Translations under genes and position numbers: made by a program
The notes under the pieces: model-generated
What the model was told of the DNA's origin: nothing
The model's database searches: none
Seen by the model: only the letters and a program-made list of their open reading frames with translations
Shown: one piece after another, positions 1-64,000 of the stretch
Layout of the letters: each line of letters starts with the position of its first letter
Numbering within the stretch: the first letter of the stretch is position 1
NCBI GenBank assembly: GCA_963702895.1
Contig: OY969767.1
Coordinates: 2,176,001-2,240,000, forward strand
Source: an uncultured Elusimicrobia bacterium
GTDB taxonomy: Bacteria > Elusimicrobiota > Elusimicrobia > 2-01-FULL-59-12
Length of the DNA stretch: 64,000 bases
Reading direction: 5' to 3'

Positions 1-19
1 TCTACAGGCACCCCGCACT

Positions 20-493
20 ATGCCAAATCAATCGTTCATCACCCGCAAGGGCTACGACAAGCTTCAGAAAGACCTTGAGGGGCTCAAGAAGAAGCGTCCT
101 CTCATCGCGAAGACGATTCAGGAAGCGCGCGAAAAGGGCGATCTCAAGGAGAACGCGGAGTACCATGCCGCCAAAGAAGAGGCGGCCCATAATCAGCGCC
201 GCATTCATGAGATTGAAGTGAAGCTCAGCGGGGCGCGGATCCTGGAGGACCAGGGCGAGATCCCTTCGGACAAAGCCTACATCGGGGCGACCGTCGCGGT
301 GAAAGACGATGCCGGTGAAGAGATGCTCTTTACCCTGGTCGATACCGCGGAGTCTGATCCGTCCAGCGGAATGATTTCCATTTCTTCGCCGATTGGCCAG
401 GCTTTGCTCGGCCAGCCCGAGGGAGTCAAGGTGAAAGTTCCCGTCGGCAAAGCCGGCTACTTCCTTCACATCCTCAAGATTACACGCGACTAA
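20..493 (+). CDS. greA: Transcription elongation factor GreA
   Basis: 157 aa with AREKGDLKENAEYHAAKE and ISISSPIGQALLG motifs. Confidence 0.96.
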   Translation: MPNQSFITRKGYDKLQKDLEGLKKKRPLIAKTIQEAREKGDLKENAEYHAAKEEAAHNQRRIHEIEVKLSGARILEDQGEIPSDKAYIGATVAVKDDAGEEMLFTLVDTAESDPSSGMISISSPIGQALLGQPEGVKVKVPVGKAGYFLHILKITRD

Positions 494-520
494 CCGAATC
501 CACAGCGGCGGCAGACTACA

Positions 521-607
521 GTAACGGGGTATCGGGGTATCGGTGTAATGGCTGTGACTCCGTTACTCCGTTACTCCGGTACTCCGATACCCCGGTACTC
601 CGATACG
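521..607. repeat. Inverted arms of 8-nt tandem repeats between convergent genes
   Basis: GTAACGGG GTATCGGG GTATCGGT followed by ACTCCGTT ACTCCGTT ACTCCGGT ACTCCGAT ACCCCGGT ACTCCGAT. Confidence 0.85.
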
Positions 608-678
608 GGACTATACCAGTGCCAACGCTCCGGAGTGCCGACGTTCTATCTCAGGGGTGACGACCTAACGAATGACGG

Positions 679-1074
679 CTAGCGGGCGCCCGTGCGGTAA
701 AGATCAATGCGGTCCTGGGCGACTTTGGCGTGTTGGCCCTCGGGGTACTTCTCGAGATAGGCCTGGTAGCCTTCAATCAAGATTTCCCTCGACACGCCGG
801 GCGTATCCTGGAGGCATTGCAGGTAAGAAAAATAAGATTTTTCCGCGAGGGGATGCTGGGGATAGTTCTGGGCAACCCGAAGAAAATAGGTCGTCGCCTC
901 CTGAAGATTCTGCATGAGGTAATAGCCTTGGCCGATATAATACGTGGCCCGCATCACGCCTTTTTCCTTCCGGTGCCGGTCCAGATAAGACAAAACCTTC
1001 CCGTTCTGGAGGACATCGTTGAAATAAATCATGCCTCCCATGAGGAGCGCGAAAAAAAGTGCAATGCTTTTCAC
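679..1074 (-). CDS. Membrane-anchored TPR-like protein (BamD/YbgF-like)
   Basis: N-terminal hydrophobic segment; helical repeats such as ATYYIGQGYY, VAQNYPQHPLAEKS, YLEKYPEGQHAKVA; overlaps the MFS stop codon. Confidence 0.7.
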   Translation of the reverse strand: MKSIALFFALLMGGMIYFNDVLQNGKVLSYLDRHRKEKGVMRATYYIGQGYYLMQNLQEATTYFLRVAQNYPQHPLAEKSYFSYLQCLQDTPGVSREILIEGYQAYLEKYPEGQHAKVAQDRIDLYRTGAR

Positions 1075-2288
1075 GTGGTTTGTACTTTAGCAAACTTCGA
1101 AAAGTAAATACAGACGACCAGAAGCCCCAACATACACGCCATGCCCAAGAGCGCCCAGGGGACGCCCCAGAGCCAGGCGAGCCACCCCCCTAAGAGGTTC
1201 CCGACAGGCATCAACCCCCCAAAGGCGAAAACAAAAAGACCCATCGCGCTTCCCCGCATATGCTCCAGGACTGTGCTTTGAATCAGGCCGTTGACCACCG
1301 AGGCAAAGCTCACCATGGAAAACCCGGCAAGGAACAGAAACACCATACATAGGAGCGTGTCCCTTGAAAACGAGAATCCCATGAGAGAGACGATGAAAAG
1401 CAGCACGCCTTTGATCGCGAAGCGCTCCTTGCCAGGGAACTCCCCGAGGTAGGCCACCAAAAAGCCGCCGGCCACAGCCCCGACTCCGAAAGAAGCCATC
1501 AGCGCCCCGAGACCCGAAGGATCAAGGTGTAACACCTGGCGCGCGAAAGCGGGAAGAAGGGTGACCATCGGCACGCCGAAGATACTCGTTAAGCCGAGGA
1601 TCACAAGCAGCCAGAACAAATGCTTTTGGGCCTTCATGTAGGAGAGGGCCTCCCGGAAGTGCAGAAGGAACCCTCGTTCAGGCATCTCAGGGCTTCGGCG
1701 GTTGATCGGGACATGAATGCTCGCCAAGGCTACCAGGACCGCTAGAAAGCTGAGCGCGTTCACGTAAAAACAGCCGGCTGTACCAAAATATTTCAGCCCC
1801 AGGGCCCCCACGACAGGGCCGATGGTGCGGGCAAGGTTGAATTGGGCGGAATTTAAGGCAATCGCGTTGGAGAGGTGTTCACGTTCGGCGACGTTCGCCA
1901 TGACGGCCTGGTAAACCGGCCAGGCGACCGACTGCGCGACCCCGCCCAGAAAGGCGAGCAAAATGATGTGCCACACTTTTATGAGGTGGAACTGCGTCAA
2001 GGCTCCCAACACCAGAGCCAGGACCAGCATCACCCACTGCGTGAGGACGAGCATTCGCTTGCGGTCCATGCGGTCCGCCACAACACCGCCAAAGAAAGAA
2101 AGAAAGGAAAGCGGGATGGTGTTGGCAAAAGCCTCGAGGCCCAGATAGAAAGGAGAATGGGTGAGGTCCAGGATCAGCCAGGAAAGCGCCAGCGCCTGCA
2201 TCCAACTGCCGATGTTCGAAAGGAAGGCGCCGGCGATGAAATACCGGAATTGCTTGTGGTGGAGCGCCGCGAAAAGTCGAGAACTCAT
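1071..2288 (-). CDS. MFS transporter (MFS_3-like)
   Basis: About 12 hydrophobic segments; GGVVADRMDRKR motif A; NAIALNSAQFNLARTIGP; start placed at ATG 2288 to avoid overlapping rplA. Confidence 0.92.
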   Translation of the reverse strand: MSSRLFAALHHKQFRYFIAGAFLSNIGSWMQALALSWLILDLTHSPFYLGLEAFANTIPLSFLSFFGGVVADRMDRKRMLVLTQWVMLVLALVLGALTQFHLIKVWHIILLAFLGGVAQSVAWPVYQAVMANVAEREHLSNAIALNSAQFNLARTIGPVVGALGLKYFGTAGCFYVNALSFLAVLVALASIHVPINRRSPEMPERGFLLHFREALSYMKAQKHLFWLLVILGLTSIFGVPMVTLLPAFARQVLHLDPSGLGALMASFGVGAVAGGFLVAYLGEFPGKERFAIKGVLLFIVSLMGFSFSRDTLLCMVFLFLAGFSMVSFASVVNGLIQSTVLEHMRGSAMGLFVFAFGGLMPVGNLLGGWLAWLWGVPWALLGMACMLGLLVVCIYFSKFAKVQTT

Positions 2289-2319
2289 CTCAAAACCGAG
2301 AAAGGAGTTCGATCCAGAT

Positions 2320-3012
2320 TTATTCGAACTTCTGAGCGGGATCGACCTTAATGCCGGGGCCCATGGTCGAGCAAAGCGTGACACTTTGCATGTAGTGGCC
2401 TTTGGCGGCCGCGGGCTTGGCGTGCAGGATGGCATGAAGGACGGCCTTGGCGTTGTCTGCGATTTTTTCAGGGGCAAAACTGGCTTTCCCCAGCGCCACG
2501 TGCGTGATGCCGGTCGCGTCGAGCTTAAACTCCACGCGGCCCGCCTTGAGTTCTTTCACCGTGCGGCTGATATCAAACGTCACGGTCCCGGCTTTGGGGT
2601 TGGGCATGAGGCCTTTGGGGCCAAGCACCTTCCCGAGCTTCGAGAGGTCCTTCATCGCGTCGGGCGTGGCAACCAAAACATCAAAATCGAGCCACCCTTT
2701 GGAAATTTTCTCGATCACGTCCGCGTCCCCGGCGAGGTCCGCCCCCGCCGCCTGGGCTTCTTTGAGTTTCTCGCCCTTGGCCACCACCACCACGCGCTTG
2801 GATTGGCCTGAACCATGCGGCAGCACCACTGTCCCGCGCACATTTTGGTCCGATTGCTTGGGGTCGACGCCCAGCTTCACATGGATTTCGATCGTTTCAT
2901 CAAATTTGGCCGTGGCCGTTTTCTTCACCACAGCGGCCGCCTCCGCGACGTCATAGAGCTTGGCGCGGTCGTAGAGTTTCTGTTTTTCGAGGGCAGCGAG
3001 TCTTTTACCCAT
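2320..3012 (-). CDS. rplA: 50S ribosomal protein L1
   Basis: [29 protein letters not shown] motifs. Confidence 0.98.
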
Positions 3013-3023
3013 AAAGGTATCCC

Positions 3024-3452
3024 TTACCCGATCTCAATGCCCATGCTGCGGGCGGTCCCTTTGACCATGCGAACGGCGGCCTCAAGGCTATTGGCGTTCA
3101 AGTCCGGCATTTTCTGTTTGGCCACTTCTTCGGCCTGTTTCAGAGTGATCTTGGCGACCTTGTTGCGGTTCGGTTCCCCAGACCCTTTGGCCAGCCCTGC
3201 GGCTTTCTTCAGGAGCGCCGACACCGGCGGCATTTTGGTGATAAACGTGAACGAACGGTCCTCAAAGATGGTGATGACCGCCGGAATGATCATCCCCGGC
3301 TCGCTCGACTTGGTCTTCTCATTGAACTGTTTGCAGAAATCCATGATGTTCACACCGTGCTGGCCGAGCGCGGGGCCCACCGGCGGCGCGGGATTGGCGG
3401 CGCCCGCGGGAATTTGAAGCTTAATGACGGTTTTAACTTTTTTAGGCGGCAT
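3024..3452 (-). CDS. rplK: 50S ribosomal protein L11
   Basis: [31 protein letters not shown]. Confidence 0.98.
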
Positions 3453-3985
3453 TACAGTTTCTCCACTTGCAAGAAATCAAGCTCAACAGGAGTGGGCCGG
3501 CCGAAAATCGACACCATGACCTTGAGTTTCCCGCGTTCCTCGTTGACCTCTTCGACAATCCCAATGAAGTGCCGGAACGGGCCATCGATAATTCGCACGT
3601 TTTCTTCTTTGCCGAAGGTCACGGCGGGTCGTGGCTTATGTTGCGGCTGGGCGGTGGCCAGGTCCAAAAGGTTTTGGATCTCCGCCTCGGGAAGCGGGAT
3701 GGGCTTATTTCCCCCCAGAAAACCCGTCACGCCCGGCGTATTTCGAATGGTCCAGTAGGTCTCGTTGTCGACCATCATGTCCACCATGACGTAGCCCGGG
3801 AAAAACTTGCGCTTCTTGACCTGTTTCTTGTTGCGCTTGATCTCCATCACTTCTTCGGTGGGGATCAAAACCTTATGGATCTTCCCTTGGAGACCGAGGT
3901 TCTCGATGGTCTTTTCCAAAGAGGCCTTCACCCGGTCCTCATGGCCGGAATAGGTATGGATGACGTACCAACCGCGATCACTCAT
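3452..3985 (-). CDS. nusG: Transcription termination/antitermination factor NusG
   Basis: [18 protein letters not shown] domain, [11 protein letters not shown]; start at ATG 3985 (alternative 4003). Confidence 0.97.
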
Positions 3986-4008
3986 CGTTTGTACCTGACT
4001 CAATTTCT

Positions 4009-4197
4009 TTATCCAATTCGAAACAAAATACCGGCCAGAAAAAGCAACACCCGGTCAATCACCGAGACAAAAGCGGCCATGATCAGCGTCAGAATGATCA
4101 CGATCACCGTCGAGCCGATCATCTGCTGACGGGAGAGCCAAGTCGAGAGCTTGAGCTCTTGGAAGGCATCCTGAAAAAACCGAATTAACTTGTTCAT
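4009..4197 (-). CDS. secE: Preprotein translocase SecE
   Basis: FFQDAFQELKLSTW plus one TM helix; located between tRNA-Trp and nusG. Confidence 0.9.
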   Translation of the reverse strand: MNKLIRFFQDAFQELKLSTWLSRQQMIGSTVIVIILTLIMAAFVSVIDRVLLFLAGILFRIG

Positions 4198-4204
4198 AAT
4201 CACA

Positions 4205-4279
4205 ACTCAGAGATCTCAACTCAGAGCTCAGAGACCCCTCTGCGCTCCTCTTTCTGCTCTCTGCTTTCTGCTTTCTGCC
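4205..4279. repeat. Heptamer repeats (CTCAGAG and TTCTGCT families)
   Basis: actcagag/gctcagag units, then ttctgct ctctgct ttctgct ttctgcc. Confidence 0.7.
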
Positions 4280-4342
4280 CGCGCTTCCACAATTCCTATA
4301 ACGCGCAGGCACCGCAGGTCGTTAGCGGTGCTCTGCCGTAAA

Positions 4343-4417
4343 TGGCGGGGGAAGAGGGACTTGAACCCCCAGTCCAGGTTTTGGAGACCCGTGGTTTACC
4401 AATTAACCGATTCCCCC
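4343..4417 (-). tRNA. tRNA-Trp (CCA)
   Basis: Cloverleaf GGGGGAA...CT CCA AA...GGTTCAAGTCC...TTCCCCC G CCA. Confidence 0.95.
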
Positions 4418-4427
4418 AAAACGCCCC

Positions 4428-4496
4428 AGCTCAGAACTCAGGACTCAGAGCTCAGAGAGTGCCTTCAAAACAATATTTCTGAGCTCTGAGTTGAGT
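4428..4496. repeat. Inverted heptamer repeat arms (CTCAGAR / YTCTGAG)
   Basis: ctcagaa ctcagga ctcagag ctcagag ... ttctgag ctctgag. Confidence 0.75.
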
Positions 4497-4828
4497 CGTA
4501 CCAAAAAAAACGCCCCCTCTTCAGGGAGCGAGGGACATGGTACCAAATCAAAAATCAGAAAGCAAAGAGCAAAAAGGGGCCCAAAAGCTCCGGTAATTTT
4601 CTGCAGCGCTGCGTTTTGACGTAGGCCACACATAGGTCCCAATTTTTCACCGCTCGGTCGCCGCGGCGACCAGGTTTCTCGCCTGCTTCGGGTACCCTTG
4701 GCTTCCCTCGGAGGCGGTTCAGACTACCGTCTGATCAATTGTCGGCCTTTTGCGGCAGTTTTCGCCGCTCCGACCCTCTGTTCGGTTCTTTCCCTCCGTC
4801 GATGCCTTCGGTGTCGCCGTCCCGTCAA

Positions 4829-6148
4829 TCAACCGGTAGACGCGATCACCACAGACAGCCCCAACACGCCATAGCGCGCCTCTTCAAAAACCCGCCGGAA
4901 CGGGTAGTTTTCCGGAATCTTTAACCACAGATAGCGCGACTTCCGGCACACTGTCCCGGCCAAGCGGATCAGCCGGTGCCGCAGCGTCTGGATCGTGAAG
5001 CTCTGCCAGGCTTTCGGCAGAACCAAATGCTTGAAGGCTGCCGTGACCACCGACGCCAACATCGCGATCTGGAAATAGGCGGCATTGGCCATAAAATCCC
5101 GGCACGGCAGCTTGGATAATCCAAACCCACCCTCGCTCTTCATCTCCCGGTTCACGTTCTCCGACCCATCCTGCCGGTTACGGTGAAATTGCAGAACCAA
5201 TCCCGGTTCCCATGTGAACCGCGTCGCCACCGCATGGTATTCAAAGTGCTCCTTATCGAAAAGCTCGCCTTGCGGCTCCTGCTGCCAGCGCACCACGACC
5301 AACCGAAATGCGGCGATATCCTTGTCCGCCTCCCCAAAAGCATGCACCGTCTCGGCAATCTCAGATCCCTTATGGGGATAGACCGGCGAGTTGTACTTCT
5401 TCCAGGCCTTCTCCGGAATCGACCGAATCGCTTCCAAAACGGCATCATCCTTGCGCGCCGTGATGGTGAAGTCCACCCCGGCCCGATCCAATTCCCGAAC
5501 CACCTTCGCCTGATACCCCGCGCTGTCTGAGCGCGCCCTCATCCGCAAACCGGAAAACTGCCGCAAGACCCGCCGCAACAAACTCGCCAGGTTCGCCATC
5601 GGGCTCGCATTGCCTGCCCGAAACGCCCCGGCCAGCGGCATCTTCAGCTCCGCGCAACTGACCATCACCGGACAATACCCTTCCAGTCCATCGTAATTCA
5701 TCAAGACGCCTTCCTTCTGTGACTCCAAAAAATAAGCGTCGATATCGATCGTCACAATAGACAGCTCGCAGGCCCGGATCACCTTCGCCGCCGTCTTGAG
5801 CTGGACCCATCCCAACCCATGAATCGTCTTGCGCCCAAAACGCCGAAGAAATTCGCCCAACGTGTTCGCTGCCGGAAAATCCCCCAGCAAGCGCCGTATC
5901 CCCTCGTCCCCTTGCAGCAGCCCGATGTCTTCGAGCGCTTCCCCGCCCGCCTGGATCGATCCCATCAACCCCAAAATACTCTCGGCAGGATCGTATCCCC
6001 GCGCCCGCTCCTTCACCGGCAGCGCATTGAGCCGCTCCTCCAACCCCAGGCTCCGTGCCGTCCCCAACAACAACGGCAGCCCTGCAAAACTCGTCACCGC
6101 TTGATCCGTCGTCGAGACCTTGTATACGTCCAAGTTCTTCAGTAACAT
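4829..6148 (-). mobile_element. IS1380-family DDE transposase (element ends not resolved)
   Basis: VTSFAGL, TIDIDA, FRAGNA, RSDSAGY, SENVNREMK, FMANAAYF, LRHRLIRLAG motifs typical of IS1380; start ATG 6148 or GTG 6175. Confidence 0.9.
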
Positions 6149-6331
6149 AAAAGCACCTCGCAGTTCAGATTCCACTCTGGCTTGCGAGGTATTTTATTGC
6201 CTCTGCGCGTCGCTGTAAAATCACGCGCTGCACCCTTTTTCAAAGCCTCCTGTGTTGACCCCTCATTTTTCACCCAATAAGTGAAACCCTTCGTCTTCGA
6301 TCCCGCCACCAACACCTACACCAAGGCCGTC

Positions 6332-6570
6332 GATGGATCCCCCGCTGACGGCCGCGGGGGATGACGTCAGGGGTGGCTTATCGGATTATTTGGGAAGGGG
6401 CAAACAAGGAGAGCCGGAGACAGGATCCTTCACACTGCTGTCATCCCGGCATGTCGTTAGCCGGGATCCATCATGTCTTTCAAGCCGATGATAGACCCCG
6501 TCCGCCACACGGCAGGGCGGACGGCCCGCCGGGTGTCTGGAGGGCCGGCTTACGACCGCCGGGGTGACGG
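6332..6570. repeat. Cluster of GTCATCCC...GGGATCCA REP-like palindromes, one carrying a double-hairpin insertion
   Basis: tggatcccccg...cgggggatgac; gtcatcccggc...gccgggatcca; agaccccg[47 nt]...ccggggtgac. Confidence 0.75.
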
Positions 6571-6618
6571 CCTAACTGAATTTTTCCTGCGAATCCAGTT
6601 GTTTCTCCGCGTCAGTTC

Positions 6619-6780
6619 TTAAGAAGACGACTTCGTCTCTTTATGGACGGTATGCTTCCCGCAAGCGCGGCAGAATTTCTTGACTTCCACCTTATACTCT
6701 TTACGCTTGCCGCGCGAAAAGTGGTAGTTCTTGTTCTTACAGTCTGCGCAAGCCACGATAATCGATATTCTCTCAGCCAT
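6619..6780 (-). CDS. rpmG: 50S ribosomal protein L33 (Zn-binding form)
   Basis: Hand translation MAERISIIVACADCKNKNYHFSRGKRKEYKVEVKKFCRACGKHTVHKETKSSS; below the ORF-track length cutoff; lies downstream of tuf. Confidence 0.93.
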   Translation of the reverse strand: MAERISIIVACADCKNKNYHFSRGKRKEYKVEVKKFCRACGKHTVHKETKSSS

Positions 6781-6786
6781 AAATTC

Positions 6787-6882
6787 AGTTCCTAGTTCCT
6801 AGTTCCTGGTTCCTGGTTTTAAATGCCCAGTTCCCTGTCTTTGCACCATTCGCATTGAACTAGGAACCAGAAACTAGAAACT
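6787..6882. repeat. Inverted heptamer repeat arms (AGTTCCT / AGGAACY)
   Basis: agttcct agttcct agttcct ggttcct ... aact aggaacc agaaact agaaact. Confidence 0.8.
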
Positions 6883-6886
6883 TATC

Positions 6887-8083
6887 TTAAGCAATGACTT
6901 CTGTAACGACTCCGGCGCCGACGGTGTGGCCGCCTTCACGAATCGCAAAGCGCACGCCCTTCTCCATCGCGATCGGCGTGATCAGCTCCGCGTCAAACTC
7001 AATGTTGTCCCCCGGCATCACCATCTCCACCCCGGGCTTCAAGGTGACGTTACCCGTGATGTCCGAGGTCCGAAAGTAAAACTGCGGCCGGTACCCTTTG
7101 AAAAAGGGCGTGTGACGCCCCCCTTCTTCCTTCGTCAGGATGTAGACGCTCGCCTTGAACTTCTTGTGCGGCGTGATCGACCCAGGCGCCGCCAGCACCT
7201 GCCCGCGCTCAATCTGGTCCTTCTCAATGCCCCGCAAGAGAATCCCCACGTTGTCCCCCGCGATGCACTCGTCCATCACCTTCCGAAACATCTCAATACC
7301 CGTGATCACGCTCTTCTTCGTGTCCTGAATCCCAATAATCTCCACGTTCTCGCCCACTTTGGCCTTGCCGCGCTCCACGCGCCCCGTCGCCACCGTCCCG
7401 CGGCCCGTGATCGAAAACACGTCCTCGACCGCCATCAAAAACGGCTTGTCCACCTCGCGCTTGGGCTCCGGGATGTTCGTGTCCAGGGCGTCAATGAGCT
7501 TCTTGATCGAGGCTTCCCCATACTCCCCTGCGTCGCCCGTCATGGCCTTGGTCGCGCTCCCCCGAATGACCGGTATCTTGTCCCCCGGAAACTCATACTT
7601 CGTGAGGAGCTCTCTGACTTCCATCTCCACCAAATCCAAGAGCTCCTTGTCTTCCACCAAATCACACTTGTTCATGTACACCACCAACGCCGGCACGTTC
7701 ACCTGCCGCGCCAAGAGCACATGCTCCCGCGTCTGCGGCATCGGCCCATCGGCCGCGCTCACCACCAGGACCGCCCCGTCCATCTGCGCGGCGCCTGTGA
7801 TCATGTTCTTGATGTAGTCGGCGTGGCCCGGGCAGTCGATGTGCGCGTAGTGGCGCTTCGCCGACTGGTACTCCACGTGGGAGACCGCCACCGTCAAAAT
7901 CTTCGAATCGTCCCGCACCACCCCGCCCTTGGCGATATCAGCATACGACTTGATCTCCGCCAGACCCTGCTTCGACAACACCTTCAAAATCGCCGTGGTG
8001 AGCGTCGTCTTCCCGTGGTCCACGTGCCCAATCGTCCCGACGTTCACGTGCGGCTTCGTGCGCTCAAATTTAGGTTTGGACAT
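6887..8083 (-). CDS. tuf: Elongation factor Tu
   Basis: [27 protein letters not shown]. Confidence 0.99.
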
Positions 8084-8182
8084 ACTTACTCTCCTTGTTC
8101 GATGTCAGTGGTTGCCTGCCCAGCGTCAGGCAGGCGTTTATCCTACACAATTTACAGCCCAATTTTTACTTCAACAAAAATC

Positions 8183-8290
8183 AGCTGGGGATCGGGATCG
8201 TCCGCCACACATCCGGCGGACGAGCGCCTGATGTCTGGCGCTCGAACCGACGACCTGTCGCCAGACACCTGGCGACTGCTCTACCAACTG
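8183..8290 (-). pseudogene. Degenerate tRNA-Thr duplicate with hairpin insertions
   Basis: Colinear with the tRNA-Thr at 8333-8408, but with a 44-nt T-loop insertion, a replaced anticodon arm, and no 5' acceptor strand or CCA. Confidence 0.8.
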
Positions 8291-8332
8291 TCCCGTCCTC
8301 TATACTCGTCCGCCAGACGTCTGGCGAAAATA

Positions 8333-8408
8333 TGGAGCTGGGGATCGGGATTGAACCGACGACCTCCTCCTTACCAAGGAGGTGCTCTACCAACTGAGCT
8401 ACCCCAGC
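8333..8408 (-). tRNA. tRNA-Thr (GGT)
   Basis: GCTGGGG TAGCTCAGTTGGTAGAGC A CCTCC TT GGT AA GGAGG...GGTTCAATCC...CCCCAGC T CCA. Confidence 0.96.
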
Positions 8409-8528
8409 AAAAACGGCAAAGCAGAAATCAGCCCCACCCGCTTGTTAAGCTCGCGAATGCGAGCGAGAATGATGGGGCAGTCCCGACGATTATGCACTCG
8501 CTTTGCGAGTGTTATGCAGAGGACGGGA

Positions 8529-8647
8529 CAGAGAGCAGAAAGCAGAAATTTGGCATTGAGTCTCGTTTATAAAACAGCCGAGTCTTCGAGGCCGGCCCCA
8601 TCTCTGTACTCTGCATTCTGCTCTCTGCTCTCTGCTCTCTGCTCTGC
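8529..8647. repeat. Inverted heptamer repeat arms (AGCAGAR / YTCTGCT)
   Basis: cagagag cagaaag cagaaa ... ttctgct ctctgct ctctgct ctctgct. Confidence 0.8.
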
Positions 8648-8654
8648 CTCAAAG

Positions 8655-8865
8655 TGGAGCGGGTGATGGGAATCGTCCGCCACACACCTGGCGGACGAGC
8701 GCCCGTTGTGTGGCGCTCGAACCCGCTATGCGCTTAAGCGGGTGACCGGAATCGAACCGGCGTGTGCAGCTTGGAAGGCTGCCGTTCTACCATTGAACTA
8801 CACCCGCACCCGCTTAAGCGCATGCAGCTTGGAAGGCTGCCATTCTACCATTGAATTACTCCCGC
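8655..8865 (-). pseudogene. Interrupted outer tRNA-Gly (TCC)
   Basis: 5' half with TCC anticodon at about 8821-8865; 3' half with CCA at 8655-8727 carrying a 44-nt T-loop insertion; the halves are separated by a nested intact tRNA-Gly. Confidence 0.75.
8737..8807 (-). tRNA. tRNA-Gly (TCC), CCA not encoded
   Basis: GCGGGTG TAGTTCAATGGTAGAAC G GCAGC CT TCC AA GCTGC ACAC GCCGG TTCGATT CCGGT CACCCGC T. Confidence 0.92.
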
Positions 8866-9036
8866 TCAAGCGCGCCGAAGCAGCTTGCTCACCACCGAGA
8901 CTCTGGCGGGGCCACCATCGCCCCCGCTAAAAAACAGGAGAGCGAAGGTCGGTCCAGTGACGCACCATACGCACCCCTGAGGGGCTTGCGTATGGCCATC
9001 ATCCAGAGGAACAGGAACTGATGGTCGGACCGATGG

Positions 9037-9056
9037 TACCATTGAACTACACCCGC
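9037..9056 (-). pseudogene. 20-nt 5' fragment of tRNA-Gly
   Basis: GCGGGTGTAGTTCAATGGTA, identical to the first 20 nt of the intact tRNA-Gly. Confidence 0.75.
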
Positions 9057-9169
9057 AAAATCGAATGAAACCTACCACGACGGCATGGCTTTGAAAACGA
9101 ATAGAAGAAGTTCCCTGCCGGCGGGTGAAACTATATCAAATCAGAAGGACGGCGCTCACGAGTCGAATG

Positions 9170-9260
9170 GGAGTATCGGGGTATCGGGGTCACGGCCAAC
9201 GGCGTGAATGGTCAATGGTCAATAGTGAATGGTTGAGAAAACTATTGACCATTCACTATT
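9170..9260. repeat. 8-mer (GTATCGGG) and inverted 7-mer (AATGGTC / GACCATT) repeats downstream of the array
   Basis: gagtatcggggtatcgggg; aatggtc aatggtc aatagtg aatggt ... actatt gaccatt cactatt. Confidence 0.7.
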
Positions 9261-9275
9261 TACGACGTCTGCCGT

Positions 9276-11048
9276 TCACTTGATAACCACCACCTGCCCC
9301 GTCTTTTTGGCTCCACCTTCGGCCTTCAGTTGATACACGTAGACCCCGGAGGCCACCCGGTCGCCGCTCTCATTGGTCAGGTCCCAGGTGACGGAGTCGC
9401 TTGATCTGGGCAGCGTCTTTACGTGATGCCCCGAGACCGTGAAGATCTTGAGCTCGGTATCGACCGTGAACTGGTCAAAAGTGATCGACCTGGCGGCGTG
9501 CCGGTCGCTCCGCCAGGGGTTGGGATAGACCCGGACCTGATCGAGAGCGGAAGCATGGCTCTGGTCGACAGAGTAGCTGTTGGCAACGAGGGGATGAGGG
9601 TAAGTATAGGGGGTGTAATAGACGGTCCACACGCCTCCAATATACTTGTAGAGCCGACCGGCCTGAATGATGGCTGGATCGACCGTTGGTGTGGCGGGCG
9701 AGGCAACCCAATAGGCATCCCCACCCACCTGCTGTCCATTGGCATCCGCTCGCGGTAGATTGGTGCAGCTGAAGTCCGGAACTCCTGTGCCTCGTCCAAC
9801 CCCATGTTGCGTCGTGCCATTGAAGTTGTCGTTCAGATTGTAGAACTGTGTATTTTCCGTCAGGGGATTGGGTTCGCAGGCCGTGCTGCCAGACCGAATC
9901 TCCGCCTTCTTCTCCGTCCTGTTCCCGGTGTTATTCCAGAAGTACACGTTGTCCGCTTGGCCGGGATGCCCCGTCTGGCTGTCACATCCCTGCAGATTCA
10001 CGATTTCAATGCCCGGTGCGGATGTGCCTGTCCAGATATTGTTGAAGAAAAGTCCCCAGCCGCCACGCATATTCGCCCACCGATACCCTCGCCCGCCGGA
10101 TATCGTGTTCCCGTAGTACTCAACGATCATCGTGCCGGTCTGTCCTGGCGTTGGCGGATAGCTTTCCCAGTTCTGCATCCCGTGAATGTCCCACTCTGGA
10201 CACGTCCCGCTTCCTGCGGCATTCGTCATGTCCCACGAGTTGTATCGCATGACCACCCGAGCGGATTGTCCGATTTCCGTCCAGCCTGCATCAGGAATCG
10301 AGTACGTGGACGAATAGTGAATCGTGTTGTCCTCGAAGAACAGTTGATCCGCCGTGCCGTAAGCGCGCTCCGGGCCGAACTCGTCCCACTCGCTCCACAT
10401 CGTGTCATGGCCCATCACGGACAGGATGAAGCGGCAGCGGTCGAAGTCATTTTTGGCGATGACGCCGCGGACCTGGCCCTTAACCTTGATCGCAAACGTG
10501 CCGCTCCCCGGAACCGAACCATCGTTCTGAATGCGATTGTTCAGGATGATCAAGTGTTTGAGGATGGGTGCGGTGGTGGGTCCGTAGACGTAGATCGCCG
10601 CGGAGTTGGTCATCGTCGCCATGTTCAGGTCAAACGTGAACCCGCTGACCTTGAACAACTCATGGTTGGCGAGTGCCGTTGGGCTGGGGTGAATGTCAAT
10701 GATCGCGTCACCGCGCGTAATCGTGAGCTTGTCCCGCCCCGGCCCCTGGAGGTGAATTCCCCGAGTCAGTCTCAATGTGTTGATCCATGTAGCCGCTCCA
10801 CGTCCCTTGGGGACTATGACCGTATCTCCCGGACTGGCGGTCGCTACGGCTGCTGCGACATCTTCATAAGAGGGGCTGGTCGCGGTAATCGTGGCCGCCT
10901 GCGCTGCAGGGACAGCCAGGAGCAAGAGAAGGCTGTATCGGAGTAACGGAGTAACGGTGTATCGGGGTAACACCTCTAAGAGCGTAATGTGTTTACGTTG
11001 CCGTGACTCCGATACTCCGATACCCCGATACGCCGATACGAAGTTCAC
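9276..11048 (-). CDS. G12: secreted beta-helix-like protein with YPNP C-terminal domain
   Basis: Start at GTG 11048 (GTGA overlap with the G11 stop); leader ending LLLLLAVPAAQA; module ending YTPYTYPHPL; conserved CTD. Confidence 0.88.
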   Translation of the reverse strand: MNFVSAYRGIGVSESRQRKHITLLEVLPRYTVTPLLRYSLLLLLAVPAAQAATITATSPSYEDVAAAVATASPGDTVIVPKGRGAATWINTLRLTRGIHLQGPGRDKLTITRGDAIIDIHPSPTALANHELFKVSGFTFDLNMATMTNSAAIYVYGPTTAPILKHLIILNNRIQNDGSVPGSGTFAIKVKGQVRGVIAKNDFDRCRFILSVMGHDTMWSEWDEFGPERAYGTADQLFFEDNTIHYSSTYSIPDAGWTEIGQSARVVMRYNSWDMTNAAGSGTCPEWDIHGMQNWESYPPTPGQTGTMIVEYYGNTISGGRGYRWANMRGGWGLFFNNIWTGTSAPGIEIVNLQGCDSQTGHPGQADNVYFWNNTGNRTEKKAEIRSGSTACEPNPLTENTQFYNLNDNFNGTTQHGVGRGTGVPDFSCTNLPRADANGQQVGGDAYWVASPATPTVDPAIIQAGRLYKYIGGVWTVYYTPYTYPHPLVANSYSVDQSHASALDQVRVYPNPWRSDRHAARSITFDQFTVDTELKIFTVSGHHVKTLPRSSDSVTWDLTNESGDRVASGVYVYQLKAEGGAKKTGQVVVIK

Positions 11049-13057
11049 TTGATCACCACCACTTTCCCCGTCTTTTTGGCTCCGCCGTCCGCCTTCAGGT
11101 GATACACGTAGACCCCGGAGGCCACCCGGTCGCCGCTTTCGTTCGTCAGGTCCCAACTCACGGAGCTGCTTGATCTCGGCAGCGTCTTCACGTGATGCCC
11201 CGAGACCGTGAAGATCTTGATCTCGGTATCGACCGTGAGCTGGTCAAAGGTGATCGACCTCGCCGCGTGCCGGTCGCTCCGCCAGGGGTTGGGATAGACC
11301 CGGACAGGCGGAGGGTCGGAGGTTCTGGCGGCATAGTCCGGGCCTGGCCCGCAGAGTGTTGGGTAACGGACACAGTCAGTCCGGATCGGGTGCGGGTAGG
11401 TGAAGGGCGTGTAATATGCCATCCAGGTGTCGGGCGCGGCGCATTTGTAGAAAGTCCCCGCAATCGGGCGGGCTGGATTGACGCCCACCATGCCGGTCAT
11501 GTCCGAGCAGGATTGATCCGTTGCCCAGTAGCCAACACCGGGCGTGCAGGTTGCCGGGCGCGCGGCCAGCGTGCCGCACCCAACACCTCCACCGGCCGTT
11601 CCGGTGCCGTCAAAGGACCCCGCTTTTTGCGAAAAGAAATCTTTGTTTTCGGCAATCGGCGATCCCGCTCCCATGTTCAGCCAATTGATATCACCATCCC
11701 TCACCGTGAATCGAGGTGCGACGCCGGCCCAATTGGGCTCGATGGATCCACTCCGATAGGGAGGGACCATGGGAGTCGTGTATTGTGATTTCTTCCAGCA
11801 ATTCCCATAAGGATCGCCTGTGAATTTCTGGCAGTAAATGTCACTCGTTTCGCCGACTGATCCATACAGATGATTGGGCTGCCAGGGAGATGCTGCGTCA
11901 CTGCAGCAATTTTCACTACCTAACTCCAACGGTATTAACACGACCCCGTCGGATCTGGTGTTCCAATTGCCCCAGTAATAGGACTCGGTCGCATGCTGGA
12001 CATAGTTTGAATTGACAGGCCAGAGCCTGTCTGCACACTCTTCTCTCACAGACGTGCCCGACTTGCCTGTTGTTGTCGTCAACAGGCTATTCATAAAGAC
12101 CAAGACCATGCCGCCCCGTTGATCGATCAGATTGTTCAGATATCCGGGAGTTGTCCTGTTCCATTTATTTCCATAGATTTCAATGACCATCATGGACGCA
12201 TTGCCGCAGGTTGAACTCCCAATGCATCCGGCACCGCCCGGCTGATTGCCATGAATGTCGTAAACGTATCCAAAATTGCCATTAAAGGTGTTATAGCGTG
12301 AGGCATACCTTCCACCCTGCCCCCCACTATTCATCATTCCATTGGTGGATGTGTTATAAACGTTATCCTCGAAATACAGATTATTCCCATCACCGAACGC
12401 GCGAGAAGCTCCAAACGCATCCCATTGGACATGGTCGTTCCCGTAAGCCGATGTACTGCCGCCGTTAATCACATTATTATCAACGACACCGTAAAACGTC
12501 CCACTCACGTAGATCGTCCGCGACCCTTTTGCTGTGATTTGGCAGTGGTCGATCCGGACGAACACGGGGATTGCTGTGTTTTGAAAGAGGGTAACAACTC
12601 CAACATTCGAAGCTGCGGGAGCGTCTAAAGTGAAGCCCGATATTCGAAACCGATCGGAACTGTCCGGGACGCTGGGCGCAAACGTGATCAGCGGCGCGAT
12701 CGTTCCTGTAATCTTTGTCGCCAACGCGGATGCACCTCGGAGAACGATGCCTTTGGTGATGGTGAGCGTTTTGTTCCAGGTCGCCGCGCAGGCGGGAACT
12801 TGGACGGTGTCCTGAGACTGGGCCGCGCTCACGGCCGCCTGCACGTCCGCCTGCGAACAGCTGGTGGCATTGATCGTGGCCGCTTGCGCCGCCGGAGCAG
12901 CCAGCAGCAAGAGAAGGCTGTATCGGAGTAACGGGGTAACGGGGTATCGGAGTAACGGAGTAACGGTGTATCGGGGTAACACCTCTAAGAGCGTAATGTG
13001 TTTACGTCGCCGTGACTCCGGTACTCCGATACTCCGATACCCCGTTACGAAAATCAT
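11045..13057 (-). CDS. G11: secreted beta-helix-like protein with YPNP C-terminal domain
   Basis: 670 aa; ATINATSCSQADVQAA module; GCGTLAARPATC; CTD. Confidence 0.9.
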   Translation of the reverse strand: MIFVTGYRSIGVPESRRRKHITLLEVLPRYTVTPLLRYPVTPLLRYSLLLLLAAPAAQAATINATSCSQADVQAAVSAAQSQDTVQVPACAATWNKTLTITKGIVLRGASALATKITGTIAPLITFAPSVPDSSDRFRISGFTLDAPAASNVGVVTLFQNTAIPVFVRIDHCQITAKGSRTIYVSGTFYGVVDNNVINGGSTSAYGNDHVQWDAFGASRAFGDGNNLYFEDNVYNTSTNGMMNSGGQGGRYASRYNTFNGNFGYVYDIHGNQPGGAGCIGSSTCGNASMMVIEIYGNKWNRTTPGYLNNLIDQRGGMVLVFMNSLLTTTTGKSGTSVREECADRLWPVNSNYVQHATESYYWGNWNTRSDGVVLIPLELGSENCCSDAASPWQPNHLYGSVGETSDIYCQKFTGDPYGNCWKKSQYTTPMVPPYRSGSIEPNWAGVAPRFTVRDGDINWLNMGAGSPIAENKDFFSQKAGSFDGTGTAGGGVGCGTLAARPATCTPGVGYWATDQSCSDMTGMVGVNPARPIAGTFYKCAAPDTWMAYYTPFTYPHPIRTDCVRYPTLCGPGPDYAARTSDPPPVRVYPNPWRSDRHAARSITFDQLTVDTEIKIFTVSGHHVKTLPRSSSSVSWDLTNESGDRVASGVYVYHLKADGGAKKTGKVVVIK

Positions 13058-16000
13058 TTGATCACCACCACTTTCCCCGTCATTTTGGCTCCGCCTTCGG
13101 CCTTCAGGTGATAGACGTAGATCCCGGAGGCCACCCGGTCCCCGCTCTCATTGGTCAGGTCCCAGGTGACCTGGCTGCTTGAGGTAGGCAGCGTCTTCAC
13201 GTGGTGCCCCGAGACCGTGAAGATCTTGATCTCGGTGTTGACTGTGAGACTGTCAAACGTGACGGACCTCGTACTGTGACGGTCGCTGCGCCAAGGGTTG
13301 GGATAAACCCGCACGCTGTCCAAATTCGCCGAAACCAGCCTCACCCAGGCACTCGCCCAGGCGCTGGTGCCGTACGCATTGGTCGCCTGCACGCGCAGCG
13401 TGTAGTCTCCCGGAGCAAGATTGAGCGCTCCCAATTGGAAGCGCGGCGCGGTCGTCGCCATAGGGGCTCCGTGGACGATTCCCTGAGCAGCAACTTGACC
13501 CGCCATGGATTGGAAGATAGGCGCTCCCCCCGCGCGCGGGACGAGCTCCCACTGAAATCCGGTCGCTCTGGCAACCTCAGGGATGGCGATCTCACCGCTG
13601 ATCCGAAAGTAACGGCCTTCGACCCCGCGAAGGTCCGGCACGGCCGGCGGCGTGTTGCCGCCACCAGGCGGAGGGGGTGGCAGACCCGTTCTAAGCGGGT
13701 GGGGATAAGGATAAGGCGTATAGGAGGTTGACCAGGTGTTGGGCGCGGTGCATTGGTAGAGCGTGCCGGAAATCGGACTTGCCGGACTGGCACCGACCCT
13801 GCCGGTGAGATCCGTGCAGGATTGGTCCGTGGCCCAATAACCAACACCGGGCGTGCAGGTCGCCGGGCGCGCGGCCAGCGTGCCGCACCCCATCCCCACA
13901 GTCCCATTGAAACCCGCCTGATGATTCCAATAATCAACATTTTCCGTAATGGTGTAAGGCGATCCGACCGCGGCATCGGCGCAGTAGTCCGAGCCTTTGG
14001 TCATGGGGCGGAGAATTCCCCCACCGTAGTTCGCCCATACATACGAATTTTGAACATGCTGGGAGTACGCCGGGGAAGCGGGGCTTTGACAAGAATCACA
14101 TGAATACTGTGCATAGTACGGCTTGGCATAAGAAGAATCACTGGAGTTGTAAAACATTAACTGCCAACTACCCCTATGCGCCATCCAGGTGGAAAAATCC
14201 GGGCTATTGACGATCTTATTCCCGTAGTACTCGGATTTGATCGTGGACCATTGCTCACAAGAATCCTGATTAGGGTTGCAAGAACCGGCCACCGAAGGGC
14301 TGCAATTGGAATTCCCGCATCCGCTGGGGCAGGTATAGCCCGGGCTTGTCGCCATGCTCTGCAATCCGTGATTGACCCACAGGCCCGAAAGGCCGGCGGC
14401 ATTGGCCAAATCCGTGGTGTTGTACCGATAGACATAACCCGGCGCGCCCTGCCCGCTGTCGGTCAGTCCGCCCTCCATGGCCCGGGTAAAACTGATGGTG
14501 TTGTCCTCGATGAAGAAATTCGTCCCGGTCCCATACTCCCTCGGAACCAGCGCCCAGGAGACCGCGTCTCTCCCCATCGTTCTGAGAGAGTACACGACAT
14601 TGATGAAATGATTCAAATAGGCCACGCCATAAACCGGCCCATTAATACTCACACCTGTGTGATCGGAATTTCGGAACGTGTTGTGATGGATTTTGATATT
14701 GGAAATGACTTTCGAGGAACTCCCGTTTTCGATATAGAGCAGGCCCCGGTGTTTCGATAGCGAATGGCCATCCAAGGTAAAACCCGTGATTTCGAATTCC
14801 TCATCATTGTTTTGGGCCGTCTCATCCGGAACATAAGCGATCTGGCCATGGTCGGAGGGTCCGTTCAGGGTAATCGTGGTGGGCCCCCCGATGCCACCCT
14901 GCAACTTGATGCCTTGGGTGAGGCAAAGCAATGTATTCCTTCCACCACAGCTCGTCTCGTTGGACCATGTGCATGAACCGGCCGGGACGCTGATCGTGTC
15001 CCCTCGTTCCGCACGGCTCACAGCGGCCTGGACATCCGCCTGCGAACAGCTGGCGGCGGTGATCGGGGGCCGAACAAATTCATGGGCTCCTATGTCCGGC
15101 GCAGAACCATAGAGCACCTGCCGGCCGCCGGAATCCCGATAGAGCCAAATGGGTGCGCCATCTTCCCACGACAGGGGCGCCGCGAGCGTCACGCGGTTCG
15201 TGGCGTAATCGATCGAGCGGATCTGCGCCACATTCGTCACACGGCCAACAGCGATCCAGTCGGGGAATAACGTGACGCCTTGGGCCATCGCGGCACCCCA
15301 GGTGCCATCCTGAAAGTATTGGGCGTCACGGACCACGAGCGTCACGGAGTTGGAACCCGCGCCGTTGGCTTGGGTGAGGAACGTTCCGCTATCAATAGCC
15401 GGTGAATTGGTCCGAAGCTGAAGATCCGGAAGGGTCAAGCTGGAGGGTTGGGTCAGATCTGGGCTGACAAAGAGCGGATCGCCGTTGGGGGTCAGCCAGT
15501 TCGAAACGACCGTATTCCCGACGGAGTCCTGGATATCGAGTCCACCATAAAGAACGGCCCGGGCGTTGCCATACACGATGTTGTTCTTGATCACATTCCC
15601 TGTGTTCAAGCTCGGATAATAGAAATGGATTCCCATCTGCGGTTCCGGGCAGGTGGAATGCGTGCAGGTGTGGTAATACGGGTAACCATACCCGTTTTTG
15701 TAAACGGTATTGCTGAAAATCCGGTTATTGAGACCGCCGATCGAACCATGCCCGGTCGGCCCGTACTTCGGCATCAGCCCGTTGTTCATGCTGCCGTAAA
15801 AAGCGTTGTACCGGACAATGTTCCTGGAGGACGCCAGCGCCAAACTGTCCGCCCCGTCATTGTTCGGATTGGGCCCTGCGAAACCCAGTCTGTTGTTCTC
15901 CACCAAGTTATAGAGTCCGTCTCTGCCAAAACTATCGGTGATCTGCCAAACCCGGTGGCTGTACGACCCGTTGTAGGCGGGGTTGTCGTATTGGGTGGCG

Positions 16001-16938
16001 GGCCATGTCACGCTGCAGGCGCCATTGTCCGCCGGGTACCACGGCTCGTTATGCGCGACGTTGTTTTTGATGACTTGCCGGGTGCCATAGGTGTCCATGA
16101 CGGCATGCCCGGCATAGGCCATGTAATTGTCTTCGATGGTGATGTGGTGGTTGGCCCCTGTGGTGCAGTTGACACCAGCGCCGCCGCCACAGCTTCCGTT
16201 GGGATAGCCCACACGCACCGCGTCGCCGCCTTCGGAAATGGATGTTCCATTACATCCGCCGCCGGCCGCTAACTTATAGAAGGTATTGTGATGCACCCAA
16301 AGGTCGCTGACATAGCACCGGAAGTCCGTTCCGCCAATGCAGGCCTCCGCCATCGTAAAGTTCCCGCCGCGGAAGGGAGAGGTGACATTGCGAAAAGTGC
16401 ATCTGGCGACTTCAACATGATGAGCGCCGTTGCGAATTAAGTAGTCGGAAAAGTCGGTGAAAAGGAGGCCGTCGATTCGGATATAGCTCTGATTAATCTG
16501 CAACCCCCACATGCGCGTCCCGTAAGTCCCTTTGAGTTCGGGGGTTTCGCCGGGAGCGTTTTTGAAGGTGATCCAGGCGCTCGATGTCCCCGAACGAGCG
16601 GGGAGCAGCGCAGTTGCGTATAGGGTGGAGAAGGAATACGTACCTCCTTTCAAATAAACCCAATCGCCTGCGCTGGCATTGGAATTGGCGGTCCCCAACG
16701 AACAATAGTTGCTCGCGGGATCGCTGGCGCTCTGGCAGCTCGCCCAAGAGGATGTCCCCGTTGGGCTCACCCAGTAGGTGGCCGCCTGAACGGCCAACGG
16801 CGAAAATAGAAAATAGACAATAGCAGCAACATACAGACGCGGCGACGCGGTGACGCGGTGACTCGGTGATGTAGCTGTTTCTCCGTATCGGACGCTCCCC
16901 GTGTCTGCGTGTCCCCGTGTCCCCGTGTCGCTTCTCAT
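13054..16938 (-). CDS. G10: two-module secreted beta-helix protein with CTD
   Basis: 1294 aa; ATYWVSPTG module ending PDIGAHEF, SCSQADVQAA module, Ig-like domain, CTD. Confidence 0.9.
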   Translation of the reverse strand: MRSDTGTRGHADTGSVRYGETATSPSHRVTASPRLYVAAIVYFLFSPLAVQAATYWVSPTGTSSWASCQSASDPASNYCSLGTANSNASAGDWVYLKGGTYSFSTLYATALLPARSGTSSAWITFKNAPGETPELKGTYGTRMWGLQINQSYIRIDGLLFTDFSDYLIRNGAHHVEVARCTFRNVTSPFRGGNFTMAEACIGGTDFRCYVSDLWVHHNTFYKLAAGGGCNGTSISEGGDAVRVGYPNGSCGGGAGVNCTTGANHHITIEDNYMAYAGHAVMDTYGTRQVIKNNVAHNEPWYPADNGACSVTWPATQYDNPAYNGSYSHRVWQITDSFGRDGLYNLVENNRLGFAGPNPNNDGADSLALASSRNIVRYNAFYGSMNNGLMPKYGPTGHGSIGGLNNRIFSNTVYKNGYGYPYYHTCTHSTCPEPQMGIHFYYPSLNTGNVIKNNIVYGNARAVLYGGLDIQDSVGNTVVSNWLTPNGDPLFVSPDLTQPSSLTLPDLQLRTNSPAIDSGTFLTQANGAGSNSVTLVVRDAQYFQDGTWGAAMAQGVTLFPDWIAVGRVTNVAQIRSIDYATNRVTLAAPLSWEDGAPIWLYRDSGGRQVLYGSAPDIGAHEFVRPPITAASCSQADVQAAVSRAERGDTISVPAGSCTWSNETSCGGRNTLLCLTQGIKLQGGIGGPTTITLNGPSDHGQIAYVPDETAQNNDEEFEITGFTLDGHSLSKHRGLLYIENGSSSKVISNIKIHHNTFRNSDHTGVSINGPVYGVAYLNHFINVVYSLRTMGRDAVSWALVPREYGTGTNFFIEDNTISFTRAMEGGLTDSGQGAPGYVYRYNTTDLANAAGLSGLWVNHGLQSMATSPGYTCPSGCGNSNCSPSVAGSCNPNQDSCEQWSTIKSEYYGNKIVNSPDFSTWMAHRGSWQLMFYNSSDSSYAKPYYAQYSCDSCQSPASPAYSQHVQNSYVWANYGGGILRPMTKGSDYCADAAVGSPYTITENVDYWNHQAGFNGTVGMGCGTLAARPATCTPGVGYWATDQSCTDLTGRVGASPASPISGTLYQCTAPNTWSTSYTPYPYPHPLRTGLPPPPPGGGNTPPAVPDLRGVEGRYFRISGEIAIPEVARATGFQWELVPRAGGAPIFQSMAGQVAAQGIVHGAPMATTAPRFQLGALNLAPGDYTLRVQATNAYGTSAWASAWVRLVSANLDSVRVYPNPWRSDRHSTRSVTFDSLTVNTEIKIFTVSGHHVKTLPTSSSQVTWDLTNESGDRVASGIYVYHLKAEGGAKMTGKVVVIK

Positions 16939-19900
16939 TTAATCACCACCACTTGCCCCGTCTTTTTGGCTCCGCCTTCCGCCTTCAGGTGATAGACGTA
17001 GATCCCCGACGCCACCCGGTCCCCGCTTTCATTCGTCAGGTCCCAGATGACGGAGCTGCTTGAGCTCGGCAGCGTCTTCACATGATGCCCCGAGACCGTG
17101 AAAATCTTGATCTCGGTATCGACGGTGAGGCTGTCAAAAGTGACCGACCTCGCCGCGTGCCGGTCGCTCCGCCAGGGGTTGGGATAGACGCGGACAGCGG
17201 AAAGGTCCGCTGGCACCAGGGTCACGTTGGCGCTCGCGGGGATCGAAACGCGACCGGCAGTATCGGTCGCGGTGACGGTAATCTGATAGTTCCCGGGGAC
17301 CAGACCATAGGGCGCAAGGTTTGCCACTCCGCTGCTTGTGCTGAAATTGGCCGTCGGTGCTCGGGCGATTGTCCCCGCGGACGTTCCGGGCGCCGGCAGC
17401 GCGCCTGCCGGGAGCGGGGTGACCGACCAGCTGAAGCTGCGAATCTCATGCCCCGGAGCGCTCGCGGTGATCTGAGCGTTCACGGGCAGAACCGTCCTCC
17501 CCCCTAAATCCAACGAGACATAGATTAAGGGCGCCTCACAAACCAGGGGCTTTCCGCCTGGGCCCAAAGTGTTGAAAGCAATGGAGAACGGCGTTGTGGT
17601 CGAATGATTGTAATAGGCGTCAATGCACTTGACGTAGTAGGTGTAGACCCTATTACTCGCTAGCCCTGTAAGGGTTGTCGAGTGAGACGTGCCTCCCGAT
17701 GTTCCAAAAATCGTTGTATAACGATGAAAATCAAGGGCTGGATAGGCATCATATTTGCATGCCGCGGGCTCGTCGGTCACCACTGAAATCGTGGCGTAAG
17801 CATCCCCGATACACGTCGCGGTCCCTGATACAACCACGGGCGGTGTCACATCTTCGGGAGGCCCCAAGACCCCCGGAGCAGAAGGCGGCAGCGGTGTGGC
17901 AGGGTAAGGACAATTGGCCCCCTGGATAAACCCGCCTCGAACGCTGCCGCTGAAATCAATCCGTGTTTCATCCAGGGTGGCCAATTCCAACATTAAGGTA
18001 TTAAACCACCAACTGAGTTTTCTCTGGGGCGTGGAGGGATAGGACGGAAATCCAGCTCTCACGCTTTCGGTGATCCACGTCGTTTGAGCGGCAAGATCTC
18101 CGCCGAAGTATCCTGGGGCGAGTTTCTCGCTGGTAAAGGTCCTGGGGTCCCGATTCGTCCTGTGCCATCCGATAAAACCATACTTCGCGCACCGAGAAAA
18201 TTCATGAAACAAAGCCACAAAGGATTCGCCCTCGGTTCGAAAGGGCCCTTTCACAAAAGGACTTGAAAATTGATCGTTTTGTATTAAACCGTGAATTCCA
18301 AAAGCCACGAGGGCGGACACATCGGCGCAATGATTGAAATCATCGTATTCGATCGTTTGGTCTCTCAGACCAGAGGCATTAATCCCCGCGCCATAAGAGG
18401 GGGTCAGGCTTCTGGCATATTCAGAACTGTCACCCGCAAAATCACAGGAACTGTCATAGTCCGTTGGAGAAAGGAAGGATGAATCATAGCCAATCGTTCT
18501 CCTCCTATAAGTTGCGCCAACATCTCGGAGCGATCGGGTCAGTCTGATAAAGACCTCATGGACGCGGCGGCCGTCTCCCGTGATAGCCTTGTACCGCAAT
18601 AAAGGGGCCACAGCGAGTTCGGCCATCCAGCTGGAACACCAGGCATCCGTCCCTCCTTCCGAATGTTGTCCGGAGGAGTGGACAAAACAATTCTGCGGTG
18701 GGAAATTTTGCAAATTGATCGCTGTTAATTCCGCTTGATTGGTCGTGGTGATGTGCCGATACGCCGTGTTAAACATCTCCATGGCGGCTGTTCTGTATTC
18801 CGGCCTTTCGGTGAGCTCAAACCCATAAACCAGCCCTTCCATGCTGGTCGCCAGAAGCCGCTCGGTCCATAATCTATCGACTCCCCTCAAATGGCCCTGC
18901 CTGTAGGGCGTGACAAAATAAGGGTCCTCATACCACATTTGGGCCATATTCGACCCTGCTTCAAAAGCCGTCTCGTCCCCCGTCAACGCGTAATACTCGG
19001 CCACTCCCCTTAAATGGGAGTATTTGCTGTCTTGGGACGGCTTCCCTGTGAAATATCCCTTCCACACCCCCGTGGTGCCAATATGTTCTGCGAAATAGGA
19101 GCAGGCCCGCAGGGCATGACGGTAATAGCGAACATCGTCCAAATGAGAGTAGCCTGCGAGATAGGTGTCACACATATCGTAGAGCCAGCCCTCGTAGTTC
19201 GAAGCATCGTAGACGCTCCCAGGGTCTGGATTCATTTTATAGCCATCGCCATAGATCGAAGAATTTAGGAAGAGATCGAATTCATCAGAAATAAATCGGA
19301 GACCGGCGAGGTTGGATTTGCTGAGTAATTGTTGCCTGGACATTTGAGGCCCGAATATCCCCGAGGAGGCAAGATACCCTTCCGGATAGGTGGCCAGGAC
19401 TTTCGGCTCGCGGCCGGTCCATAAGGTCTTCTCTCTGACATTATTTTCCACAAAAGAATACGCAGTCCCATCAAAGGCGATGCTCCGGTCCACCACCTCG
19501 GCTTTTTCATCAGAAACAAAAGAGGTCTCACGAAATGGGGCCATCGTTGAACTGGTCGTTCCACCCGAATTCGGATTAATCACGACCATGACGGTGACAC
19601 TGTCCGAGCGCATTTGCGCCGCGGGGAATTGCAGCAAGAGCGACTTGATGCTGGTTCTATTCCCCGAAGCGTTAAAGTGATAGAGAATGGCTTTGGAGGA
19701 AACGTTCGTGATGGGGTCCCCGGAGGGATGCGCTTTGATTTTAACCTTGGCGGCGTCAAACAGGAGCCCTTCCTTGACTGGCAAACCAAACGATACGGTC
19801 GTCGCATCGCTTTGTAATTTCGTAAGACCGATTAAGACTTCTGTTTCGAAAGCGTAGACTGGGCTGCACAACAAAAAGCTTGCCGCGACGATGAGATGCC

Positions 19901-19940
19901 GAGCAACGGAGGGGTGCTTCGCTAAAAGAGGTCTGTTCAT
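16935..19940 (-). CDS. G9: secreted protein with probable YetA/PcRGLX-like N-terminus and helical-barrel core, plus CTD
   Basis: Signal peptide (LIVAASFLLCSPVYA); VSFGLPVKEG; YYALTGD helical repeats; CTD. Start uncertain (19940, 19952 or 19985); fold call is by eye. Confidence 0.8.
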   Translation of the reverse strand: MNRPLLAKHPSVARHLIVAASFLLCSPVYAFETEVLIGLTKLQSDATTVSFGLPVKEGLLFDAAKVKIKAHPSGDPITNVSSKAILYHFNASGNRTSIKSLLLQFPAAQMRSDSVTVMVVINPNSGGTTSSTMAPFRETSFVSDEKAEVVDRSIAFDGTAYSFVENNVREKTLWTGREPKVLATYPEGYLASSGIFGPQMSRQQLLSKSNLAGLRFISDEFDLFLNSSIYGDGYKMNPDPGSVYDASNYEGWLYDMCDTYLAGYSHLDDVRYYRHALRACSYFAEHIGTTGVWKGYFTGKPSQDSKYSHLRGVAEYYALTGDETAFEAGSNMAQMWYEDPYFVTPYRQGHLRGVDRLWTERLLATSMEGLVYGFELTERPEYRTAAMEMFNTAYRHITTTNQAELTAINLQNFPPQNCFVHSSGQHSEGGTDAWCSSWMAELAVAPLLRYKAITGDGRRVHEVFIRLTRSLRDVGATYRRRTIGYDSSFLSPTDYDSSCDFAGDSSEYARSLTPSYGAGINASGLRDQTIEYDDFNHCADVSALVAFGIHGLIQNDQFSSPFVKGPFRTEGESFVALFHEFSRCAKYGFIGWHRTNRDPRTFTSEKLAPGYFGGDLAAQTTWITESVRAGFPSYPSTPQRKLSWWFNTLMLELATLDETRIDFSGSVRGGFIQGANCPYPATPLPPSAPGVLGPPEDVTPPVVVSGTATCIGDAYATISVVTDEPAACKYDAYPALDFHRYTTIFGTSGGTSHSTTLTGLASNRVYTYYVKCIDAYYNHSTTTPFSIAFNTLGPGGKPLVCEAPLIYVSLDLGGRTVLPVNAQITASAPGHEIRSFSWSVTPLPAGALPAPGTSAGTIARAPTANFSTSSGVANLAPYGLVPGNYQITVTATDTAGRVSIPASANVTLVPADLSAVRVYPNPWRSDRHAARSVTFDSLTVDTEIKIFTVSGHHVKTLPSSSSSVIWDLTNESGDRVASGIYVYHLKAEGGAKKTGQVVVIK

Positions 19941-19991
19941 GGAATGGTTCATCCTTTCGAGAATTATTCTGTTAGTCTCATGCAACTACTA

Positions 19992-20018
19992 ACGACCAGG
20001 GCACGTCCCCCTGGTCGT
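19992..20018. terminator. 10-bp stem-loop directly after the G8 stop (possible attenuator or mRNA stabiliser)
   Basis: acgaccaggg-N7-ccctggtcgt; no good U-tract. Confidence 0.4.
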
Positions 20019-20019
20019 C

Positions 20020-23000
20020 TCACCGGATCACCACCACTTGCCCCGTCTTTTTGGCTCCGCCGTCCGCCTTCAGGTGATAGACGTAAATCCCCGAGGCCAC
20101 CCGGTCGCCGCTTTCATTGGTCAGGTCCCAGGTGACCGAGCTGCTTGAGGTGGGCAGCGTCTTCACGTGGTGCCCCGAGACTGTAAAGATCTTGATCTCG
20201 GTATCGATCGTGAGACTGTCAAAAGTGACCGACCTCGCCGCGTGCCGGTCGCTCCGCCAAGGGTTGGGATAGACCCGGACCTGATCGAGATTGGCTGACA
20301 CCAGCGTTACCTGCGCCGAAGCCGGCGAAGAGGCGCTGCCGGAGGCGTCATGGGCCGTGACGGTCACGAGGTATGTTCCCAGGTCAAGGTTCTGCGCGGC
20401 GAGGCTTGCGACCGTAGAAGCCGTGGTGAAAGAGGCGCTTGGAGCATGTCCCGCACTTAGCGTCCCGTGTCTCGCGTCTTGCGTCTCGCGTCCGACGTCA
20501 ACCGCTGTCGGTGCTGGACTCGGGACCCGGAACCCGGGACTCGAGACTTGTGACGCGGGACTCGAGACTCGAGACTCGGGACTCGAGACTTGCGACGCGG
20601 GACTCGAGACTCGGGACGCGGGACCCACCATCGACGTAAACGTCCAACTGAAATACGCCGGCGCCACAGACCCGCCGTAGCCGGCGCGCACTTCGGCGTT
20701 CACCGGCAGATAAGCCGGCAGGTTCAAGGTCGGGGTGGCCAGGCCGCCGGGAGGTGGAGGGGGTGGAGGAGGAGGCGGGGGTGGTGGCACGACGATCGGA
20801 CAGCTGCCGGAGGGGCAATACTCATAGGCTCCGATGTCCCAGGCGGTACCTTGAGGCCGCGACACACCCTCCTTGTCGGTGGCGAACTCGCTTTGCACGC
20901 TTCCCGCATCGATCACCGGTGAGCCGGCCAGAGGCTTATACGATCCATCCAAACGAGGATCGACGTTCAGGCCATGGGCATCGAACCCCAGCGCGCGCCA
21001 CTCGGACCAGGTCTTGTCGGCATCTCGGTAGCGAACGAGTGCGCTCGCACCCTCATGATGGTTGTAGTCCAGCGATACAACGTTAACCCCTCCGGATAAA
21101 TCGATGCTATACCGCCCATTTTTGGAGAGGATATTATTCTGCAACTTTGAAATCGTGATGGTTCGGCCGCCTGACGCGGACGCCCTGAAACCGGTTCGCG
21201 TGTTGGAAACAATCGTGTTGTTGAGTATTTGTAGGTTTGAGATCGTGGCCCCCGCCGCCGTCGCGAAGACCTGGATGCCTTGCTGGGCATTGCCATGGAT
21301 CAGATTGTTGTAGACGAGAATGTTATTGAGCGTTTTGCCGTTCCCTGCTCCGTCGCCGTCCGCGTTAATCATGATGCCGTGCCCGCCGTCACCCACATCG
21401 CGAGGTTGGAGGCTGTAGAGCTCGTTCCCGTAGACTTGCACATCGCTTGCCGCCACAACGATCCCTGCCAGGACGCCCCCCGTAGCCCCCGCATAGACGA
21501 TGTTGTTGCGAACAATCGCTCCAAAGTTTCCCGGTTTGATGTCAATGTCCCCTTCCCCTGCCGTGCCCGCATTGATGACCGTATTGCCTTCTACCACAGT
21601 CCCCGTGATGGTGTCCGCCAGATAGTTGTAATGCCCCATGTAGATACCTTCCAGCGGGGTATTGCTGATCACGTTATCGCGGACCGTAATGTTGTAACAG
21701 CCGTCTTCGGCGTAGCCAAACCAGATCCCGTGATTGTTGACCGGGGTGTCCACAATGTTGTTCTCCACCAGCACATCGTAGATGTTGCGAGTCGGATTCG
21801 CGGTACCAAGCGCGACACCGCCCCACGACGGCCTGATGAGCTGGAACCCCCGTATAGTTATGAAGGCGTTGTCGTTGTGGACAGAGATCGTGCCGCCCCC
21901 CCCGCCTGCATGGGTCAGCGTGGCTCGATTGCCCGGTACCGTCTCCGTCTGCCACACCGCCGTGCCGCTGATCGCGGTGTTGTACTTTGATTGCCCGTCA
22001 AGTCGAAGGGGGCGCTCGGCGTTAGCGCTGGTGCCGACCGGGATGGTGAGGTACTGATCGTCGTTCCACGTGGCGCGGCTTGAGAAGTAGAGGGTGACCG
22101 GCCCAACTTGTAAGGCGCTCTTGATCAGTGTCCAATTGATGTCGCCGCGCCGCTTCCAAGGATTGGCGGCGGAACCGTCCCCCGAAGTAGTGCGGGCATA
22201 ATCAATAAAGTATTCGGTGCCCTCTGTAGCGGTAGATCCGAAAGTCGTAGCGCTCGCCGCGGCCGACAGCGCCGAGACATTCCCGGCCGCATCGTAAGCG
22301 GTCACGCGGTAGCTGTAGGACGTCGAAGGCACAAGGCCCGTGCTTATATAGGAAGTCCCACTGGTGACGCTCGAGATCCAGACCCCATTGCGATAAATAC
22401 CGTAGCCTGCCACCCCGACCGCATCAGTCGAGGCGGTCCAAGAAAGATTGATCGCTGTCGAAGAAACGGCCACCGCCGCGAGGCCCGTCGGCACCGAAGG
22501 GGGGGTCGTGTCCGGCGGAGGGGGTGCTCCACTTGTTGCGGCGACGTAGAGGGTTTTGCTCGCGTAAAGCGGGTAAACCCTCACGCCGAGCGCTCCGCCG
22601 CCCACAGAGCAAGTGTAAGGACTTGCGTTGTCGACCGTGGTCGGGATGCCATCCTCGTAACAAACGACAAAACGAACAAGCTCCGTGTCCGAGGGCGTTA
22701 CAGTAACAAGCCCGCCCGACTGAGAATAGGTCGCGCTCAAGGTGTAGCCGCCCGCCTTGTAGGGATACGCCCCGATGTCGGGTGTGGCATCGTGACCGAA
22801 GTACACCGCCTCCCCGTTGGCCCATGTGAAGGACGGCGTAACGGTGATGGCGTTTCCTGAGATACTCACCACGGTCACGACGTCGGTGCCGACCGTGATC
22901 GTATCGCCCACCACCACATTGCCGCCATATTGCGTGATGGTCGTATCATCATCAGAAAAGTAGCTGGCGTCACCCACCATGAACGTCGTGCCCGTATTGT

Positions 23001-24369
23001 TGGCGGACGTGACCGTCGTGAGCGGACCACCTGCATTTCGTGCGGGTGAGCCAGACTGAAGCGTAAAATCTCGAGTTGCCGCATTGGTCACTAATGGATT
23101 CGTATTCCGGAGAGAATGCGCTTCGGCGTTGATTGTACTCGCGTAATTGATCGATCCGCCTATATCGTAAAAAATATTGTAGTCATGCACGGCGGGAGTA
23201 TCATCATAGACACCGACTGGATTCGTCCCTGGCCACCACGCTTGGTGCCAGATATTGTTCAAGACCCCTCGGCCAGCCGCGACGTTACTACCACGGTCAT
23301 AAGTGACATAATGCGAGGCATATGCGATGGTTTCGTGATAAATTTTGAGGAAAGCCTGTCCGTCCGCAAGCCCAAAACACTGCCCGCCTGCGTTGCCATT
23401 ACTGGACCAGACGTTTCGCCGGAATATCGTATAGGCGTCCAAGCTGGCTGAATTGGTTTCGATATTGGTACAGTGATGTTCACTTCCGGACTCATCGGCG
23501 TAGAAATTCCCCTCATACAGTGAGTGGCCCAAGCCAATAGAATCCTGACCGGATTGAATGAAATCGGTATGAGATGAAGGAGCCGCATTCACATTATGGC
23601 TATAGTTGTTCAGTAGCCTATTTCTTTGCCCAAAGAGATAGATGAAGTCAACCTCGGGGGTGTCGGATTCGTTATAGGCAATGACGTTGCTGTTGCCACG
23701 AACCTGAAAATCTTTGAATGCGGAATGCTTAATCACATTGCCGATAAAGAGACAGTTGTTGGATTGGTATAGCCTAGCTCCGTTGTCCGTTCTTATGGAA
23801 TCTCCTTCAAAGTTCTGTATGGTGTTATTCCATATCTCAACATAATCAGCATTTTGCAGGTAGATCCCATCGTTTCTGGTATTTCCGCCTTCGACGATAA
23901 AACCTATCACTCGAATCCAATCGCCAGTAATGACCCATCCGAAATTCGTCACAGACCCATCAGCCACGAAGGTGATGTAGTTTCCGGCAGACCCCGAGCT
24001 ACTGGCCGTGACTACCTCTGCGTAAGTGCCCGCCTGCACCCGGATCACATCTCCCGCCGCGACGTGATCGGCCGCCCAGTCGATGGTCCGCCACGCCCCG
24101 CCCGAGGTGTTCGTCAATCCGGTGTTGGTGTTGTTCCCATCGGCGCGGACATAATAGGTGGCCGCTTGCGCCGCCGGAGCAGCCAGCATCAAGAGAAGGA
24201 CGTATCGGAGTAACGGGGTAACGGTGTATCGGAGTAACGGCACGACGGCAGCGAGCAGCACAAAGCGAACAGCGCACAGAGCACAGCGTGCGGCATCACG
24301 TTCTCCGCTGTTCGCTCTTCTCTGTTCGCTCTGCGCTGCCGTTGTGTTGATGCGCTGATAACGACTCAC
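20020..24369 (-). CDS. G8: secreted protein (beta-helix, FN3, beta-helix, Ig-like, CTD)
   Basis: 1449 aa; ATYYVRADGNN; DTTPPSVPTGL FN3; WDIGAYEY; poly-Pro linker; CTD. Confidence 0.9.
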   Translation of the reverse strand: MSRYQRINTTAAQSEQRRANSGERDAARCALCAVRFVLLAAVVPLLRYTVTPLLRYVLLLMLAAPAAQAATYYVRADGNNTNTGLTNTSGGAWRTIDWAADHVAAGDVIRVQAGTYAEVVTASSSGSAGNYITFVADGSVTNFGWVITGDWIRVIGFIVEGGNTRNDGIYLQNADYVEIWNNTIQNFEGDSIRTDNGARLYQSNNCLFIGNVIKHSAFKDFQVRGNSNVIAYNESDTPEVDFIYLFGQRNRLLNNYSHNVNAAPSSHTDFIQSGQDSIGLGHSLYEGNFYADESGSEHHCTNIETNSASLDAYTIFRRNVWSSNGNAGGQCFGLADGQAFLKIYHETIAYASHYVTYDRGSNVAAGRGVLNNIWHQAWWPGTNPVGVYDDTPAVHDYNIFYDIGGSINYASTINAEAHSLRNTNPLVTNAATRDFTLQSGSPARNAGGPLTTVTSANNTGTTFMVGDASYFSDDDTTITQYGGNVVVGDTITVGTDVVTVVSISGNAITVTPSFTWANGEAVYFGHDATPDIGAYPYKAGGYTLSATYSQSGGLVTVTPSDTELVRFVVCYEDGIPTTVDNASPYTCSVGGGALGVRVYPLYASKTLYVAATSGAPPPPDTTPPSVPTGLAAVAVSSTAINLSWTASTDAVGVAGYGIYRNGVWISSVTSGTSYISTGLVPSTSYSYRVTAYDAAGNVSALSAAASATTFGSTATEGTEYFIDYARTTSGDGSAANPWKRRGDINWTLIKSALQVGPVTLYFSSRATWNDDQYLTIPVGTSANAERPLRLDGQSKYNTAISGTAVWQTETVPGNRATLTHAGGGGGTISVHNDNAFITIRGFQLIRPSWGGVALGTANPTRNIYDVLVENNIVDTPVNNHGIWFGYAEDGCYNITVRDNVISNTPLEGIYMGHYNYLADTITGTVVEGNTVINAGTAGEGDIDIKPGNFGAIVRNNIVYAGATGGVLAGIVVAASDVQVYGNELYSLQPRDVGDGGHGIMINADGDGAGNGKTLNNILVYNNLIHGNAQQGIQVFATAAGATISNLQILNNTIVSNTRTGFRASASGGRTITISKLQNNILSKNGRYSIDLSGGVNVVSLDYNHHEGASALVRYRDADKTWSEWRALGFDAHGLNVDPRLDGSYKPLAGSPVIDAGSVQSEFATDKEGVSRPQGTAWDIGAYEYCPSGSCPIVVPPPPPPPPPPPPPGGLATPTLNLPAYLPVNAEVRAGYGGSVAPAYFSWTFTSMVGPASRVSSPASQVSSPESRVSSPASQVSSPGFRVPSPAPTAVDVGRETQDARHGTLSAGHAPSASFTTASTVASLAAQNLDLGTYLVTVTAHDASGSASSPASAQVTLVSANLDQVRVYPNPWRSDRHAARSVTFDSLTIDTEIKIFTVSGHHVKTLPTSSSSVTWDLTNESGDRVASGIYVYHLKADGGAKKTGQVVVIR

Positions 24370-27300
24370 TTAATCACCACCACTTTCCCCGTCTTTTTGG
24401 CTCCGCCTTCCGCCTTCAGGTGATAGACATAGATCCCCGAGGCCACCCGGTCGCCGCTCTCATTGGTCAGGTCCCAGGTGATGGAGCTGCTTGAGGTGGG
24501 CAGCGTCTTCACGTGATGCCCCGAGACCGTGAAGATCTTGATCTCGGTATCGACCGTGAGTTGGTCAAAGGTGACTGACCTTGTGCTGTGCCGGTCGCTG
24601 CGCCAGGGGTTGGGATAAACACGGACCTGATCGAGATTGGCCGAGACGAGCGTCACCTGCGCCGATGCCGGTGAAGAGGCGCTGCCAGAGGCGTCATGGG
24701 CCGTGACGGTCACAAGGTATGTTCCCAGGTCAAGGTTCTGCGCGGCGAGGCTTGCGACCGTTGAAGCCGTGGTGAAAGAGGCGCTTGGAGCATGTCCCGC
24801 ACTTAGCGTCCCGTGTCTCGCGTCTGGCGTCTCGCGTCCGACGTCAACCGCTGTCGGTGCTGGACTCGGGACCCGGGACCCGGGACTCGAGACTTGTGAC
24901 GCGGGACTCGAGACTCGGGACTCGGGACTCGAGACTTGCGACGCGGGACTCGAGACTCGGGACGCGGGACCCACCATCGACGTAAACGTCCAACTGAAAT
25001 ACGCCGGCGCCACAGACCCGCCGTAGCCGGCGCGCACTTCGGCGTTGACCGGCAGATAGTCAGGAAGATTGAGCGTCGGCCTGGACAGGCCGCTGGGTGG
25101 AGGAGGCGAAGACGGCGCCTGCGTCGTAGCGCTTGCCGCGACCGACAGCGCCGAGACATTCCCGGCCGCATCATAAGCCGTCACGCGGTAGCTGTAAGAC
25201 GTCGAAGACACAAGGCCCGTGCTTATATAGGAAGTCCCACTGGTGACGCTCGAGATCCAGACCCCATTGCGATAAATACCGTAGCCTGCCACCCCGACCG
25301 CATCAGTCGAGGCGGTCCAAGAAAGATTGATCGCTGTCGAAGAAACGGCCACCGCCGCGAGGCCCGTCGGCACCGATGGCGGGGTCGTGTCCGGAGGCGG
25401 GGTGCTGGTCGTGTATTCATAGGCTCCGACGTCAGGAGCACTGCCGTAAAGCACCCTCATGCCATCTGATTTCCTGTAGAGCCACACAGAATCGCCGTCA
25501 TTGCGGCTGATGCTGTTGGCCAGGGTCAGCGTATGGGTGAGATAGTCTATGGCTAAAATCTGCCCTGTATTGGCCGCCGATCCTACAGCGATCCAGTCCG
25601 CGTTCGTGCCTGCCCAGCCCGGCTGAAAATACCCGGCATCCTGGAGGATCAGCGTCGTTCCCGATCCGCCGTCCGAAGTGGCCACCGTCGTGAGGGCAGC
25701 TCCGGCATCAATGGCGGGGGAAGTCGCTTGGAGAGTGCCGTTCGAAGGATAGTTGGCGAGGAGAGGGTTCCTGTTCTTCAAGGTGTTATAGGTCGCTTCC
25801 ATGCTGATCGGACCCATCCACTCCCCAGTGTACCCGTCCGCATACGGGAGATTGCCGTTGGATTCCTGAGTTCCTGACCCCCCGGTGTAGATCGGCCAGC
25901 GATTCAGCGTGCTGATCGTGTTGTAGCAGAGGTTGTTCTTGGCACGGCTGTAAGGCGAGTTCGCGGGCATCATCATGCAGCTGAGGTCCGAGGAGGATGG
26001 CCCACCGGCCGAAATGGTGTTGCTGAAGAGATAGTACCGGCTCTGATTGGTGCATGGCACACAGATCCCCGGCGCGGCGAGATCTTGGACGTTGTGGGTG
26101 TAGTTGTATCGCATGATGATGTTCCGTTGCGCCCCATAACTCCCAGACTCCAGCCACGTAAAATGGGAGTTGCCGGTCGGATCGAGCGCGTTCCGAAAGA
26201 CATTGCCCTCGATCAGACTCTCAATGATCTCCGTCGGCCCATTGTGGATGCCATCCATGTGCGCGGGGGACTGAACGCCGGTTTCGTCCGCGTCCATGTC
26301 ATGCAGGACATTATTCCGGATGACGGAGTGGTTCCCACCCCAGTTGATGGCGTCATCGGTCGTATGCGAGATGTCGTTCCCTTCAATCAGCGTGTTGTCG
26401 CCATAGCTCGCAATCCCCCAGGCTGTCCCATTGGACTCCAGGAGATAGTACCACCCGCATCGTGTGATGACGTTGTTTCGGATGATGGCGTGATGCGAAC
26501 GGGAGCCGCTCGCCGGATTGAAGCGGACGCAGGTGTTGCGCTCCGCCGTGATGGAGTTATTCTCCACCGTGACACCGATGGCAGAATTCACGTCCACGCC
26601 GATGGATGACGTACTGCCGGTGTGGATCGTGAACCCCGAAATCGTGAGGTAGGGATGGGTGATGGAGAACCCCCGCACCGTGGGCCTCTGTCCCGTTGCC
26701 GCGGCGATGCTGATGCGAGCGCTGTTCGAGGTGCCGCCGCGCACTGAAGACACGCGCTCGTTGTAAGTCCCGTCATAAACCTCGCAGGTCTGCCCCGCTT
26801 GTGCCGCGTTCACGCAGGCCTGAATCGTCGTGAAGTGGCCGGAGCCATCGGGTTTAACCGTATAGGTGTCCGGTGGCGGGGACACCCCAGGCGTTGCGGC
26901 GACGTAGAGAGTTTTGCTCGCGTAAAGCGGGTAAACCCTCACCTCGAGCGCTCCGCCGCCCACAGGGCAAGCATAAGGACTGGTGTGATCGACCGTGGTC
27001 GGTATGCCGTCTTCATAGCACACCACAAAACGAACCAGCCCCGCGTCGGAAGGCGTGACGGTCACGACCCCGCCGGATTGAGAATAGGTCGCGCTCAGCG
27101 TGTACCCGCCCGCCTTGTAGGGATAGGCTCCAATGTCCGGAGTCGTTGTAGAACCATAGTAGACAGGTTCGCCGTTGGCCCAGGTAAACGGCGACGTGAC
27201 GGTGATGGCATCCCCGGCAACGCTGGCGATGGTGACGACATCGTTGCCAACCGTGATGGTGTCGCCGACAATGAGGTTCCCACCGTACTGGGAGAGGTTC

Positions 27301-28706
27301 GTGTTGTCACCCCGGAAGAACCCCCCTCCAGGGGTCGCTACGTTGAAGGTCGTCCCCGTTCCGCTGCCGCTCACCGTTGTAAGCGGTCCGGCCTTGCCGA
27401 TGGCCCCGGAACCAGCGCCCAGGGTGAAGTCATCCGTGGCGAAATTGACGAATCGCGGGTTGACGTTCGACTGTTCATGGGCTTGCATCGTCCACATCGA
27501 CGCAAAAGAAACAGGGCCATCGGGGTCATACGCAAGGTTGTAGTCGGACGTCAGCCCGCCCGTCACATAAAAGACTTCTAAGTTGGAGGTGGCACTGTCC
27601 CCCCAGCTTTGATATTCGAGATTGTTCAAGATGAAGCCGTCGGACGTCATCGGTCCGTACCAGCACACCCCGTATCGCGTCGTGGGGGAGTTGCGGGAAG
27701 CGCCAGCGGTCGTGTTGTTGTAATAGCGCGTGAAACTGACGGGTCCAACACTGGTTTGATTAATACCCACCGTTGCTTGGCTGACGTTATGCCAGACGTT
27801 GCGGCGGAAGATATTTTCCGTCATAGGGCCGCAGGCACCGGTGCAATTCCCTGGTTGGCCGTGACTGATCTGGGCCGTATGTTCATCCCCGGCGTTGCCG
27901 ACACCCACTTGGAAGTGGCCCTCAATCAAACTGTTGCTCCAGCCCCGATTGTTTGAGCCGGTCTGAAAAACATCGGAATGACCACCCGAGGCTTCACTGA
28001 AATCGTGCGTATAATTTCCAATCCATCGGTTATGGGAGCCCATGATCAAGAATCCATCAGGGTGGGAATTATAAACTTCGTTATAGGCGATGAAATTATT
28101 GTCACCCCAGGTGCCGACGGCCATGCCGGAACCGTTGCCGATGCCAAAATTCGCGAAGGTGTTGCCGATGATGAGGCTATTATTAATCACTCCGCTGCAG
28201 CCGTAGCCGCATCGGATGCCATTACCTAGCCCATTTCTGATGGTGTTGTTCCAAAACTCTAAATAGCTTACGGTACCGCATATCAAAACAACCCCACTTT
28301 GGAGACTGCACGAGCCTGCATCCGAATCCATGGAAAAGCCAATGACGCGAATGAAATTGTTGCCGGTAAAATCAAACCCGCAGACCGTGACGGCTCCGTC
28401 AGCCATGAACGTAACGGTGTTCGACACGGATGTCCCATTCACCCCCGGCGTAACGCGCTCTTCATACGTGCCAGGCTGAACGCGGACGACATCGCCCGCT
28501 CTGACGTGATCCGCCGCCCAGTCGATGCTACGCCACGCCCCGCCAGTTGTGTTCGACGTCCCGGGGTTGCCATTGTTCCCGTCGGTCCGGACATAGTAGG
28601 TCGCCGCCTGCGCCTTGGATAGGACTAAAATAAAGACTAAAATCAGACCTAATATAGTCTTGAAATAAGACCTCTTGTAGTCTATAATCGGTTCAGGAGG
28701 TCTCAT
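24366..28706 (-). CDS. G7: secreted protein (two beta-helix modules, FN3, Ig-like, CTD)
   Basis: Signal TILGLILVFILVLSKAQA before ATYYVRTDGNN; nearest ATG is 28706, but the frame stays open to ATG 29327. Confidence 0.85.
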   Translation of the reverse strand: MRPPEPIIDYKRSYFKTILGLILVFILVLSKAQAATYYVRTDGNNGNPGTSNTTGGAWRSIDWAADHVRAGDVVRVQPGTYEERVTPGVNGTSVSNTVTFMADGAVTVCGFDFTGNNFIRVIGFSMDSDAGSCSLQSGVVLICGTVSYLEFWNNTIRNGLGNGIRCGYGCSGVINNSLIIGNTFANFGIGNGSGMAVGTWGDNNFIAYNEVYNSHPDGFLIMGSHNRWIGNYTHDFSEASGGHSDVFQTGSNNRGWSNSLIEGHFQVGVGNAGDEHTAQISHGQPGNCTGACGPMTENIFRRNVWHNVSQATVGINQTSVGPVSFTRYYNNTTAGASRNSPTTRYGVCWYGPMTSDGFILNNLEYQSWGDSATSNLEVFYVTGGLTSDYNLAYDPDGPVSFASMWTMQAHEQSNVNPRFVNFATDDFTLGAGSGAIGKAGPLTTVSGSGTGTTFNVATPGGGFFRGDNTNLSQYGGNLIVGDTITVGNDVVTIASVAGDAITVTSPFTWANGEPVYYGSTTTPDIGAYPYKAGGYTLSATYSQSGGVVTVTPSDAGLVRFVVCYEDGIPTTVDHTSPYACPVGGGALEVRVYPLYASKTLYVAATPGVSPPPDTYTVKPDGSGHFTTIQACVNAAQAGQTCEVYDGTYNERVSSVRGGTSNSARISIAAATGQRPTVRGFSITHPYLTISGFTIHTGSTSSIGVDVNSAIGVTVENNSITAERNTCVRFNPASGSRSHHAIIRNNVITRCGWYYLLESNGTAWGIASYGDNTLIEGNDISHTTDDAINWGGNHSVIRNNVLHDMDADETGVQSPAHMDGIHNGPTEIIESLIEGNVFRNALDPTGNSHFTWLESGSYGAQRNIIMRYNYTHNVQDLAAPGICVPCTNQSRYYLFSNTISAGGPSSSDLSCMMMPANSPYSRAKNNLCYNTISTLNRWPIYTGGSGTQESNGNLPYADGYTGEWMGPISMEATYNTLKNRNPLLANYPSNGTLQATSPAIDAGAALTTVATSDGGSGTTLILQDAGYFQPGWAGTNADWIAVGSAANTGQILAIDYLTHTLTLANSISRNDGDSVWLYRKSDGMRVLYGSAPDVGAYEYTTSTPPPDTTPPSVPTGLAAVAVSSTAINLSWTASTDAVGVAGYGIYRNGVWISSVTSGTSYISTGLVSSTSYSYRVTAYDAAGNVSALSVAASATTQAPSSPPPPSGLSRPTLNLPDYLPVNAEVRAGYGGSVAPAYFSWTFTSMVGPASRVSSPASQVSSPESRVSSPASQVSSPGSRVPSPAPTAVDVGRETPDARHGTLSAGHAPSASFTTASTVASLAAQNLDLGTYLVTVTAHDASGSASSPASAQVTLVSANLDQVRVYPNPWRSDRHSTRSVTFDQLTVDTEIKIFTVSGHHVKTLPTSSSSITWDLTNESGDRVASGIYVYHLKAEGGAKKTGKVVVIK
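28660..28700 (+). promoter_or_regulatory. Sigma70-type promoter, RBS and probable operator repeats of the TA operon
   Basis: TTGAAA (28660-28665), 17-nt spacer, TATAAT (28683-28688); AGGAGG at 28695-28700; AGACCT-N6-AGTCT quasi-palindromes overlap both boxes. Confidence 0.8.
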
Positions 28707-28998
28707 GAGAATCATCCAATTCGCAAAAGACATTGTCCCAATCGGAGCCTTCAAGGCGCAGGCCGCGGCGTGGCTGAGTCGTCTTCGGGAAACCGGACAT
28801 TTGGTCGTCATCACACAGAATGGTAAACCGGCAGGGATTCTTCTTTCCCCGTCGGAGTTTGATCGGATCCAGGAGAAAGAGCGATTTTTAGAGTCTGTGG
28901 CCAAAGGCCTTGCAGACGCTGAAGCCAACCGGGTCATGAGCAGCTCAGAGCTCAAGCGACGACTTGGCGCGTGGCGGCAAGCGAAAAAGGCTTCGTGA
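28705..28998 (+). CDS. Phd/YefM family antitoxin
   Basis: 97 aa; FKAQAAAWL...VVITQNGKPAGILLSPSEFD; strong RBS. Confidence 0.9.
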   Translation: MRIIQFAKDIVPIGAFKAQAAAWLSRLRETGHLVVITQNGKPAGILLSPSEFDRIQEKERFLESVAKGLADAEANRVMSSSELKRRLGAWRQAKKAS

Positions 28999-29297
28999 GG
29001 GTTGTTTGGACGGAGCAGGCGCTGGAGCGGCTCCAGGAAATTGAAGATTTTATCTCTCAAGATTCTCCCGAACGAGCGGACCGTTTTATCACCCGCTTGA
29101 TCGAACGCGGCGATGCCGTCGCCTCTTTTCCCAGCACGGGACGCCAAGTCCCTGAGTTGGGATTGGGCTCGATCAGAGAAGTTCTCGAAGGCAACTACCG
29201 CCTTGTGTATCGCATCACTCCGGTGCGCATTGAAGTCCTGACTGTTTTCGAGGGCCACCGGCAGCTGCCGCTCAGCGACATCACGCCGCAAACGTAA
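28995..29297 (+). CDS. RelE/ParE family toxin
   Basis: GTGA overlap with the antitoxin stop; VVWTEQALERLQEIEDFI, FPSTGRQVPE, GNYRLVYRI. Confidence 0.9.
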   Translation: MRVVWTEQALERLQEIEDFISQDSPERADRFITRLIERGDAVASFPSTGRQVPELGLGSIREVLEGNYRLVYRITPVRIEVLTVFEGHRQLPLSDITPQT

Positions 29298-29327
29298 CCC
29301 GCTCATCACTTTACGGTTGTCTCGCAT

Positions 29328-32300
29328 TTATTTGATCACCACCACTTTCCCCGTCTTTTTGGCTCCGCCTTCCGCCTTCAGGTGATAGACGTAGATCCCC
29401 GAGGCCACCCGGTCGCCGCTTTCATTCGTCAGGTCCCAGATGACGGAGCTGCTTGAGCTCGGAAGCGTCTTCACGTGGTGCCCCGAGACCGTGAAGATCT
29501 TGATCTCGGTATCGATCGTGAGACTGTCAAAAGTGACCGACCTCGCCGCGTGCCGGTCGCTCCGCCAAGGGTTGGGATAGACCCGGACCTGATCGAGATT
29601 GGCTGACACCAGCGTTACCTGCGCCGAAGCCGGCGAAGAGGCGCTGCCGGAGGCGTCATGGGCCGTGACGGTCACGAGGTATGTTCCCAGGTCAAGGTTC
29701 TGCGCGGCGAGGCTTGCGACCGTAGAAGCCGTGGTGAAAGAGGCGCTTGGAGCATGTCCCGCACTTAGCGTCCCGTGTCTCGCGTCTTGCGTCTCGCGTC
29801 CGACGTCAACCGCTGTCGGTGCTGGACTCGGGACCCGGGACTCGGGACTCGAGACTTGTGACGCGGGACTCGAGACTCGGGACTCGGGACGGTTCACCTG
29901 AACAAACGTCCAACTGAAATACGCCGGCGCCACAGACCCGCCGTAGCCGGCGCGCACTTCGGCGTTCACCGGCAAATACGCGGGCAAATTCAGTGTCGGT
30001 GTGGAGAGGCTCCCGGGCGGGGGAGGTGACGGCGGAGGGGGTGGCGGCAGCACGATCGGACAGCTACCCGAGGGGCAATACTCATAGGCACCTGCCTCCG
30101 GGGCACTCCCATCGTAGGCCAGAGACACCCCTTGTCCGCTCGTCCAGCTCAGAGAACGATCCACGGTCAAGGTCTTGGAAGTATAGTCAACCGCCAACAC
30201 ACGCGCGCGCTGCGCACTTCCCAGCAATTGGATCAGATCTCCCTCCACGATGCCCCATCCATCCATAAAGTAATTCGCGTTTTCCACGACGAAGGAGGTG
30301 CCCGACCCGGATGCGGAAGTGACGCTCGTCAGCGCTCCGCCCGCATCGATACAAGGACTGGTGCTCTGGAGATGCAGGTCGGGGGTCGTGTGGTCGGCGG
30401 GATCGCCCAGCGTGAGGCTCGCGCTGACAAACTTCGGATCCCCTTGAACGTCGCCATTCCAGTTATGGGCGAAGATCTGCACAGCCATGATCCCTTTGCG
30501 ATCGGGCGTGTTGATGTTGTACTCGCCGAAGGGAATGCGGTGCCCATAGAGCAGATTGTTCTTGAGCACATTGTCTCGAATCACGAGGCTCCCGCTATAG
30601 ATGCCAAACCCGATGCCGGAACTCATGTGATCGGTGGGGTCATAGGGGTTGAAGCCGTTGTGGAAAAAAGTGTTGTTGTACACCGCATTGGAGAAAATGC
30701 TCTGCAGGTAACTCGAGGTGAGGCTCATGCTCAAGCCGGCGCTGATGTTGTGGTAGAAACGGTTGAACCGCACAATATTGTGGCTTGAATTGAGTGCCGC
30801 ACCGGAGGCTCCGTTGTTGTCGGAAGGATCGGCGGAATAGGCGATCTGATTATTTTCTAAGAGATTGCGGCCGCCGTTCTCACTGTAGCCGCCAAACGAG
30901 AGATTGCGATTGCCGTAGAGGACCGCCCCGCGGTCGGACGCCGCCGTCCCCATCGACCAGGGCTCATTATGGACATAGTTGCGGCGCAACACGTTGTACA
31001 TCCCGTAAACACCCACGACATGGTGTCCGCCGTGGAAGAAGGTGTTGTCCTCGATCAGGTTATAGCGAGTTGCATCGGTTCTCCCCTCTTCGCTGCCGAT
31101 GTCGAGCACACAGCCATGGTCATCGGCGTCATAGTAACCGTATTTGGAGAATCGGCAGTGATGGATCCAGTTATGCTGGGAGCTCAGCGAAATTCTGGAA
31201 CCGCTCCAGGCACCGGCGCTCGAGCCTTGATCAAAATTACAGTAGGCGATGATGTTGTGATTGGCCCCGTTTTGCAAAAACATGAAGCGGTAAAGAGAAT
31301 GAAAGTTGATGCCCTGGACGGTAATGTAGGACTTGCCGTTGAGAGAAATGCCGTCCATGATGCCCGCAATCGTGACGACATCGGTGCCAAAATTTCGGTA
31401 CGTGATTCTCTGGGTCGAGGTGCCCGAACGCGCCGGAACAATGGCGTTGCTGTAGGTCCCTGCCTTGATGTAGACCGTGTCGCCCGCCAGCAGGGTTTGA
31501 TTGGCTTTGGTGATGGTTTTCCACGGCTGGCTGAGCGTGCCGGGATTTGCATCGTTCCCGGTGGCCTGGTCGACATAGTAAACCCCGCCTTCCAAGGTCA
31601 GCGGATGAGGATAGGGATAGGGGGTGTAATAGGCCGTCCAGGTGTTGGGGGCCGTGCACTTATACAATGTTCCGGAGATTGGCTGGGCAGGATGAGTACC
31701 GATATTCGCGGATTCGACCACGGAGCAGTTCTGATGGGTTGCCCAGTAACCAACTCCGGTGGTGCAGGTCGCGGGAAGTTTGTCAAAGCTGCCGCATCCA
31801 ATCCCCGTTGAGCCGTCAAAGGAGGAGGCATAATTAAAGAATTCTGAATTTTCTTTTATGACATTGCAGCAATCGTTGACCACTTGGTACTGCGAAGTGT
31901 GGTCAGGAATAACATCCCAGTTTAATTTTGTTGTCAGGCGTGTGTTCGTGATGCTATCAAGCTGGCGAAATTGTCCTGTGCCGGTTCCGCTCAGTATTTT
32001 GACACCGAAAGCATAACAGCCGGCCGAGCAAAAAGAAAAATTCGCGGCGCTGTCATCGAGATAATTGGTTCCGCCACCTGTTGCCGTGCCGGCAGTATTG
32101 ATGTTGACGGCATTAAAAACAGTGTCGTTTTTTCGATTGTTCCAATAATAAGAATCCGAAACATGTTGCGGCTGGCCGTCGGGCGATGTGACGGGTGGCG
32201 AAATGGAATCGTCATATTCTTCTGAAATGCGAGAGTAAACACTGCCGCTGGTCAGAACCTTGTTCCAAAAGACAAGCGCCCTTCCACCACGCTGACCCAG

Positions 32301-33134
32301 GAAAGGGGAAGCTGCATACGAACCTCCATTGACGAGATTACCGTAAACCTCAACCCCCATGGTGGCGCTGACCCCGGAAGGTTGATTCCCATGTTCATCA
32401 AATAACGGGAAAACGCTTTTAGAGAGATTGTAAGTATTGTATCGATTGGCATATCTCCCTCCGTGACCACCCGTATCCATGGTCTGCGAGGTGTTAAAGA
32501 CGTTGTCCTCGTAATATAAATTGTCCGCGGTTCCATATTTAAACGTGAGGTTCGTCCAAGCTGCTGACTGCAACCCCAGGTTGTCAAAATGCACCGCTCC
32601 AGTGAAGGTATTGTGATCCACCACGCCATAGACAGGCCCTGAGATCATCATCGTCGCAAGAGGAGTCCATTGGCAGTTCACAAAATTATTATGGTCAATT
32701 CTGACTTTATTGACCGGAAAGAATACATTCGTGTTGGCTAAGAGCAAGGCGGGCGAGGTGTTGTTCAGATCAAAAGTAAAACCAGTTACTCTGAAGGGTT
32801 CATTCGATGCCGGGTTCGTGGGAAGATAAGAAATCAAATACGAAGTATTTGGCATGTTCGATCGAATGAGTGTATGGCCTATGCCTGTGCCTTGAAAGAT
32901 GACACCCTTCTTAATCTCAAGAGTGCTAGTCCATACGCATGAACCGGCGGGCACGAGCACCGTGTCCCCAGATGCTGCTGCCGTAATCGCCGCCTGCACG
33001 TCGGTCTGAGAACAACTGGCGGCGGTGACCGTGGCCGCCTGAACGGCCAACGGCGAAAATAGAAAATAGACAATAGACAGACCAGATAATCCATTTGCTA
33101 TTGTCCATTGTCGCCTTTGGCCGTTGACGTTCAC
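29328..33134 (-). CDS. G6: two-module secreted beta-helix protein with CTD
   Basis: 1268 aa; SCSQTDVQAA module, YPYPHPL, YYVDQATGNDANPG module, Ig-like domain, CTD. Confidence 0.9.
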   Translation of the reverse strand: MNVNGQRRQWTIANGLSGLSIVYFLFSPLAVQAATVTAASCSQTDVQAAITAAASGDTVLVPAGSCVWTSTLEIKKGVIFQGTGIGHTLIRSNMPNTSYLISYLPTNPASNEPFRVTGFTFDLNNTSPALLLANTNVFFPVNKVRIDHNNFVNCQWTPLATMMISGPVYGVVDHNTFTGAVHFDNLGLQSAAWTNLTFKYGTADNLYYEDNVFNTSQTMDTGGHGGRYANRYNTYNLSKSVFPLFDEHGNQPSGVSATMGVEVYGNLVNGGSYAASPFLGQRGGRALVFWNKVLTSGSVYSRISEEYDDSISPPVTSPDGQPQHVSDSYYWNNRKNDTVFNAVNINTAGTATGGGTNYLDDSAANFSFCSAGCYAFGVKILSGTGTGQFRQLDSITNTRLTTKLNWDVIPDHTSQYQVVNDCCNVIKENSEFFNYASSFDGSTGIGCGSFDKLPATCTTGVGYWATHQNCSVVESANIGTHPAQPISGTLYKCTAPNTWTAYYTPYPYPHPLTLEGGVYYVDQATGNDANPGTLSQPWKTITKANQTLLAGDTVYIKAGTYSNAIVPARSGTSTQRITYRNFGTDVVTIAGIMDGISLNGKSYITVQGINFHSLYRFMFLQNGANHNIIAYCNFDQGSSAGAWSGSRISLSSQHNWIHHCRFSKYGYYDADDHGCVLDIGSEEGRTDATRYNLIEDNTFFHGGHHVVGVYGMYNVLRRNYVHNEPWSMGTAASDRGAVLYGNRNLSFGGYSENGGRNLLENNQIAYSADPSDNNGASGAALNSSHNIVRFNRFYHNISAGLSMSLTSSYLQSIFSNAVYNNTFFHNGFNPYDPTDHMSSGIGFGIYSGSLVIRDNVLKNNLLYGHRIPFGEYNINTPDRKGIMAVQIFAHNWNGDVQGDPKFVSASLTLGDPADHTTPDLHLQSTSPCIDAGGALTSVTSASGSGTSFVVENANYFMDGWGIVEGDLIQLLGSAQRARVLAVDYTSKTLTVDRSLSWTSGQGVSLAYDGSAPEAGAYEYCPSGSCPIVLPPPPPPSPPPPGSLSTPTLNLPAYLPVNAEVRAGYGGSVAPAYFSWTFVQVNRPESRVSSPASQVSSPESRVPSPAPTAVDVGRETQDARHGTLSAGHAPSASFTTASTVASLAAQNLDLGTYLVTVTAHDASGSASSPASAQVTLVSANLDQVRVYPNPWRSDRHAARSVTFDSLTIDTEIKIFTVSGHHVKTLPSSSSSVIWDLTNESGDRVASGIYVYHLKAEGGAKKTGKVVVIK

Positions 33135-36100
33135 TTAATCACCACCACTTGCCCCGTCTTTTTGGCTCCGCCGTCGGCCTTCAGGACATACACGTAAATC
33201 CCGGAAGCCACCCGGTCGCCGCTCTCATTGGTCAGGTCCCAGGTGATGGAGCTGCTTGAGGTGGGCAGCGTCTTCACGTGATGCCCCGAGACCGTGAAGA
33301 TCTTGATCTCGGTATCGATCGTGAGACTGTCAAAAGTGACGGACCTCGCCGCGTGCCGGTCGCTCCGCCAAGGGTTGGGATAGACCCGGACCTGATCGAG
33401 ATTGGCTGACACCAGCGTTACCTGCGCCGAAGCCGGCGCCGAGGCCGTGCCCGCCGCGTCATAGGCGGTGACCGTCACTACGTAAGGACCAAGGTCCAGT
33501 CCCGCCGTGGCGAGATTCGCCTGCGGGGTCTGGGTGGTGAAGGAAGCGGAGCGGGCTGCGCTCGGTGCATGAACCGGCGAGCCGGCGACAGGGCGAGCCG
33601 GCGTCTGTGATGTTTCGCCGATTCCCCGATTCGCCGGTGCGCCGATTCGGTCAATGGGATTGAACGTCCACCCAAAATACGCCGCCGGTGTCGAACCGGT
33701 GTAGCCAGCCGAGACTTGAGCGTTCACCGGCAGATAAGCAGGCAGATCGAGCGTCGGCGTGGCGAGCCCCCCCGGCGGAGGAGGTGGAGGCGGCGGGGGC
33801 GGCGGCAGGACGGGGCCATAACAGTTGTTGGCATTAAAGTTCAGGACACCATTGGTTCTGGATGTGGTCTCAAAGCACACGCGTGCTGGAATTTTATAGA
33901 CATGACCGCCCACGCCGCTCACATTGCCACCGGTCACGTCTGGCCCAATCGAGGGCCAGGGGATCGCGGTGGGCCACCAGCTCGGCTTGGCCGAAAGATA
34001 AAGCGAGGCCGGTAGATCGTTTGTTGATGGAACAGGGTTGGAGAACTGGCTGAGTCCCGAGGGGACTTCGCTGGCGAGAAAGCGGGAGGTCCCGTTCACA
34101 GTGTCGTAGTTCCCCCAGCGAAGCAGTGTGGATTTGACGAGCGGATCTTCGAAGGAAGCGGGCAAGTTCCCAGAATCCCCCAACCGGAAAATCGACGTCT
34201 CGGGGCTCGTGAAGGAGGGGGTGACCGACTCGTAATTGGTGTGGTAGCCCGATCTTCCCAGCACATTACCGATGATGTTGAAAAAGCGGGTGAAGGAGTA
34301 GAGATTCACCGGCACGGTCTGAGCGGTCTTACCGGTCTCCCAGCCAATGAAATAATTTCGGAAGGCTGTAATGAAATGGTGGGTGCCGTGGATCACGTCC
34401 GCCGTGAAACCGGGCCCTTCATTGCCTTCATGCAGAATATATTCCGTGCCCGCCGCATGGGCGTAATTGCTGCCCTGCATCCAGTTGGCGGAGGCTGCGT
34501 AGTAATCATCGAACGCATAGTTGTAGGCTTCCACCAGGCCCGAGGCGGAGCCGCCCACCATCAAGGGCCCTGCGATATGATGGAAAATGTTGTTCTCCAC
34601 CAAATTGTCGGACCCCATATACGATTCAACCCCATAGCTTTGCGAGGCGGCATGCCGGGTGCCGTAGAAATAGCTATCACGCACCGTACAGTGCGCCGAC
34701 TCGTAGAGCCAGACGTGATTGCGGTCAGAGTTCAAATCTCGGACATTCTTGACCCAGCAGTCGTAGCACCAGATGAGGTAGATGTCTGAGCGGTTCCCGG
34801 ACGTGTTGAAGGTGTTATCCACAGACAGGTCTTCCACGCCGTTGCCGGAGGAGAACCCGCTCGAGTTCCCCCACCAGGCATGCGGGCTCTGTGACGCTCG
34901 CCAGTTCGGCATATAGAGACCCGGCGAGATGGTGACCAAGTTCCCGGCGATCGCGCTGACCTTGGTGAACTGCTGCTGAGCTCGATTGGGTTGGGCCCCG
35001 CCAGCCGGTCCTTGGTCCGCGCAGACACCTCCGGTGTCGCAGGCAAACACAGCTCCGGTATCCGCCGGATCATTGAGCTGGTCCAGAACGATCACCATCC
35101 CCACCGATAAACCGGTCGTATGGCTGAGCGTGATTTGGGTGGTTCCCTTGGCATAACCCGCTGTCCAGTTCGCGGTGTAGCGGGGGCTTTCCACGTAGTA
35201 GCTGTTGTCGGATGCTGCAACGCAGATATTGGCGCCCATCCCGCGGCACCGCGAACCGGACAGGAAGTTCAAGTAGGTTTTATCCGCCCCCGCCCCGCGT
35301 AGGGTCACGTTGTTCTTGCCGTTGAAATCAATGCCTTCCGAAAGGGTATAGGTCCCCGCAGGGATGTAAACGACCTGACCACTGGGGCAGGCTTGGATGG
35401 CGCTGTTGATCTCGGCGGCGCTGGCAAACGGAGGCAGGGTCGCGCAGATCGTGGTGCGGTTGGGAATCCCTCCGACCACGCCCGCCTGGCTCCAGTCGAT
35501 GGCCCGGGCGGGATCGAGGATGCCGGACCAAGGGATACCCGGCGGCGAAGTGGGCGCCTGCGTCGTAGCGCTGGCCGCGGCCGAGAGCGCCGAGACATTG
35601 CCGGCCGCATCATAAGCCGTCACGCGGTAGCTGTAAGACGTCGAAGACACAAGGCCCGTGCTTATATAGGAAGTCCCACTGGTGACGCTCGAGATCCAGA
35701 CCCCATTGCGATAAATCCCGTAGCCTGCCACCCCGACCGCATCGGTCGAGGCGGTCCAGGAAAGATTGATCGCTGTCGAAGAGACAGCCACCGCCGCAAG
35801 GCCCGTCGGCACGGATGGTGGGGTCGTGTCTGGCGGAGGGGGTGCTCCACTTGTTGCGGCGACGTAGAGGGTTTTGCTTGCGTAAAGCGGGTAAACCCTC
35901 ACGTCCAGCGATCCGCCGCCCACAGAGCAAGTGTAAGGACTTGCGTTGTCGACCGTGGTCGGGATGCGGTCTTCATAGCAAACCACGAACCGGACAAGCT
36001 CCGCATCGGAAGGCGTTACGGTCACCACCCCGCCCGACTGAGAATACGTCGCTGAGAGATCGTAGCCGCCAGGCCTATAGGAATACGCTCCGATGTCCGG

Positions 36101-37813
36101 TGCCGCGTTAGAACCATAGTAGACAGGTTCCCCGTTGGCCCAGGTAAACGGCGCCATAACCGTAATGGCATCACCGGAGATGGCAGATATTCTGACGGTG
36201 TCGTCGCCCACCGTGATGACATCGCCCACCACAAGATTGCCGCCATACTGAGTTAAATTAAGGTTATCCGCTCTGAAAAATCCGCCGCCATTGGCAAGCA
36301 CGTTAAAGGTGGTTCCTGTGCCGCCGCCACTGGTCGCGGTGAGCGGCCCCCCTCTCCCTCTGGCGCCGGAATGACTTTGCAGATGAAAGTCATCGTTGGC
36401 GTAATCCACAAACTGGGGGTTGGCGTTCCATTGGCCGTGCAGTTGAGTAGAAAATGGAGGAGCGAAGGTGACCGCTCCCTGCGGATCGTATCCCAAGTTG
36501 TAATCTATTTGATAGGTCATGCCCGCGCGATTACAACTGTTGTCTAAACTTAAACAGTACACCTCAAGATTGGACGCAGCACTATTTCCCCAACTCTCAT
36601 ATTCCAGGTTGTTGAGGATATAGGCATGATTCACCAAGGTGCCATACCAAGCCAGCCCATAGCGAACAGTGGGGTTGTACTCTTGTAAGTCAGCAGCCGT
36701 ATTATTGTAATACCGTATGTGGGTAATCGGCCCGACGGTGACCTGATTGATTCCCACGCCGCCGCTGCTCACATTGTGCCAGACGTTGCGGCGGAAGATA
36801 TTTTCCGTCATGGGGCCGCAGGCACCGGTGCAATTCCCGGGTTGGCCGTGACTGATCTGGGCCGTATGTTCATCCCCGGCGTTGCCGACACCCACTTGGA
36901 AGTGGCTCTCAATCAAACTGTTGCTCCAGCCCCGATTGTTTGAGCCGGTCTGAAAAACATCGGAATGACCACCCGAAGCTTCACTGAAATCGTGCGTGTA
37001 ATTTCCAATCCATCGGTTATGGGAGCCCATGATCAAGAATCCGTCGGGATGGGAATTATAAACTTCGTTATAGGCGATCAAACTATTGTCTCCAACAGTG
37101 CCGACAGCCATGCCGGAACCGTTGCCGATGCCGAAATTCGCTAAGGTGTTGCCGATGATGAGGCTATTATTAATCACTCCGGTGCAGCCGTAGCCGCATC
37201 GGATGCCATTACCTATCCCATTTCGAATGGTGTTGTTCCAAAACTCTAAATAGCTAACGGTACCGCATATCAAAACAACCCCACTTTGCATGTTGCAGGA
37301 TCCTTGATCCGAATCCATGACAAAGCCTATGACACGAATGAAGCTGTTGCCGGTAAAATCAAACCCGCAGACCGTGACGGCTCCGTCAGCCATGAACGTA
37401 ACGGTGTTCGCCACGGATGTGCCATTCACCGCCGGTGTAACGCGCTCTTCATACGTTCCGGGCTGAACGCGGACCACATCGCCCGCGCTGACGTGATCGG
37501 CCGCCCAGTCGATGGTCCGCCACGCCCCGCCCGAGGTGTTCGTCAATCCGGTGTTGGTGTTGTTCCCATCGGTGCGGACATAATAGGTGGCCGCCTGCGC
37601 CGCCGGAGCAGCCAGCAGCAAGAGAAGGCTGTATCGGAGTAACGGGGTAACGGTGTATCGGAGTAACGGAGTAACGGTGTATCGGGGTAACACCTCTAAG
37701 AGCGTAATGTGTTTACGTTGCTGTGACTCCGATACTCCGATACGCCCCGCCATCACATCGTTGGCGGGCCCGCCGTGATGTAGTGGCGGGCGATACGCCG
37801 ATACGAAGTTCAC
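33131..37813 (-). CDS. G5: secreted protein (beta-helix, FN3, pectate-lyase-like beta-helix, CTD)
   Basis: 1560 aa; IDWSQAGVVGGIP...VYIPAGTY...TLRGAGADKT; CTD. Confidence 0.9.
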   Translation of the reverse strand: MNFVSAYRPPLHHGGPANDVMAGRIGVSESQQRKHITLLEVLPRYTVTPLLRYTVTPLLRYSLLLLLAAPAAQAATYYVRTDGNNTNTGLTNTSGGAWRTIDWAADHVSAGDVVRVQPGTYEERVTPAVNGTSVANTVTFMADGAVTVCGFDFTGNSFIRVIGFVMDSDQGSCNMQSGVVLICGTVSYLEFWNNTIRNGIGNGIRCGYGCTGVINNSLIIGNTLANFGIGNGSGMAVGTVGDNSLIAYNEVYNSHPDGFLIMGSHNRWIGNYTHDFSEASGGHSDVFQTGSNNRGWSNSLIESHFQVGVGNAGDEHTAQISHGQPGNCTGACGPMTENIFRRNVWHNVSSGGVGINQVTVGPITHIRYYNNTAADLQEYNPTVRYGLAWYGTLVNHAYILNNLEYESWGNSAASNLEVYCLSLDNSCNRAGMTYQIDYNLGYDPQGAVTFAPPFSTQLHGQWNANPQFVDYANDDFHLQSHSGARGRGGPLTATSGGGTGTTFNVLANGGGFFRADNLNLTQYGGNLVVGDVITVGDDTVRISAISGDAITVMAPFTWANGEPVYYGSNAAPDIGAYSYRPGGYDLSATYSQSGGVVTVTPSDAELVRFVVCYEDRIPTTVDNASPYTCSVGGGSLDVRVYPLYASKTLYVAATSGAPPPPDTTPPSVPTGLAAVAVSSTAINLSWTASTDAVGVAGYGIYRNGVWISSVTSGTSYISTGLVSSTSYSYRVTAYDAAGNVSALSAAASATTQAPTSPPGIPWSGILDPARAIDWSQAGVVGGIPNRTTICATLPPFASAAEINSAIQACPSGQVVYIPAGTYTLSEGIDFNGKNNVTLRGAGADKTYLNFLSGSRCRGMGANICVAASDNSYYVESPRYTANWTAGYAKGTTQITLSHTTGLSVGMVIVLDQLNDPADTGAVFACDTGGVCADQGPAGGAQPNRAQQQFTKVSAIAGNLVTISPGLYMPNWRASQSPHAWWGNSSGFSSGNGVEDLSVDNTFNTSGNRSDIYLIWCYDCWVKNVRDLNSDRNHVWLYESAHCTVRDSYFYGTRHAASQSYGVESYMGSDNLVENNIFHHIAGPLMVGGSASGLVEAYNYAFDDYYAASANWMQGSNYAHAAGTEYILHEGNEGPGFTADVIHGTHHFITAFRNYFIGWETGKTAQTVPVNLYSFTRFFNIIGNVLGRSGYHTNYESVTPSFTSPETSIFRLGDSGNLPASFEDPLVKSTLLRWGNYDTVNGTSRFLASEVPSGLSQFSNPVPSTNDLPASLYLSAKPSWWPTAIPWPSIGPDVTGGNVSGVGGHVYKIPARVCFETTSRTNGVLNFNANNCYGPVLPPPPPPPPPPPGGLATPTLDLPAYLPVNAQVSAGYTGSTPAAYFGWTFNPIDRIGAPANRGIGETSQTPARPVAGSPVHAPSAARSASFTTQTPQANLATAGLDLGPYVVTVTAYDAAGTASAPASAQVTLVSANLDQVRVYPNPWRSDRHAARSVTFDSLTIDTEIKIFTVSGHHVKTLPTSSSSITWDLTNESGDRVASGIYVYVLKADGGAKKTGQVVVIK

Positions 37814-40800
37814 TTAATCACCACCACCTTCCCTGTCTTTTTGGCTCCGCCTTCCGCCTTCAGGTGATAGACATAGATCCCCGAGGCCACCCGGTCGCCG
37901 CTTTCATTGGTCAGGTCCCAGGTGACGGAGCTGCTTGAGCTCGGCAGCGTCTTCACATGGTGCCCCGAAACCGTGAAGATCTTGATCTCGGTATCGATCG
38001 TGAGACTGTCAAAAGTGACGGATCTCGCCGCGTGGCGGTCGCTCCGCCAAGGGTTGGGATAGACCCGCACCTGATCGAGATTGGCTGACACCAGCGTCAC
38101 CTGCGCCGATGCCGGTGAAGAGGCGCTGCCGGAGGCGTCATGGGCGGTGACGGTCACGAGGTATGTTCCCAGGTCAAGGTTCTGCGCGGCGAGGCTTGCG
38201 ACCGTTGAAGCGGTGGTGAAAGAGGCGCTGGGAGCATGTCCTGCGCCCAGCGTCCCGCGTCCCGCGTCTGGCGTCTCGCGTCCGACGTCAACCGCTGTCG
38301 GTGCTGGACTCGGGACCCGGGACTCGGGACTCGAGACTTGCGACGCGGGACTCGAGACTCGGGACTCGGGACTCGAGACTTGCGACGCGGGACTCGAGAC
38401 TCGGGACGCGGGACCCACCATCGACGTGAACGTCCAACTGAAATACGCCGGCGCCACAGACCCGCCGTAGCCGGCGCGCACTTCGGCGTTCACCGGCAAA
38501 TACGCGGGCAAATTCAGTGTCGGTGTAGCCAGGCTGCCGCCGGGCGGAGGCGGCGGAGGCGGCGGCGGTGGAGCGACTGTTGGGCAGTTACCGGAAGGGC
38601 AATACTCATAGGCTCCGATGTCCCAGGCACTCCCTTGTGGGCGGACGATGTTATCCTTGTCGTAGTTAAAACCAGCCTGAGGAACACCCACATTGATCGC
38701 AGGACTCACGGACTGAAGATGAAAATCGAAACGCGCAGGATCAACGAAGGCTGGGTCCTGATTGATGAGATCGGTAGGAGCGTAACGATTGGGGTAACCA
38801 AGCCGGTTTAAGAGGTTATGGCCGGACGAAATAATGACACCACCCGTCGCGCCGTCAGCCCAGTAGTTGGATCCAGCGTTGTAAAAGATATTGTTCTCAA
38901 CGATGCCGCTCGCGCCATCACTATAACCTATGCCGTGATACATGAGTTCAGCAAAGACATTGTTGTAGGCGTCGACATGGGTCACTTGCTCGACGCAGAG
39001 TCCCCACGCTCCTCCGGGCTGGCCGTCGGCAAAGGTTCCATGGAAGATGTTGTTGCGGAAGGTGAGGTGGGAGGAGTTGTGGTGGAAGGACGCTTCTGCC
39101 ATGAGTCCCTGATGGAAACTGGAACAGAAGTTCCCCTCAAAAATGATATTTCTGGCGTATTCCCCGTTGTTGTCGTACGTCTGGAAACAATCCACATGCG
39201 CCGCGGCGATCTCGGTTTGCAGGGTTCCGTGGAAATAGTTGTTTCGAAAGAGGATGTTTTCGCCAAAAAACCGCGAATAGTCCGAGTCCCCACTGCCCGG
39301 ATTAATTAAACGCTCGACTTCATTGTTTTCGATCACCCAATCCACCCCGCTGGCGACAATGCCCATCCCCGGTCGATAAATGCGGTTGTTGGCGATTTTG
39401 ACTCCTCTTTTGTAAGGCGGACTCCAAGCCCCCACAATCCCAGAACCGCTGTCATAAATGTAATTGTCCATCACTTCGACATAATCGCTGCCAACATAGA
39501 CGCCTTGCGTCTCATCCCAACCGGTGAGACCAAGAGTCGAAATGTTGAAGCCCTCAAGGCGCAGATAATTCGCGTTACGCGTGTTGAAGCCCTTCAGAGT
39601 GACCGATCGCCTCGGCTCGGCCCGGAAGGAAATACGAGCCCCTTCCTGCCCCGAGGCGCCGGACGGGAACCGAATTCGCTCCGGATAATTCCCCGCTTTG
39701 ACCACGACTGTTTCACCCGCCTTGACGGTATTGGCGGCCTTTTGAATGGTTTTCCAGGGCAAGACATCGGTCCCAGGATTGCTGTCGCTGGCGGAAGCAT
39801 GGTTCTGGTCGACATAGTAGGTGTTGGCAACGAGGGGGTGGGGGTAGGTGTAGGGGGTGTAGTAAGCAATCCAGGTGTTCGGCGCGGTGCATTGGTAGAG
39901 TGTGCCGGAAATCAGACTTGCCGGATTGGCACCGACCCTGCCGGTGAGATCCGTGCAGGATTGGTCCGTGGCCCAATAGCCGACACCGGGAGCGCAGGTT
40001 GCGGGGCGAGAGGCCAGCGTGCCGCACCCGACACCGGTGGCTCCATCGAATCCCGATTCCACGAACTTAAACCAATGGACATTTTCTGTTACTGTATAAC
40101 CGCAAGATGAATTGCAGTCTTTCATCCCCCTGCTATAGAGATTCGTTACTGCGCCTGTCATGCTGCCTTTTCGATTATTCCACGCATAGGTATCACTGAT
40201 GTGTTGCGGCTGGGTGTTCGTTGAAGGGCAATAAACACATTCACAGGATTCAATGGGATTTGTCGATGATCCCTCGGAATCCCTGATCCCCCAGCCGCTA
40301 AAACCGCTGGAGGTATAATTATTGAAAATAAGATGTTTGCCGCCTCTGAAATCGGTGTAACCATCAACTAAGGTAATATGATTGCCGTACATCTCTGACC
40401 CAAAACAAGACCGATAAGAACAAATACCGCTGCTCCCTGCGGCATCCCCATGCTGGTCAAACAACGGGTAACTTCCAGGGGAAGTGGCAACGATGGTGTT
40501 GTAGCGAAAAGCGTACCGATTCCCATATTGGCAATCGGCAACAACTTGACTGGCCTGAATATTGTTATCTTCCAGATAGAAATTGTCTGCTGTGCCGAAC
40601 GTCAAACCTGGCCAATTATCCCACCAATCCTGATCATCACCGCTGGAGAATCGGATGGGATAGCTGGTCCCGCTAAAGGTGTTGTGATCGGCGACGCCCC
40701 GATAACCGTTGATCGTGAGGGCCTGATCATGGGAATTGAGAAAAACATTATGATCGATTCGGATCTTGTTCTGAATGGTGAGACCAGAGCTTGAATAAGC

Positions 40801-41346
40801 CAGGACGATTCCACCGGTCTTATAATTAAAGTTAAAGGTAAAACTGGATAGCCTGAAGGCCCAATTTTGTGAAAAATCCGATGGCCGATAAAAAATTAAT
40901 ATAGGGCCTGTCCAGTCATAAATACCCGTGTAATCAGCAGTGATTGTAATATTGCCCGCCCCCGGCCCTACGATGTTCAGTCCTTTACTTATACACAGAG
41001 CAGCCCTTGTATTAGAGCCTGCGCAAGTACGGTAGGTGCTCCAGGTGGCACTGCCTGCCGGGATGATGACGGTATCTTCCGGCGCCGCCGCGTCAACGGC
41101 CGCCTGCACGTCCGCCTGACTGCAGCTGGCGGCATTGATCGTGGCCGCCTGCGCCGCCGGAGCAGCCAGCAGCAAGAGAAGGCTGTATCGGAGTAACGGG
41201 GTAACGGTGTATCGGAGTAACGTAGTAACGGTGTATCGGAGTAACGGAGTAACGGTGTATCGGGGTAACACCTCTAACAGCGTACTGTGTTCACGTTGCC
41301 GTGACTCCGGTACCCCGATACTCCGATACCCCGTTACGGAAATCAT
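37810..41346 (-). CDS. G4: two-module secreted beta-helix protein with CTD
   Basis: 1178 aa; PWKTIQKAA...VKAGNY (DUF1565-like start); WDIGAYEY; CTD. Confidence 0.9.
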   Translation of the reverse strand: MISVTGYRSIGVPESRQREHSTLLEVLPRYTVTPLLRYTVTTLLRYTVTPLLRYSLLLLLAAPAAQAATINAASCSQADVQAAVDAAAPEDTVIIPAGSATWSTYRTCAGSNTRAALCISKGLNIVGPGAGNITITADYTGIYDWTGPILIFYRPSDFSQNWAFRLSSFTFNFNYKTGGIVLAYSSSGLTIQNKIRIDHNVFLNSHDQALTINGYRGVADHNTFSGTSYPIRFSSGDDQDWWDNWPGLTFGTADNFYLEDNNIQASQVVADCQYGNRYAFRYNTIVATSPGSYPLFDQHGDAAGSSGICSYRSCFGSEMYGNHITLVDGYTDFRGGKHLIFNNYTSSGFSGWGIRDSEGSSTNPIESCECVYCPSTNTQPQHISDTYAWNNRKGSMTGAVTNLYSRGMKDCNSSCGYTVTENVHWFKFVESGFDGATGVGCGTLASRPATCAPGVGYWATDQSCTDLTGRVGANPASLISGTLYQCTAPNTWIAYYTPYTYPHPLVANTYYVDQNHASASDSNPGTDVLPWKTIQKAANTVKAGETVVVKAGNYPERIRFPSGASGQEGARISFRAEPRRSVTLKGFNTRNANYLRLEGFNISTLGLTGWDETQGVYVGSDYVEVMDNYIYDSGSGIVGAWSPPYKRGVKIANNRIYRPGMGIVASGVDWVIENNEVERLINPGSGDSDYSRFFGENILFRNNYFHGTLQTEIAAAHVDCFQTYDNNGEYARNIIFEGNFCSSFHQGLMAEASFHHNSSHLTFRNNIFHGTFADGQPGGAWGLCVEQVTHVDAYNNVFAELMYHGIGYSDGASGIVENNIFYNAGSNYWADGATGGVIISSGHNLLNRLGYPNRYAPTDLINQDPAFVDPARFDFHLQSVSPAINVGVPQAGFNYDKDNIVRPQGSAWDIGAYEYCPSGNCPTVAPPPPPPPPPPGGSLATPTLNLPAYLPVNAEVRAGYGGSVAPAYFSWTFTSMVGPASRVSSPASQVSSPESRVSSPASQVSSPESRVPSPAPTAVDVGRETPDAGRGTLGAGHAPSASFTTASTVASLAAQNLDLGTYLVTVTAHDASGSASSPASAQVTLVSANLDQVRVYPNPWRSDRHAARSVTFDSLTIDTEIKIFTVSGHHVKTLPSSSSSVTWDLTNESGDRVASGIYVYHLKAEGGAKKTGKVVVIK

Positions 41347-44300
41347 TTTATCACCACTACTTTTCCAGTCTTCTTGGCTCCGCCTTCCGCCTTCAGGTGA
41401 TAGACATAGATCCCCGAGGCCACCCGGTCGCCGCTTTCATTCGTCAGGTCCCAGGTGATGGAGCTGCTTGAGGTGGGCAGCGTCTTCACGTGATGCCCCG
41501 AGACCGTGAAGATCTTGATCTCGGTATCGATCGTGAGACTGTCAAAAGTGACGGACCTCGCCGCGTGCCGGTCGCTCCGCCAAGGGTTGGGATAGACCCG
41601 GACCTGATCGAGATTGGCTGACACCAGCGTTACCTGCGCCGATGCCGGTGAAGAGGCGCTGCCGGAGGCGTCATGGGCCGTGACGGTCACGAGGTATGTT
41701 CCCAGGTCAAGGTTCTGCGCGGCGAGGCTTGCGACCGTAGAAGCCGTGGTGAAAGAGGCGCTTGGAGCATGTCCCGCACTTAGCGTCCCGTGTCTCGCGT
41801 CTGGCGTCTCGCGTCCGACGTCAACCGCTGTCGGTGCTGGACTCGGGACCCGGGACCCGGGACTCGAGACTTGTGACGCGGGACTCGAGACTCGGGACGC
41901 GGGACTCGAGACTTGCGACGCGGGACTCGAGACTCGGGACGCGGGACCCACCATCGACGTAAACGTCCAACTGAAATACGCCGGCGCGACGGTGCCGCTG
42001 TAGCCGGCGCGCACTTCGGCGTTCACCGGCAAATACGCGGGCAAATTTAGTGTCGGCGTGGAGAGGCTCCCGGGCGGGGGAGGTGACGGCGGAGGGGGTG
42101 GCGGCAGCACGATCGGACAGCTGCCGGAGGGGCAATATTCATGCGCCCCTATGTCTGGAGCGGCCCCCCAAAGCACAAGGCGACCGCTAGAATCTCTAGA
42201 AAGATGAACCGGATCGCCACGACGGCGGGAGAGCGGAGATGAGAGCGTGATCAGGTTGGAGGCATAGTCGATGGAAGCGATTTGGGCCGCATTGCCCACC
42301 GAGCCCACAGCAATCCAATCCGGGTTCACAAGGCCGCCTTGACCATCCTGAAACATTCCAGCGTCATCCACCCGCAGGGAAACGCCGCTCTCAGGATCGT
42401 CGGCCGCCACATGGGTCAGGGGCCCACCTCGGTCCTTCGCGGGAGATTCCTCTTGAAGATTGAAATCGCCGCTCCCCGAATTCACAAACAAAGGATTTTG
42501 ATTCAGGACCACATTGGGTTCGCTCCGAATGGGATTTTGCCAGCCACACCCCGCACCACAGGAGGAGTTAAAGGCTAAATTGTTGGAGGCATAGAAACCT
42601 GGCTGTGAAGTCGTATCAAAGTTATAAACCTGGGCGTAATCACGGATGGTATCGGCATAAAGGTTGTTGATGATCTTGCCACCGGTCGAGCTATTCCAGC
42701 GGCCGGTCACGACCCATTCGGACGTCGCCGTATGCAAGGCCTGAAAGACCGTGTTGTTGTATTCCTTGATATTGTCGAATCCCGAATTCGCCACCATAAA
42801 ATAGCTTCCGATGGTGTCAACCGTATTGTGTCGAACGATCACGTTCTTGGCACCACAGGCCTGGCTATCCTGAAGCAGCAAAAAGTGGGCGTGACCGACC
42901 GGGGAGTTCCTCAAGATGTTGTTTTCATACAGGGCGTATTGCAGCGGGTTGGGGTAATAGGACGCGGCACAGGAGCTTTCGATCCCGTCAATGTGCAGGT
43001 GGTTGGAGGTTCCAGGGAAATCCGTCTCATAGGCGTCGTGGAGGACATTTTGGCGGACGACGTTAAACCGTCCCTCGAGCGCGATAAAATCGGTCACATG
43101 CGAAATGTCGTTGCCATCGATCAAGGTATGGTCACTAAAGGCGCCGATTCCGCGTGCTCCGTTGTTGGGAGCGGGCGTTTCGGAGCCACAATAGGAAATC
43201 GTATTGCTTTGGATCGTGATGTAGGAAGGCGGAGCGCTCTCATGCAAGCGGACGCAATTGCCCTGCGTGTGGTGGATCAAGTTGCGGAGGATCCGGGAAC
43301 CGGTCGAACTCTTGAAGTAGACAGCACCCCACGAATAGGAAGCACCGGCATGCTGCGTAAAACCCTGATCCGTAATTTCAAACCCCTGGATCACGATGTA
43401 ATTCTTTCCAATCACCCCAAATCCCGGCATTTTCACGCTGCCTTCCGCGAGAAAGGTGATCAGCTGCCCGGCTGAGCCGGAATGGGCAGGCCGAACATAT
43501 TCATCGTAAGACCCCGCGGCCACCCAGCAGGTGTCCCCCGCCACGGCGGCATTCGCACAGGCCTGGATCGTGGTGAAGTCTCCTGTTCCGTCGGGATGAA
43601 CTCGGTAGGCATGCCCACCCAGCGTCACGCTCTGCAGCGGATGCGGATAGGGGTAGGGGGTGTAGCCGGAATAGGCATTGGGACCCGAAGCGGTGAAGAC
43701 CATGGTGCCAACGCTTGGATAGGTCGTTCCGTCCGTCGGATAACTGCCGGAAGCTCCGTTGCATTGCGTGATTCCCGCCTGGCAGACAAAGGTCTCTCTG
43801 CCCCCCGTTGCCTGCGGGGCATGCAAGAAATAGTCCCTGTCTTTACGGATAAACGGATTAGAGACAGGATTTGCATTATCACCACAGGTTCCTGTTCCAG
43901 GCCCCGTGCAACAGAACATCGGAGTTCTACTCGCGATGCAATCGTAATTGGTAGGAGAGGTCTCTACAGAACCATAAGTCCCATCATTAAAGTCGTGCCC
44001 ACGGTACGTATTATTCCAGACAAACGTATTGTGAATCTGATCTTCAGCCGGCCACGCAACCCTGTGAACCGACCAATTATCGCTCGTATATTCTTCCTCG
44101 ACCAACATGATTCTGGGATTGTTGCTCACCGTGCCGGTGATGACATTGTTGTAAATAAGGTTTGCAGATCCGCGAGAGATGTACATAAAGTCGATTCGCT
44201 TTCCGGATTCTGTATTGTTGTAAAACTCGATGACCGACTGCCCTCTCCGTTGACATGAAGATGCTTGCCAGTAGCCGGCTCCCCCGCATCCGCCATCGGC

Positions 44301-45185
44301 GCTGCCGTGAGCCATGAAAGGAGTATAGGTACCCAGTGTATCGGGCACATCAGTGGCAGTAAAATCATTAAACCGAACCACCAGTTTCCCGCCGTTATGA
44401 GTCCCTATCTGTTCCTGGGTATAAGGCAATGTGTAACTTGCATTTGTAATGAAATGATTATCTTCAATGAAGAGAGCCTCGACCGTTCCGGCATCAAGGG
44501 ATGCCCATGAGGCGTCGGCGTTAGCCCGGCTTCCGGCACTAAAACCTATACTTTGTATCCCGTTGTAAAAATAATTATGGTCGATCAATCCTTTCATATG
44601 GTCAAAGGTGATAGGCACGTTTCCAAAATGAAACGTGTTGTGATCAATTCTGATTTGCCCGCCGTGAACGCCTCCCGCCATATCATGAACGCGGATGGCC
44701 GCCGCGGGAGTCCAGTTTGTCATCTGGAAAGTGAATCCGCTGACCCTGACAAGGCTGCTTGCGGTGAATCCCGTAATATTGAAGAACCCATCGGGCATAC
44801 CACCGCTTGCCGTTAATATCGTGTTGCCAGAACCTGCGCCCATGATGCTGAGCGGCTTGCTTACGTTCACCGCCGAAGTCCAAGTGCAGTTCCGTGAGGG
44901 GATCATCAGCACATCTCCAGCAGAGGCGCTGTTGATTGCCGCCTGCACGTCCGCCTGCGAACAGCTGGCGGCATTGATCGTGGCCGCCTGCGCCGGCGGA
45001 GCAGCCAGCAGCAAGAGAAGGCTGTATCGGAGTAACGGGGTAACGGGGTGTCGGAGTAACGGAGTAACGGTGTATCGGAGTAACGGAGTAACGGTGTATC
45101 GGGGTAACACCTCTAACAGCGTACTGTGTTCACGTTGCCGTGACTCCGGTACCCCGATACTCCGATACCCCGTTACGGAAATCAT
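41343..45185 (-). CDS. G3: two-module secreted beta-helix protein with CTD
   Basis: 1280 aa; SCSQADVQAA module; GDFTTIQACANAA module; CTD. Confidence 0.9.
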   Translation of the reverse strand: MISVTGYRSIGVPESRQREHSTLLEVLPRYTVTPLLRYTVTPLLRHPVTPLLRYSLLLLLAAPPAQAATINAASCSQADVQAAINSASAGDVLMIPSRNCTWTSAVNVSKPLSIMGAGSGNTILTASGGMPDGFFNITGFTASSLVRVSGFTFQMTNWTPAAAIRVHDMAGGVHGGQIRIDHNTFHFGNVPITFDHMKGLIDHNYFYNGIQSIGFSAGSRANADASWASLDAGTVEALFIEDNHFITNASYTLPYTQEQIGTHNGGKLVVRFNDFTATDVPDTLGTYTPFMAHGSADGGCGGAGYWQASSCQRRGQSVIEFYNNTESGKRIDFMYISRGSANLIYNNVITGTVSNNPRIMLVEEEYTSDNWSVHRVAWPAEDQIHNTFVWNNTYRGHDFNDGTYGSVETSPTNYDCIASRTPMFCCTGPGTGTCGDNANPVSNPFIRKDRDYFLHAPQATGGRETFVCQAGITQCNGASGSYPTDGTTYPSVGTMVFTASGPNAYSGYTPYPYPHPLQSVTLGGHAYRVHPDGTGDFTTIQACANAAVAGDTCWVAAGSYDEYVRPAHSGSAGQLITFLAEGSVKMPGFGVIGKNYIVIQGFEITDQGFTQHAGASYSWGAVYFKSSTGSRILRNLIHHTQGNCVRLHESAPPSYITIQSNTISYCGSETPAPNNGARGIGAFSDHTLIDGNDISHVTDFIALEGRFNVVRQNVLHDAYETDFPGTSNHLHIDGIESSCAASYYPNPLQYALYENNILRNSPVGHAHFLLLQDSQACGAKNVIVRHNTVDTIGSYFMVANSGFDNIKEYNNTVFQALHTATSEWVVTGRWNSSTGGKIINNLYADTIRDYAQVYNFDTTSQPGFYASNNLAFNSSCGAGCGWQNPIRSEPNVVLNQNPLFVNSGSGDFNLQEESPAKDRGGPLTHVAADDPESGVSLRVDDAGMFQDGQGGLVNPDWIAVGSVGNAAQIASIDYASNLITLSSPLSRRRGDPVHLSRDSSGRLVLWGAAPDIGAHEYCPSGSCPIVLPPPPPPSPPPPGSLSTPTLNLPAYLPVNAEVRAGYSGTVAPAYFSWTFTSMVGPASRVSSPASQVSSPASRVSSPASQVSSPGSRVPSPAPTAVDVGRETPDARHGTLSAGHAPSASFTTASTVASLAAQNLDLGTYLVTVTAHDASGSASSPASAQVTLVSANLDQVRVYPNPWRSDRHAARSVTFDSLTIDTEIKIFTVSGHHVKTLPTSSSSITWDLTNESGDRVASGIYVYHLKAEGGAKKTGKVVVIK

Positions 45186-48043
45186 TTTATCACCACCACT
45201 TTCCCCGTCTTTTTGGCTCCGCCTTCGGCCTTCAGGTGATACACGTAGATCCCCGAGGCCACACGGTCGCCGCTTTCGTTCGTCAGGTCCCAGGTGACCG
45301 AGCTGCTTGAGGTGGGCAGCGTCTTCACGTGGTGCCCCGAGACTGTAAAGATCTTGATCTCGGTATCGATCGTGAGACTGTCAAAAGTGATGGATCTCGC
45401 CGCATGCCGGTCACTCCGCCAGGGGTTGGGATAGACCCGCACCTGATCGAGATTCGCCGAGACGAGCGTCACTTGGGCTGAAGCAGGCGAGGAAGCATTG
45501 CCCGCCGCGTCAAAGGCTGTGACCGTCACCACGTAAGGCCCGAGGTCCAGTCCCGCCGTGGCGAGATTGGCCTGGGGGGTGCGGGTGGTGAAGGAAGCCG
45601 AAGGTGCCGGCTGCGCTCTAGGCTCTAGGCTCGAGGCTCCAGGGGAAGAAGAAGTGCTGTTGCCTAGAGCTTGGAGCCTGGAGCCTGGAGCGACACTTAC
45701 AGGGGTGAAGGTCCAACTGAAATAGGCCGCGGGCGTCGCGCCGGTGTAACCTGCCGTGATCTGGGCGTTGACCGGCAGATACTCCGGCAGATTGAGCGTC
45801 GGCGTGGAGAGGCTCCCAGGCGGTGGAGGCGGTGGAGGGGGTGGAGGAGGTGGAGGAGGCGGCGAAGTCGCCGCCTGGGTCGTCGCGCTGGCCGCGGCCG
45901 AGAGCGCCGAGATATTCCCGGCCGCATCATAAGCGGTCACGCGGTAGCTGTAGGTGGTCGAAGCCGAAAGGCCCGTGCTCGCATAGGACGTGCCCGAGCT
46001 GACGCTCGAGATCCAGACCCCATTGCGATAAATGCCGTAGCCTGCCACCCCGACCGCATCGGTCGAGGCGGCCCAGCTAAGATTGATCGTAGTGGAAGAA
46101 ACGGCCACCGCCACCAGGCCCGTCGGCACCGAAGGGGGGGTCGTGTCCGGCGGAGGGGGTGCTCCACTTGTTGCGGCGACGTAGAGGGTTTTGCTCGCGT
46201 AAAGCGGGTAAACCCTCACGCCGAGCGCTCCGCCGCCCACAGAGCAAGTGTAAGGACTTGCGTTGTCGACCGTGGTCGGGATGCGGTCTTCATAGCAAAC
46301 CACGAACCGGACAAGCTCCGCATCGGAAGGCGTTACGGTCACCACCCCGCCCGACTGAGAATAGGTCGCGCTCAAGGTGTAGCCGCCCGCCTTGTAGGGA
46401 TACGCCCCGATGTCGGGTGTGGCATCGTGACCGAAGTACACCGCCTCCCCGTTGGCCCATGTGAAGGACGGCGTAACGGTGATGGCGTTTCCTGAGATAC
46501 TCACCACGGTCACGACGTCGGTGCCGACCGTGATCGTATCGCCCACCACCACATTGCCGCCATATTGCGTGATGGTCGTATCATCATCAGAAAAGTAGCT
46601 GGCGTCACCCACCATGAACGTCGTGCCCGTATTGTTGGCGGACGTGACCGTCGTGAGCGGACCACCTGCATTTCGTGCGGGTGAGCCAGACTGAAGCGTA
46701 AAATCTCGAGTTGCCGCATTGGTCACTAATGGATTCGTATTCCGGAGAGAATGCGCTTCGGCGTTGATTGTACTCGCGTAATTGATCGATCCGCCTATAT
46801 CGTAAAAAATATTGTAGTCATGCACGGCGGGAGTATCATCATAGACACCGACTGGATTCGTCCCTGGCCACCACGCTTGGTGCCAGATATTGTTCAAGAC
46901 CCCTCGGCCAGCCGCGACGTTACTACCACGGTCATAAGTGACATAATGCGAGGCATATGCGATGGTTTCGTGATAAATTTTGAGGAAAGCCTGTCCGTCC
47001 GCAAGCCCAAAACACTGCCCGCCTGCGTTGCCATTACTGGACCAGACGTTTCGCCGGAATATCGTATAGGCGTCCAAGCTGGCTGAATTGGTTTCGATAT
47101 TGGTACAGTGATGTTCACTTCCGGACTCATCGGCGTAGAAATTCCCCTCATACAGTGAGTGGCCCAAGCCAATAGAATCCTGACCGGATTGAATGAAATC
47201 GGTATGAGATGAAGGAGCCGCATTCACATTATGGCTATAGTTGTTCAGTAGCCTATTTCTTTGCCCAAAGAGATAGATGAAGTCAACCTCGGGGGTGTCG
47301 GATTCGTTATAGGCAATGACGTTGCTGTTGCCACGAACCTGAAAATCTTTGAATGCGGAATGCTTAATCACATTGCCGATAAAGAGACAGTTGTTGGATT
47401 GGTATAGCCTAGCTCCGTTGTCCGTTCTTATGGAATCTCCTTCAAAGTTCTGTATGGTGTTATTCCATATCTCAACATAATCAGCATTTTGCAGGTAGAT
47501 CCCATCGTTTCTGGTATTTCCGCCTTCGACGATAAAACCTATCACTCGAATCCAATCGCCAGTAATGACCCATCCGAAATTCGTCACAGACCCATCAGCC
47601 ACGAAGGTGATGTAGTTTCCGGCAGACCCCGAGCTACTGGCCGTGACTACCTCTGCGTAAGTGCCCGCCTGCACCCGGATCACATCTCCCGCCGCGACGT
47701 GATCGGCCGCCCAGTCGATGGTCCGCCACGCCCCGCCCGAGGTGTTCGTCAATCCGGTGTTGGTGTTGTTCCCATCGGTGCGGACATAATAGGTCGCCGC
47801 CTGCGCCGCCGGAGCAGCCAGCAGCAAGAGAAGGCTGTATCGGAGTAACGGGGTAACGGTGTATCGGAGTAACGTAGTAACGGTGTATCGGAGTAACGGA
47901 GTAACGGTGTATCGGGGTAACACCTCTAAGAGCGTAATGTGTTTACGTTGCTGTGACTCCGATACTCCGATACGCCCCGCCATCACATCGTTGGCGGGCC
48001 CGCCGTGATGTAGTGGCGGGCGATACGCCGATACGAAGTTCAC
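45182..48043 (-). CDS. G2: secreted protein (beta-helix, FN3, Ig-like, CTD)
   Basis: 953 aa; N-terminal module essentially identical to that of G8. Confidence 0.9.
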   Translation of the reverse strand: MNFVSAYRPPLHHGGPANDVMAGRIGVSESQQRKHITLLEVLPRYTVTPLLRYTVTTLLRYTVTPLLRYSLLLLLAAPAAQAATYYVRTDGNNTNTGLTNTSGGAWRTIDWAADHVAAGDVIRVQAGTYAEVVTASSSGSAGNYITFVADGSVTNFGWVITGDWIRVIGFIVEGGNTRNDGIYLQNADYVEIWNNTIQNFEGDSIRTDNGARLYQSNNCLFIGNVIKHSAFKDFQVRGNSNVIAYNESDTPEVDFIYLFGQRNRLLNNYSHNVNAAPSSHTDFIQSGQDSIGLGHSLYEGNFYADESGSEHHCTNIETNSASLDAYTIFRRNVWSSNGNAGGQCFGLADGQAFLKIYHETIAYASHYVTYDRGSNVAAGRGVLNNIWHQAWWPGTNPVGVYDDTPAVHDYNIFYDIGGSINYASTINAEAHSLRNTNPLVTNAATRDFTLQSGSPARNAGGPLTTVTSANNTGTTFMVGDASYFSDDDTTITQYGGNVVVGDTITVGTDVVTVVSISGNAITVTPSFTWANGEAVYFGHDATPDIGAYPYKAGGYTLSATYSQSGGVVTVTPSDAELVRFVVCYEDRIPTTVDNASPYTCSVGGGALGVRVYPLYASKTLYVAATSGAPPPPDTTPPSVPTGLVAVAVSSTTINLSWAASTDAVGVAGYGIYRNGVWISSVSSGTSYASTGLSASTTYSYRVTAYDAAGNISALSAAASATTQAATSPPPPPPPPPPPPPPPGSLSTPTLNLPEYLPVNAQITAGYTGATPAAYFSWTFTPVSVAPGSRLQALGNSTSSSPGASSLEPRAQPAPSASFTTRTPQANLATAGLDLGPYVVTVTAFDAAGNASSPASAQVTLVSANLDQVRVYPNPWRSDRHAARSITFDSLTIDTEIKIFTVSGHHVKTLPTSSSSVTWDLTNESGDRVASGIYVYHLKAEGGAKKTGKVVVIK

Positions 48044-51000
48044 TTAATCACCACCACTTTCCCCGTCTTCTTGGCTCCGCCTTCCGCCTTCAGGTGATAG
48101 ACATAGATCCCCGAAGCCACCCGGTCGCCGCTTTCGTTCGTCAGGTCCCAGGTCACTGAGCTGCTTGAGCTCGGTAGCGTCTTCACGTGGTGTCCCGAGA
48201 CCGTGAAGATCTTAATCTCGGTATCGATCGTGAGACTGTCAAAAGTGACGGACCTCGCCGCGTGCCGGTCGCTCCGCCAGGGATTGGGATAGACCCGGAC
48301 CTGATCGAGATTGGCTGACACCAGCGTCACCTGCGCCGATGCCGGTGAAGAGGCGCTGCCGGAGGCGTCATGGGCCGTGACGGTCACGAGGTATGTTCCC
48401 AGGTCAAGATTCTGCGCGGCAAGGCTTGCGACCGTTGAAGCGGTGGTGAAAGAGGCGGAGGGAGCTCCGAAAGCGCGTCCGACGTCCGACGTGCGACGTC
48501 CAACGTCAACTCCAGACGTTTCATATGAGCCGCTTAGACGTCGGACCCGCCACACATCGGGCGGGCGCCTGTCGTGTGGAGCCTCGGACGTCGGACGGCT
48601 CACCGGTTCGCCGGTTCGGCCCACCTGAGTGAACGTCCAACTGAAATACGCCGGCGCCACAGACCCGCCGTAGCCGGCGCGGATCTCGGCGTTCACCGGC
48701 AGATAAGCCGGCAAGTTCAAGGTCGGGGTGGCCAGGCCGCCTGGTGGCGGAGGGGGCGGCGGAGGCGGAGGGGGTGGCAGGCCCGTTCTGAGCGGGTGGG
48801 GATAAGGATAAGGCGTATAGGAGGTTGACCAGGTGTTGGGCGCGGTGCATTGGTAGAGCGTGCCGGAAATCGGACTTGCCGGATTGGTACCGACCCGACC
48901 GGTGAGATCCGTGCAGGCTTGATCCGTGGCCCAATAGGCAACACCGGGCGTGCAGGTCGCCGGACGCGCGGCCAGCGTGCCGCACCCCATCCCCACAGTC
49001 CCATTGAAACCCGCCTGATGATTCCAATAATCAACATTTTCCGTAATGGTGTAAGGCGATCCGACCGCGGCATCGGCGCAGAAGTCCAAGCCTTTGGTCA
49101 TGGGGCGGAGAATTCCCCCACCGTAGTTCGCCCATACATACGAATTTTGAACATGCTGGGAGTACGCCGGGGAAGCGGGGCTTTGACAAGAATCACATGA
49201 ATACTGTGCATAGTACGGCTTGGCATAAGAAGAATCACTGGAGTTGTAAAACATTAACTGCCAACTACCCCTATGCGCCATCCAGGTGGAAAAATCCGGG
49301 CTATTGACGATCTTATTCCCGTAGTACTCGGATTTGATCGTGGACCATTGCTCACAAGAATCCTGATTAGGGTTGCAAGAACCGGCCACCGAGGGGCTGC
49401 AATTGGAATACCCGCAACAGCTATAACCCGGGCTCACTGACATGCTTTGCAATCCGTGATTGACCCACAGGCCCGAAAGGCCGGTGGCATTGGCCAGATC
49501 CGTGGTGTTGTACCGATAGACATAACCCGGCGCGCCCTGCCCGTGGTCGGTCAGTCCGCCCTCTATGGCCTGGGTAAAACGGATGGTGTTGTCCTCGATG
49601 AAGAAATTCGTCCCGGTCCCATACTCCCTCGGAACTAGCGCCCAGGAGACCGCGTCTCTCCCAAACGTTCTGATCACGTAGCCGACATTGATGAAATGAT
49701 TCAAATAGGCCACGCCATAAACCGGCCCGCTCACAACCACACCCGTATGTAAGGAATTCTGAAACGTGTTGTGGTGGATTTTGATATTGGACATGACTTT
49801 GGAGGTGCTTCCATTCCCTACGTAGAGAAGGCCTTGGTGCTTCGAAAGTGACTGGCCGTCCAAGGTAAATCCCGTGATTTCAAACGCCTCATTATGGGTC
49901 TGTGCCGTTGCATCCGGAATATAAGCGATCTGACCATGGTCGGAGGGTCCGTTCAGGGTAATCGTGGTGGGCCCCCCGATGCCACCCTGCAATTTGATGC
50001 CTTGGGTGAGGGAAAGCAATCGATTATACCCGCCGTAAGAAGTCTCGTTTGACCAGGTGCATGAACCGGCCGGAACGATGATCGTGTCCCCTCGTTCCGC
50101 AAGGTTCACAGCGGCCTGGACATCCGCCTGCGAACAGCTGGCAGCGCTGATCGGAGGCCGAACAAATTCATGGGCTCCCATATCCGGCGCCGTACCATTA
50201 AGCACCTCCCGGCCGCTCGAATCCTTATACAACCACACCGGCGCGTTGGCCGCCCAGCTGAGCGGGGATTTCAGCGTGATCGTGTTGGCCGCATAGTTGA
50301 TCGAGGCGATTGGCGCGCGATTGCCCGCACTCCCCACGGCAATCCAGTCCGCGAAGAAATTCACGTTCCGCGCCAGGTCGGACCCCCACGACCCATCCTG
50401 AAAATATAACGCATCGTTCACTTTCACGGTGATCGAGTTGCTTCCGGAGCCTACGGTGGTCGTTAAAGGGGCGCCCTGATCGATCGCAGGCGAATCCGAT
50501 TGAAGGCGTAAATCGGGCAGGGTCTTGCTGGTGGGATCGTCGAGAGAAGGATTGAGGAATTTAGGGTTGCCTTTGACGGTTGTCCAGTTATTTTCGATGG
50601 TCGCGATCCCCGGATAATCGGCTGGATTCAGTCCCGTGTCGACCGTGATATCAAGGCCCGTGTAGAGAGTCCCGGGATAGAGGTCCGGCAAACTCAGGTA
50701 GTACGAAAAATTATCGTAGACCAGATTGTTTTTGAGGACATTTTCGAGGGTCGCCGAATAAAGGGTGATCCCGGCGAGCTTCCCGGGGCATGTCGAGCAT
50801 CCCGGCTGCGTCTTCTGCATGTAAGGGTAGGTCCACCCGTTGTGGAAAAAGGTGTTGTTGTAGACCCGGTTGTTGGTCGAGCCGGTCCCGCCCGCGCCAA
50901 TCTTGCCGTAGGAGGCGTACTTAAAATAGAGTCCCGCCTGCTGGCCATTGTAAATGGAGTTGAACCGGACGATGTTTTTCGGCGCCGCCAGAGACAACAC

Positions 51001-52014
51001 AGCCTCCCCCGGATTGTTCGGGTTGGCGGAAGAATGGCCCATTCGATTACTCTCCATCAACACATAAGTCCCGTCGCGTCCGAAATCTTCCGACAACTGC
51101 ATGCCTCGGTGACCGTATTTCCCGTTCGGCATGGGCGGATAGCCGCAGGTGCCGCCAGAAGTGTCCGGTATCCAGCCTTCGTTGTGTAGCACGTTGTTGC
51201 GGAATACGGTGAAGGCGCCGTAATTGTCAAAGAGCGCGTGCCCCGCGTACTCCAGCATATTGTCTTCGATCGTGTTGAAGTTGTTATCACCGGTATAGGG
51301 TGGGTACGACGGATTCGGCGGGTCCCCGATGCGCACCAGATCACGCCCTTCATAGCATTGGGTTGGATCATTCGCGGTGCGGTGGGCCTTGGAAAACGTA
51401 TTGTGGTGGACCCAGTTGTGGGTGCTGTAACAACTCATCACGCTCCCGCCGCTGCACCAGCTGCCGATGAAAAAGCCTTGGACAACATCCTCGCCGGTCT
51501 CGCTCCGGAAAACGCAGCGGGCGACTTCGTTATAGCTGGACGAATGGATGATCATGGCCCAGCGCGCGAGGTTGAGAAACGTGATCCCATCGACCTTGAT
51601 GTATCGATTTTTCGAAAGCACCAGACCCCAGCCGCAGTCAAGGCATCCAGTCCCTTTGATCACCGGCGTTTCACCCGGAGCGGCGGCGAAGGTAATGCGG
51701 GAATTCTTGTCCGCGCCGGAATTCGCCGGTGAAATGCCGGCCTGGCCCGGAGTGGACAATAAATACGTGCCTCCTTTGAGGTAAACCAGATCGCCCGCAA
51801 CCGCCTTGGCATTGGCGGTGGGCAGTGAACAATAGTTGCTTCCCGGATCGCTCTCGCTCTGGCAGCTCGCCCAGGAGGATGTCCCCGTTGGGCTCACCCA
51901 ATAGGTCGCCGCTCTAAGCTCACGGCTGCCCGCAAACAACAGCCCCGCGCATAAAGCGGCGCCGAACACCCAACGGGTGCCTGACCTATGAGATTGAGAT
52001 GTCAATTGGCGCAT
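48040..52014 (-). CDS. G1: two-module secreted beta-helix protein with CTD (first gene of the array)
   Basis: 1324 aa; conventional signal peptide; paralog of G10. Confidence 0.9.
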   Translation of the reverse strand: MRQLTSQSHRSGTRWVFGAALCAGLLFAGSRELRAATYWVSPTGTSSWASCQSESDPGSNYCSLPTANAKAVAGDLVYLKGGTYLLSTPGQAGISPANSGADKNSRITFAAAPGETPVIKGTGCLDCGWGLVLSKNRYIKVDGITFLNLARWAMIIHSSSYNEVARCVFRSETGEDVVQGFFIGSWCSGGSVMSCYSTHNWVHHNTFSKAHRTANDPTQCYEGRDLVRIGDPPNPSYPPYTGDNNFNTIEDNMLEYAGHALFDNYGAFTVFRNNVLHNEGWIPDTSGGTCGYPPMPNGKYGHRGMQLSEDFGRDGTYVLMESNRMGHSSANPNNPGEAVLSLAAPKNIVRFNSIYNGQQAGLYFKYASYGKIGAGGTGSTNNRVYNNTFFHNGWTYPYMQKTQPGCSTCPGKLAGITLYSATLENVLKNNLVYDNFSYYLSLPDLYPGTLYTGLDITVDTGLNPADYPGIATIENNWTTVKGNPKFLNPSLDDPTSKTLPDLRLQSDSPAIDQGAPLTTTVGSGSNSITVKVNDALYFQDGSWGSDLARNVNFFADWIAVGSAGNRAPIASINYAANTITLKSPLSWAANAPVWLYKDSSGREVLNGTAPDMGAHEFVRPPISAASCSQADVQAAVNLAERGDTIIVPAGSCTWSNETSYGGYNRLLSLTQGIKLQGGIGGPTTITLNGPSDHGQIAYIPDATAQTHNEAFEITGFTLDGQSLSKHQGLLYVGNGSTSKVMSNIKIHHNTFQNSLHTGVVVSGPVYGVAYLNHFINVGYVIRTFGRDAVSWALVPREYGTGTNFFIEDNTIRFTQAIEGGLTDHGQGAPGYVYRYNTTDLANATGLSGLWVNHGLQSMSVSPGYSCCGYSNCSPSVAGSCNPNQDSCEQWSTIKSEYYGNKIVNSPDFSTWMAHRGSWQLMFYNSSDSSYAKPYYAQYSCDSCQSPASPAYSQHVQNSYVWANYGGGILRPMTKGLDFCADAAVGSPYTITENVDYWNHQAGFNGTVGMGCGTLAARPATCTPGVAYWATDQACTDLTGRVGTNPASPISGTLYQCTAPNTWSTSYTPYPYPHPLRTGLPPPPPPPPPPPPGGLATPTLNLPAYLPVNAEIRAGYGGSVAPAYFSWTFTQVGRTGEPVSRPTSEAPHDRRPPDVWRVRRLSGSYETSGVDVGRRTSDVGRAFGAPSASFTTASTVASLAAQNLDLGTYLVTVTAHDASGSASSPASAQVTLVSANLDQVRVYPNPWRSDRHAARSVTFDSLTIDTEIKIFTVSGHHVKTLPSSSSSVTWDLTNESGDRVASGIYVYHLKAEGGAKKTGKVVVIK

Positions 52015-52449
52015 TATTATTAAGTATGTCTCTCCTCTGTTAAGACCATATTACGAACCTGTAAGGCTACTCTGGCAACTCCGTTTCTATACCGACATTG
52101 AATGAAAGTAAAGAATAATTAAGAAATTAAACGTCTCTAAATATATGCTTGATATATAGAGGCGATTTAGTGTCCTTTTTTGCATGATTTGGACAATTGG
52201 AAGCTCATCATTTTGATCCTTTGGGCCTATCATTCCCAGGATCTCCGAAAAGACGACATGACCTATCAAGGGGCGCTTACATCTCTGTAAATACAAATCG
52301 AAACGAATTCTAGATAGTTATTCTAATTGGCCTAAAATTAATAACAGGCTGTTTACCAAGATTAACAATCCTGTTACTTAGTTACAGTTCAAATGAATTT
52401 TGCATGGCTGACTTCAGACTGTAACTTTCGCTCGTTACCCTCAAGTAGC
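52015..52449. promoter_or_regulatory. AT-rich divergent intergenic region, likely containing promoters for the array and the protease gene
   Basis: Visibly AT-rich compared with its flanks; lies between divergent start codons; individual boxes not assigned. Confidence 0.5.
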
Positions 52450-55400
52450 ATGCGCTTCTTACTAAGGACGAAAGAATCGCTCCTGTGCCTTGTGCTGCTT
52501 TTGGGAGGCGTCCCCCTTTTGGCTTCGGGCCCAACCGATGCCAAGGGGCTCAAGCGGCCCGATTGGAGCCGCCGCCCCCGTACGGTCCTCTACGAACCGA
52601 GCCCGAACGCGACACCCGCTCAAAGACAAGCGCTTCGAAATGTTTTGAAACGTCACGGGCTGGCTCGAAAACGGTCATTCGCCGGCGGCAAAATGGAGCA
52701 TGCCGAAGCCCCGGTGACGATCACCCAACCCGAGGAATCAATCGCCCGCGAACTGGAAGCCACGGGGGCGGTCCTTTTTGCCGAACCCGATTATGCCCTG
52801 AGCCCCCAACAAATCCCCAATGACCCTCTCTACACGCAGCAATGGCACCATGGAGCCATCCGCTCGCCTGAAGCGTGGGACATCACGCGCGGCGCCGACA
52901 CCGTGCTTGTGGCGCTCTGCGATACGGGAGTGGATGCCCATCACCCGGATTTAGTTGAAAACCTGCAGCTGCCAGGCTTGAACAGCGCCGATCTCTCCAG
53001 CAATACCGACGACGCGGTGGGTCACGGGACCGCGGTCGCGGGCCTCTTGGGCGCTCAAGGAAACAATCTACAAGGTGTCGCTGGCGTGGCCTGGAACGTG
53101 AAGATCGTTCCGGTGCGTGTCACCAATGACACGGTCTCCGGCAGCGCCTATCTCTCGGACATCGCCGAAGGCATCCGCTGGGCAGCGGGCCAGGGTGCAA
53201 GGGTCATCAATTTAAGCTACGGCGCCGGCGGAAGCGCCACGATCGCCTCCGCGGCAGGTGAGGCGCGCCACCAGGGAGCTCTGACTTTTGTCGCGGCCGG
53301 CAATGACGGCCTCGAGATGGACATCCCGAATTACCCTTCGCTGATCCTTGTGGGCGCGACGGACCCTGCGGACAGCCGCGCGTCATGGTCCAATTACGGG
53401 AACGCGGTGGATCTGGTGGCGCCCGGGCTGAATTTAGAAACCACGCTGCGGCGCCGGCTCTACGGCCCCGTGAGCGGGACCTCCGGCGCTGCTCCGATCG
53501 CGGCCGGCGCCGCAGCCTTGATCTTATCTGCCAACCCCTCGCTCGACCCAGATCAGGTGGAAGAAGCGCTCGGGTCGACCGCCAAGGATCTCGGGGCGCC
53601 CGGCACGGACACCGTTTATGGTCAGGGACTGGTCGATGTCGGCGCTGCCGTCGCGCTGGCCAAGACCCTATCGGGCGGGATCGGAGGCTCCGGCGCTGGG
53701 GGTGGAGCGTCCGGACCGGGCTCCGGAGGCGGAGGAACGGGGTCCAATGCTGCCATCGAAGGAACGCTCGAGGTCTTGGTGGAGGAAGATTTTGTCCAAT
53801 ACGTTCGATATCGATATTTCTTGAAGACGCGATCGGAGCGTCTCGAGATACAATTTTCTCCAGGGAGTGACCTCTCCCATCTGAAGACGGGCATGAGCGT
53901 TCGATTGCGCGGTGCCGAGCGTTCGGGCAGCATGCTTTCGGTTCCCCCTATCAGTCCCTCGAACTTGGAGGTGATTTCGGCCCCCGCCATGCTCACGACC
54001 GGCGAACACAAAGTGGCGGTGCTCCTCGTCAACTTCCAAAATGACACGCGTCAGCCCTGGACGCCGACCCAAGCCTATAACACCGTGATTGTCTCCGGAG
54101 GCAATTACTACAAGAGCGCTTCTTACGATCTCACGTGGTTGACGGGGAACGTCTTTGGCTATTACACCTTGCCCATCAATGTTCCTTCCACATGCGATCC
54201 CGACCAAATTCAAAACCTTGCCGACGCTGCCGCCGCAGCGGCGGGCGTCAATCTTTCGGGATATACGCATGTGATGTATGCCTTCCCGCGAGTGAGCGCC
54301 TGCAGCTGGGCGGGTCTTGCCAGCATCGGAGGCCCCGCGTCCTGGATCAACGGGTATCTGGACACGCGGGTCGTCCCCCATGAATTAGGCCACAATTACG
54401 GGATGCGCCATTCCCACTCCACCGACTGCGGCTCTGTCCCTTACACGCCCGGTCGCAGCGGCTGCGCGCAGGATGAATACGGGGACCTCTATGCCACCAT
54501 GGGGAGCGGGTATCCTTTTGGCCACCATTTTAACGCTCCTCATAAGGAACTGATGAAATGGACCACCATCCAAAATGTCACCGCAAGCGGCGTTTACACC
54601 TTAACACCGATCAATTCGGCCGCCTCCGGCACGAAGGGCATCAAAGTGACGGCGACGGGTGCGACGTCAGAGACCTACTACTTGGAGTACAACACGCAAT
54701 TTACGAACGCCCAATATGTTCCCGGCGCGGTACTCCGTTTAGGGAAGACCGAAACGTGGCTCTTGGACATGACCCCCGGCAGCTTATCGTCGGATTTCTA
54801 CGACCCGGTCCTGCCTGTCGGCCGGTTCTACACCGAGCCGGTCCAAGGAATCACCTTTACCCCGATCCGTGCCGATGCTTCCGCGCTGCAGATTCAAATC
54901 AACTTCGAAGGGACGCCCAATACGCCCCCGACGATCAGCGTGGCGCCAGCCGCCACGCCCAATCCCGTGACCAGCACCACGACCCTTTTGTCCGTTCTGG
55001 GGGCCGATGACGGCGGGGAAGCGGGTCTCCTCTACAGCTGGTCGACGACCGGCACGCCGCCGGCCGCAGTCACCTTCACCGCCAATGGCTCGAACGCCGC
55101 CAAGAACACGACCGCGCGCTTCACGAAGGCCGGCAGCTACAGTTTCCTCGTCACGATCCGCGATCCGGGCGGCCTCACCGTCACAAGTCCTGTGAATGTC
55201 ACGGTGAACCAGACGCTCACCATCGTGACGGTGAGCCCGGCCGACGTCAGCGTACAGGTCGGCCGCACACAAACCTTTAGCGCAAGCGGCTTGGATCAAT
55301 TTGGGCAGCTCTTGTCCAGTCCCCCCACCTTTGTCTGGGCGGTTTCGGGGGGCGGGACTATTTCAACCACGGGGCTTTTCACCGCGGGCGCGGTCGCGGG

Positions 55401-56109
55401 GGGTCCTTTCACCGTGACGGCCTCCGCGGGCGGAATATCCGGCAGCGCGACGGTGCGTGTTGAAGAGATCGCGCCGCCGCCGCCTCCTCCGCCTCCCCCT
55501 CCTCCTCCGGAAGTGCTGCCGGCCCCGGTTCTGCGTCTACCCGAATACATGACCGTAGACGGCACCTTGAGCGTAGAATACGACCCGGCGCTTGCCAGCA
55601 TCAGCTTTATCTGGGAGATCGAGTGGCTGAGCGGCAGCTTAGGAGGAGCGGCCCCACGGCCTGGGGCAAGTTCTGCTCTGGGGAGAGCCTTGCGTGCCGG
55701 TTTTCGCACGACGAGCCCCGTCGCGAGCCTGGCGAGCTACCACTTGGATCCGGGCTACTATCAGATCACGGTGCAGGCCACCGATGGCGGGAGTCGGGTC
55801 TCTACGCCGGCTCAAGGCTATGTCACCTTGGTCGCGTCCAATTTGGACCATGTGCGCGCGTTTCCGAACCCCTGGCGGAGCGATCGCCATACGGGCGGCG
55901 TGACGCTCGATGGGCTCACCCTTCAGTCGACCGTCAAGATCTTTTCCGTATCGGGCCATGCGGTCAAAGAGTTGACCGTGACGGGAAGCGCTGCCTCCTG
56001 GGATCTCACCAATGACCAGGGCGAGAAAGTGGCCTCCGGCCTGTACCTCTACCTCATCCAAGATCCTCAAGGCGCGAAGAAAACGGGCCAACTCGTGATC
56101 ATCCGCTAA
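52450..56109 (+). CDS. Secreted S8 subtilase fused to an M11-like zinc metallopeptidase, Ig-like domains and CTD
   Basis: CDTG / GHGT / GTSGAAP triad motifs; HELGHNYGMRH; C-terminus VRAFPNPWRSDRH...KKTGQLVIIR; start ATG 52450 or 52393. Confidence 0.92.
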   Translation: MRFLLRTKESLLCLVLLLGGVPLLASGPTDAKGLKRPDWSRRPRTVLYEPSPNATPAQRQALRNVLKRHGLARKRSFAGGKMEHAEAPVTITQPEESIARELEATGAVLFAEPDYALSPQQIPNDPLYTQQWHHGAIRSPEAWDITRGADTVLVALCDTGVDAHHPDLVENLQLPGLNSADLSSNTDDAVGHGTAVAGLLGAQGNNLQGVAGVAWNVKIVPVRVTNDTVSGSAYLSDIAEGIRWAAGQGARVINLSYGAGGSATIASAAGEARHQGALTFVAAGNDGLEMDIPNYPSLILVGATDPADSRASWSNYGNAVDLVAPGLNLETTLRRRLYGPVSGTSGAAPIAAGAAALILSANPSLDPDQVEEALGSTAKDLGAPGTDTVYGQGLVDVGAAVALAKTLSGGIGGSGAGGGASGPGSGGGGTGSNAAIEGTLEVLVEEDFVQYVRYRYFLKTRSERLEIQFSPGSDLSHLKTGMSVRLRGAERSGSMLSVPPISPSNLEVISAPAMLTTGEHKVAVLLVNFQNDTRQPWTPTQAYNTVIVSGGNYYKSASYDLTWLTGNVFGYYTLPINVPSTCDPDQIQNLADAAAAAAGVNLSGYTHVMYAFPRVSACSWAGLASIGGPASWINGYLDTRVVPHELGHNYGMRHSHSTDCGSVPYTPGRSGCAQDEYGDLYATMGSGYPFGHHFNAPHKELMKWTTIQNVTASGVYTLTPINSAASGTKGIKVTATGATSETYYLEYNTQFTNAQYVPGAVLRLGKTETWLLDMTPGSLSSDFYDPVLPVGRFYTEPVQGITFTPIRADASALQIQINFEGTPNTPPTISVAPAATPNPVTSTTTLLSVLGADDGGEAGLLYSWSTTGTPPAAVTFTANGSNAAKNTTARFTKAGSYSFLVTIRDPGGLTVTSPVNVTVNQTLTIVTVSPADVSVQVGRTQTFSASGLDQFGQLLSSPPTFVWAVSGGGTISTTGLFTAGAVAGGPFTVTASAGGISGSATVRVEEIAPPPPPPPPPPPPEVLPAPVLRLPEYMTVDGTLSVEYDPALASISFIWEIEWLSGSLGGAAPRPGASSALGRALRAGFRTTSPVASLASYHLDPGYYQITVQATDGGSRVSTPAQGYVTLVASNLDHVRAFPNPWRSDRHTGGVTLDGLTLQSTVKIFSVSGHAVKELTVTGSAASWDLTNDQGEKVASGLYLYLIQDPQGAKKTGQLVIIR

Positions 56110-56134
56110 CCGGGAATCTTTTCTGAAAGCGGGC

Positions 56135-56334
56135 GCAAGTAAATTCTTTAATGACAAAAGGTCTCTCCTTGCCTTTGAAGTAGGCCGTGGTGCGACTAGC
56201 TATTTGAGCGTTTTTCTTACCGTCGCCTCGTCTTGATGCTTAAGCTGTACTCACACTTTTCTTCGTCCACGACGTCTGGACACTGTAATGGTTCGAGGCC
56301 GGGTCCCTTACGCTGCAGTTAAACGCGGCTTCCG
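56135..56334 (-). ncRNA. Candidate bridge/seek RNA region of the IS1111-like element
   Basis: Noncoding segment between the stop codon and the IR; contains a match to the insertion-site flank (see findings). Confidence 0.5.
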
Positions 56335-57378
56335 TTAAGATTTCGCCAAGGCGACTCGACCAAATCGATACATCTTTTCCTTATACTTCCTCTTGTTCTT
56401 CAGGCATACCCACATGATCTCTGCCATCTTTCTGGCCACTGCCACAATAGCGACCGATGACAGCTTTCGAATTCTTCGTTGCTGATAAAAGGCTTTAAAG
56501 TACGGTGATACAGATACAGCCGTCCAACAGGCCTCGATTAATGCGTAGCGTAAATAGCGGTTACAAGACGGGATCAATCCTCCGTGATACGTCTTACCCC
56601 CTGAACTGTAGGTACTACACACCACGCCACAGTACGATGCAAACCGCGCAGCCGTCGGAAACCGTTCAATGGTGTCAATTTCCAAGGCCATCAGAGCACT
56701 TAAGATCTTGCCGACCCCAGGAAATGAATCGACAAGCTCGCGCAAAGGGTGATCCCTTAAAACCCGATCAATCCATTCTTCTGTCGCTCGAATTTGGACG
56801 CGAATCTCATCGAGCAATGCCATGTGGGATCTCAATAAATGCTGGTGCATCTCCGGAAGCTCCAAAGCCTTCAGCCACGCCCGGCCATGCGCTCCAAACA
56901 AGTCGCTTCGTTCGGGAACGTCAACATGAAGTCGGTCGAGTAAATCATGAACTCGATTCTTGATCACCGTTTGTCCCTTCACTAGCCATAGTCGGTGCCG
57001 CAATAGCGCTTTCTGTTCCCGCCGATCTCGACTCGGCACGTGGATTGTTGGGGTCACCCCCAAACGTAGCAGCAGGGCATGTGCCGTTGCATCGATTTTG
57101 TCTGTTTTGATAAACGAGTCGGCGATCAATCGTGATCTATAAGGATTGGCCAACACCGGATTCATCCCGAGATCTTCCAGAATGTCATAGGCAATGCCCC
57201 AGCTCCGTCCAGATTCCAATACACTTTGCACCGGTTCTCCTGGAGGAATCGCCTCTTTAACTTGTGCAAGACCTTCTCGCCGTGTGGGGACTTGACCTTC
57301 CCATACAATCTCGCCAGACTCCCTCATAGCCACAACCTGACAATACTTCTTGTGATGATCAATGCCGATGGATATCAT
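56335..57378 (-). CDS. IS110 family recombinase/transposase
   Basis: IGIDHHKK, VLES, KTDKIDA (DEDD domain); FPGVG...FASYCG...YSSGGK. Confidence 0.95.
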   Translation of the reverse strand: MISIGIDHHKKYCQVVAMRESGEIVWEGQVPTRREGLAQVKEAIPPGEPVQSVLESGRSWGIAYDILEDLGMNPVLANPYRSRLIADSFIKTDKIDATAHALLLRLGVTPTIHVPSRDRREQKALLRHRLWLVKGQTVIKNRVHDLLDRLHVDVPERSDLFGAHGRAWLKALELPEMHQHLLRSHMALLDEIRVQIRATEEWIDRVLRDHPLRELVDSFPGVGKILSALMALEIDTIERFPTAARFASYCGVVCSTYSSGGKTYHGGLIPSCNRYLRYALIEACWTAVSVSPYFKAFYQQRRIRKLSSVAIVAVARKMAEIMWVCLKNKRKYKEKMYRFGRVALAKS

Positions 57379-57472
57379 GATTTTGGGCCTCCTGGGGTTA
57401 TTAAGGTGTCTTTACCGACAGCCTTGTTTATAACTCTCTTGAGGCCCGCTTTCATATTACGCTGCAGTTGTC

Positions 57473-57498
57473 GTCATCCCGGTGAAAACCGGGATCCA
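57473..57498. repeat. REP-like palindrome
   Basis: gtcatcccggtgaaaaccgggatcca. Confidence 0.75.
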
Positions 57499-57558
57499 GT
57501 CCATCGGATTCCAAGGTGTTACACTTGACACAGGCCCCCGCAGCCGCCAGACTTGAGC

Positions 57559-58158
57559 ATGTCCGAAAGATCACTCAAGTCCCTGTTCGCCGTCGCGCTC
57601 TTGATTCTGGTGGCGCTTTATTGGCACAGCCATCGCCCCTCTCCTGCCCGCTCCGGGCCGCTCGTCCGGGAGGTGCCGGAAATCGGCTCACCTGCCGCGC
57701 CGCCCTTTCCCTACAAGAAGCACACGATCACGCCCATCGCGTCGATCAAGTTCCGCGCGCGGGTTCTGTCCACCGAGCGCTATTACGCCGACCGTGGCGC
57801 GAAGCTCTCCCCGATGGACCTGGCCATCGGCTGGCGCGGGATGTCCGACTCGGCCTATCTCAAAGACCTCAAAATCTCGCAGTTCATGCGCTGGTACTAT
57901 TTCCGCTACAAAGAAGCGCCGCTCTCGGATGACACCATCTACCAGCAGAGCAAGAATGTCCACCTAATCCCTGCCCAGCGCCAGACGTGGAAGCGCCTGC
58001 AGTCTGTTCGTACGGGACATGTGGTCCGCGCGCGGGGCTCGCTCGTCAATATCACGGGGCCCAACGGCTTCACCTGGAACAGCCATCCCACCCTTGGCGG
58101 CTCCGGCCAGGGATCGTGCTGGCTGATGTGGGTGGAGGACGTTCAGATCGAGAATTAA
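57559..58158 (+). CDS. Hypothetical exported or membrane-anchored protein
   Basis: N-terminal hydrophobic helix; GC3-rich codon usage; SPMDLAIGW, NVHLIPA, GSC motifs. Confidence 0.8.
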   Translation: MSERSLKSLFAVALLILVALYWHSHRPSPARSGPLVREVPEIGSPAAPPFPYKKHTITPIASIKFRARVLSTERYYADRGAKLSPMDLAIGWRGMSDSAYLKDLKISQFMRWYYFRYKEAPLSDDTIYQQSKNVHLIPAQRQTWKRLQSVRTGHVVRARGSLVNITGPNGFTWNSHPTLGGSGQGSCWLMWVEDVQIEN

Positions 58159-58159
58159 A

Positions 58160-58259
58160 GTATCGGGGTAACGGAGTACCGGGGTATCGGAGTCACAACT
58201 TGTTTCTTGTGCCGTTGCGCCGTTACTCCGTTACTCCGGCACCCCGTTCCTCCGATACG
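58160..58259. repeat. Inverted arms of 8-nt tandem repeats between convergent genes
   Basis: gtatcggg gtaacgga gtaccggg gtatcgga ... ccgttact ccgttact ccggcacc ccgttcct ccgatac. Confidence 0.85.
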
Positions 58260-58262
58260 GAC

Positions 58263-59528
58263 TTATTGAATCTGCAGGCTGCGCATGATCTTCTCGCAGT
58301 CGACGACGTACTGCAGGTAGAGCTCGCCCGGCATCTGGCACATGAGGGCGTATCCGGCGCGCTCACGCACGAGAAGCAAGGTCCGGAACCGCATGTAGTC
58401 CCCGCCATATTGCCACAGAAGCCCGTGGCCGGCCGGATAATCCACATCACGGACGTTGGCTTCCTGGACGCCCCACTGGCGGGCGACTTGCTTGGCGAAA
58501 TCTTGGACGCCCATTTCCTCCGGCAGCCGGAAGCGCTGCAGGATTCCCCTCACTTCGGCTTCGGGCCCATTAAAAGACACCAGGGTCTGCAGTCGCCGGT
58601 TGTCGAGCTTCCACCCTTGGGGCACCTTGACCGAGAGGCCAAATGACTTGTTCTCGTAGGTGTTCCCGGTGATGATGCCGCGCTCCGGGGAATCGCCGCG
58701 GGGGAGCTTGGCCACCATGGCCTGGTATTTGTCGCGGTTGTAGCCAAGCGGCAGCCCGGATTGATTGATCGCTCCAATCCACCGGTGGGATTTCGCGCGG
58801 CGGTCCGTTGTGTCCGGGTGAGTTTTCCAATAGGGGCTGATGCGCTGGGCGGCTTGTTCCTCCTTTTCGATCTTGTCCAGGCGCTCAAAAAAGGTGTAAG
58901 AGGCTTCCGGGTCGTAGCCGGCCCGGGCGGCGTACACCACGCCGTAGCGGTCCGCCTCGATCTCGTTCTTTCGGCCATAGCCGAGGAGGTAGAGGTTTTC
59001 GTAGACGCTCGCCGCCTGGGCCAGGGCGAGTGCAGCTTCGCCGGCGCCGGCCACCATCCCTCCCACAACGCCCAGCGCGGTGAGCGTCCCCAGGAGCCCC
59101 GCGGTTTGGAGCATCTCAATGCCGTGCCAGGCGGCGATATGCGTGATTTCGTGGCCCAGCACGATCGCGAGTTCCGCCTCGTCGGCAATTTCCATCAGCA
59201 GGCCCCGCGTGACAAACACGAAGCCGCCGGGCACGGCGAAGGCGTTCAGGATATCGGTATCGAGGATTGTGAAATCATAGGGGAGGTCCGGCCGGTCGGA
59301 GGCTTTGGCCACGCGCTGGCCGATCTGGTCGAGATAAATCTGCCACTCGAGGTCTTTGTAGCTGCCATACTCCTTGACGATCTGCTCTTTGGTCTTGCGG
59401 CCGATTTCAAGTTCTGTCTTTTGGGAGATGAACTTCACCTGGCGCTGCTTCGTCACATAATTTTTGGCGCAGGCGGACAGGCCGCAGCAAAGGACAACCA
59501 GCAGCAACAGCTTGGGGGCGTTCCTCAC
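58263..59528 (-). CDS. M48 family metallopeptidase lipoprotein
   Basis: Lipobox LSAC; NAFAVPGG, LGHEITH, EIEAD, THP; start placed at GTG 59528. Confidence 0.9.
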   Translation of the reverse strand: MRNAPKLLLLVVLCCGLSACAKNYVTKQRQVKFISQKTELEIGRKTKEQIVKEYGSYKDLEWQIYLDQIGQRVAKASDRPDLPYDFTILDTDILNAFAVPGGFVFVTRGLLMEIADEAELAIVLGHEITHIAAWHGIEMLQTAGLLGTLTALGVVGGMVAGAGEAALALAQAASVYENLYLLGYGRKNEIEADRYGVVYAARAGYDPEASYTFFERLDKIEKEEQAAQRISPYWKTHPDTTDRRAKSHRWIGAINQSGLPLGYNRDKYQAMVAKLPRGDSPERGIITGNTYENKSFGLSVKVPQGWKLDNRRLQTLVSFNGPEAEVRGILQRFRLPEEMGVQDFAKQVARQWGVQEANVRDVDYPAGHGLLWQYGGDYMRFRTLLLVRERAGYALMCQMPGELYLQYVVDCEKIMRSLQIQ

Positions 59529-59560
59529 AAATTCAGTCCTCACACACTCACAAACTCGGG

Positions 59561-59643
59561 TGTCATCCCCCCCGGCTGTAAGGGGGGGATCCATCATGTT
59601 GTCTAAGGGCACCTGTGGATCCCGGCTTTCGCCGGGATGACAG
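59561..59643. repeat. REP-like pair (GTCATCCC...GGATCCA / TGGATCCC...GGGATGAC)
   Basis: Two inverted palindromic units with a short spacer. Confidence 0.8.
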
Positions 59644-59685
59644 CTCAAAGAGTCTATAAGTTTGTGAGCGTCCCTTGTGTGTAGG

Positions 59686-59946
59686 TTAATCTTCGAGGGA
59701 GATTTCGATGCCACCCAGGCGGGACGCGACGAGGTTGTAGATATAGGCCATAAGCGCATTCACGAGGGCTCCGACCACACCATACAAAATTGGGGCGAGG
59801 ACGAGCGTCACCACACCTTCTAGGAATTTCTTATCGAGGACCGACGCGATCATAAGGACAAAGCCGACCAAAAGACCGGCAACAGCCCCCAGCACGAGCG
59901 ACATTTTGAACACCGACATCACGCCAATTGAGCTTAACGATTTCAT
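59686..59946 (-). CDS. Small two-TM membrane protein (DUF3566-like)
   Basis: GGAGGA RBS; SIGVMSVFK...YIYNLVASRLGGIEI. Confidence 0.8.
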   Translation of the reverse strand: MKSLSSIGVMSVFKMSLVLGAVAGLLVGFVLMIASVLDKKFLEGVVTLVLAPILYGVVGALVNALMAYIYNLVASRLGGIEISLED

Positions 59947-60010
59947 GAGTTCCTCCTTCGCGTTTCGCAAGATTTTGGATAGTTTACACATTTTGTGCCG
60001 CAACTGCCAG

Positions 60011-60218
60011 ACGGCTTGGGGACGTTCCTCACGGTCTCACGCCAGTTGTCATCCCGGCGAAAGCCGGCCCTCCACACAACCGGCGGGCCGTCCGCCCTGC
60101 CGTGTGGCGGACGGGATCCATCAATCCGATTTGATGCTCTGATGGATCCCCCCCTTACAACCGGGGGGGATGACACTCAAGGAAGTGCGTGAGATCGTGA
60201 GGAACGTCCCCAAGCCGT
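60011..60218. repeat. MITE/REPIN-like composite: long IR enclosing a REP pair
   Basis: Perfect 23-bp IR 60011-60033 / 60196-60218, extending to about 32 bp with one mismatch. Confidence 0.75.
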
Positions 60219-60395
60219 TAGGTTTTGTGAAGCCCGCCTGAAGGAGCCATCGGGGCCGGGATCGCGGGAGCGCAGCGGAGAAAGCTCGCGTGTGGCGCAC
60301 TCAGAGCGGACGAGCATACGACGCAGAACGAAAAAAGGATACGGCCTGAAAACTGGTGAGGACGAACCGGAAGCGATTCCAACTTCCGCATTTCT

Positions 60396-62159
60396 TCATC
60401 GCACATATTCCTTGGAATCGATCTGAAGGTCAAAGTTCGAGGTGCGGATTTTGTGGTTGACCACGTCGTTATAAAAAACATAGAGCGTCGTGCCGTTGTC
60501 CATGACGAAGTTGCCGTCCACCCGCGCCGCTCCTAAGAGCGTCCAGTTGTTATCGCCGGCAGGAGGCCCGCTCGTATTGAGATGCAGGCCTCCGGCGACA
60601 TAGAGGAAACCACGAAAGTCGATATGGCGGTCCACGGCGGACCCGGAACAGACAGCACCACCGCTGCAGGTGGAATACGGATCTTCCTTCCCGATAGTCG
60701 GAGGAATATAGACGGCCGTCGCCGGGGCGAAGCTCGCGGGCTGGGTGTTGTTTCCCAGCGTGAGCTTTCCGGAGACATAAAAGGTGCCGCTTCCGAGATC
60801 CACCGCGAAACGGTGAAATTCCGCGTTGCCATTGATATAGATGAACTTGTCCGTGCCGTCCCCGAGAGTGAAATTGTCGAATATGGCCGCGCCGGCGCTC
60901 GTGTCCGGAAAGTAACATTTGTCCGCATAGGCAGCGGGCCTGGGGCAGGGCGCGCCTCCGCACTGAGGAGGCGTGGGACAGGTCGAATTTTGGGCTTGGA
61001 TCACATAATACCGCCGGTCAATCGTCGAGGGCGTGCCGGCGGAGGTGTAAGCCCAGTATGCTTTCTGATCGCTGGGTGCGTGCGGATCGTCCGTTCGGGG
61101 CAGGATAGCGCCCCCCGCAAACTTCCGAGGCCTCTGGGTAGCGGCGTTGTGCGCGTCGAGGGTCCAGGTCGCCGTGCTACGGACCACAATTGGCCCCATT
61201 TCGACACGAAGCGTAGACCCTCCCGCGCTCTGATTGGGAGGGTAAGCCAAGTCGAGCGCCGCGGAGGCGCTGTAGCTGGAAGGAAGTTTCGCCCCCACCG
61301 TCTGCTGGCTCACGACCGCGTAAATCGAAGCGCCGGGGATGGCCGTTCCGTCACGCTCCACCGCCCGAGAGAAAATGCCGACCTGATAGCGCTGCAGACC
61401 GCCCACCCCCGGGCTGGTGACGGAACTATAGCTGACGGAAAAGTACCCCCCTTGCGCGCTTGAGACAATCTCCGGGGCCGGGAGCCCGCCGCCCGCCAGA
61501 TAGGGCCAATTCGGGGGATTGCCGGGCATGGTTTGCACGCGAACGGTGAGATTCTTCGAATACTCTCCAAAGCCACTGACGTAAGCCGCTGCTGAATTTT
61601 GCATCCCCCATTGAAATTGATACTCACCGAACGCCGAGGGCGCATGAATATTAAATGTAAAGGTCACGGTTGAACGGCACAATACAGTTTCCGCCAGCGG
61701 CACTTCACCATCATCATCCCAAATTATGTTGGGTAATGGATTGACGGCGATCAGTTTATAGCCGCCAGCGGCGGTCCAAGTGGTCTGGCCCACGTTCTGG
61801 AAGGTGACCTTGACGGGCATGCTGTCGTCTTTAGCCATGGCCAGAGGCACGACTTGAGAGATGAAGCGGGCGTTCTCGACGTTCGGATGTAAGCCCTGGA
61901 GGTCCGGGCTGATGGCCCCCGCCGCCTGCGCAGGGTTAGAGGGCACGGTGGACGACGACAACTGCTGGATCGCGTAGGAAAGGCCCTCTTCGGCCACCAT
62001 CTGGGACTTGGTTTGCTTGTGGGATATGCCACTATGCTTGACGGTGGACCTGTTCACAAAGACCATAATGGGAATGGCGACCAGAAGCATGACAAAGAGG
62101 AGCGCCGCGATCAACAGGGCCTGGCCGGACTCATTCATCAATCGGCGTTGGGTCCTCAT
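60396..62159 (-). CDS. PilX-like N-terminal domain protein with internal NBR1-like Ig domain
   Basis: NESGQALLIAALLFVMLL; SQMVAEEGLSYA; coupled to upstream prepilin-like genes. Confidence 0.8.
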   Translation of the reverse strand: MRTQRRLMNESGQALLIAALLFVMLLVAIPIMVFVNRSTVKHSGISHKQTKSQMVAEEGLSYAIQQLSSSTVPSNPAQAAGAISPDLQGLHPNVENARFISQVVPLAMAKDDSMPVKVTFQNVGQTTWTAAGGYKLIAVNPLPNIIWDDDGEVPLAETVLCRSTVTFTFNIHAPSAFGEYQFQWGMQNSAAAYVSGFGEYSKNLTVRVQTMPGNPPNWPYLAGGGLPAPEIVSSAQGGYFSVSYSSVTSPGVGGLQRYQVGIFSRAVERDGTAIPGASIYAVVSQQTVGAKLPSSYSASAALDLAYPPNQSAGGSTLRVEMGPIVVRSTATWTLDAHNAATQRPRKFAGGAILPRTDDPHAPSDQKAYWAYTSAGTPSTIDRRYYVIQAQNSTCPTPPQCGGAPCPRPAAYADKCYFPDTSAGAAIFDNFTLGDGTDKFIYINGNAEFHRFAVDLGSGTFYVSGKLTLGNNTQPASFAPATAVYIPPTIGKEDPYSTCSGGAVCSGSAVDRHIDFRGFLYVAGGLHLNTSGPPAGDNNWTLLGAARVDGNFVMDNGTTLYVFYNDVVNHKIRTSNFDLQIDSKEYVR

Positions 62160-62698
62160 AGGGATTCCACCATTTGAACGCGGTAATTGGGAATGAGGAT
62201 CGAGGAGGACCGGGAAAGGTCCTTCGTGTCGTCCCAAAACGCGTCGATTTGAAGGGAGACGGACACAACCGCCGGATCCATCGAATTCCCTGTGAAGATC
62301 AGTGCCGTGACGTTTTTCGCAAGCACCTGGGGAGCTTGGATAAAGTTATTCCCGTAGACCGTGTGCGTCACCGGATCCAGATAAACGGAATAAGCCGTTG
62401 TGCCGTTCGGCAGTGGCGTTTGCAGCTCAAAATTGACCTTCGAATTGGGCACGGTGGACCCCGCGGGCGTCGAGATGACCAGGGTCTCCGCTCTGCCTTT
62501 GCGGATCATCTGCTGGATGCGCTCAAGGCCGACCCGGCTGTCCTGGTTGACCATTTGACGGACCGCCATGCGCTTAAAAAACGTCACATTGCTGAACAGG
62601 ATCTTCGCCACCACCGCGAGGATAGCGGTCGCCATGGCCGCCACGATCAGCGTTTCCACAAGCGTGAAGCCTCGATCCGCTGGAAGGATCCGCCTCAT
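62156..62698 (-). CDS. Prepilin-type N-terminal cleavage/methylation protein (PilW-like)
   Basis: RG|FTLVE followed by a hydrophobic helix. Confidence 0.88.
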   Translation of the reverse strand: MRRILPADRGFTLVETLIVAAMATAILAVVAKILFSNVTFFKRMAVRQMVNQDSRVGLERIQQMIRKGRAETLVISTPAGSTVPNSKVNFELQTPLPNGTTAYSVYLDPVTHTVYGNNFIQAPQVLAKNVTALIFTGNSMDPAVVSVSLQIDAFWDDTKDLSRSSSILIPNYRVQMVESL

Positions 62699-63225
62699 CG
62701 GAACGCCATGCTTTCCATGTTCACTTGGTAGAGGTGGCCGCGACTGGACCATGTGACATTGATATGGATTTTTTTCAGCCCCTTATCGGCTCCTCTTTCC
62801 CCCATGGTCCCGTTGGAGCAAGTGGACTGCCAGGCCGCTCCCACCCGTTCGACGAGGTGAATGCATTCATGTCTGGTGTAGACGATAGTGGCTTCCTGAA
62901 AGAAGGCGTTCGTGTAGCGGGCGTGCGTCAGGTCTTCCCGGCTGCAGTCGCACCCCCCCATGGTTGGAAAGAGCGCGATGCCGGAAATGGGAAAATTGGA
63001 GTCGACTCCGGTCTCCCGGGGTGTGGTGTCCAAGAGCGCATAAGGTTGCGCTTTGAGGTCCTGCATCCTGGCCGCCGCAAAACTCATCGCCAAGGACCGG
63101 CGGCGGCTGTTGGTGAGCGCTTCCGAGGCTTTGGGCAGCGTGAGCGAGAGTATCGCGACCGAGCCGGCCACCAGCACCGAGACCATCAGCAGCTCAATCA
63201 TGGTGGTTCCTGTCTGGCTCATCAT
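62695..63225 (-). CDS. Prepilin-type protein (PilV-like)
   Basis: TG|TTMIE followed by a hydrophobic helix; ARMQDLK; LKKIHINVTW. Confidence 0.8.
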   Translation of the reverse strand: MMSQTGTTMIELLMVSVLVAGSVAILSLTLPKASEALTNSRRRSLAMSFAAARMQDLKAQPYALLDTTPRETGVDSNFPISGIALFPTMGGCDCSREDLTHARYTNAFFQEATIVYTRHECIHLVERVGAAWQSTCSNGTMGERGADKGLKKIHINVTWSSRGHLYQVNMESMAFR

Positions 63226-63998
63226 GGGCAATTTTCCGGGGGCACGTCCGACTGGGGCTCGATCGTCGCGCCGGACTCGACATCCTTACTTCCCGTCGCC
63301 GGCGCGCGCACATACGTCCTTTGCCCGTCAGCGCCGACCACAGACTTCCAGCAGGTCAGGTAGTATCTCCCATGGGTGACCTCGAGGTCAAGACTTCCGT
63401 TTGGCCCCACCACGCCCGAGATAATCTTCGGCCGCGCCACCGCCGAAGCGCTGATCTGGGGAGGCATCGCCGCCCCGGCCCATGTAATCGTACTCAGCAT
63501 CACAAAGCTCCCCGAGGGGGCCCGCACCTGCACCCTCGACGTCGCCCCCCGTAACGTAAACGTGTAGCTGCTCAAGGGGACCGCTTCCAAAGAAGCCGGT
63601 GAGGCCGTCTGCTTCCGGTCAGTGACCACATTCAAGGAGAAGGAGGCGCCCTCAAGCGTGGGCCCAAAGTTGAACCAGCCCGTCGGGTCGGTGTTCTGCA
63701 CCATGTACGGGCGCCCATCCGAGGTGCGAAGCTCCACAGGAACACCCTTGAGCTCCAGGACGGTGGGCCAGACCTCGTCCGCAAGGACCCGGCCGCAAAC
63801 CCCTCCTGCCGCGCAAGCGCAGACCGGCGGCGGAGGAAAGGTGCAGTTCCCATCGCAAGCCCATCCGCCGCTGCCACACATAGGGACCGCCCCGCAGGCG
63901 CCACCTATAGGTCTTGTCATATGAAAAGCGCAGACGCCGGAACTGCACAGACCGCTCGAGCACTGGTTACCGCAATCGCAGGTCGCGCAAGGAGCGCG
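63222..63998 (-). CDS. Cys-rich hypothetical protein, 5' end outside the window
   Basis: Frame is open to the window edge (RAPCATCDCGNQCSSGLCSSGVCAFHMTRP...). Confidence 0.7.
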   Translation of the reverse strand, partial: RAPCATCDCGNQCSSGLCSSGVCAFHMTRPIGGACGAVPMCGSGGWACDGNCTFPPPPVCACAAGGVCGRVLADEVWPTVLELKGVPVELRTSDGRPYMVQNTDPTGWFNFGPTLEGASFSLNVVTDRKQTASPASLEAVPLSSYTFTLRGATSRVQVRAPSGSFVMLSTITWAGAAMPPQISASAVARPKIISGVVGPNGSLDLEVTHGRYYLTCWKSVVGADGQRTYVRAPATGSKDVESGATIEPQSDVPPENCP

Positions 63999-64000
63999 CC

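Follow-up and report, generated by a model that had tools for sequence, protein, structure and literature searches.

The locus described here, from an Elusimicrobiota bacterium, raises the question of where the variable parts of a family of secreted proteins come from: are they reshuffled from a set of modules held within the genome, perhaps by a dedicated mechanism, or have they been brought in from elsewhere and fitted into a frame that the lineage already possessed? A preliminary description of the window (the whole 64,000-nucleotide stretch of DNA analysed) had favoured the former. In the reading that we consider reasonably probable, a native frame, homogenised by inter-copy recombination, carries beta-helices likely derived from other organisms and is predicted to be exported by a T9SS-like route.

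Organisation of the array

The array comprises 12 intact co-oriented ORFs, all on the minus strand, at exactly the coordinates first reported (9276-52014), and the common C-terminal domain (CTD) that had been claimed for them is recognised in 12 of 12 by TIGR04183, the T9SS type-A sorting domain, above its cut-off (PF18962 remains under the Pfam cut-off). The module types and their differing orders were also as the preliminary description had it, with junctions that directly follow YPHPL or D[IMVA]GAxE. Stop and start overlap by 4 bp at nine of the 11 gene junctions, and the array is likely a co-translated tandem operon. The features, with strand, are:

48040..52014, minus: g1; leader, W beta-helix (50167-51906), S beta-helix (48790-50154), polyPro, Ig-like, CTD
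45182..48043, minus: g2; repeat-containing leader, T beta-helix (46397-47794), U domain, FN3, Ig-like, CTD
41343..45185, minus: g3; leader, S (43635-44981), F beta-helix (42138-43610), Ig-like, CTD
37810..41346, minus: g4; leader, S (39832-41142), Y beta-helix with choice-of-anchor Q end (38605-39822), Ig-like, CTD
33131..37813, minus: g5; leader, T (36080-37588), U, FN3, P pectate-lyase-like (33815-35539), Ig-like, CTD
29328..33134, minus: g6; leader, S (31599-33032), Y (30081-31583), Ig-like, CTD
24366..28706, minus: g7; leader, T (27120-28601), U, F (25416-26867), FN3, Ig-like, CTD
20020..24369, minus: g8; leader, T (22762-24159), U, FN3, Y (20821-22215), Ig-like, CTD
16935..19985, minus: g9; unrelated passenger (17904-19850), Ig-like, CTD
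13054..16938, minus: g10; leader, W (15079-16779), S (13693-15066), variant Ig-like, CTD
11045..13057, minus: g11; leader, S (11384-12877), CTD; without Ig-like domain
9276..11048, minus: g12; leader, S (9588-10892), 14-residue stump of g4-type Y, CTD
41160..41340, minus: example, in g4, of an 8-bp-unit inverted-repeat element that fills the leaders of g2-g5, g11 and g12; z -3.4
28660..28688, plus: sigma70-like promoter of the toxin-antitoxin (TA) pair; 11/12 match, a consensus match only
28705..28998, plus: Phd/YefM antitoxin between g6 and g7, antisense to the array; PF02604 E 3.9e-15, over cut-off
28971..29297, plus: ParE-family toxin, type II TA; PF05016 E 2.4e-16, over cut-off
52016..52043, minus: sigma70-like site within an AT-rich spacer, directly upstream of g1; no more than chance would give (3 sites against 1.7 expected)
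52393..56109, plus: divergent gene for a subtilase/M11 protease, its CTD more distant (56% identity)

The CTD of the protease gene is outside the homogenised set. The g12 gene starts with a GTG overlapping the g11 stop, and the F module of g7 is inserted between two PPPDT linkers. The TA pair had escaped the preliminary description. Over its first 207 codons, the g7 ORF runs antisense to the TA operon, whose promoter overlaps, on the opposite strand, the DNA coding the likely signal peptide of g7, the ATG at 28706 being the likely start of that gene. There are two ParE matches in the genome, one of them this toxin, and chance alone may explain the position of a single pair. An IS110-family gene is found 4 kb from g1, and an Rfam search returned three tRNAs only.

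A recombinant and species-specific frame

The frame, consisting of leader, FN3/Ig stalk and CTD, is recombinant and species-specific. The CTD forms the last 86 residues of all 12 proteins, with 84-100% protein and 84-95% DNA identity, and its DNA is itself recombinant: 298 of 595 informative site pairs are incompatible, with p 0.0015 in a neighbour test. In a tree that took in four of them, array CTDs form a clade (99), sister (100) to the three CTDs of G003:C81, from a congener. There, CTD stop and ATG overlap in the same way and mosaic repeats recur, but the sister CTD array carries unrelated cargo; the comparison with a relative, as suggested at the outset, reveals differing array content. 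In a look at synteny, the tuf copies of four relatives represented the other tuf locus or lay at a contig end. The length differences of the leader element are frame-preserving (24-nt steps and one 45-nt insert), and relatives of its repeat are scattered across the genome.

Some modules have been copied, inserted or deleted between genes. The DNA of g2 and g5 is 98-100% identical up to residue 116 and again 95-100% identical from residue 570 onwards, but only 41-65% so in the T interior; such a drop, from about 98% to about 50% within a domain and between conserved ends, indicates recombinational replacement. Between g1 and g10, DNA identity is about 50% in W and 75-100% in S, g4 and g10 reach 86-95% only in the C-terminal block of S, and g4 and g12 share their S-Y junction though their S domains are 34% alike. 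Breakpoints sit at many different places, and, together with the CTD recombination analysis, they back the earlier proposal that conserved framework DNA provides crossover points. Crossovers would occur at family-wide end motifs (the helix-cap start, YTPYxYPHPL, DIGAYE, PPPDTTPP and polyPro), presumably by RecA-type or microhomology recombination of the ordinary kind, acting on an evolutionary time scale. The end of the CTD would provide the start codon of the next gene, so a new unit would be translated at once, and the TA pair would limit array loss through deletion between repeats. The genome encodes ComEC.

Origins of the passenger domains

The frame carries 20 passenger domains, mostly deeply divergent right-handed beta-helices. 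By alignment, W, T, F and Y form one broad beta-helix group; g5 adds another type, P, which has no match among solved structures, and the unrelated domain of g9 has no Pfam or PDB sequence match and a weak Atlas lead to PcRGLX/GH127-like proteins (score 0.88 only). Modules of the same type are mostly 25-47% identical (47% for W of g1 and g10) and are therefore family members, not copies. Recent internal copies amount to three pairs only: T of g2 and g8 (1 nt different over 1398; these genes share 1,996 bp at 97%), S of g1 and g10 (90% amino acid identity) and T of g5 and g7 (79%). All 12 genes are full length, and neither silent cassettes nor passenger copies elsewhere in the genome were found.

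The passengers have polyphyletic origins, and their closer relatives lie beyond this genome. Out of 18 testable passengers, 17 had a better outside match than any non-twin array paralogue, the result for g8 Y resting on weak scores; the exception is g1 W (479 bits to its array paralogue, 465 outside). S of g3 is 76% identical to outside protein P0226, in contrast to 27-31% to its neighbours in the array, S of g11 is 63% identical to P0139 and W of g10 59% to P0421. Best outside identities range from 44 to 76% only, values too low to single out a donor. A 250-row tree (large trees were built with FastTree) requires six origins, five of them forced, to account for the seven S domains, and S monophyly is rejected with a p-AU of 3e-63 (22 rows); the T domains need two origins. 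Within the phylum, S was found in two of 400 other Elusimicrobiota, and in none of the five genus or family members among these, and the W/T/F/Y profile gave partial matches only (E >= 6e-25) in six of 60 relatives. S is nonetheless a large family, with 8,811 clusters at E<=0.001 and, when clusters of 50% identity are counted, 2,292 relatives at E<=1e-30, which a Pfam search did not assign to any Pfam family of its own. The architectures of the nearest outside relatives vary (LamG with dockerin, stand-alone with a short stub, archaeal-pilin-like leader), and some, by their style of sequence alone, may be CPR or DPANN proteins. The codon use of passengers falls mostly within the genome range (5th-78th percentile), a weak test for recent transfer.

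These results leave little of the small reused module kit that had been postulated, since the nearest relatives lie mostly outside the genome; of the recombination-driven library, recombination is supported, whereas combinatorial assembly from a small internal kit is not, the modules being mostly separate lineages. Leaders and CTDs are swapped internally and the middles are closer to foreign proteins, so that the foreign domains were likely collected by ordinary recombination. One may go further and consider, tentatively, that the array is an integrase-free capture platform: a coupled, TA-guarded operon whose leader and CTD would offer landing pads to beta-helices repeatedly drawn from the capsule clusters of other microbes, phages and symbionts, a "tailspike arsenal" against prey or biofilm. 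If so, each passenger would record a polysaccharide and an organism met by the lineage, and enzymes that producers direct at their own polysaccharide would have been turned into tools of recognition or stripping.

Polyphyly by itself does not fix the number of donors, because a few cluster transfers could yield the same tree. An alternative that we find rather improbable is that one or two donor clusters of already diverged paralogues were taken en bloc, fused to the CTD and shuffled internally, with no repeated capture. Such clusters do exist, for at outside loci L145 and L154 old paralogues of S, P and Y lie in tandem, and the DTTPPxxPxGL stubs at the ends of these genes are homologous to the beginning of the array FN3 (more than one S gene is present at 15 of 80 outside loci, duplicates included), and the largely host-like codon use would also agree with it. 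However, the nearest outside relatives differ greatly in architecture, the g2/g5 interior has been replaced although its flanking ends retain 98-100% identity, which needs a late second divergent allele, and G003 loaded a sister frame with other cargo.

Programmed diversification within a lifetime, by high-rate module rearrangement of an integron-like or antigenic-variation-like kind, seems very unlikely. It could draw on the same-strand operon units with their repeated frame sequences, the 8-bp leader repeats, which could slip, the IS110-family gene near g1 and the promoter-bearing antisense TA pair in mid-array, a trait outlined for chromosomal integrons (PMC13108822), though not specific to them. 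Nevertheless, no tyrosine or serine recombinase lies within about 289 kb of the array (the genome has four tyrosine recombinases, the nearest about 289 kb off, and a single serine recombinase at a great distance), IS110 and IS1380 are present in several identical copies (3 and 7) as multi-copy elements, breakpoints are varied in position, and frames that differ by 5-16% in DNA imply slow exchange. No rearranged alleles were evident in X1, the one sequencing run holding the strain (runs X2 and X3 contain next to nothing of the stretch). Its contigs were identical to the window in seven of eight listed pieces of unique or repeat parts and in six of eight in a second comparison, two pieces differing by 4 and 17 letters. 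Joints in X1 contigs (24238-24366, 33076-16900, 47973-48021 and 51912-48040) fit other array leaders or came from single low-depth contigs, and they were not counted as rearranged alleles. Lacking a nearby recombinase and silent cassettes, the array points to evolutionary shuffling and horizontal capture, with programmed switching not shown, and the dedicated diversification system originally envisaged is not upheld.

Simple birth and death of tandem duplicates of a native gene, with fast-diverging exposed domains, would account for the three recent intra-array copies, and diversifying selection also yields patterns of conserved anchor and variable tip; we nevertheless regard it as largely refuted and highly improbable, given the rejection of S monophyly, the closeness of g3 S to an outside protein rather than to its neighbours and the near absence of S from the phylum sample. 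Least credible is an assembly artefact, which the long g2/g8 repeat and the lack of a read or contig across the array (no X1 contig spans it, and gene order is thus that of the assembly) might suggest, but which is at odds with a genome in a single 2.72-Mb contig without N, 12 intact frames, copies 5-16% different, exactly matching X1 pieces and a congener of like organisation.

Function, export and known systems

The beta-helix folds of glycan type proposed earlier are borne out by structure models, which support passenger folds of the polysaccharide lyase/epimerase/tailspike type. The S model (pLDDT 92.7) scores Z 25.9 against a phage protein, 24.8 and 24.4 against AlgE epimerases and 23.0 against RbmB, the T+U model (pLDDT 95) has Z 26.8 to an alginate lyase, the S profile matches the N-terminal part of AlgE at E 1.6e-5 to 2e-4, and many F relatives carry PF22842 (Pel9A-like). 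AlgE mannuronan C5-epimerase employs Tyr149, Asp152, His154 and Asp178 (PMC7385640); S has a conserved D-x-H-G, its H invariant in 123 rows, which HMMER pairs with another DxH of AlgE. The right-handed parallel beta-helix is common to array modules and AlgE4/6/7, RbmB, PL6, PL9 (Pel9A) and the PL31-type alginate lyase 6kfn, whereas the array modules are only 10-18% identical to these and no match to their catalytic residues was seen; likeness of fold alone shows no function. Outside S genes have polysaccharide-synthesis neighbours in 15 of 21 loci, chosen by length and without a background control, and Wzx/Wzy/Wza in 12, and 116 viral-contig stretches encode S. The passengers are probably polysaccharide-binding or -cutting. 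Each may bind, and perhaps cut, a different bacterial exopolysaccharide or capsule, and such broad grips or depolymerases could serve foraging on biofilm matrix or attachment to other cells, giving a testable handle on feeding or attachment of free-living Elusimicrobiota. Tied to exopolysaccharide clusters and viruses and lacking a Pfam model, the S family, of which six lineages stand side by side in this one operon, is a candidate source of capsule or biofilm depolymerases.

Export to the surface by a T9SS-like route is predicted and likely. PorV has nine genome matches over cut-off, and a SprA-like protein of 1811 aa matches TIGR04189 (E 2.5e-50, 171 bits, below the family cut-off of 200); PorU and PorP had no genome match, but the search controls were silent too. 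By eye, a hydrophobic stretch ending in AxA precedes the first module, in leaders that are unusually long. We found no description of T9SS-like export in the phylum, nor, in the literature outside subscription papers, of the array or the S family.

Mosaic secreted families with a shared anchor have been described in P. gingivalis gingipains, phage tailspikes and Bdellovibrio MAT fibres. Silent-cassette antigenic variation (vls, pilS, tpr type) relies on promoterless partial cassettes and one expression site, unlike the full-length array genes with no passenger copies elsewhere. Chromosomal integrons, as outlined in PMC13108822, resemble the array in their same-strand acquired units with an internal promoter-bearing TA pair, whereas no integrase lies near the array and its units, apparently without attC boundaries, are joined in frame with a leader and CTD common to all. 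The Bdellovibrio MAT fibres are likewise a repertoire of chimeric surface proteins with differing tips, one of which binds surface glycans (PMC10769870, in outline); they are trimeric beta-prism fibres, many with S74 chaperones, while array proteins, whose surface location is predicted, are modelled as single-chain beta-helices, and a Pfam search matched no S74 or fibre family. RgpA/Kgp/HagA of Porphyromonas gingivalis are T9SS CTD cargo too, diversified through ordinary recombination by domain rearrangement and allelic exchange, according to the account in PMC5266723; that exchange is within species, whereas array modules are closest to distant organisms and array genes form one coupled operon in a host outside Bacteroidota. 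In phage tailspikes and receptor-binding proteins, as sketched in PMC10408124, the anchor is conserved and tracks the lineage, the beta-helix cargo moves horizontally, as it likely does in the array, and conserved motifs are proposed as recombination hotspots. The array differs in being a chromosomal 12-gene operon, in anchoring by a C-terminal sorting domain plus leader and in often having two beta-helices per protein. With its fixed export frame and horizontally acquired beta-helices, it would be a cellular counterpart of phage tailspike swapping.

The array and its setting

The twelve genes of the array (g1 at the 52014 end, g12 at the 9276 end) all have intact, co-oriented reading frames, in keeping with the preliminary description, and lie in a host genome consisting of one contig of 2.72 Mb (57% G+C, 98% complete). 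All twelve products end in a domain that passes the TIGR04183 model, the T9SS type-A sorting domain (hereafter CTD), with 84-95% DNA identity within the array, so the single common sorting domain proposed earlier is borne out. Sixteen further, more distant CTD matches are found elsewhere in the genome, and the closest matches among named genomes are in Elusimicrobiota. At nine of the 11 junctions the following gene starts within the last codon and stop of the CTD (ATGA or GTGA), the exceptions being g6/g7 and g8/g9.

Features of the array and its surroundings (window coordinates)
9276-52014, minus strand: array of 12 intact genes
Array side 1: tRNA-Gly/Thr-tuf-nusG region with IS1380
4829-6175: IS1380, flanking the region; seven identical copies in the genome
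Array side 2: divergent CTD-bearing protease gene, IS110 and M48 peptidase
56335-57378: IS110, flanking the region; three identical and two related copies in the genome
8650-9060 and 8180-8290, minus strand: incomplete tRNA copies next to the intact tRNA-Gly(TCC) and tRNA-Thr, namely one 5' half of tRNA-Gly and 3' halves whose T loop carries a twin-hairpin insert
60396-63920, minus strand: gene cluster, with one pilin-like product that weakly matches ComGD and with ORFs lacking assignment

Contigs from a sequencing run that contains the strain, and that is perhaps not independent of the assembly, cover the array at low depth. In each of two sets, six of eight pieces showed no difference, the other two differing by 4 and 17 letters in the first set and by 6 and 7 in the second. 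The differing pieces fall within repeated parts of the frame, and two match exactly in the stretch of the other set. Since no piece exceeds 372 bases, the gene order is that of the assembly alone.

Recombination of the frame and exchange of modules

The frame of the array, i.e. leader, FN3/Ig stalk and CTD, recombines. Along the 258-bp CTD, nearest neighbours switch from third to third, and 298 of 595 pairs of informative sites are incompatible, less often so between neighbouring sites (p 0.0015). Within the array, passenger modules have been copied, replaced, inserted and deleted. The T modules of g2 and g8 differ at one base in 1,398, after which g8 goes on with a Y module. Between g2 and g5, identity is 98-100% as far as residue 116, drops to 41-65% over most of the intervening stretch and returns to 95-100% at residue 570; their synonymous positions agree at 21 of 23 in the first 40 T residues and look saturated inside. 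Genes g1 and g10 have S in common, with W interiors that agree at only about 50%; between g4 and g10 the shared part is confined to the C-terminal block of S (86-95%); g7 has an F module placed between two PPPDT linkers, and at the end of g12 a 14-residue stump of the g4 Y module is fused to the CTD. The breakpoints fall within the conserved ends of domains and vary widely in position, as expected from the earlier proposal that conserved framework DNA provides the crossover points.

The small module kit of the preliminary description is not supported. We delimited 20 passenger domains (seven S, four T(+U), two W, two F, three Y, one P and an unrelated domain in g9); recent copies are limited to g2/g8 T, g1/g10 S and g5/g7 T, whereas modules of one type are mostly 25-47% identical. 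The pre-CTD Ig-like domains (e.g. window 38200-38400) carry 7-bp tandem repeats in frame in a loop (SRVSSPAS repeats), which are dispersed in the genome and vary in copy number between genes.

In a 38-row CTD tree that included four array CTDs, these formed a clade (support 99), sister to three tandem CTDs of a congener (G003:C81; support 100). The congener array has a stop/ATG overlap at one junction, as in g1-g12, and mosaic repeats of 560-1,060 bp; its cargo (a CEMIP-like helix, a GDSL-like domain and one without assignment) is unrelated to the g1-g12 passengers. The arrangement in this relative, a point on which the preliminary description had made its reading depend, is one of sister CTDs with unrelated cargo, not of an identical array. 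Tandem CTD genes also occur in G003:C7 and in genomes G007 and G002.

Origin and putative role of the cargo

Of the modules, which were compared with a set of outside sequences, 18 have an array paralogue (P and the g9 domain have none). For 17 of these 18 the outside match was better than any non-twin array paralogue, the exception being g1 W; g8 Y is weak. Identities to outside proteins were 76% for g3 S (P0226), 63% for g11 S (P0139), 60% for g4 S (P0001), 67% for g2 T (P0252), 69% for g7 T (P0321) and 59% for g10 W (P0421). A 250-row FastTree phylogeny requires six origins for the seven S domains of the array, five of these origins being forced by support of at least 95, and S monophyly is rejected (p-AU 3e-63) in 22 rows, the array's seven together with their 15 best relatives from outside; T needs two origins. 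A sample of 400 other Elusimicrobiota genomes yielded S in two, one match being strong and the other weak; its five genus/family members had no match, nor were passenger copies found elsewhere in the host genome. Judged by these sequence comparisons the array cargo appears to be foreign, although there is no close donor among the outside relatives and passenger codon use largely resembles that of the host, three S domains lying at the 5th-10th percentile. Few transfers could also explain much of the cargo, because tandem clusters of old paralogues exist in outside genomes (15 of 80 loci carry two or more S genes, counting duplicates). In a distant Elusimicrobiota genome (G249, loci L126 and L119) four S domains occur, and at least one of them seems to stand before a CTD-like end, possibly an independent capture.

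S is predicted to be a right-handed beta-helix (pLDDT 92.7), its best structural match being a phage protein (Z 25.9, rmsd 2.5, 269 aligned), followed by AlgE epimerases (Z 24.8 and 24.4), a Klebsiella phage depolymerase (23.2) and RbmB (23.0). The T+U model (pLDDT 95) matches an alginate lyase (Z 26.8, rmsd 2.5, 260 aligned), as well as BT_1002, AlgE7 and RbmB; since identities to the structural matches of both models are 10-18%, only the fold class is shown. S matched no Pfam family, and its relatives number 2,292 (E <= 1e-30) or 8,811 (E <= 0.001) among 50%-identity clusters. Among outside proteins, 27 of 120 (S), 34 of 120 (T) and 21 of 56 (F) stand alone, having a signal peptide and ending in a short stub of the form PxxPxxL; others bear dockerin, PKD, LamG or T9SS tails. 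The stub (P0252, P0253, L139, L145, L147, L154) resembles the first strand of an FN3 domain and could be a donor strand or a sorting signal.

We scanned S neighbourhoods in 21 of 76 metagenome loci, mostly picked for length (110 of 143 listed ORFs; L210 left out). Polysaccharide-synthesis genes lay near S in 15 loci, and Wzx, Wzy or Wza/Wzc in 12, as raw counts uncorrected for background; the remainder were two beta-helix clusters, two loci phage-like in look and two without assignment. In viral contigs, 116 stretches encode S. Fold and genomic context together suggest that the cargo may act on bacterial exopolysaccharide.

Stability, switching, export and known systems

Between g6 and g7, on the opposite strand, lies a Phd/YefM antitoxin and ParE toxin (TA) pair with an 11/12 promoter match; the genome has one other ParE match. 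TA cassettes of chromosomal integrons are described in PMC13108822 as killing cells that excise too much, and by analogy this pair, a single case, may stabilise the array. At window 28602-29327 the g7 frame is open for 243 codons from an ATG just after the g6 stop, antisense across the whole TA operon, and the likely g7 and antitoxin ATGs share one CATG.

The candidate diversification system of the preliminary description was not recovered as a programme: in the genome search no tyrosine recombinase lies closer to the array than about 289 kb, the sole serine recombinase is farther off, and the flanking IS elements are multi-copy. ComEC is present but says little, because it also occurs in 10 of 14 control genomes. 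The leaders contain 8-bp repeat hairpins whose length changes keep frame, which suggests that the coupled starts are in use; slippage-based phase variation there is possible, if unsupported.

Nine PorV-family genes score over the cut-off, many adjoining CTD genes, and an SprA-like gene (1,811 aa, L114:7972-13407), next to comF and lptF/lptG, matches under it; PorU and PorP gave no match in the genome, the controls being likewise silent. Export is likely by a reduced T9SS-like route, with putative surface anchoring.

By the tests run, the array is neither an integron nor a silent-cassette system. In its working it is like phage tailspike modularity (PMC10408124) and gingipain domain rearrangement (PMC5266723), and it is similar to the MAT repertoire (PMC10769870). 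A preprint (10.1101/2023.11.21.568195) reports giant proteins for Elusimicrobiota and links such proteins to predation in Omnitrophota. As to mechanism, ordinary recombination is the reading favoured for the array. Less ordinary are its scale, the presence of a TA pair in a coupled operon, and cargo from many lineages, outside this genome, of a family that has no model.

Follow-up and report, generated by a model that had tools for sequence, protein, structure and literature searches.

How can a gene in the middle of a long run of secreted-type genes be made and exported when a toxin-antitoxin (TA) operon lies backwards in front of it, where its leader would be expected? In the 64,000-nt stretch of DNA analysed here (the window), this is the situation of G7, the seventh of 12 tandem paralogues (G1–G12; Table 1). 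The earlier note on this DNA had described a TA operon nested antisense in an open G7 frame, its promoter/operator doubling as signal-peptide sequence, and at the level of sequence and predicted sites our analysis confirmed that observation. The best explanation overall, and a moderately probable one, is that the operator was reused as a signal peptide and that G7 is started at ATG 29327, next to the end of G6.

Table 1. Features of the G6–G7 junction and the surrounding array, in window coordinates.
Feature	Position	Strand	Remarks
Array of 12 paralogous genes, G1–G12	9276..52014	-	tandem, secreted-type
Mature G7	24366..28604	-	right-handed beta-helix domain(s), fn3, C-terminal T9SS-type-A-like Ig domain
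G7 pre-sequence, 241 codons	28605..29327	-	~221 residues of TA antisense, then n-region, h-region, AQA motif
c-region KAQA	28605..28616	-	predicted cleavage site of signal peptidase I, before 28604
h-region TILGLILVFILVLS	28617..28658	-	adjoins TA -35 box
Three overlapping operator-like sites	28623..28660		28645-60, 28634-49, 28623-38; PWM scores 16.4, 16.1, 10.0
TA promoter TTGAAA-17-TATAAT	28660..28688	+	-35 at 28660-28665, -10 at 28683-28688
Fourth operator-like site	28679..28694		over -10 box; PWM score 16.6
Antitoxin Shine-Dalgarno AGGAGG	28695..28700	+	-11.2 kcal/mol
Alternative internal G7 starts	28704..28733	-	ATG 28733, 28715, 28706; Shine-Dalgarno -3.7, -3.0, -5.4
TA operon, Phd/YefM-ParE/RelE	28705..29297	+	antisense, within open minus-strand frame leading into G7
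Phd/YefM antitoxin, 97 aa	28705..28998	+	PF02604, E 3.9e-15; TIGR01552
ParE/RelE-superfamily toxin, 100 aa	28995..29297	+	PF05016, E 1.9e-16; PDB 6x0a, 5cw7, 5czf
30-nt flank, toxin stop to G6 stop	29298..29327		between the two stops
G6 stop TAA	29328..29330	-	only TAA among 11 junctions, others TGA
Shine-Dalgarno-like sequence	29334..29343	-	encoded in conserved last codons of G6 (VVIK)

The antitoxin gene lies immediately 5' of the toxin gene, as in type II TA systems, and the toxin GTG overlaps the antitoxin TGA by 4 nt. The toxin barely exceeded the cut-off of the NCBIfam RelE/StbE model (TIGR02385; 29.3 versus 27.9 bits), and its Pfam and PDB matches point to ParE identity. Also in keeping with a type II system, the operon appears to have its own promoter (11 of 12 consensus matches, the better of two sites between 28000 and 30000) with predicted family operator sites, where the motif suggests binding. 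No terminator-like site was found on the plus strand of the flank between the toxin and G6 stops, which elsewhere in the genome has only four scattered 14/16 matches; an integrase was absent from the Pfam matches in the window, and an Rfam scan of 24000-34000 returned two sub-threshold miRNA matches, which were disregarded. TA cassettes gather at operon junctions in this genome, and in genome G004 they occur among similar genes without nesting.

G7 itself is intact, with no lesion across 1412 codons and all 26 columns that are invariant among 18 relatives retained. The mature protein was modelled with a pLDDT of 89.9, and the top Foldseek matches of the model were XylC, lacto-N-biosidases and PL6 lyases, at 10–15% identity. 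Its C-terminus matches a type A C-terminal sorting domain (TIGR04183, 39.7 bits against a cut-off of 23; Atlas 0.97), with PF18962 under its Pfam cut-off. No G7 orthologue was found in 10 family genomes, and the arrangement is that of one genome; in sequencing run X1, short pieces matched G7 and G6 exactly at low depth, and among the pieces listed none lay over the TA genes. Promoter and terminator scans of the 43-kb array gave background counts only, and we assume a single transcript across it.

The position of the TA operon bears on why it persists. It occupies the central junction, with six genes on either side, which more pairwise deletions would remove than any other junction (36 of 66); the last 270 nt of the paralogues are 83–95% identical, and ~750 nt of G7 are 91–93% identical to G3, G4 and G8. 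It is conceivable, though we hold this reading only tentatively, that the operon is kept mainly as a stabiliser of a deletion-prone array, as TA cassettes are described to stabilise the Vibrio superintegron (bioRxiv 10.1101/2023.11.17.567518), with the signal-peptide overlap locking it in and regulatory cross-talk irrelevant. Such addiction is compatible with operator reuse and a start at 29327, and differs on persistence. However, a central position is weak evidence as one of 11 junctions, a three-gene array fragment in genome G003 has no TA-sized ORF between its genes, and the toxicity of the toxin is itself a prediction.

The start of G7 is best approached from the end of G6. ATG 29327-29325 comes right after the G6 TAA, and the frame, which the earlier note had put at more than 200 codons across both TA genes, is indeed open for 207 codons over their antisense before ATG 28706 and for 1653 codons in total (29327 to 24366). 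The Shine-Dalgarno-like sequence of this start pairs at -14.0 kcal/mol with the 3' end of the genome's own 16S rRNA, the best of 17 in-frame candidates, and derives from the coding part of G6, not having evolved for this start. No other start lies within -4 to +15 of the G6 stop, and coupled in-frame starts occur at nine of the ten other junctions. Because of this pairing and the coupling seen across the array, the product most likely carries a 241-residue pre-sequence that contains an internal signal. The gating of G7–G12 that the earlier note had suggested is conjectural, and since a coupled start is absent at G9, a translational effect could extend to G7 and G8 only. The chance that the only start in the coupled position is both in frame and open is, as an estimate, ~0.02 (one third times ~0.06).

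The open frame across both TA genes is only moderately unusual, and its length alone is no proof of design. The earlier note had asked whether homologous TA loci carry the same open antisense frame, and the answer is divided: of 97 pairs with the same junction phase, 20 have it open, all of them GC-rich, and none of the 33 below 60% GC does. The fitted probability of an open frame at the GC content of the locus is about 0.07 (0.08 under a synonymous-codon null), and three of the six other TA-type loci of the genome carry antisense ORFs of at least 200 aa. Stop purging was not detected among 57 homologous pairs, in which synonymous sites are largely saturated, the three closest included; no stops common to the closest homologues had been removed from the antisense frame at this locus, and its codon score lies inside the antisense background. 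Over the TA genes, the second frame shows no sign of the constraint or conservation of a selected antisense overlapping gene. The pre-sequence had no match in a family search and a best Atlas score of 0.75, its single-sequence model was uninformative (pLDDT 39.9), and its 241 aa make it an outlier beside the 30–82 aa of the other 11 leaders; a search of 2508 candidates found no longer protein with this pre-sequence, which is weak evidence.

Alternatively, the operator may have been reused as a signal peptide in a G7 that starts internally, at 28706, 28715 or 28733, with a pre-region of 35–44 residues and the 207-codon upstream frame an irrelevant shadow or its product unexported. We consider this unlikely, although it would give a signal peptide of normal length in an N-terminal position (from 29327, the signal begins at residue 221), it agrees with the protein collection entry (1446 aa, called from 28706), and it suits both a frame open by chance in ~7–20% of such pairs and a leader without recognisable family or fold. 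Against it, the Shine-Dalgarno energies of the internal starts fall within the background of internal ATGs (median -4.1, quartile -5.7), and the only coupled-position start is in frame and open, in line with the array rule. The overlap of ATG 28706 with the antitoxin ATG 28705 in CATG, to which the earlier note had drawn attention, is present but uninformative: it is a family trait, found at 62 of 128 homologous starts, and was rejected as a sign of design. Not mentioned in that note are the other two in-frame ATGs, 28733 and 28715, and the operator-like site over the -10 box.

Returning to operator reuse with a start at 29327, the origin of the signal peptide can be followed in the regulatory DNA of the TA family. 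An operator motif (PWM) trained on 102 homologous promoters, with the promoter of this locus left out, reached a log-likelihood of 503 at width 14, compared with 37 in shuffles. The four operator-like sites at the locus form the only such cluster in the 2.72-Mb genome; among the 102 homologous promoters, two carry four sites, and of the 97 with any site, three have one this far upstream. Three of the sites underlie the h-region, where a 9-nt word occurs twice, 12 nt apart, and reads ILVF/ILVL, and the minus-strand reading of the promoter gives the n-region, IIDYKRSYFK. As had been claimed, the h-region is the antisense of repeats adjoining the -35 box (28658-28617, abutting TTGAAA at 28660), and sequence and comparison argue for the further claim that regulatory DNA was turned into a signal peptide. 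The nearest homologue, L020, has a nearly identical 28645-60 site and flank, and its antisense already reads ILGLI, followed by a stop. Genome-wide heptamer repeat families, which build other leaders, were rejected as the source of the h-region, given that the cluster is unique and matches the TA family motif.

The strongest part of the case is the h-region, which lies far beyond chance. Its 10-residue Kyte-Doolittle (KD) mean of 3.53 is the highest of the 12 paralogues (others 2.0–2.82) and of 133 promoter antisense readings, and it is the sole hydrophobic stretch of the pre-sequence. Simulated junctions gave a usable h-region (KD 2.0) in 39 of 7242 trials, with none reaching 3.0 and none equal to that of G7; among 20,000 base shuffles, 0.065% reached KD 3.5 and 6.9% reached KD 2.0. 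In 16 homologous loci whose promoter is traversed by a long antisense frame, no hydrophobic stretch exceeded KD 1.63; by eye, most of these frames shadow a sense-strand gene. Inspection by eye of a further 15 toxin loci, drawn from 300 genomes of the phylum and including L002 and L020 once more, revealed no nested arrangement.

Together, the basic n-region DYKRSYFK, TILGLILVFILVLS and KAQA have the features of a Sec/signal peptidase I substrate, and G7 would be cleaved at an AQA/AT junction that it has in common with G2, G5 and G8. The identity of G7 with G2 and G5 starts at this AQA motif, which supports the proposal that the TA operon replaced the normal leader. It is improbable that a recent selfish insertion silenced a G7 that has yet to decay, with the open frame and hydrophobic stretch coincidental: the gathering of TA cassettes at operon junctions, their un-nested occurrence among similar genes in G004, a strong convergent promoter that could repress the region and the tendency of A/T-rich DNA to encode hydrophobic peptides (seen in the shuffles at KD 2.0, and described in PMC7005711) would fit, but an in-frame h-region at the proper distance is rare in the simulations, would further require the coincidence of a coupled start that is open and in frame, and precedes a gene free of lesions.

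Under the favoured explanation, a mobile Phd-ParE cassette would have inserted in reverse orientation between G6 and G7, in the place of the leader, taking away the original leader and signal peptide. G7 would have survived in that the A/T-rich operator array spells, on the opposite strand, an n-region (the promoter itself) and an h-region in frame with the AQA cleavage site left in G7, the h-region being extended by an additional operator-like repeat. Ribosomes ending G6 would meet a single start, ATG 29327, next to a strong, array-wide Shine-Dalgarno, and the open frame over the TA genes would be a roughly 1-in-15 accident, kept rather than built. The product would most likely be a pre-protein with a 241-residue, non-conserved leader, whose internal signal SecA would take up and signal peptidase I would cleave, and weak internal starts may yield an additional short form. 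The genome encodes SecA, three signal peptidases and RNase III. A search of 41 genomes found SRP in none, so SecA would target the long form, and SRP-dependent targeting was dropped. Since the transcripts would overlap by ~600 nt, transcription of the TA genes and synthesis of G7 probably repress each other. What sequence and comparison establish is the layout of the locus, the descent of the h-region from operator DNA, the order of the candidate starts and the rule of coupling, together with the failure to find SRP; translation, export, cleavage, binding of the operator and regulation are predictions.

A more far-reaching reading, which we regard as doubtful, would place a complete, active TA operon within the translated 241-residue pre-sequence of a secreted enzyme, with the same 70 bp serving as promoter, multi-site operator and signal-peptide code and the repeats tuned for hydrophobicity. 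The state of the TA system would then switch the export of G7 and the coupled G8 in response to stress, array transcription would brake antitoxin supply, and cassette and gene would be mutually locked; in an SRP-less lineage, with SecA handling internal signals, entire mobile operons may be tolerated in the leader slots of such arrays.

If G7 is exported, the locus would represent a traceable recruitment of mobile-element regulatory DNA as a protein-targeting signal, its first job kept, in which one can identify the family that donated the DNA, the half that was pre-adapted (reading ILGLI in L020) and the repeat that was added. It could also offer a possible route to an undeletable selfish TA system, and a bacterial pre-sequence without SRP would be a simple test case for tolerable length and arbitrariness. 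This significance is bounded by the single uncultured genome and by the fact that chance accounts reasonably well for the long frame.

No precedent for a TA operator encoding a signal peptide was found in literature searched by title and abstract opening, with few subscription papers. The closest likeness is to noncontiguous operons, described for the S. aureus menE operon and an accompanying atlas (PMC11034616) and for tha-1/ith-1 of phage 80alpha (PMC11087260), for which the outcome described is that the two sides repress each other through RNase III and transcriptional interference. TA systems are among the atlas cases, and noncontiguous operons are described there as not computationally predictable (PMC11034616). 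As in those operons, genes with a predicted promoter of their own sit in antisense orientation within a run of co-directional genes. Unlike them, with an antisense gene between operon genes, the TA genes here lie inside a probably translated frame, and their predicted promoter/operator encodes the next gene's putative signal peptide.

Among TA systems, PfiA/PfiT of the Pseudomonas prophage Pf4 (PMC7264888) is alike by description, with a Phd-family antitoxin upstream of a ParE-family toxin and autoregulation via a palindrome overlapping the -35 region; the operator sequence at our locus differs, with four predicted sites, and the description of PfiA/PfiT includes neither nesting nor a signal peptide. 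In the superintegron of Vibrio cholerae (bioRxiv 10.1101/2023.11.17.567518), TA cassettes likewise sit in a long repetitive array, possibly stabilising it, whereas here no integrase is among the Pfam matches of the window, the array members are large paralogues and the TA genes overlap a member's coding frame.

For the long pre-sequence, a parallel is E. coli RodZ (PMC5674894), SecA-targeted without SRP, in which 111 residues and a basic patch precede the membrane helix. The long N-terminal element, basic patch and internal hydrophobic helix would be shared with the long form of G7, as would SecA-dependent, SRP-independent targeting; however, the 111 N-terminal residues of RodZ are described as a folded, conserved domain that is not cleaved off, whereas in the long form of G7 221 antisense residues would lead to an AQA motif. 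Finally, in de novo membrane peptides of yeast (PMC7005711), as in G7, T-rich non-coding DNA yields a ready hydrophobic helix; unlike the yeast case, the locus described here is bacterial, and its donor DNA is apparently still a working promoter/operator on the other strand.

Every feature described in the earlier note was present on re-inspection of the sequence. From the ATG at 29327, immediately after the G6 TAA, the frame of G7 (a member of an array of paralogous secreted-type genes) runs for 1653 codons without a stop and crosses the toxin-antitoxin (TA) operon antisense at its 5' end. Read on the minus strand, the TA promoter gives IIDYKRSYFK, leading through the hydrophobic h-region and KAQA into mature ATYYVRTDG, which is common to G7, G2 and G5. 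Nucleotide similarity to G2 and G5 begins at the AQA codons, with none of it upstream; thus, as had been proposed, the normal G7 leader has been replaced by all sequence upstream of these codons. At 29324-29337 the G6 stop is a TAA with a repeated 4-nt word, and other junctions differ; speculatively, a small duplication restored the stop after insertion.

Features of the G7 overlap and array (window positions)
Feature	Position	Strand	Remarks
G1-G12, twelve large genes	52014 to 9276	minus	
ParE/RelE toxin	28995-29297	opposite to G7 frame	crossed by G7 frame
Phd/YefM antitoxin	28705-28998	opposite to G7 frame	crossed by G7 frame
TA promoter TTGAAA-17-TATAAT	28660-28688		11/12 consensus bases
h-region TILGLILVFILVLS	28658-28617	minus	after IIDYKRSYFK, before KAQA
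Operator-like site	over -10 box		motif score 16.6
Operator-like sites	28645, 28634, 28623		scores 16.4, 16.1, 10.0; under whole h-region

Sequence statistics back well the reading, which we regard as quite probable, that the TA promoter-operator was reused as a signal peptide. Homologous promoters (102 non-redundant of 129, the window's own excluded) share a strong near-palindromic motif of 14-16 nt (log-likelihood 503 at width 14; shuffles 37). This family motif matches three sites beneath the h-region, bearing out the claim that the latter is TA regulatory DNA read in antisense; only 0.025% of background positions score 10 or more, and the four-site cluster is the only one in the genome. In the closest homologue (locus L020, antitoxin identity 76%), the proximal site is nearly letter-for-letter the same and reads ILGLI in antisense, then a stop. 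Relative to L020, the window's TA has two extra upstream sites, along with a 9-nt word present twice, 12 nt apart, and read as ILVF/ILVL. Of the homologous promoters, 2/102 have four sites, and 3 of the 97 with any site have one equally far upstream. Two bases of the 28634 site, at positions 8 and 14, are non-consensus; T stands there in 14 and 23, respectively, of the 136 sites in homologues, and by our reading these departures would turn Asn to Ile and Asp to Val in the G7 frame. The 12-nt period itself was rejected as evidence: 11- and 12-nt spacings are both ordinary in the TA family.

The h-region is the most hydrophobic antisense reading of 133 promoters (12-residue Kyte-Doolittle mean, KD, 3.61; next 3.10 and 3.04), and the G7 signal is the strongest among the 12 paralogue signals. 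When each of the 102 homologous promoters was cut at 71 positions (7242 simulated junctions), an open, correctly placed h-region with KD of at least 2.0 arose in 39, from 6 promoters, and none reached 3.0; 35 A/T-rich promoters gave a usable h-region in 14/2485. Shuffling the 51 bases of this locus (20,000 trials) produced KD 3.5 in 0.065% and KD 2.0 in 6.9%; T-rich DNA generally tends to encode hydrophobic helices, according to excerpts of PMC7005711. This rarity, together with the retention in G7 of every one of the 26 columns that are invariant when 18 sequences are aligned, favours a G7 that is exported and maintained.

The long antisense frame is, by comparison with homologous TA pairs, largely luck. 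From 161 antitoxin-bearing loci, less duplicates and those lacking a full toxin or a start, we obtained 107 distinct pairs, 97 with the junction phase of the window's TA. The frame singled out in the earlier note stands, and it is also open across both genes in 20 of these 97, many of them kin; all 20 exceed 60% GC (0/33 open below that), and the fitted P at this locus's GC is ~0.07. A genome-collection subset gave 6/52 and a synonymous re-coding null 0.08. Structure explains this: the frame is codon-aligned with the toxin gene, where only rare Leu/Ser codons would create stops; across the antitoxin gene a stop needs a Tyr, His or Gln codon in the right context, and the antitoxin has zero Tyr. 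Across 57 pairs, none of the stops common to all closest homologues was removed in the window's TA, and family, Atlas and longer-protein searches with the G7 leader gave no match. We therefore reject the 207 codons as a selected second gene. Antisense ORFs of at least 200 aa occur at 3/6 other TA-type loci of the genome. The CATG shared by the antitoxin and internal G7 starts, found in 62/128 homologues, was likewise discarded as meaningful.

However its openness arose, ribosomes leaving G6 should enter the 29327 frame. The conserved VVIK codons closing each paralogue form a Shine-Dalgarno sequence, and at 9/10 other array junctions the downstream protein has an overlapping, in-frame start, the exception being G8-G9. 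At G6-G7, ATG 29327 is the sole start codon from -4 to +15, with a duplex energy of -14.0 kcal/mol; the internal ATGs at 28706 (-5.4), 28715 (-3.0) and 28733 (-3.7) fall within the internal-ATG background. We estimate the chance of a coupled start being both in frame and open at ~0.02, and overall lean towards the long coupled form as the likelier route to G7. Its pre-sequence would be 241 residues (paralogue leaders, 30-82), with net basic charge and the h-region as its one hydrophobic stretch. Coupled leaders start on the minus strand at 11048, 13057, 16938, 24369, 33134, 37813, 41346, 45185 and 48043, and are mostly short tandem repeats (YTVTPLLR, others) that also provide the h-region; the G8-G9 junction (19940-20020) carries a G+C hairpin plus separate candidate starts.

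The genome is a single contig (2.72 Mb, 98% complete). G1-G12 share a near-identical, Ig-like C-terminal domain resembling the T9SS type A sorting domain, and the last 270 nt of the paralogues are 83-95% identical. The N-terminal part of mature G7 is modelled as a right-handed beta-helix (pLDDT 89.9), whose best structural matches (XylC, lacto-N-biosidases and PL6 lyases; identity 10-15%) make a glycan-acting role likely. Translated inverted heptamer repeats (SRVSSPES; 24860-24970 and 29820-29890) lie in the linker preceding the C-terminal domain. IS-type transposases flank the array region (4829-6175 and 56335-57378; PF13701, IS110 family), and the genome's second Phd-ParE pair adjoins a near-identical IS110 copy (G000:C1:646106-647149).

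Most other paralogue leaders are composed of short tandem repeats, and repeats also supply the N-termini of several housekeeping or envelope genes that adjoin four-helix-bundle cassettes. A stack of small ORFs separates atpA from atpG, and in another genome (G004) a 71% identical Phd-ParE TA and a PIN gene lie antisense downstream of similar secreted-protein genes, not nested. Foreign DNA thus finds its way into leader slots in this lineage, G7 being the extreme case. At that G004 locus (L017:9100-12300), repeated spacer blocks surround the PIN gene and the Phd-ParE pair, and two genes upstream, on the other strand, carry the array's C-terminal domain. At L100:583-1700, a close TA homologue sits in a stack that also contains heptamer repeats and a four-helix-bundle gene (PF05635), which suggests that this TA family travels in repeat-flanked cassette piles. 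No second nested case was found among the compared TA homologue loci and longer-protein candidates, and a search of 10 family genomes gave no orthologue of G7. At L177:2-1786, an antisense frame of 158 codons begins inside the TA region, passes the TA promoter and enters sequence that by eye is protein-kinase-like, without a hydrophobic signal. In a further genome, a similar secreted-protein gene (L217:441-5003, G007) starts on a stop-overlapping ATG; its 70-residue leader may represent a translated REP-type palindrome, which it resembles.

The TA and array transcripts, the latter assumed to be a single 43-kb RNA, would overlap by ~600 nt that include all internal G7 starts; no terminator-like site was found between toxin and G6, promoter and terminator scans of the array region gave background counts, and RNase III is encoded. 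Stress-induced TA transcription would then reduce G7 and coupled G8, and strong array transcription would reduce antitoxin supply. The gate over G7-G12 envisaged earlier is too wide at the translational level, since G9 is uncoupled. Possibly the TA also stabilises the array: of all junctions, the one it occupies is lost in the largest number of pairwise deletions (36/66), though as 1 of 11 junctions its position is weak evidence for such a role.

For export, SRP proteins (Ffh/FtsY) were found in 0/41 genomes (the window's and 40 of the same class; controls 14/14 positive), nor was SRP RNA found in the window's genome, which encodes SecA and three signal peptidases. SRP scarcity in Elusimicrobia has been reported (PMC7987157), and our class-wide count may be firmer than that in the excerpted part of that report. 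Since we found no literature report on cleavage of a comparable internal bacterial signal, cleavage of the G7 signal is a step we infer.

The component parts are of known kinds; titles and abstract openings in the literature offered no precedent for a TA promoter-operator serving as a signal peptide. Excerpts of the reports cited here supply the comparisons. PfiAT, as a complex, binds a palindrome that covers its -35 region (PMC7264888); by this family behaviour, the candidate sites here would probably be bound by the TA complex. The TA/array layout is that of a noncontiguous operon, in which overlapping transcripts repress each other (PMC11034616; PMC11087260), and in Vibrio the superintegron is kept stable by TA cassettes (bioRxiv 10.1101/2023.11.17.567518), much as the TA might stabilise this gene array. 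SecA can accept the internal helix of RodZ, which a long N-terminal element and a basic patch precede (PMC5674894); the long G7 pre-sequence would likewise place such an element and patch before its hydrophobic helix.

What the first reader, a model, noticed from the sequence alone, without database searches (positions are those of the whole stretch)
60064..60114. 44-47 nt double-hairpin micro-insertion at YCGR sites, with empty and filled alleles in the same window
Seen: the empty REP GTCATCCCGGCGAAAG-CCGG-GATCCA (reverse strand, about 59617-59642) versus the filled copy GAAAG-CCGG-[CCCTCC ACACAACC GGCGGG]-CCG-[TCCGCC CTGCCGTGT GGCGGA]-CGG-GATCCA. The same architecture occurs at 6498-6548 (CCGG, 47 nt) and in two tRNA T-loops, 8198-8245 and 8673-8720 (TCGA, 44 nt). 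The internal and terminal trinucleotides match the target (CCG/CGG at CCGG, TCG/CGA at TCGA), so target bases extend both stems. Inferred: a tiny mobile or enzymatically written element that uses fold-back or template-switch synthesis rather than a classical target duplication.
Basis: partly seen in the sequence, partly recalled or inferred. Interest (0 to 1): 0.78.

Follow-up and report, generated by a model that had tools for sequence, protein, structure and literature searches.

The report
Hairpin-pair repeat with mirrored target copy
A tiny gene-less DNA unit made of two GC-rich hairpins has been inserted many times into other hairpins (REP repeats and the T-loops of leftover tRNA pieces) of one family of uncultured Elusimicrobiota, each time leaving one to three target bases copied backwards between the hairpins and forwards after them.

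Summary
All four sites have the stated architecture, and the motif is far above chance (4 in the window vs 0.10 expected). The genome holds 62 hairpin pairs in one fixed order, against 1 in a control and 0 in the opposite order.

Corrections:
- The two "tRNA T-loops" lie in truncated tRNA-like stubs behind intact tRNA-Thr and tRNA-Gly genes.
- "Alleles" are paralogous copies.
- Targets are not only YCGR. T is CG, CA, GG, CGG, GGA, a single G/C, or nothing.

The layout is T-hairpinA-rc(T)-hairpinB-T. Both flanks fit in 37 of 45 unique pairs with 1-3-nt linkers (26 of 28 non-palindromic); shifted controls give 0 and 1.

A REP family gives a nested series of empty and filled copies, with inserts of 36, 47, 48, 89-91 and 130 nt. 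This shows repeated insertion.

The family occurs only in one Elusimicrobiota family among those searched. It does not co-occur with Y1/RAYT, RT or Ku genes.

Best reading: a REP-dimer-like, non-autonomous element inserted by template switching or fold-back copying. The mechanism is inferred. This scan had already noted the two-hairpin repeat elsewhere in this genome.

The parts
60068..60114 (+). 47-nt insert. Hairpin A is CCCTCC.acacaacc.GGCGGG (60068-60087). Linker CCG (60088-60090). Hairpin B is TCCGCC.ctgccgtgt.GGCGGA (60091-60111). Second copy of target CGG (60112-60114). The first CGG is at 60065-60067.
60048..60123 (+). Host REP GTCATCCCGGCGAAAGCCGG | GATCCATCA, split by the insert. It is one arm of a larger palindromic composite (60016-60214) that holds a second, inverted REP and outer inverted repeats.
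   Evidence: read directly; REP family: 48 uninterrupted copies
59617..59643 (-). Empty copy of the same REP (GTCATCCCGGCGAAAGCCGGGATCCAC).
6498..6547 (-). The same 47-nt doublet in a REP, seen in reverse: CCG, TCCGCC.acacggcag.GGCGGA (6501-6521), CGG, CCCGCC.gggtgtct.GGAGGG (6525-6544), CCG.
6440..6473 (+). Empty REP, the inverted partner of the filled REP at 6489-6575 (a REPIN-like pair with one arm filled).
8199..8244 (-). 44-nt doublet in the T-loop of a Thr-like tRNA stub: CG, TCCGCC.acacatcc.GGCGGA (8201-8220), CG, AGCGCC.tgatgtct.GGCGCT (8223-8242), CG.
8186..8300 (-). Thr-like tRNA stub. It has part of the D region, a T arm and the acceptor 3' strand, but no acceptor 5' strand. Its anticodon arm is replaced by the single hairpin GTCGCC.agacacct.GGCGAC at 8257-8276.
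   Evidence: read against the intact gene; searches do not call it a tRNA
8309..8328 (.). Single near-palindromic hairpin TCCGCC.agacgtct.GGCGAA between tRNA-Thr and its stub.
8333..8408 (-). Intact tRNA-Thr(GGT). Its T-loop is the uninterrupted counterpart of the stub's; it differs at one base (TTCAATC vs TTCG..ATC).
8674..8719 (-). 44-nt doublet in the T-loop of a Gly-like 3' stub (8655-8735): CG, TCCGCC.acacacct.GGCGGA (8676-8695), CG, AGCGCC.cgttgtgt.GGCGCT (8698-8717), CG.
8737..8807 (-). Intact tRNA-Gly(UCC), flanked by the Gly-like 3' stub (8655-8735) and a Gly-like 5' stub (about 8808-8870).
48546..48583 (+). A relative of the doublet. The 38-nt span shown holds the left copy of T (CC) and a 36-nt insert that keeps the reading frame: CGCC.acacatcg.GGCG, GG, CGCC.tgtcgtgt.GGAG, CC. 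It sits at the tip of a larger hairpin of GACGTCG-type repeats inside the 1324-aa frame 48040-52014 (-).

Best explanation
This is a lineage-specific family of gene-less, REP-dimer-like elements.

The module is a 20-nt hairpin: 6-bp arms of the form NNCG[C/A]C and an 8-nt loop A-S-A-C-D-N-C-N. Two different modules are always laid down as an inverted pair, so the conserved half of each loop faces outward.

The pair is written into DNA that is itself hairpin-forming:
- REP stems;
- the middle or an arm of an earlier pair;
- the T-loop, after position 57, of non-functional tRNA stubs.

Most likely this happens by copy-choice synthesis:
1. A 3' end stops at the target.
2. It copies a hairpin module.
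3. It snaps back on that hairpin and copies the last 0-3 target bases (T) in reverse, giving rc(T).
4. It copies a second module and snaps back again, regenerating T.
5. With T at its tip it re-pairs with the original template.

The result is T-hairpinA-rc(T)-hairpinB-T. The same product arises if both 3' ends of a break are tailed in this way and then anneal through T/rc(T).

Shown: the anatomy, the T rule, nesting, the habitats and the lineage restriction.
Inferred: the polymerase steps and the source of the modules.
For: Fixed order: 62 F-R pairs, 0 R-F, 1 in the reversed-genome control.

T rule: both flanks equal rc(linker) in 37 of 45 unique pairs with 1-3-nt linkers, and in 26 of 28 with non-palindromic linkers. 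Flanks shifted by 3 or 6 nt give 0 and 1 of 45. By eye, 10 of 12 further Elusimicrobiota loci fit.

The linker follows the site, not the hairpins. At the same T-loop position it is CG in TTCGA loops and TG in TTCAA loops. The TG cases use at least five arm combinations that also occur with CG.

Where an empty copy exists, the net gain is hairpinA + rc(T) + hairpinB + T:
- the Phe T arm against its tandem copies, exactly 44 nt;
- REP inserts of 36, 47 and 48 nt;
- second- and third-level inserts of 89-91 and 130 nt.

Arms are perfectly paired in 82 of 114 hairpins, although there are over a dozen arm sequences, 28 arm pairs and 44 loops. That fits the 3' arm being copied from the 5' arm.

The two hairpins of a pair are not copies of each other: 57 matches against 69.5 expected, and identical arms in 2 of 41.

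No transposase-type gene tracks the family.

Short fold-back inverted insertions at breaks are documented in yeast (PMC11724301, abstract read).
Against: - No step of the mechanism is observed.
- No polymorphic site was found in reads.
- No orthologous empty/filled pair was found in a relative.
- The origin of the conserved module (arms and loop positions 1, 3, 4, 7) is unexplained by pure fold-back. A template or a sequence-reading protein is still needed.
- Eight of 57 unique pairs have no linker and 4 have 4-nt linkers. Three pairs with a GC linker and swapped arms break the rule.
- The 15 three-nt cases belong to one REP family and are not independent.
- Several identical or near-identical pairs in different stubs could have moved by gene conversion through the conserved T-arm flanks (1598604 vs 2001192).
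- G000 has no Ku, so the break-repair version would need another end-joining route.
Confidence: 0.45

Rival explanations
1. Single-strand transposition by an HUH/Y1 enzyme (IS200/IS605- or RAYT-like). The two hairpins would be the left and right ends. The central linker would be a guide that base-pairs with the target and with the element's own 3' end, so sub-lines with different guides land on matching targets.
For: In IS200/IS605 and REPs, short guide sequences next to the hairpin foot pair with the cleavage or target site (PMC6006769, passages read). REPINs are inverted REP pairs thought to be moved by RAYTs (PMC3116915, passages). The T/rc(T)/T layout fits a guide read in both directions.
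Against: G000 is one contig, 98% complete, and has the most copies. It has only a 23-bit, 55-position fragment of Y1_Tnp. Y1_Tnp occurs in 29 of 41 relatives regardless of the doublets. Ten Y1-like genes in G001, G004, G005 and G007 are not flanked by these hairpins; one hairpin lies 1.4 kb from one gene. The insertion point in T-loops is constant while the linker changes between CG and TG. A guide alone would find CA or CG anywhere. There is no conserved 5' tag.
Confidence: 0.2
2. There is no dedicated insertion process. A few founder pairs spread passively with their hosts: REP copying, tandem duplication of tRNA stubs, and gene conversion through conserved T-arm flanks. The matching linkers would arise later by ordinary quasipalindrome correction that lengthens stems.
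For: Nineteen near-identical copies of one 47-nt type ride in one REP family. The Gln, Phe and Gly stubs are tandem duplicates carrying the same pair. Near-identical pairs occur in unrelated stubs. Stem-perfecting template switching is an established mutational route (recalled from the E. coli quasipalindrome literature; not read here).
Against: Later correction would have to insert, not just change, the second copy of T at every site. Five different T values agree with their empty sites. Twenty-eight arm pairs in 57 unique contexts and nested inserts at new positions need repeated new events. The CA/TG/CA pairs cannot come from CG pairs by conversion of flanks alone.
Confidence: 0.15
3. Classical cut-and-paste or copy-in by an unrecognised transposase that makes a 0-3-nt staggered cut (a true target duplication). 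The element's middle would merely look target-matched because only copies with long stems persist.
For: Direct repeats of T flank every pair. Yeast mitochondrial GC clusters of 42 nt are flanked by AG or ACT direct repeats (PMC4478555, passages).
Against: A fixed element cannot carry rc(T) for CG, CA, GG, CGG, GGA and G with the same hairpin arms. The shared linker can pair with only one stem at a time, so selection for stem length does not explain it. A duplication length that varies from 0 to 3 is unusual for one enzyme.
Confidence: 0.1
4. The hairpin pairs are selected structural signals, not selfish DNA. Examples would be protein-binding or RNA-processing and termination structures placed behind tRNA genes and in REPs.
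For: 54 of 163 class-1 hairpins lie within 300 nt of a tRNA gene (1.2% of the genome). Within 600 nt, 54 lie downstream, 9 upstream and 0 inside. 20 of 48 tRNA genes have one within 300 nt downstream. Loop positions 1, 3, 4 and 7 are nearly invariant. T-runs follow some stubs.
Against: The same pairs sit in REP stems, inside other pairs and, in a 36-nt in-frame form, inside coding frames. Stem mismatches are not of the G-U type expected for RNA selection. Same-family genomes lack them altogether: G004 at 98% complete has 0. No Rfam family matches.
Confidence: 0.1

Closest known systems
REP dimers / BIMEs / REPINs, including tightly spaced head-to-head REP dimers (Di Nocera et al. 2013, PMC3733652: abstract and sections 6 and 14 read; Bertels & Rainey 2011, PMC3116915: passages read)
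   Same: Both are short GC-rich extragenic palindromes in many copies, paired in inverted orientation. In both, the two partners tend to differ (heterodimers). Some published dimers are spaced only 1-2 bp apart. Some REPs sit inside other palindromes. CGTC-type REPs also lack a dedicated transposase.
   Different: There is no conserved GTAG or CGTC tag and no CCA-like tail. Arms are 6 bp with 8-nt loops, against 8-9-bp stems with 4-5-nt loops in the CGTC families. There is no RAYT partner in G000. The linker is the reverse complement of a duplicated target. The word 'duplication' does not occur in PMC3733652. The strong habitat in T-loops of tRNA stubs is not described there.
Yeast mitochondrial GC clusters (Wu & Hao 2015, PMC4478555: passages read) and fungal mitochondrial double-hairpin elements (Paquin et al. 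2000: recalled, not read)
   Same: Both are roughly 40-nt GC-rich hairpin units with sporadic distribution and short direct repeats at the flanks. In both, units merge and shuffle, turnover is rapid, and the enzyme is unknown.
   Different: Those elements live in organelle genomes and have fixed flanking repeats (AG or ACT). No inverted copy of the target between the hairpins is reported in the passages read. Here the host is a bacterial chromosome and T is variable.
Cyanobacterial small dispersed repeats SDR1-8 (Elhai et al. 2008: recalled; the paper is not held, and is only cited in PMC3116915)
   Same: As recalled, these are very small (21-27 nt) hairpin-forming repeats. They insert into existing hairpins and into each other and have no known enzyme.
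   Different: They differ in sequence, phylum and unit size. Whether SDRs show the T/rc(T)/T junction could not be checked.
Fold-back (snap-back) templated insertions and short-range template-switch mutations (PMC11724301: abstract read; PMC7954356: search listing only)
   Same: Short inverted copies of the bases next to a 3' end, made by self-priming. Pairs of inverted inserts also occur.
   Different: Those events copy local sequence only. Here a conserved foreign module is added each time.
IS200/IS605 ends and their guide-target pairing (PMC6006769: passages read)
   Same: Two subterminal hairpins of about 20 nt, and a few bases beside the hairpin that pair with the target.
   Different: Here there is no transposase gene within or near the unit. 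The hairpins are mirror-oriented rather than parallel, and the target appears duplicated.

Membership tests
REP / REPIN mobilised by RAYT | A Y1 (RAYT) transposase gene in the genome, itself flanked by the repeats | tested here: not met
   G000 has only a 23.3-bit partial match. Ten Y1-like loci in four relatives lack flanking family hairpins.
REP / REPIN mobilised by RAYT | A conserved unpaired tetranucleotide tag (GTAG or CGTC type) at the foot of the hairpin | tested here: not met
   The bases next to the arms vary with the target: CG, CA, GG, CGG, GGA, G.
REP / REPIN mobilised by RAYT | Short extragenic palindromes, many copies, mostly as inverted pairs | tested here: met
   62 F-R pairs against 0 R-F. 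Only 8 of 56 lie in open frames of 300 codons or more, which cover 75% of the genome.
MITE (miniature inverted-repeat transposable element) | Terminal inverted repeats matching those of a full-length IS, and a fixed-length target duplication | tested here: not met
   The duplicated T varies from 0 to 3 nt and is accompanied by its reverse complement. No parent IS was seen. No systematic IS search was made.
Mitochondrial GC cluster / double-hairpin element type | A two-hairpin GC-rich unit of about 40-60 nt with short flanking direct repeats and patchy presence among relatives | tested here: met
   Units of 36-48 nt. Present in 6 of 41 relatives, and missing from two of the three other genomes of the same genus. 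This is a likeness of kind only; there is no sequence relation.
IS200/IS605-like guide-directed insertion | Insertion next to a target that pairs with a guide in the element, without target duplication | tested here: inconclusive
   The T/rc(T)/T layout is compatible. Sequence alone cannot tell a duplication from an element-borne terminal T.
Functional tRNA gene with an intervening sequence | An otherwise complete cloverleaf that is the only gene for its anticodon | tested here: not met
   The carriers lack the acceptor 5' strand or more. 48 intact tRNA genes cover all 20 amino acids, and no class-1 hairpin lies inside any of them.
Any Rfam RNA family | A match at the gathering score | tested here: not met
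   Only the three tRNAs pass. Permissive scans give only far sub-threshold matches.

The most novel reading that the evidence does not exclude
An undescribed way of writing DNA. A lineage-specific activity, either an unknown enzyme or a peculiarity of this family's replication and repair, adds a templated 20-nt hairpin to 3' ends stalled or broken at structured DNA. Self-priming on each hairpin then copies the neighbouring target bases. This leaves a signature 'target, hairpin, mirrored target, hairpin, target'. The activity preferentially plugs the T-loops of displaced tRNA ends.
Probability: 0.3. Interest if true: 0.85.

Novelty: new variant of a known kind. Interest (0 to 1): 0.62.

Why it matters
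Very small palindromic repeats are common: REPs, cyanobacterial SDRs, mitochondrial GC clusters and double-hairpin elements. How the ones without a transposase move is an old open question.

This family leaves an unusually legible footprint. The footprint is a linker that mirrors a duplicated target of 0-3 nt. It has clean empty and filled copies and three levels of nesting in one complete genome.

That footprint separates copy-choice or fold-back models from cut-and-paste models. It also gives concrete, testable predictions.

The family also shows that discarded tRNA ends are a preferred landing place. This matters for annotating tRNA-like sequences in metagenome-assembled genomes.

Tried and rejected
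- Reads. Only weak holders were listed and no RNA holder was listed. Laying contigs of X1-X3 on window 1-20000 gave fragments, mostly other organisms' tuf and tRNA genes. The one joint near 8675-8767 joins T-arm-like sequences of other tRNAs. It says nothing about empty or filled states.
- Orthologous sites. Upstream of tuf, the relatives carry a long open frame that I took, by recall, for fusA; it is not the tRNA cluster. G002 shares the small gene at 59686-60003, but its intergenic DNA is unrelated and lacks the whole REP composite. G001 L017 against G000 1909440-1909740 aligns ambiguously, so I do not claim an empty/filled pair.
- 'Hairpin B is an inverted copy of hairpin A'. Rejected: the two are less alike than random pairs.
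- RNase P RNA. Its large insertions belong to a different hairpin family.
- Sorangium hits. These are 22-nt direct tandem arrays, not pairs with complementary arms. Single hits in other high-GC genomes show no paired arms.
- RT. The three copies in G000 are group II introns.
- Ku. Found only in G008.
- The Elhai 2008 paper is not held. One literature query was mis-formed and re-sent.
- Single hairpins. By eye, about 5 of 11 clear singles are flanked CG..CG. This is too few and too loosely defined to test the prediction that singles need a palindromic T.

Full report
WHAT IS THERE

The window is bases 2176001-2240000 of a single-contig genome of 2,724,539 bases and 57% G+C. Earlier notes of this scan, and the record titles of its relatives, place it in the Elusimicrobiota.

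At 60048-60123 a REP-type palindrome is split. It reads GTCATCCCGGCGAAAGCCGG, then 47 extra bases, then GATCCATCA. The extra bases are:
- hairpin CCCTCC.acacaacc.GGCGGG;
- CCG;
- hairpin TCCGCC.ctgccgtgt.GGCGGA;
- CGG.

An uninterrupted copy of the same REP lies at 59617-59643 on the other strand. The same 47-nt unit, reversed, sits in a REP at 6498-6547, next to an uninterrupted inverted partner at 6440-6473.

A 44-nt version (CG, hairpin, CG, hairpin, CG) lies at 8199-8244 and 8674-8719.

The motif TCCGCC-N7-10-GGCGGA occurs 4 times in the window against 0.10 expected. The genome holds 69 copies.

THE tRNA SITES ARE STUBS

ARAGORN and Rfam find intact tRNA-Thr(GGT) at 8333-8408 and tRNA-Gly(UCC) at 8737-8807. 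The two 44-nt units lie in truncated tRNA-like copies immediately downstream of these genes.

The Thr-like copy (8186-8300) keeps the T arm and the acceptor 3' strand of its neighbour. It has lost the acceptor 5' strand. Its anticodon arm is replaced by a single hairpin of the same family (8257-8276).

The genome has 48 uninterrupted tRNA genes for all 20 amino acids. No family hairpin lies inside any of them.

The stubs are common:
- 20 of 48 tRNA genes have a class-1 hairpin within 300 nt downstream.
- 54 of 163 such hairpins lie within 300 nt of a tRNA gene, a zone that is 1.2% of the genome.

Some stubs are tandem duplicates that start at the T stem and include the spacer (Phe, Gly-ccc, Gln). 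One Ser-like stub with three pairs lies beside a tyrosine-recombinase gene. That fits the recalled idea that many stubs are displaced ends left by integrating elements.

ANATOMY ACROSS THE GENOME

With 6-bp arms (at most 1 mismatch) and 8-9-nt loops, I define two hairpin types. An F hairpin has a loop that begins A[C/G]A[C/G]. An R hairpin has a loop that ends with the complement of that motif.

The genome has 62 F-then-R pairs spaced 0-5 nt apart. There are none in R-then-F order and 1 in a reversed-genome control. An earlier, stricter count gave 160 core matches against 11 in a Markov simulation, with 34 FR pairs against 1 RF.

I pooled G000 with loci from relatives and dereplicated by 8+8 flanking bases. 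This gave 57 unique pairs. My title filter failed and left out the 12 Elusimicrobiota loci; I read those by eye.

In the 57 unique pairs:
- Arms are perfectly complementary in 82 of 114 hairpins.
- There are more than a dozen arm sequences, 28 arm pairs and 44 loops.
- The 8-nt loop reads A, C/G, A, C, not-C, N, C, N. Positions 1, 3, 4 and 7 are nearly invariant.

The two hairpins of a pair are less alike than random pairs. They match at 57 variable loop positions against 69.5 +/- 5.3 expected, and share identical arms in 2 of 41 pairs. The second hairpin is therefore not a fold-back copy of the first. Published REP dimers also favour unlike partners (PMC3733652, section 14).

As single-stranded DNA, the units fold either as two hairpins or as one long imperfect hairpin.

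THE JUNCTION RULE

Write T for the bases just left of hairpin A. Of the 57 unique pairs, 45 have linkers of 1-3 nt. In 37 of these 45, the linker is the reverse complement of T and T recurs just right of hairpin B:
- 6 of 7 with 1-nt linkers;
- 17 of 23 with 2-nt linkers;
- 14 of 15 with 3-nt linkers.

For non-palindromic linkers the count is 26 of 28. Flanks taken 3 or 6 nt further out fit in 0 and 1 of 45.

The 15 three-nt cases are one REP family and are not independent. Eight pairs with no linker and four with 4-nt linkers were not scored. Three pairs with a GC linker and swapped arms do not fit.

By eye, 10 of the 12 further Elusimicrobiota loci fit; the two that fail are the GC type.

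The rule is not a property of particular hairpins. At the same place in the T-loop, after position 57:
- loops reading TTCGA carry CG..CG..CG;
- loops reading TTCAA carry CA..TG..CA.

The CA..TG..CA cases are Pro-like stubs in G000 and three different stubs in G007. They use arm combinations that also occur with CG.

Other sites give GG/CC/GG (G001), CGG/CCG/CGG and GGA/TCC/GGA (REP), and G/C/G (inside an earlier pair).

EVIDENCE FOR REPEATED INSERTION

One REP family has 48 uninterrupted copies. It also has copies with inserts of:
- 36 nt (1 copy);
- 47 nt (7 copies by that regex; 19 with a looser pattern on both strands);
- 48 nt (5 copies);
- 89 nt (2 copies);
- 90-91 nt (3 copies);
- 130 nt (1 copy).

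The longer inserts are the 47- or 48-nt unit with a second pair in its linker or in an arm. The 130-nt insert has a third pair inside the second.

The Phe tRNA T arm and its tandem copies differ by exactly 44 nt. In each such comparison the gain is hairpin A + rc(T) + hairpin B + T.

Pairs avoid coding DNA. Only 8 of 56 lie in open frames of 300 codons or more, which cover 75% of the genome. A 36-nt, frame-preserving form occurs inside long frames in 4 of 5 cases, one of them at window 48546-48583.

DISTRIBUTION AND CANDIDATE ENZYMES

The pair pattern was found in 6 of 41 relatives, all of one family:
- G000: 34
- G001: 20
- G007: 17
- G005: 11
- G006: 1
- G008: 1

The control pattern gave 0. 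In a sample of 401 genomes of the phylum it was found in 4, again only in that family.

It gave true relatives only in Elusimicrobiota MAGs.

Candidate genes do not track the family:
- Y1_Tnp is present in 29 of 41 relatives, whether or not they have doublets. G000 has only a fragment.
- Y1-like genes in relatives are not flanked by the hairpins.
- RVT_1 is in 4 of 11 family genomes. It was not found in G001 or G007. In G000 it belongs to group II introns.
- Ku is in 1 of 11.

So none of the tested gene families tracks the element. GIY-YIG was not tested.

HOW IT MOST LIKELY WORKS (INFERENCE)

The footprint is what self-priming gives. A 3' end that has just copied a hairpin module folds back on it. 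It then copies the adjacent unpaired target bases, giving rc(T). After a second module the same step regenerates T, and T can re-pair with the original template.

Equivalently, both 3' ends of a break could each be tailed with a module and extended by fold-back. They would then anneal through rc(T)/T.

This model explains:
- the one shared linker;
- the variable length of T;
- the independence of the two modules;
- the perfect arms.

It does not explain where the conserved module comes from. It also does not explain why loop positions 2, 5 and 6 of one hairpin vary among otherwise identical REP-borne copies.

The rivals are:
- guide-directed HUH transposition;
- passive spread followed by stem correction;
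- a classical transposase;
- a selected structural role.

Each is weighed in its own section.

COMPARISON AND NOVELTY

The closest described things are REP dimers (PMC3733652, PMC3116915) and mitochondrial GC clusters (PMC4478555). From memory, cyanobacterial SDRs and fungal double-hairpin elements are also close.

The family fails the tested defining features of RAYT-linked REPs: it has no tag and no RAYT.

My searches and the passages read turned up no description of a mirrored target copy between two hairpins, nor of T-loop plugging of tRNA stubs. The Elhai and Paquin papers could not be read, so a precedent there is not excluded.

This scan had already reported the two-hairpin repeat in tRNA-Gln stubs and in a riboswitch of the same genome. 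What is added here is the junction rule, the nested series, the distribution and the negative enzyme tests.

Noticed in passing
window 8655-8870 (-); also G000 2634170-2634433: An intact tRNA gene is bracketed by a 5' stub and a 3' stub of the same tRNA type (Gly-UCC here, Glu-CTC elsewhere). In the Gly case a 16-nt inverted repeat spans the junctions. The Gly gene lacks an encoded CCA while its 3' stub has one.
   Followed up: partly
window 8257-8276; G000 1652364, 1652564, 2455675; loci L063, L068, L019: In Thr-, Pro- and Gln-like stubs, and in other MAGs, the anticodon arm is replaced by a hairpin with GTCGCC arms. That arm type is rare in T-loop pairs. It is unexplained.
   Followed up: partly
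G000 206378, 1652479, 1653566, 2516632 and others: A sister family (class 2) has the same arms but 10-11-nt loops starting ACTA/ACTG. There are 20 pairs in F-R order and 0 in R-F order. Most have no linker. They often sit between C56 and G57 of T-loops, or in a D-loop.
   Followed up: partly
window 60016-60214 and 59510-59680: The small gene at 59686-60003 (-) is flanked by large composite palindromes: outer 18-nt inverted repeats enclosing two inverted REPs of different types.
   Followed up: no
G000 2516540-2517650: A tyrosine-recombinase gene lies next to a Ser-like tRNA stub that carries three hairpin pairs. It is about 15.7 kb from tRNA-Ser(TGA) at 2532323-2532412. This may be an integrated island.
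   Followed up: partly
loci L043-L108 (Sorangium genomes): Several Sorangium genomes carry direct tandem arrays of a 22-nt unit built around the palindrome GGCCAGACGTCTGGCC. That palindrome shares the AGACGTCT core of the single palindromic hairpins here.
   Followed up: no
G000 230277, 463860, 1962540: Three copies of a group II intron with a 507-aa reverse-transcriptase frame.
   Followed up: partly
window 8520-8650: A run of CTCTGCT-type heptamer repeats and a long hairpin (about 8437-8530) lie between the two tRNA loci.
   Followed up: no
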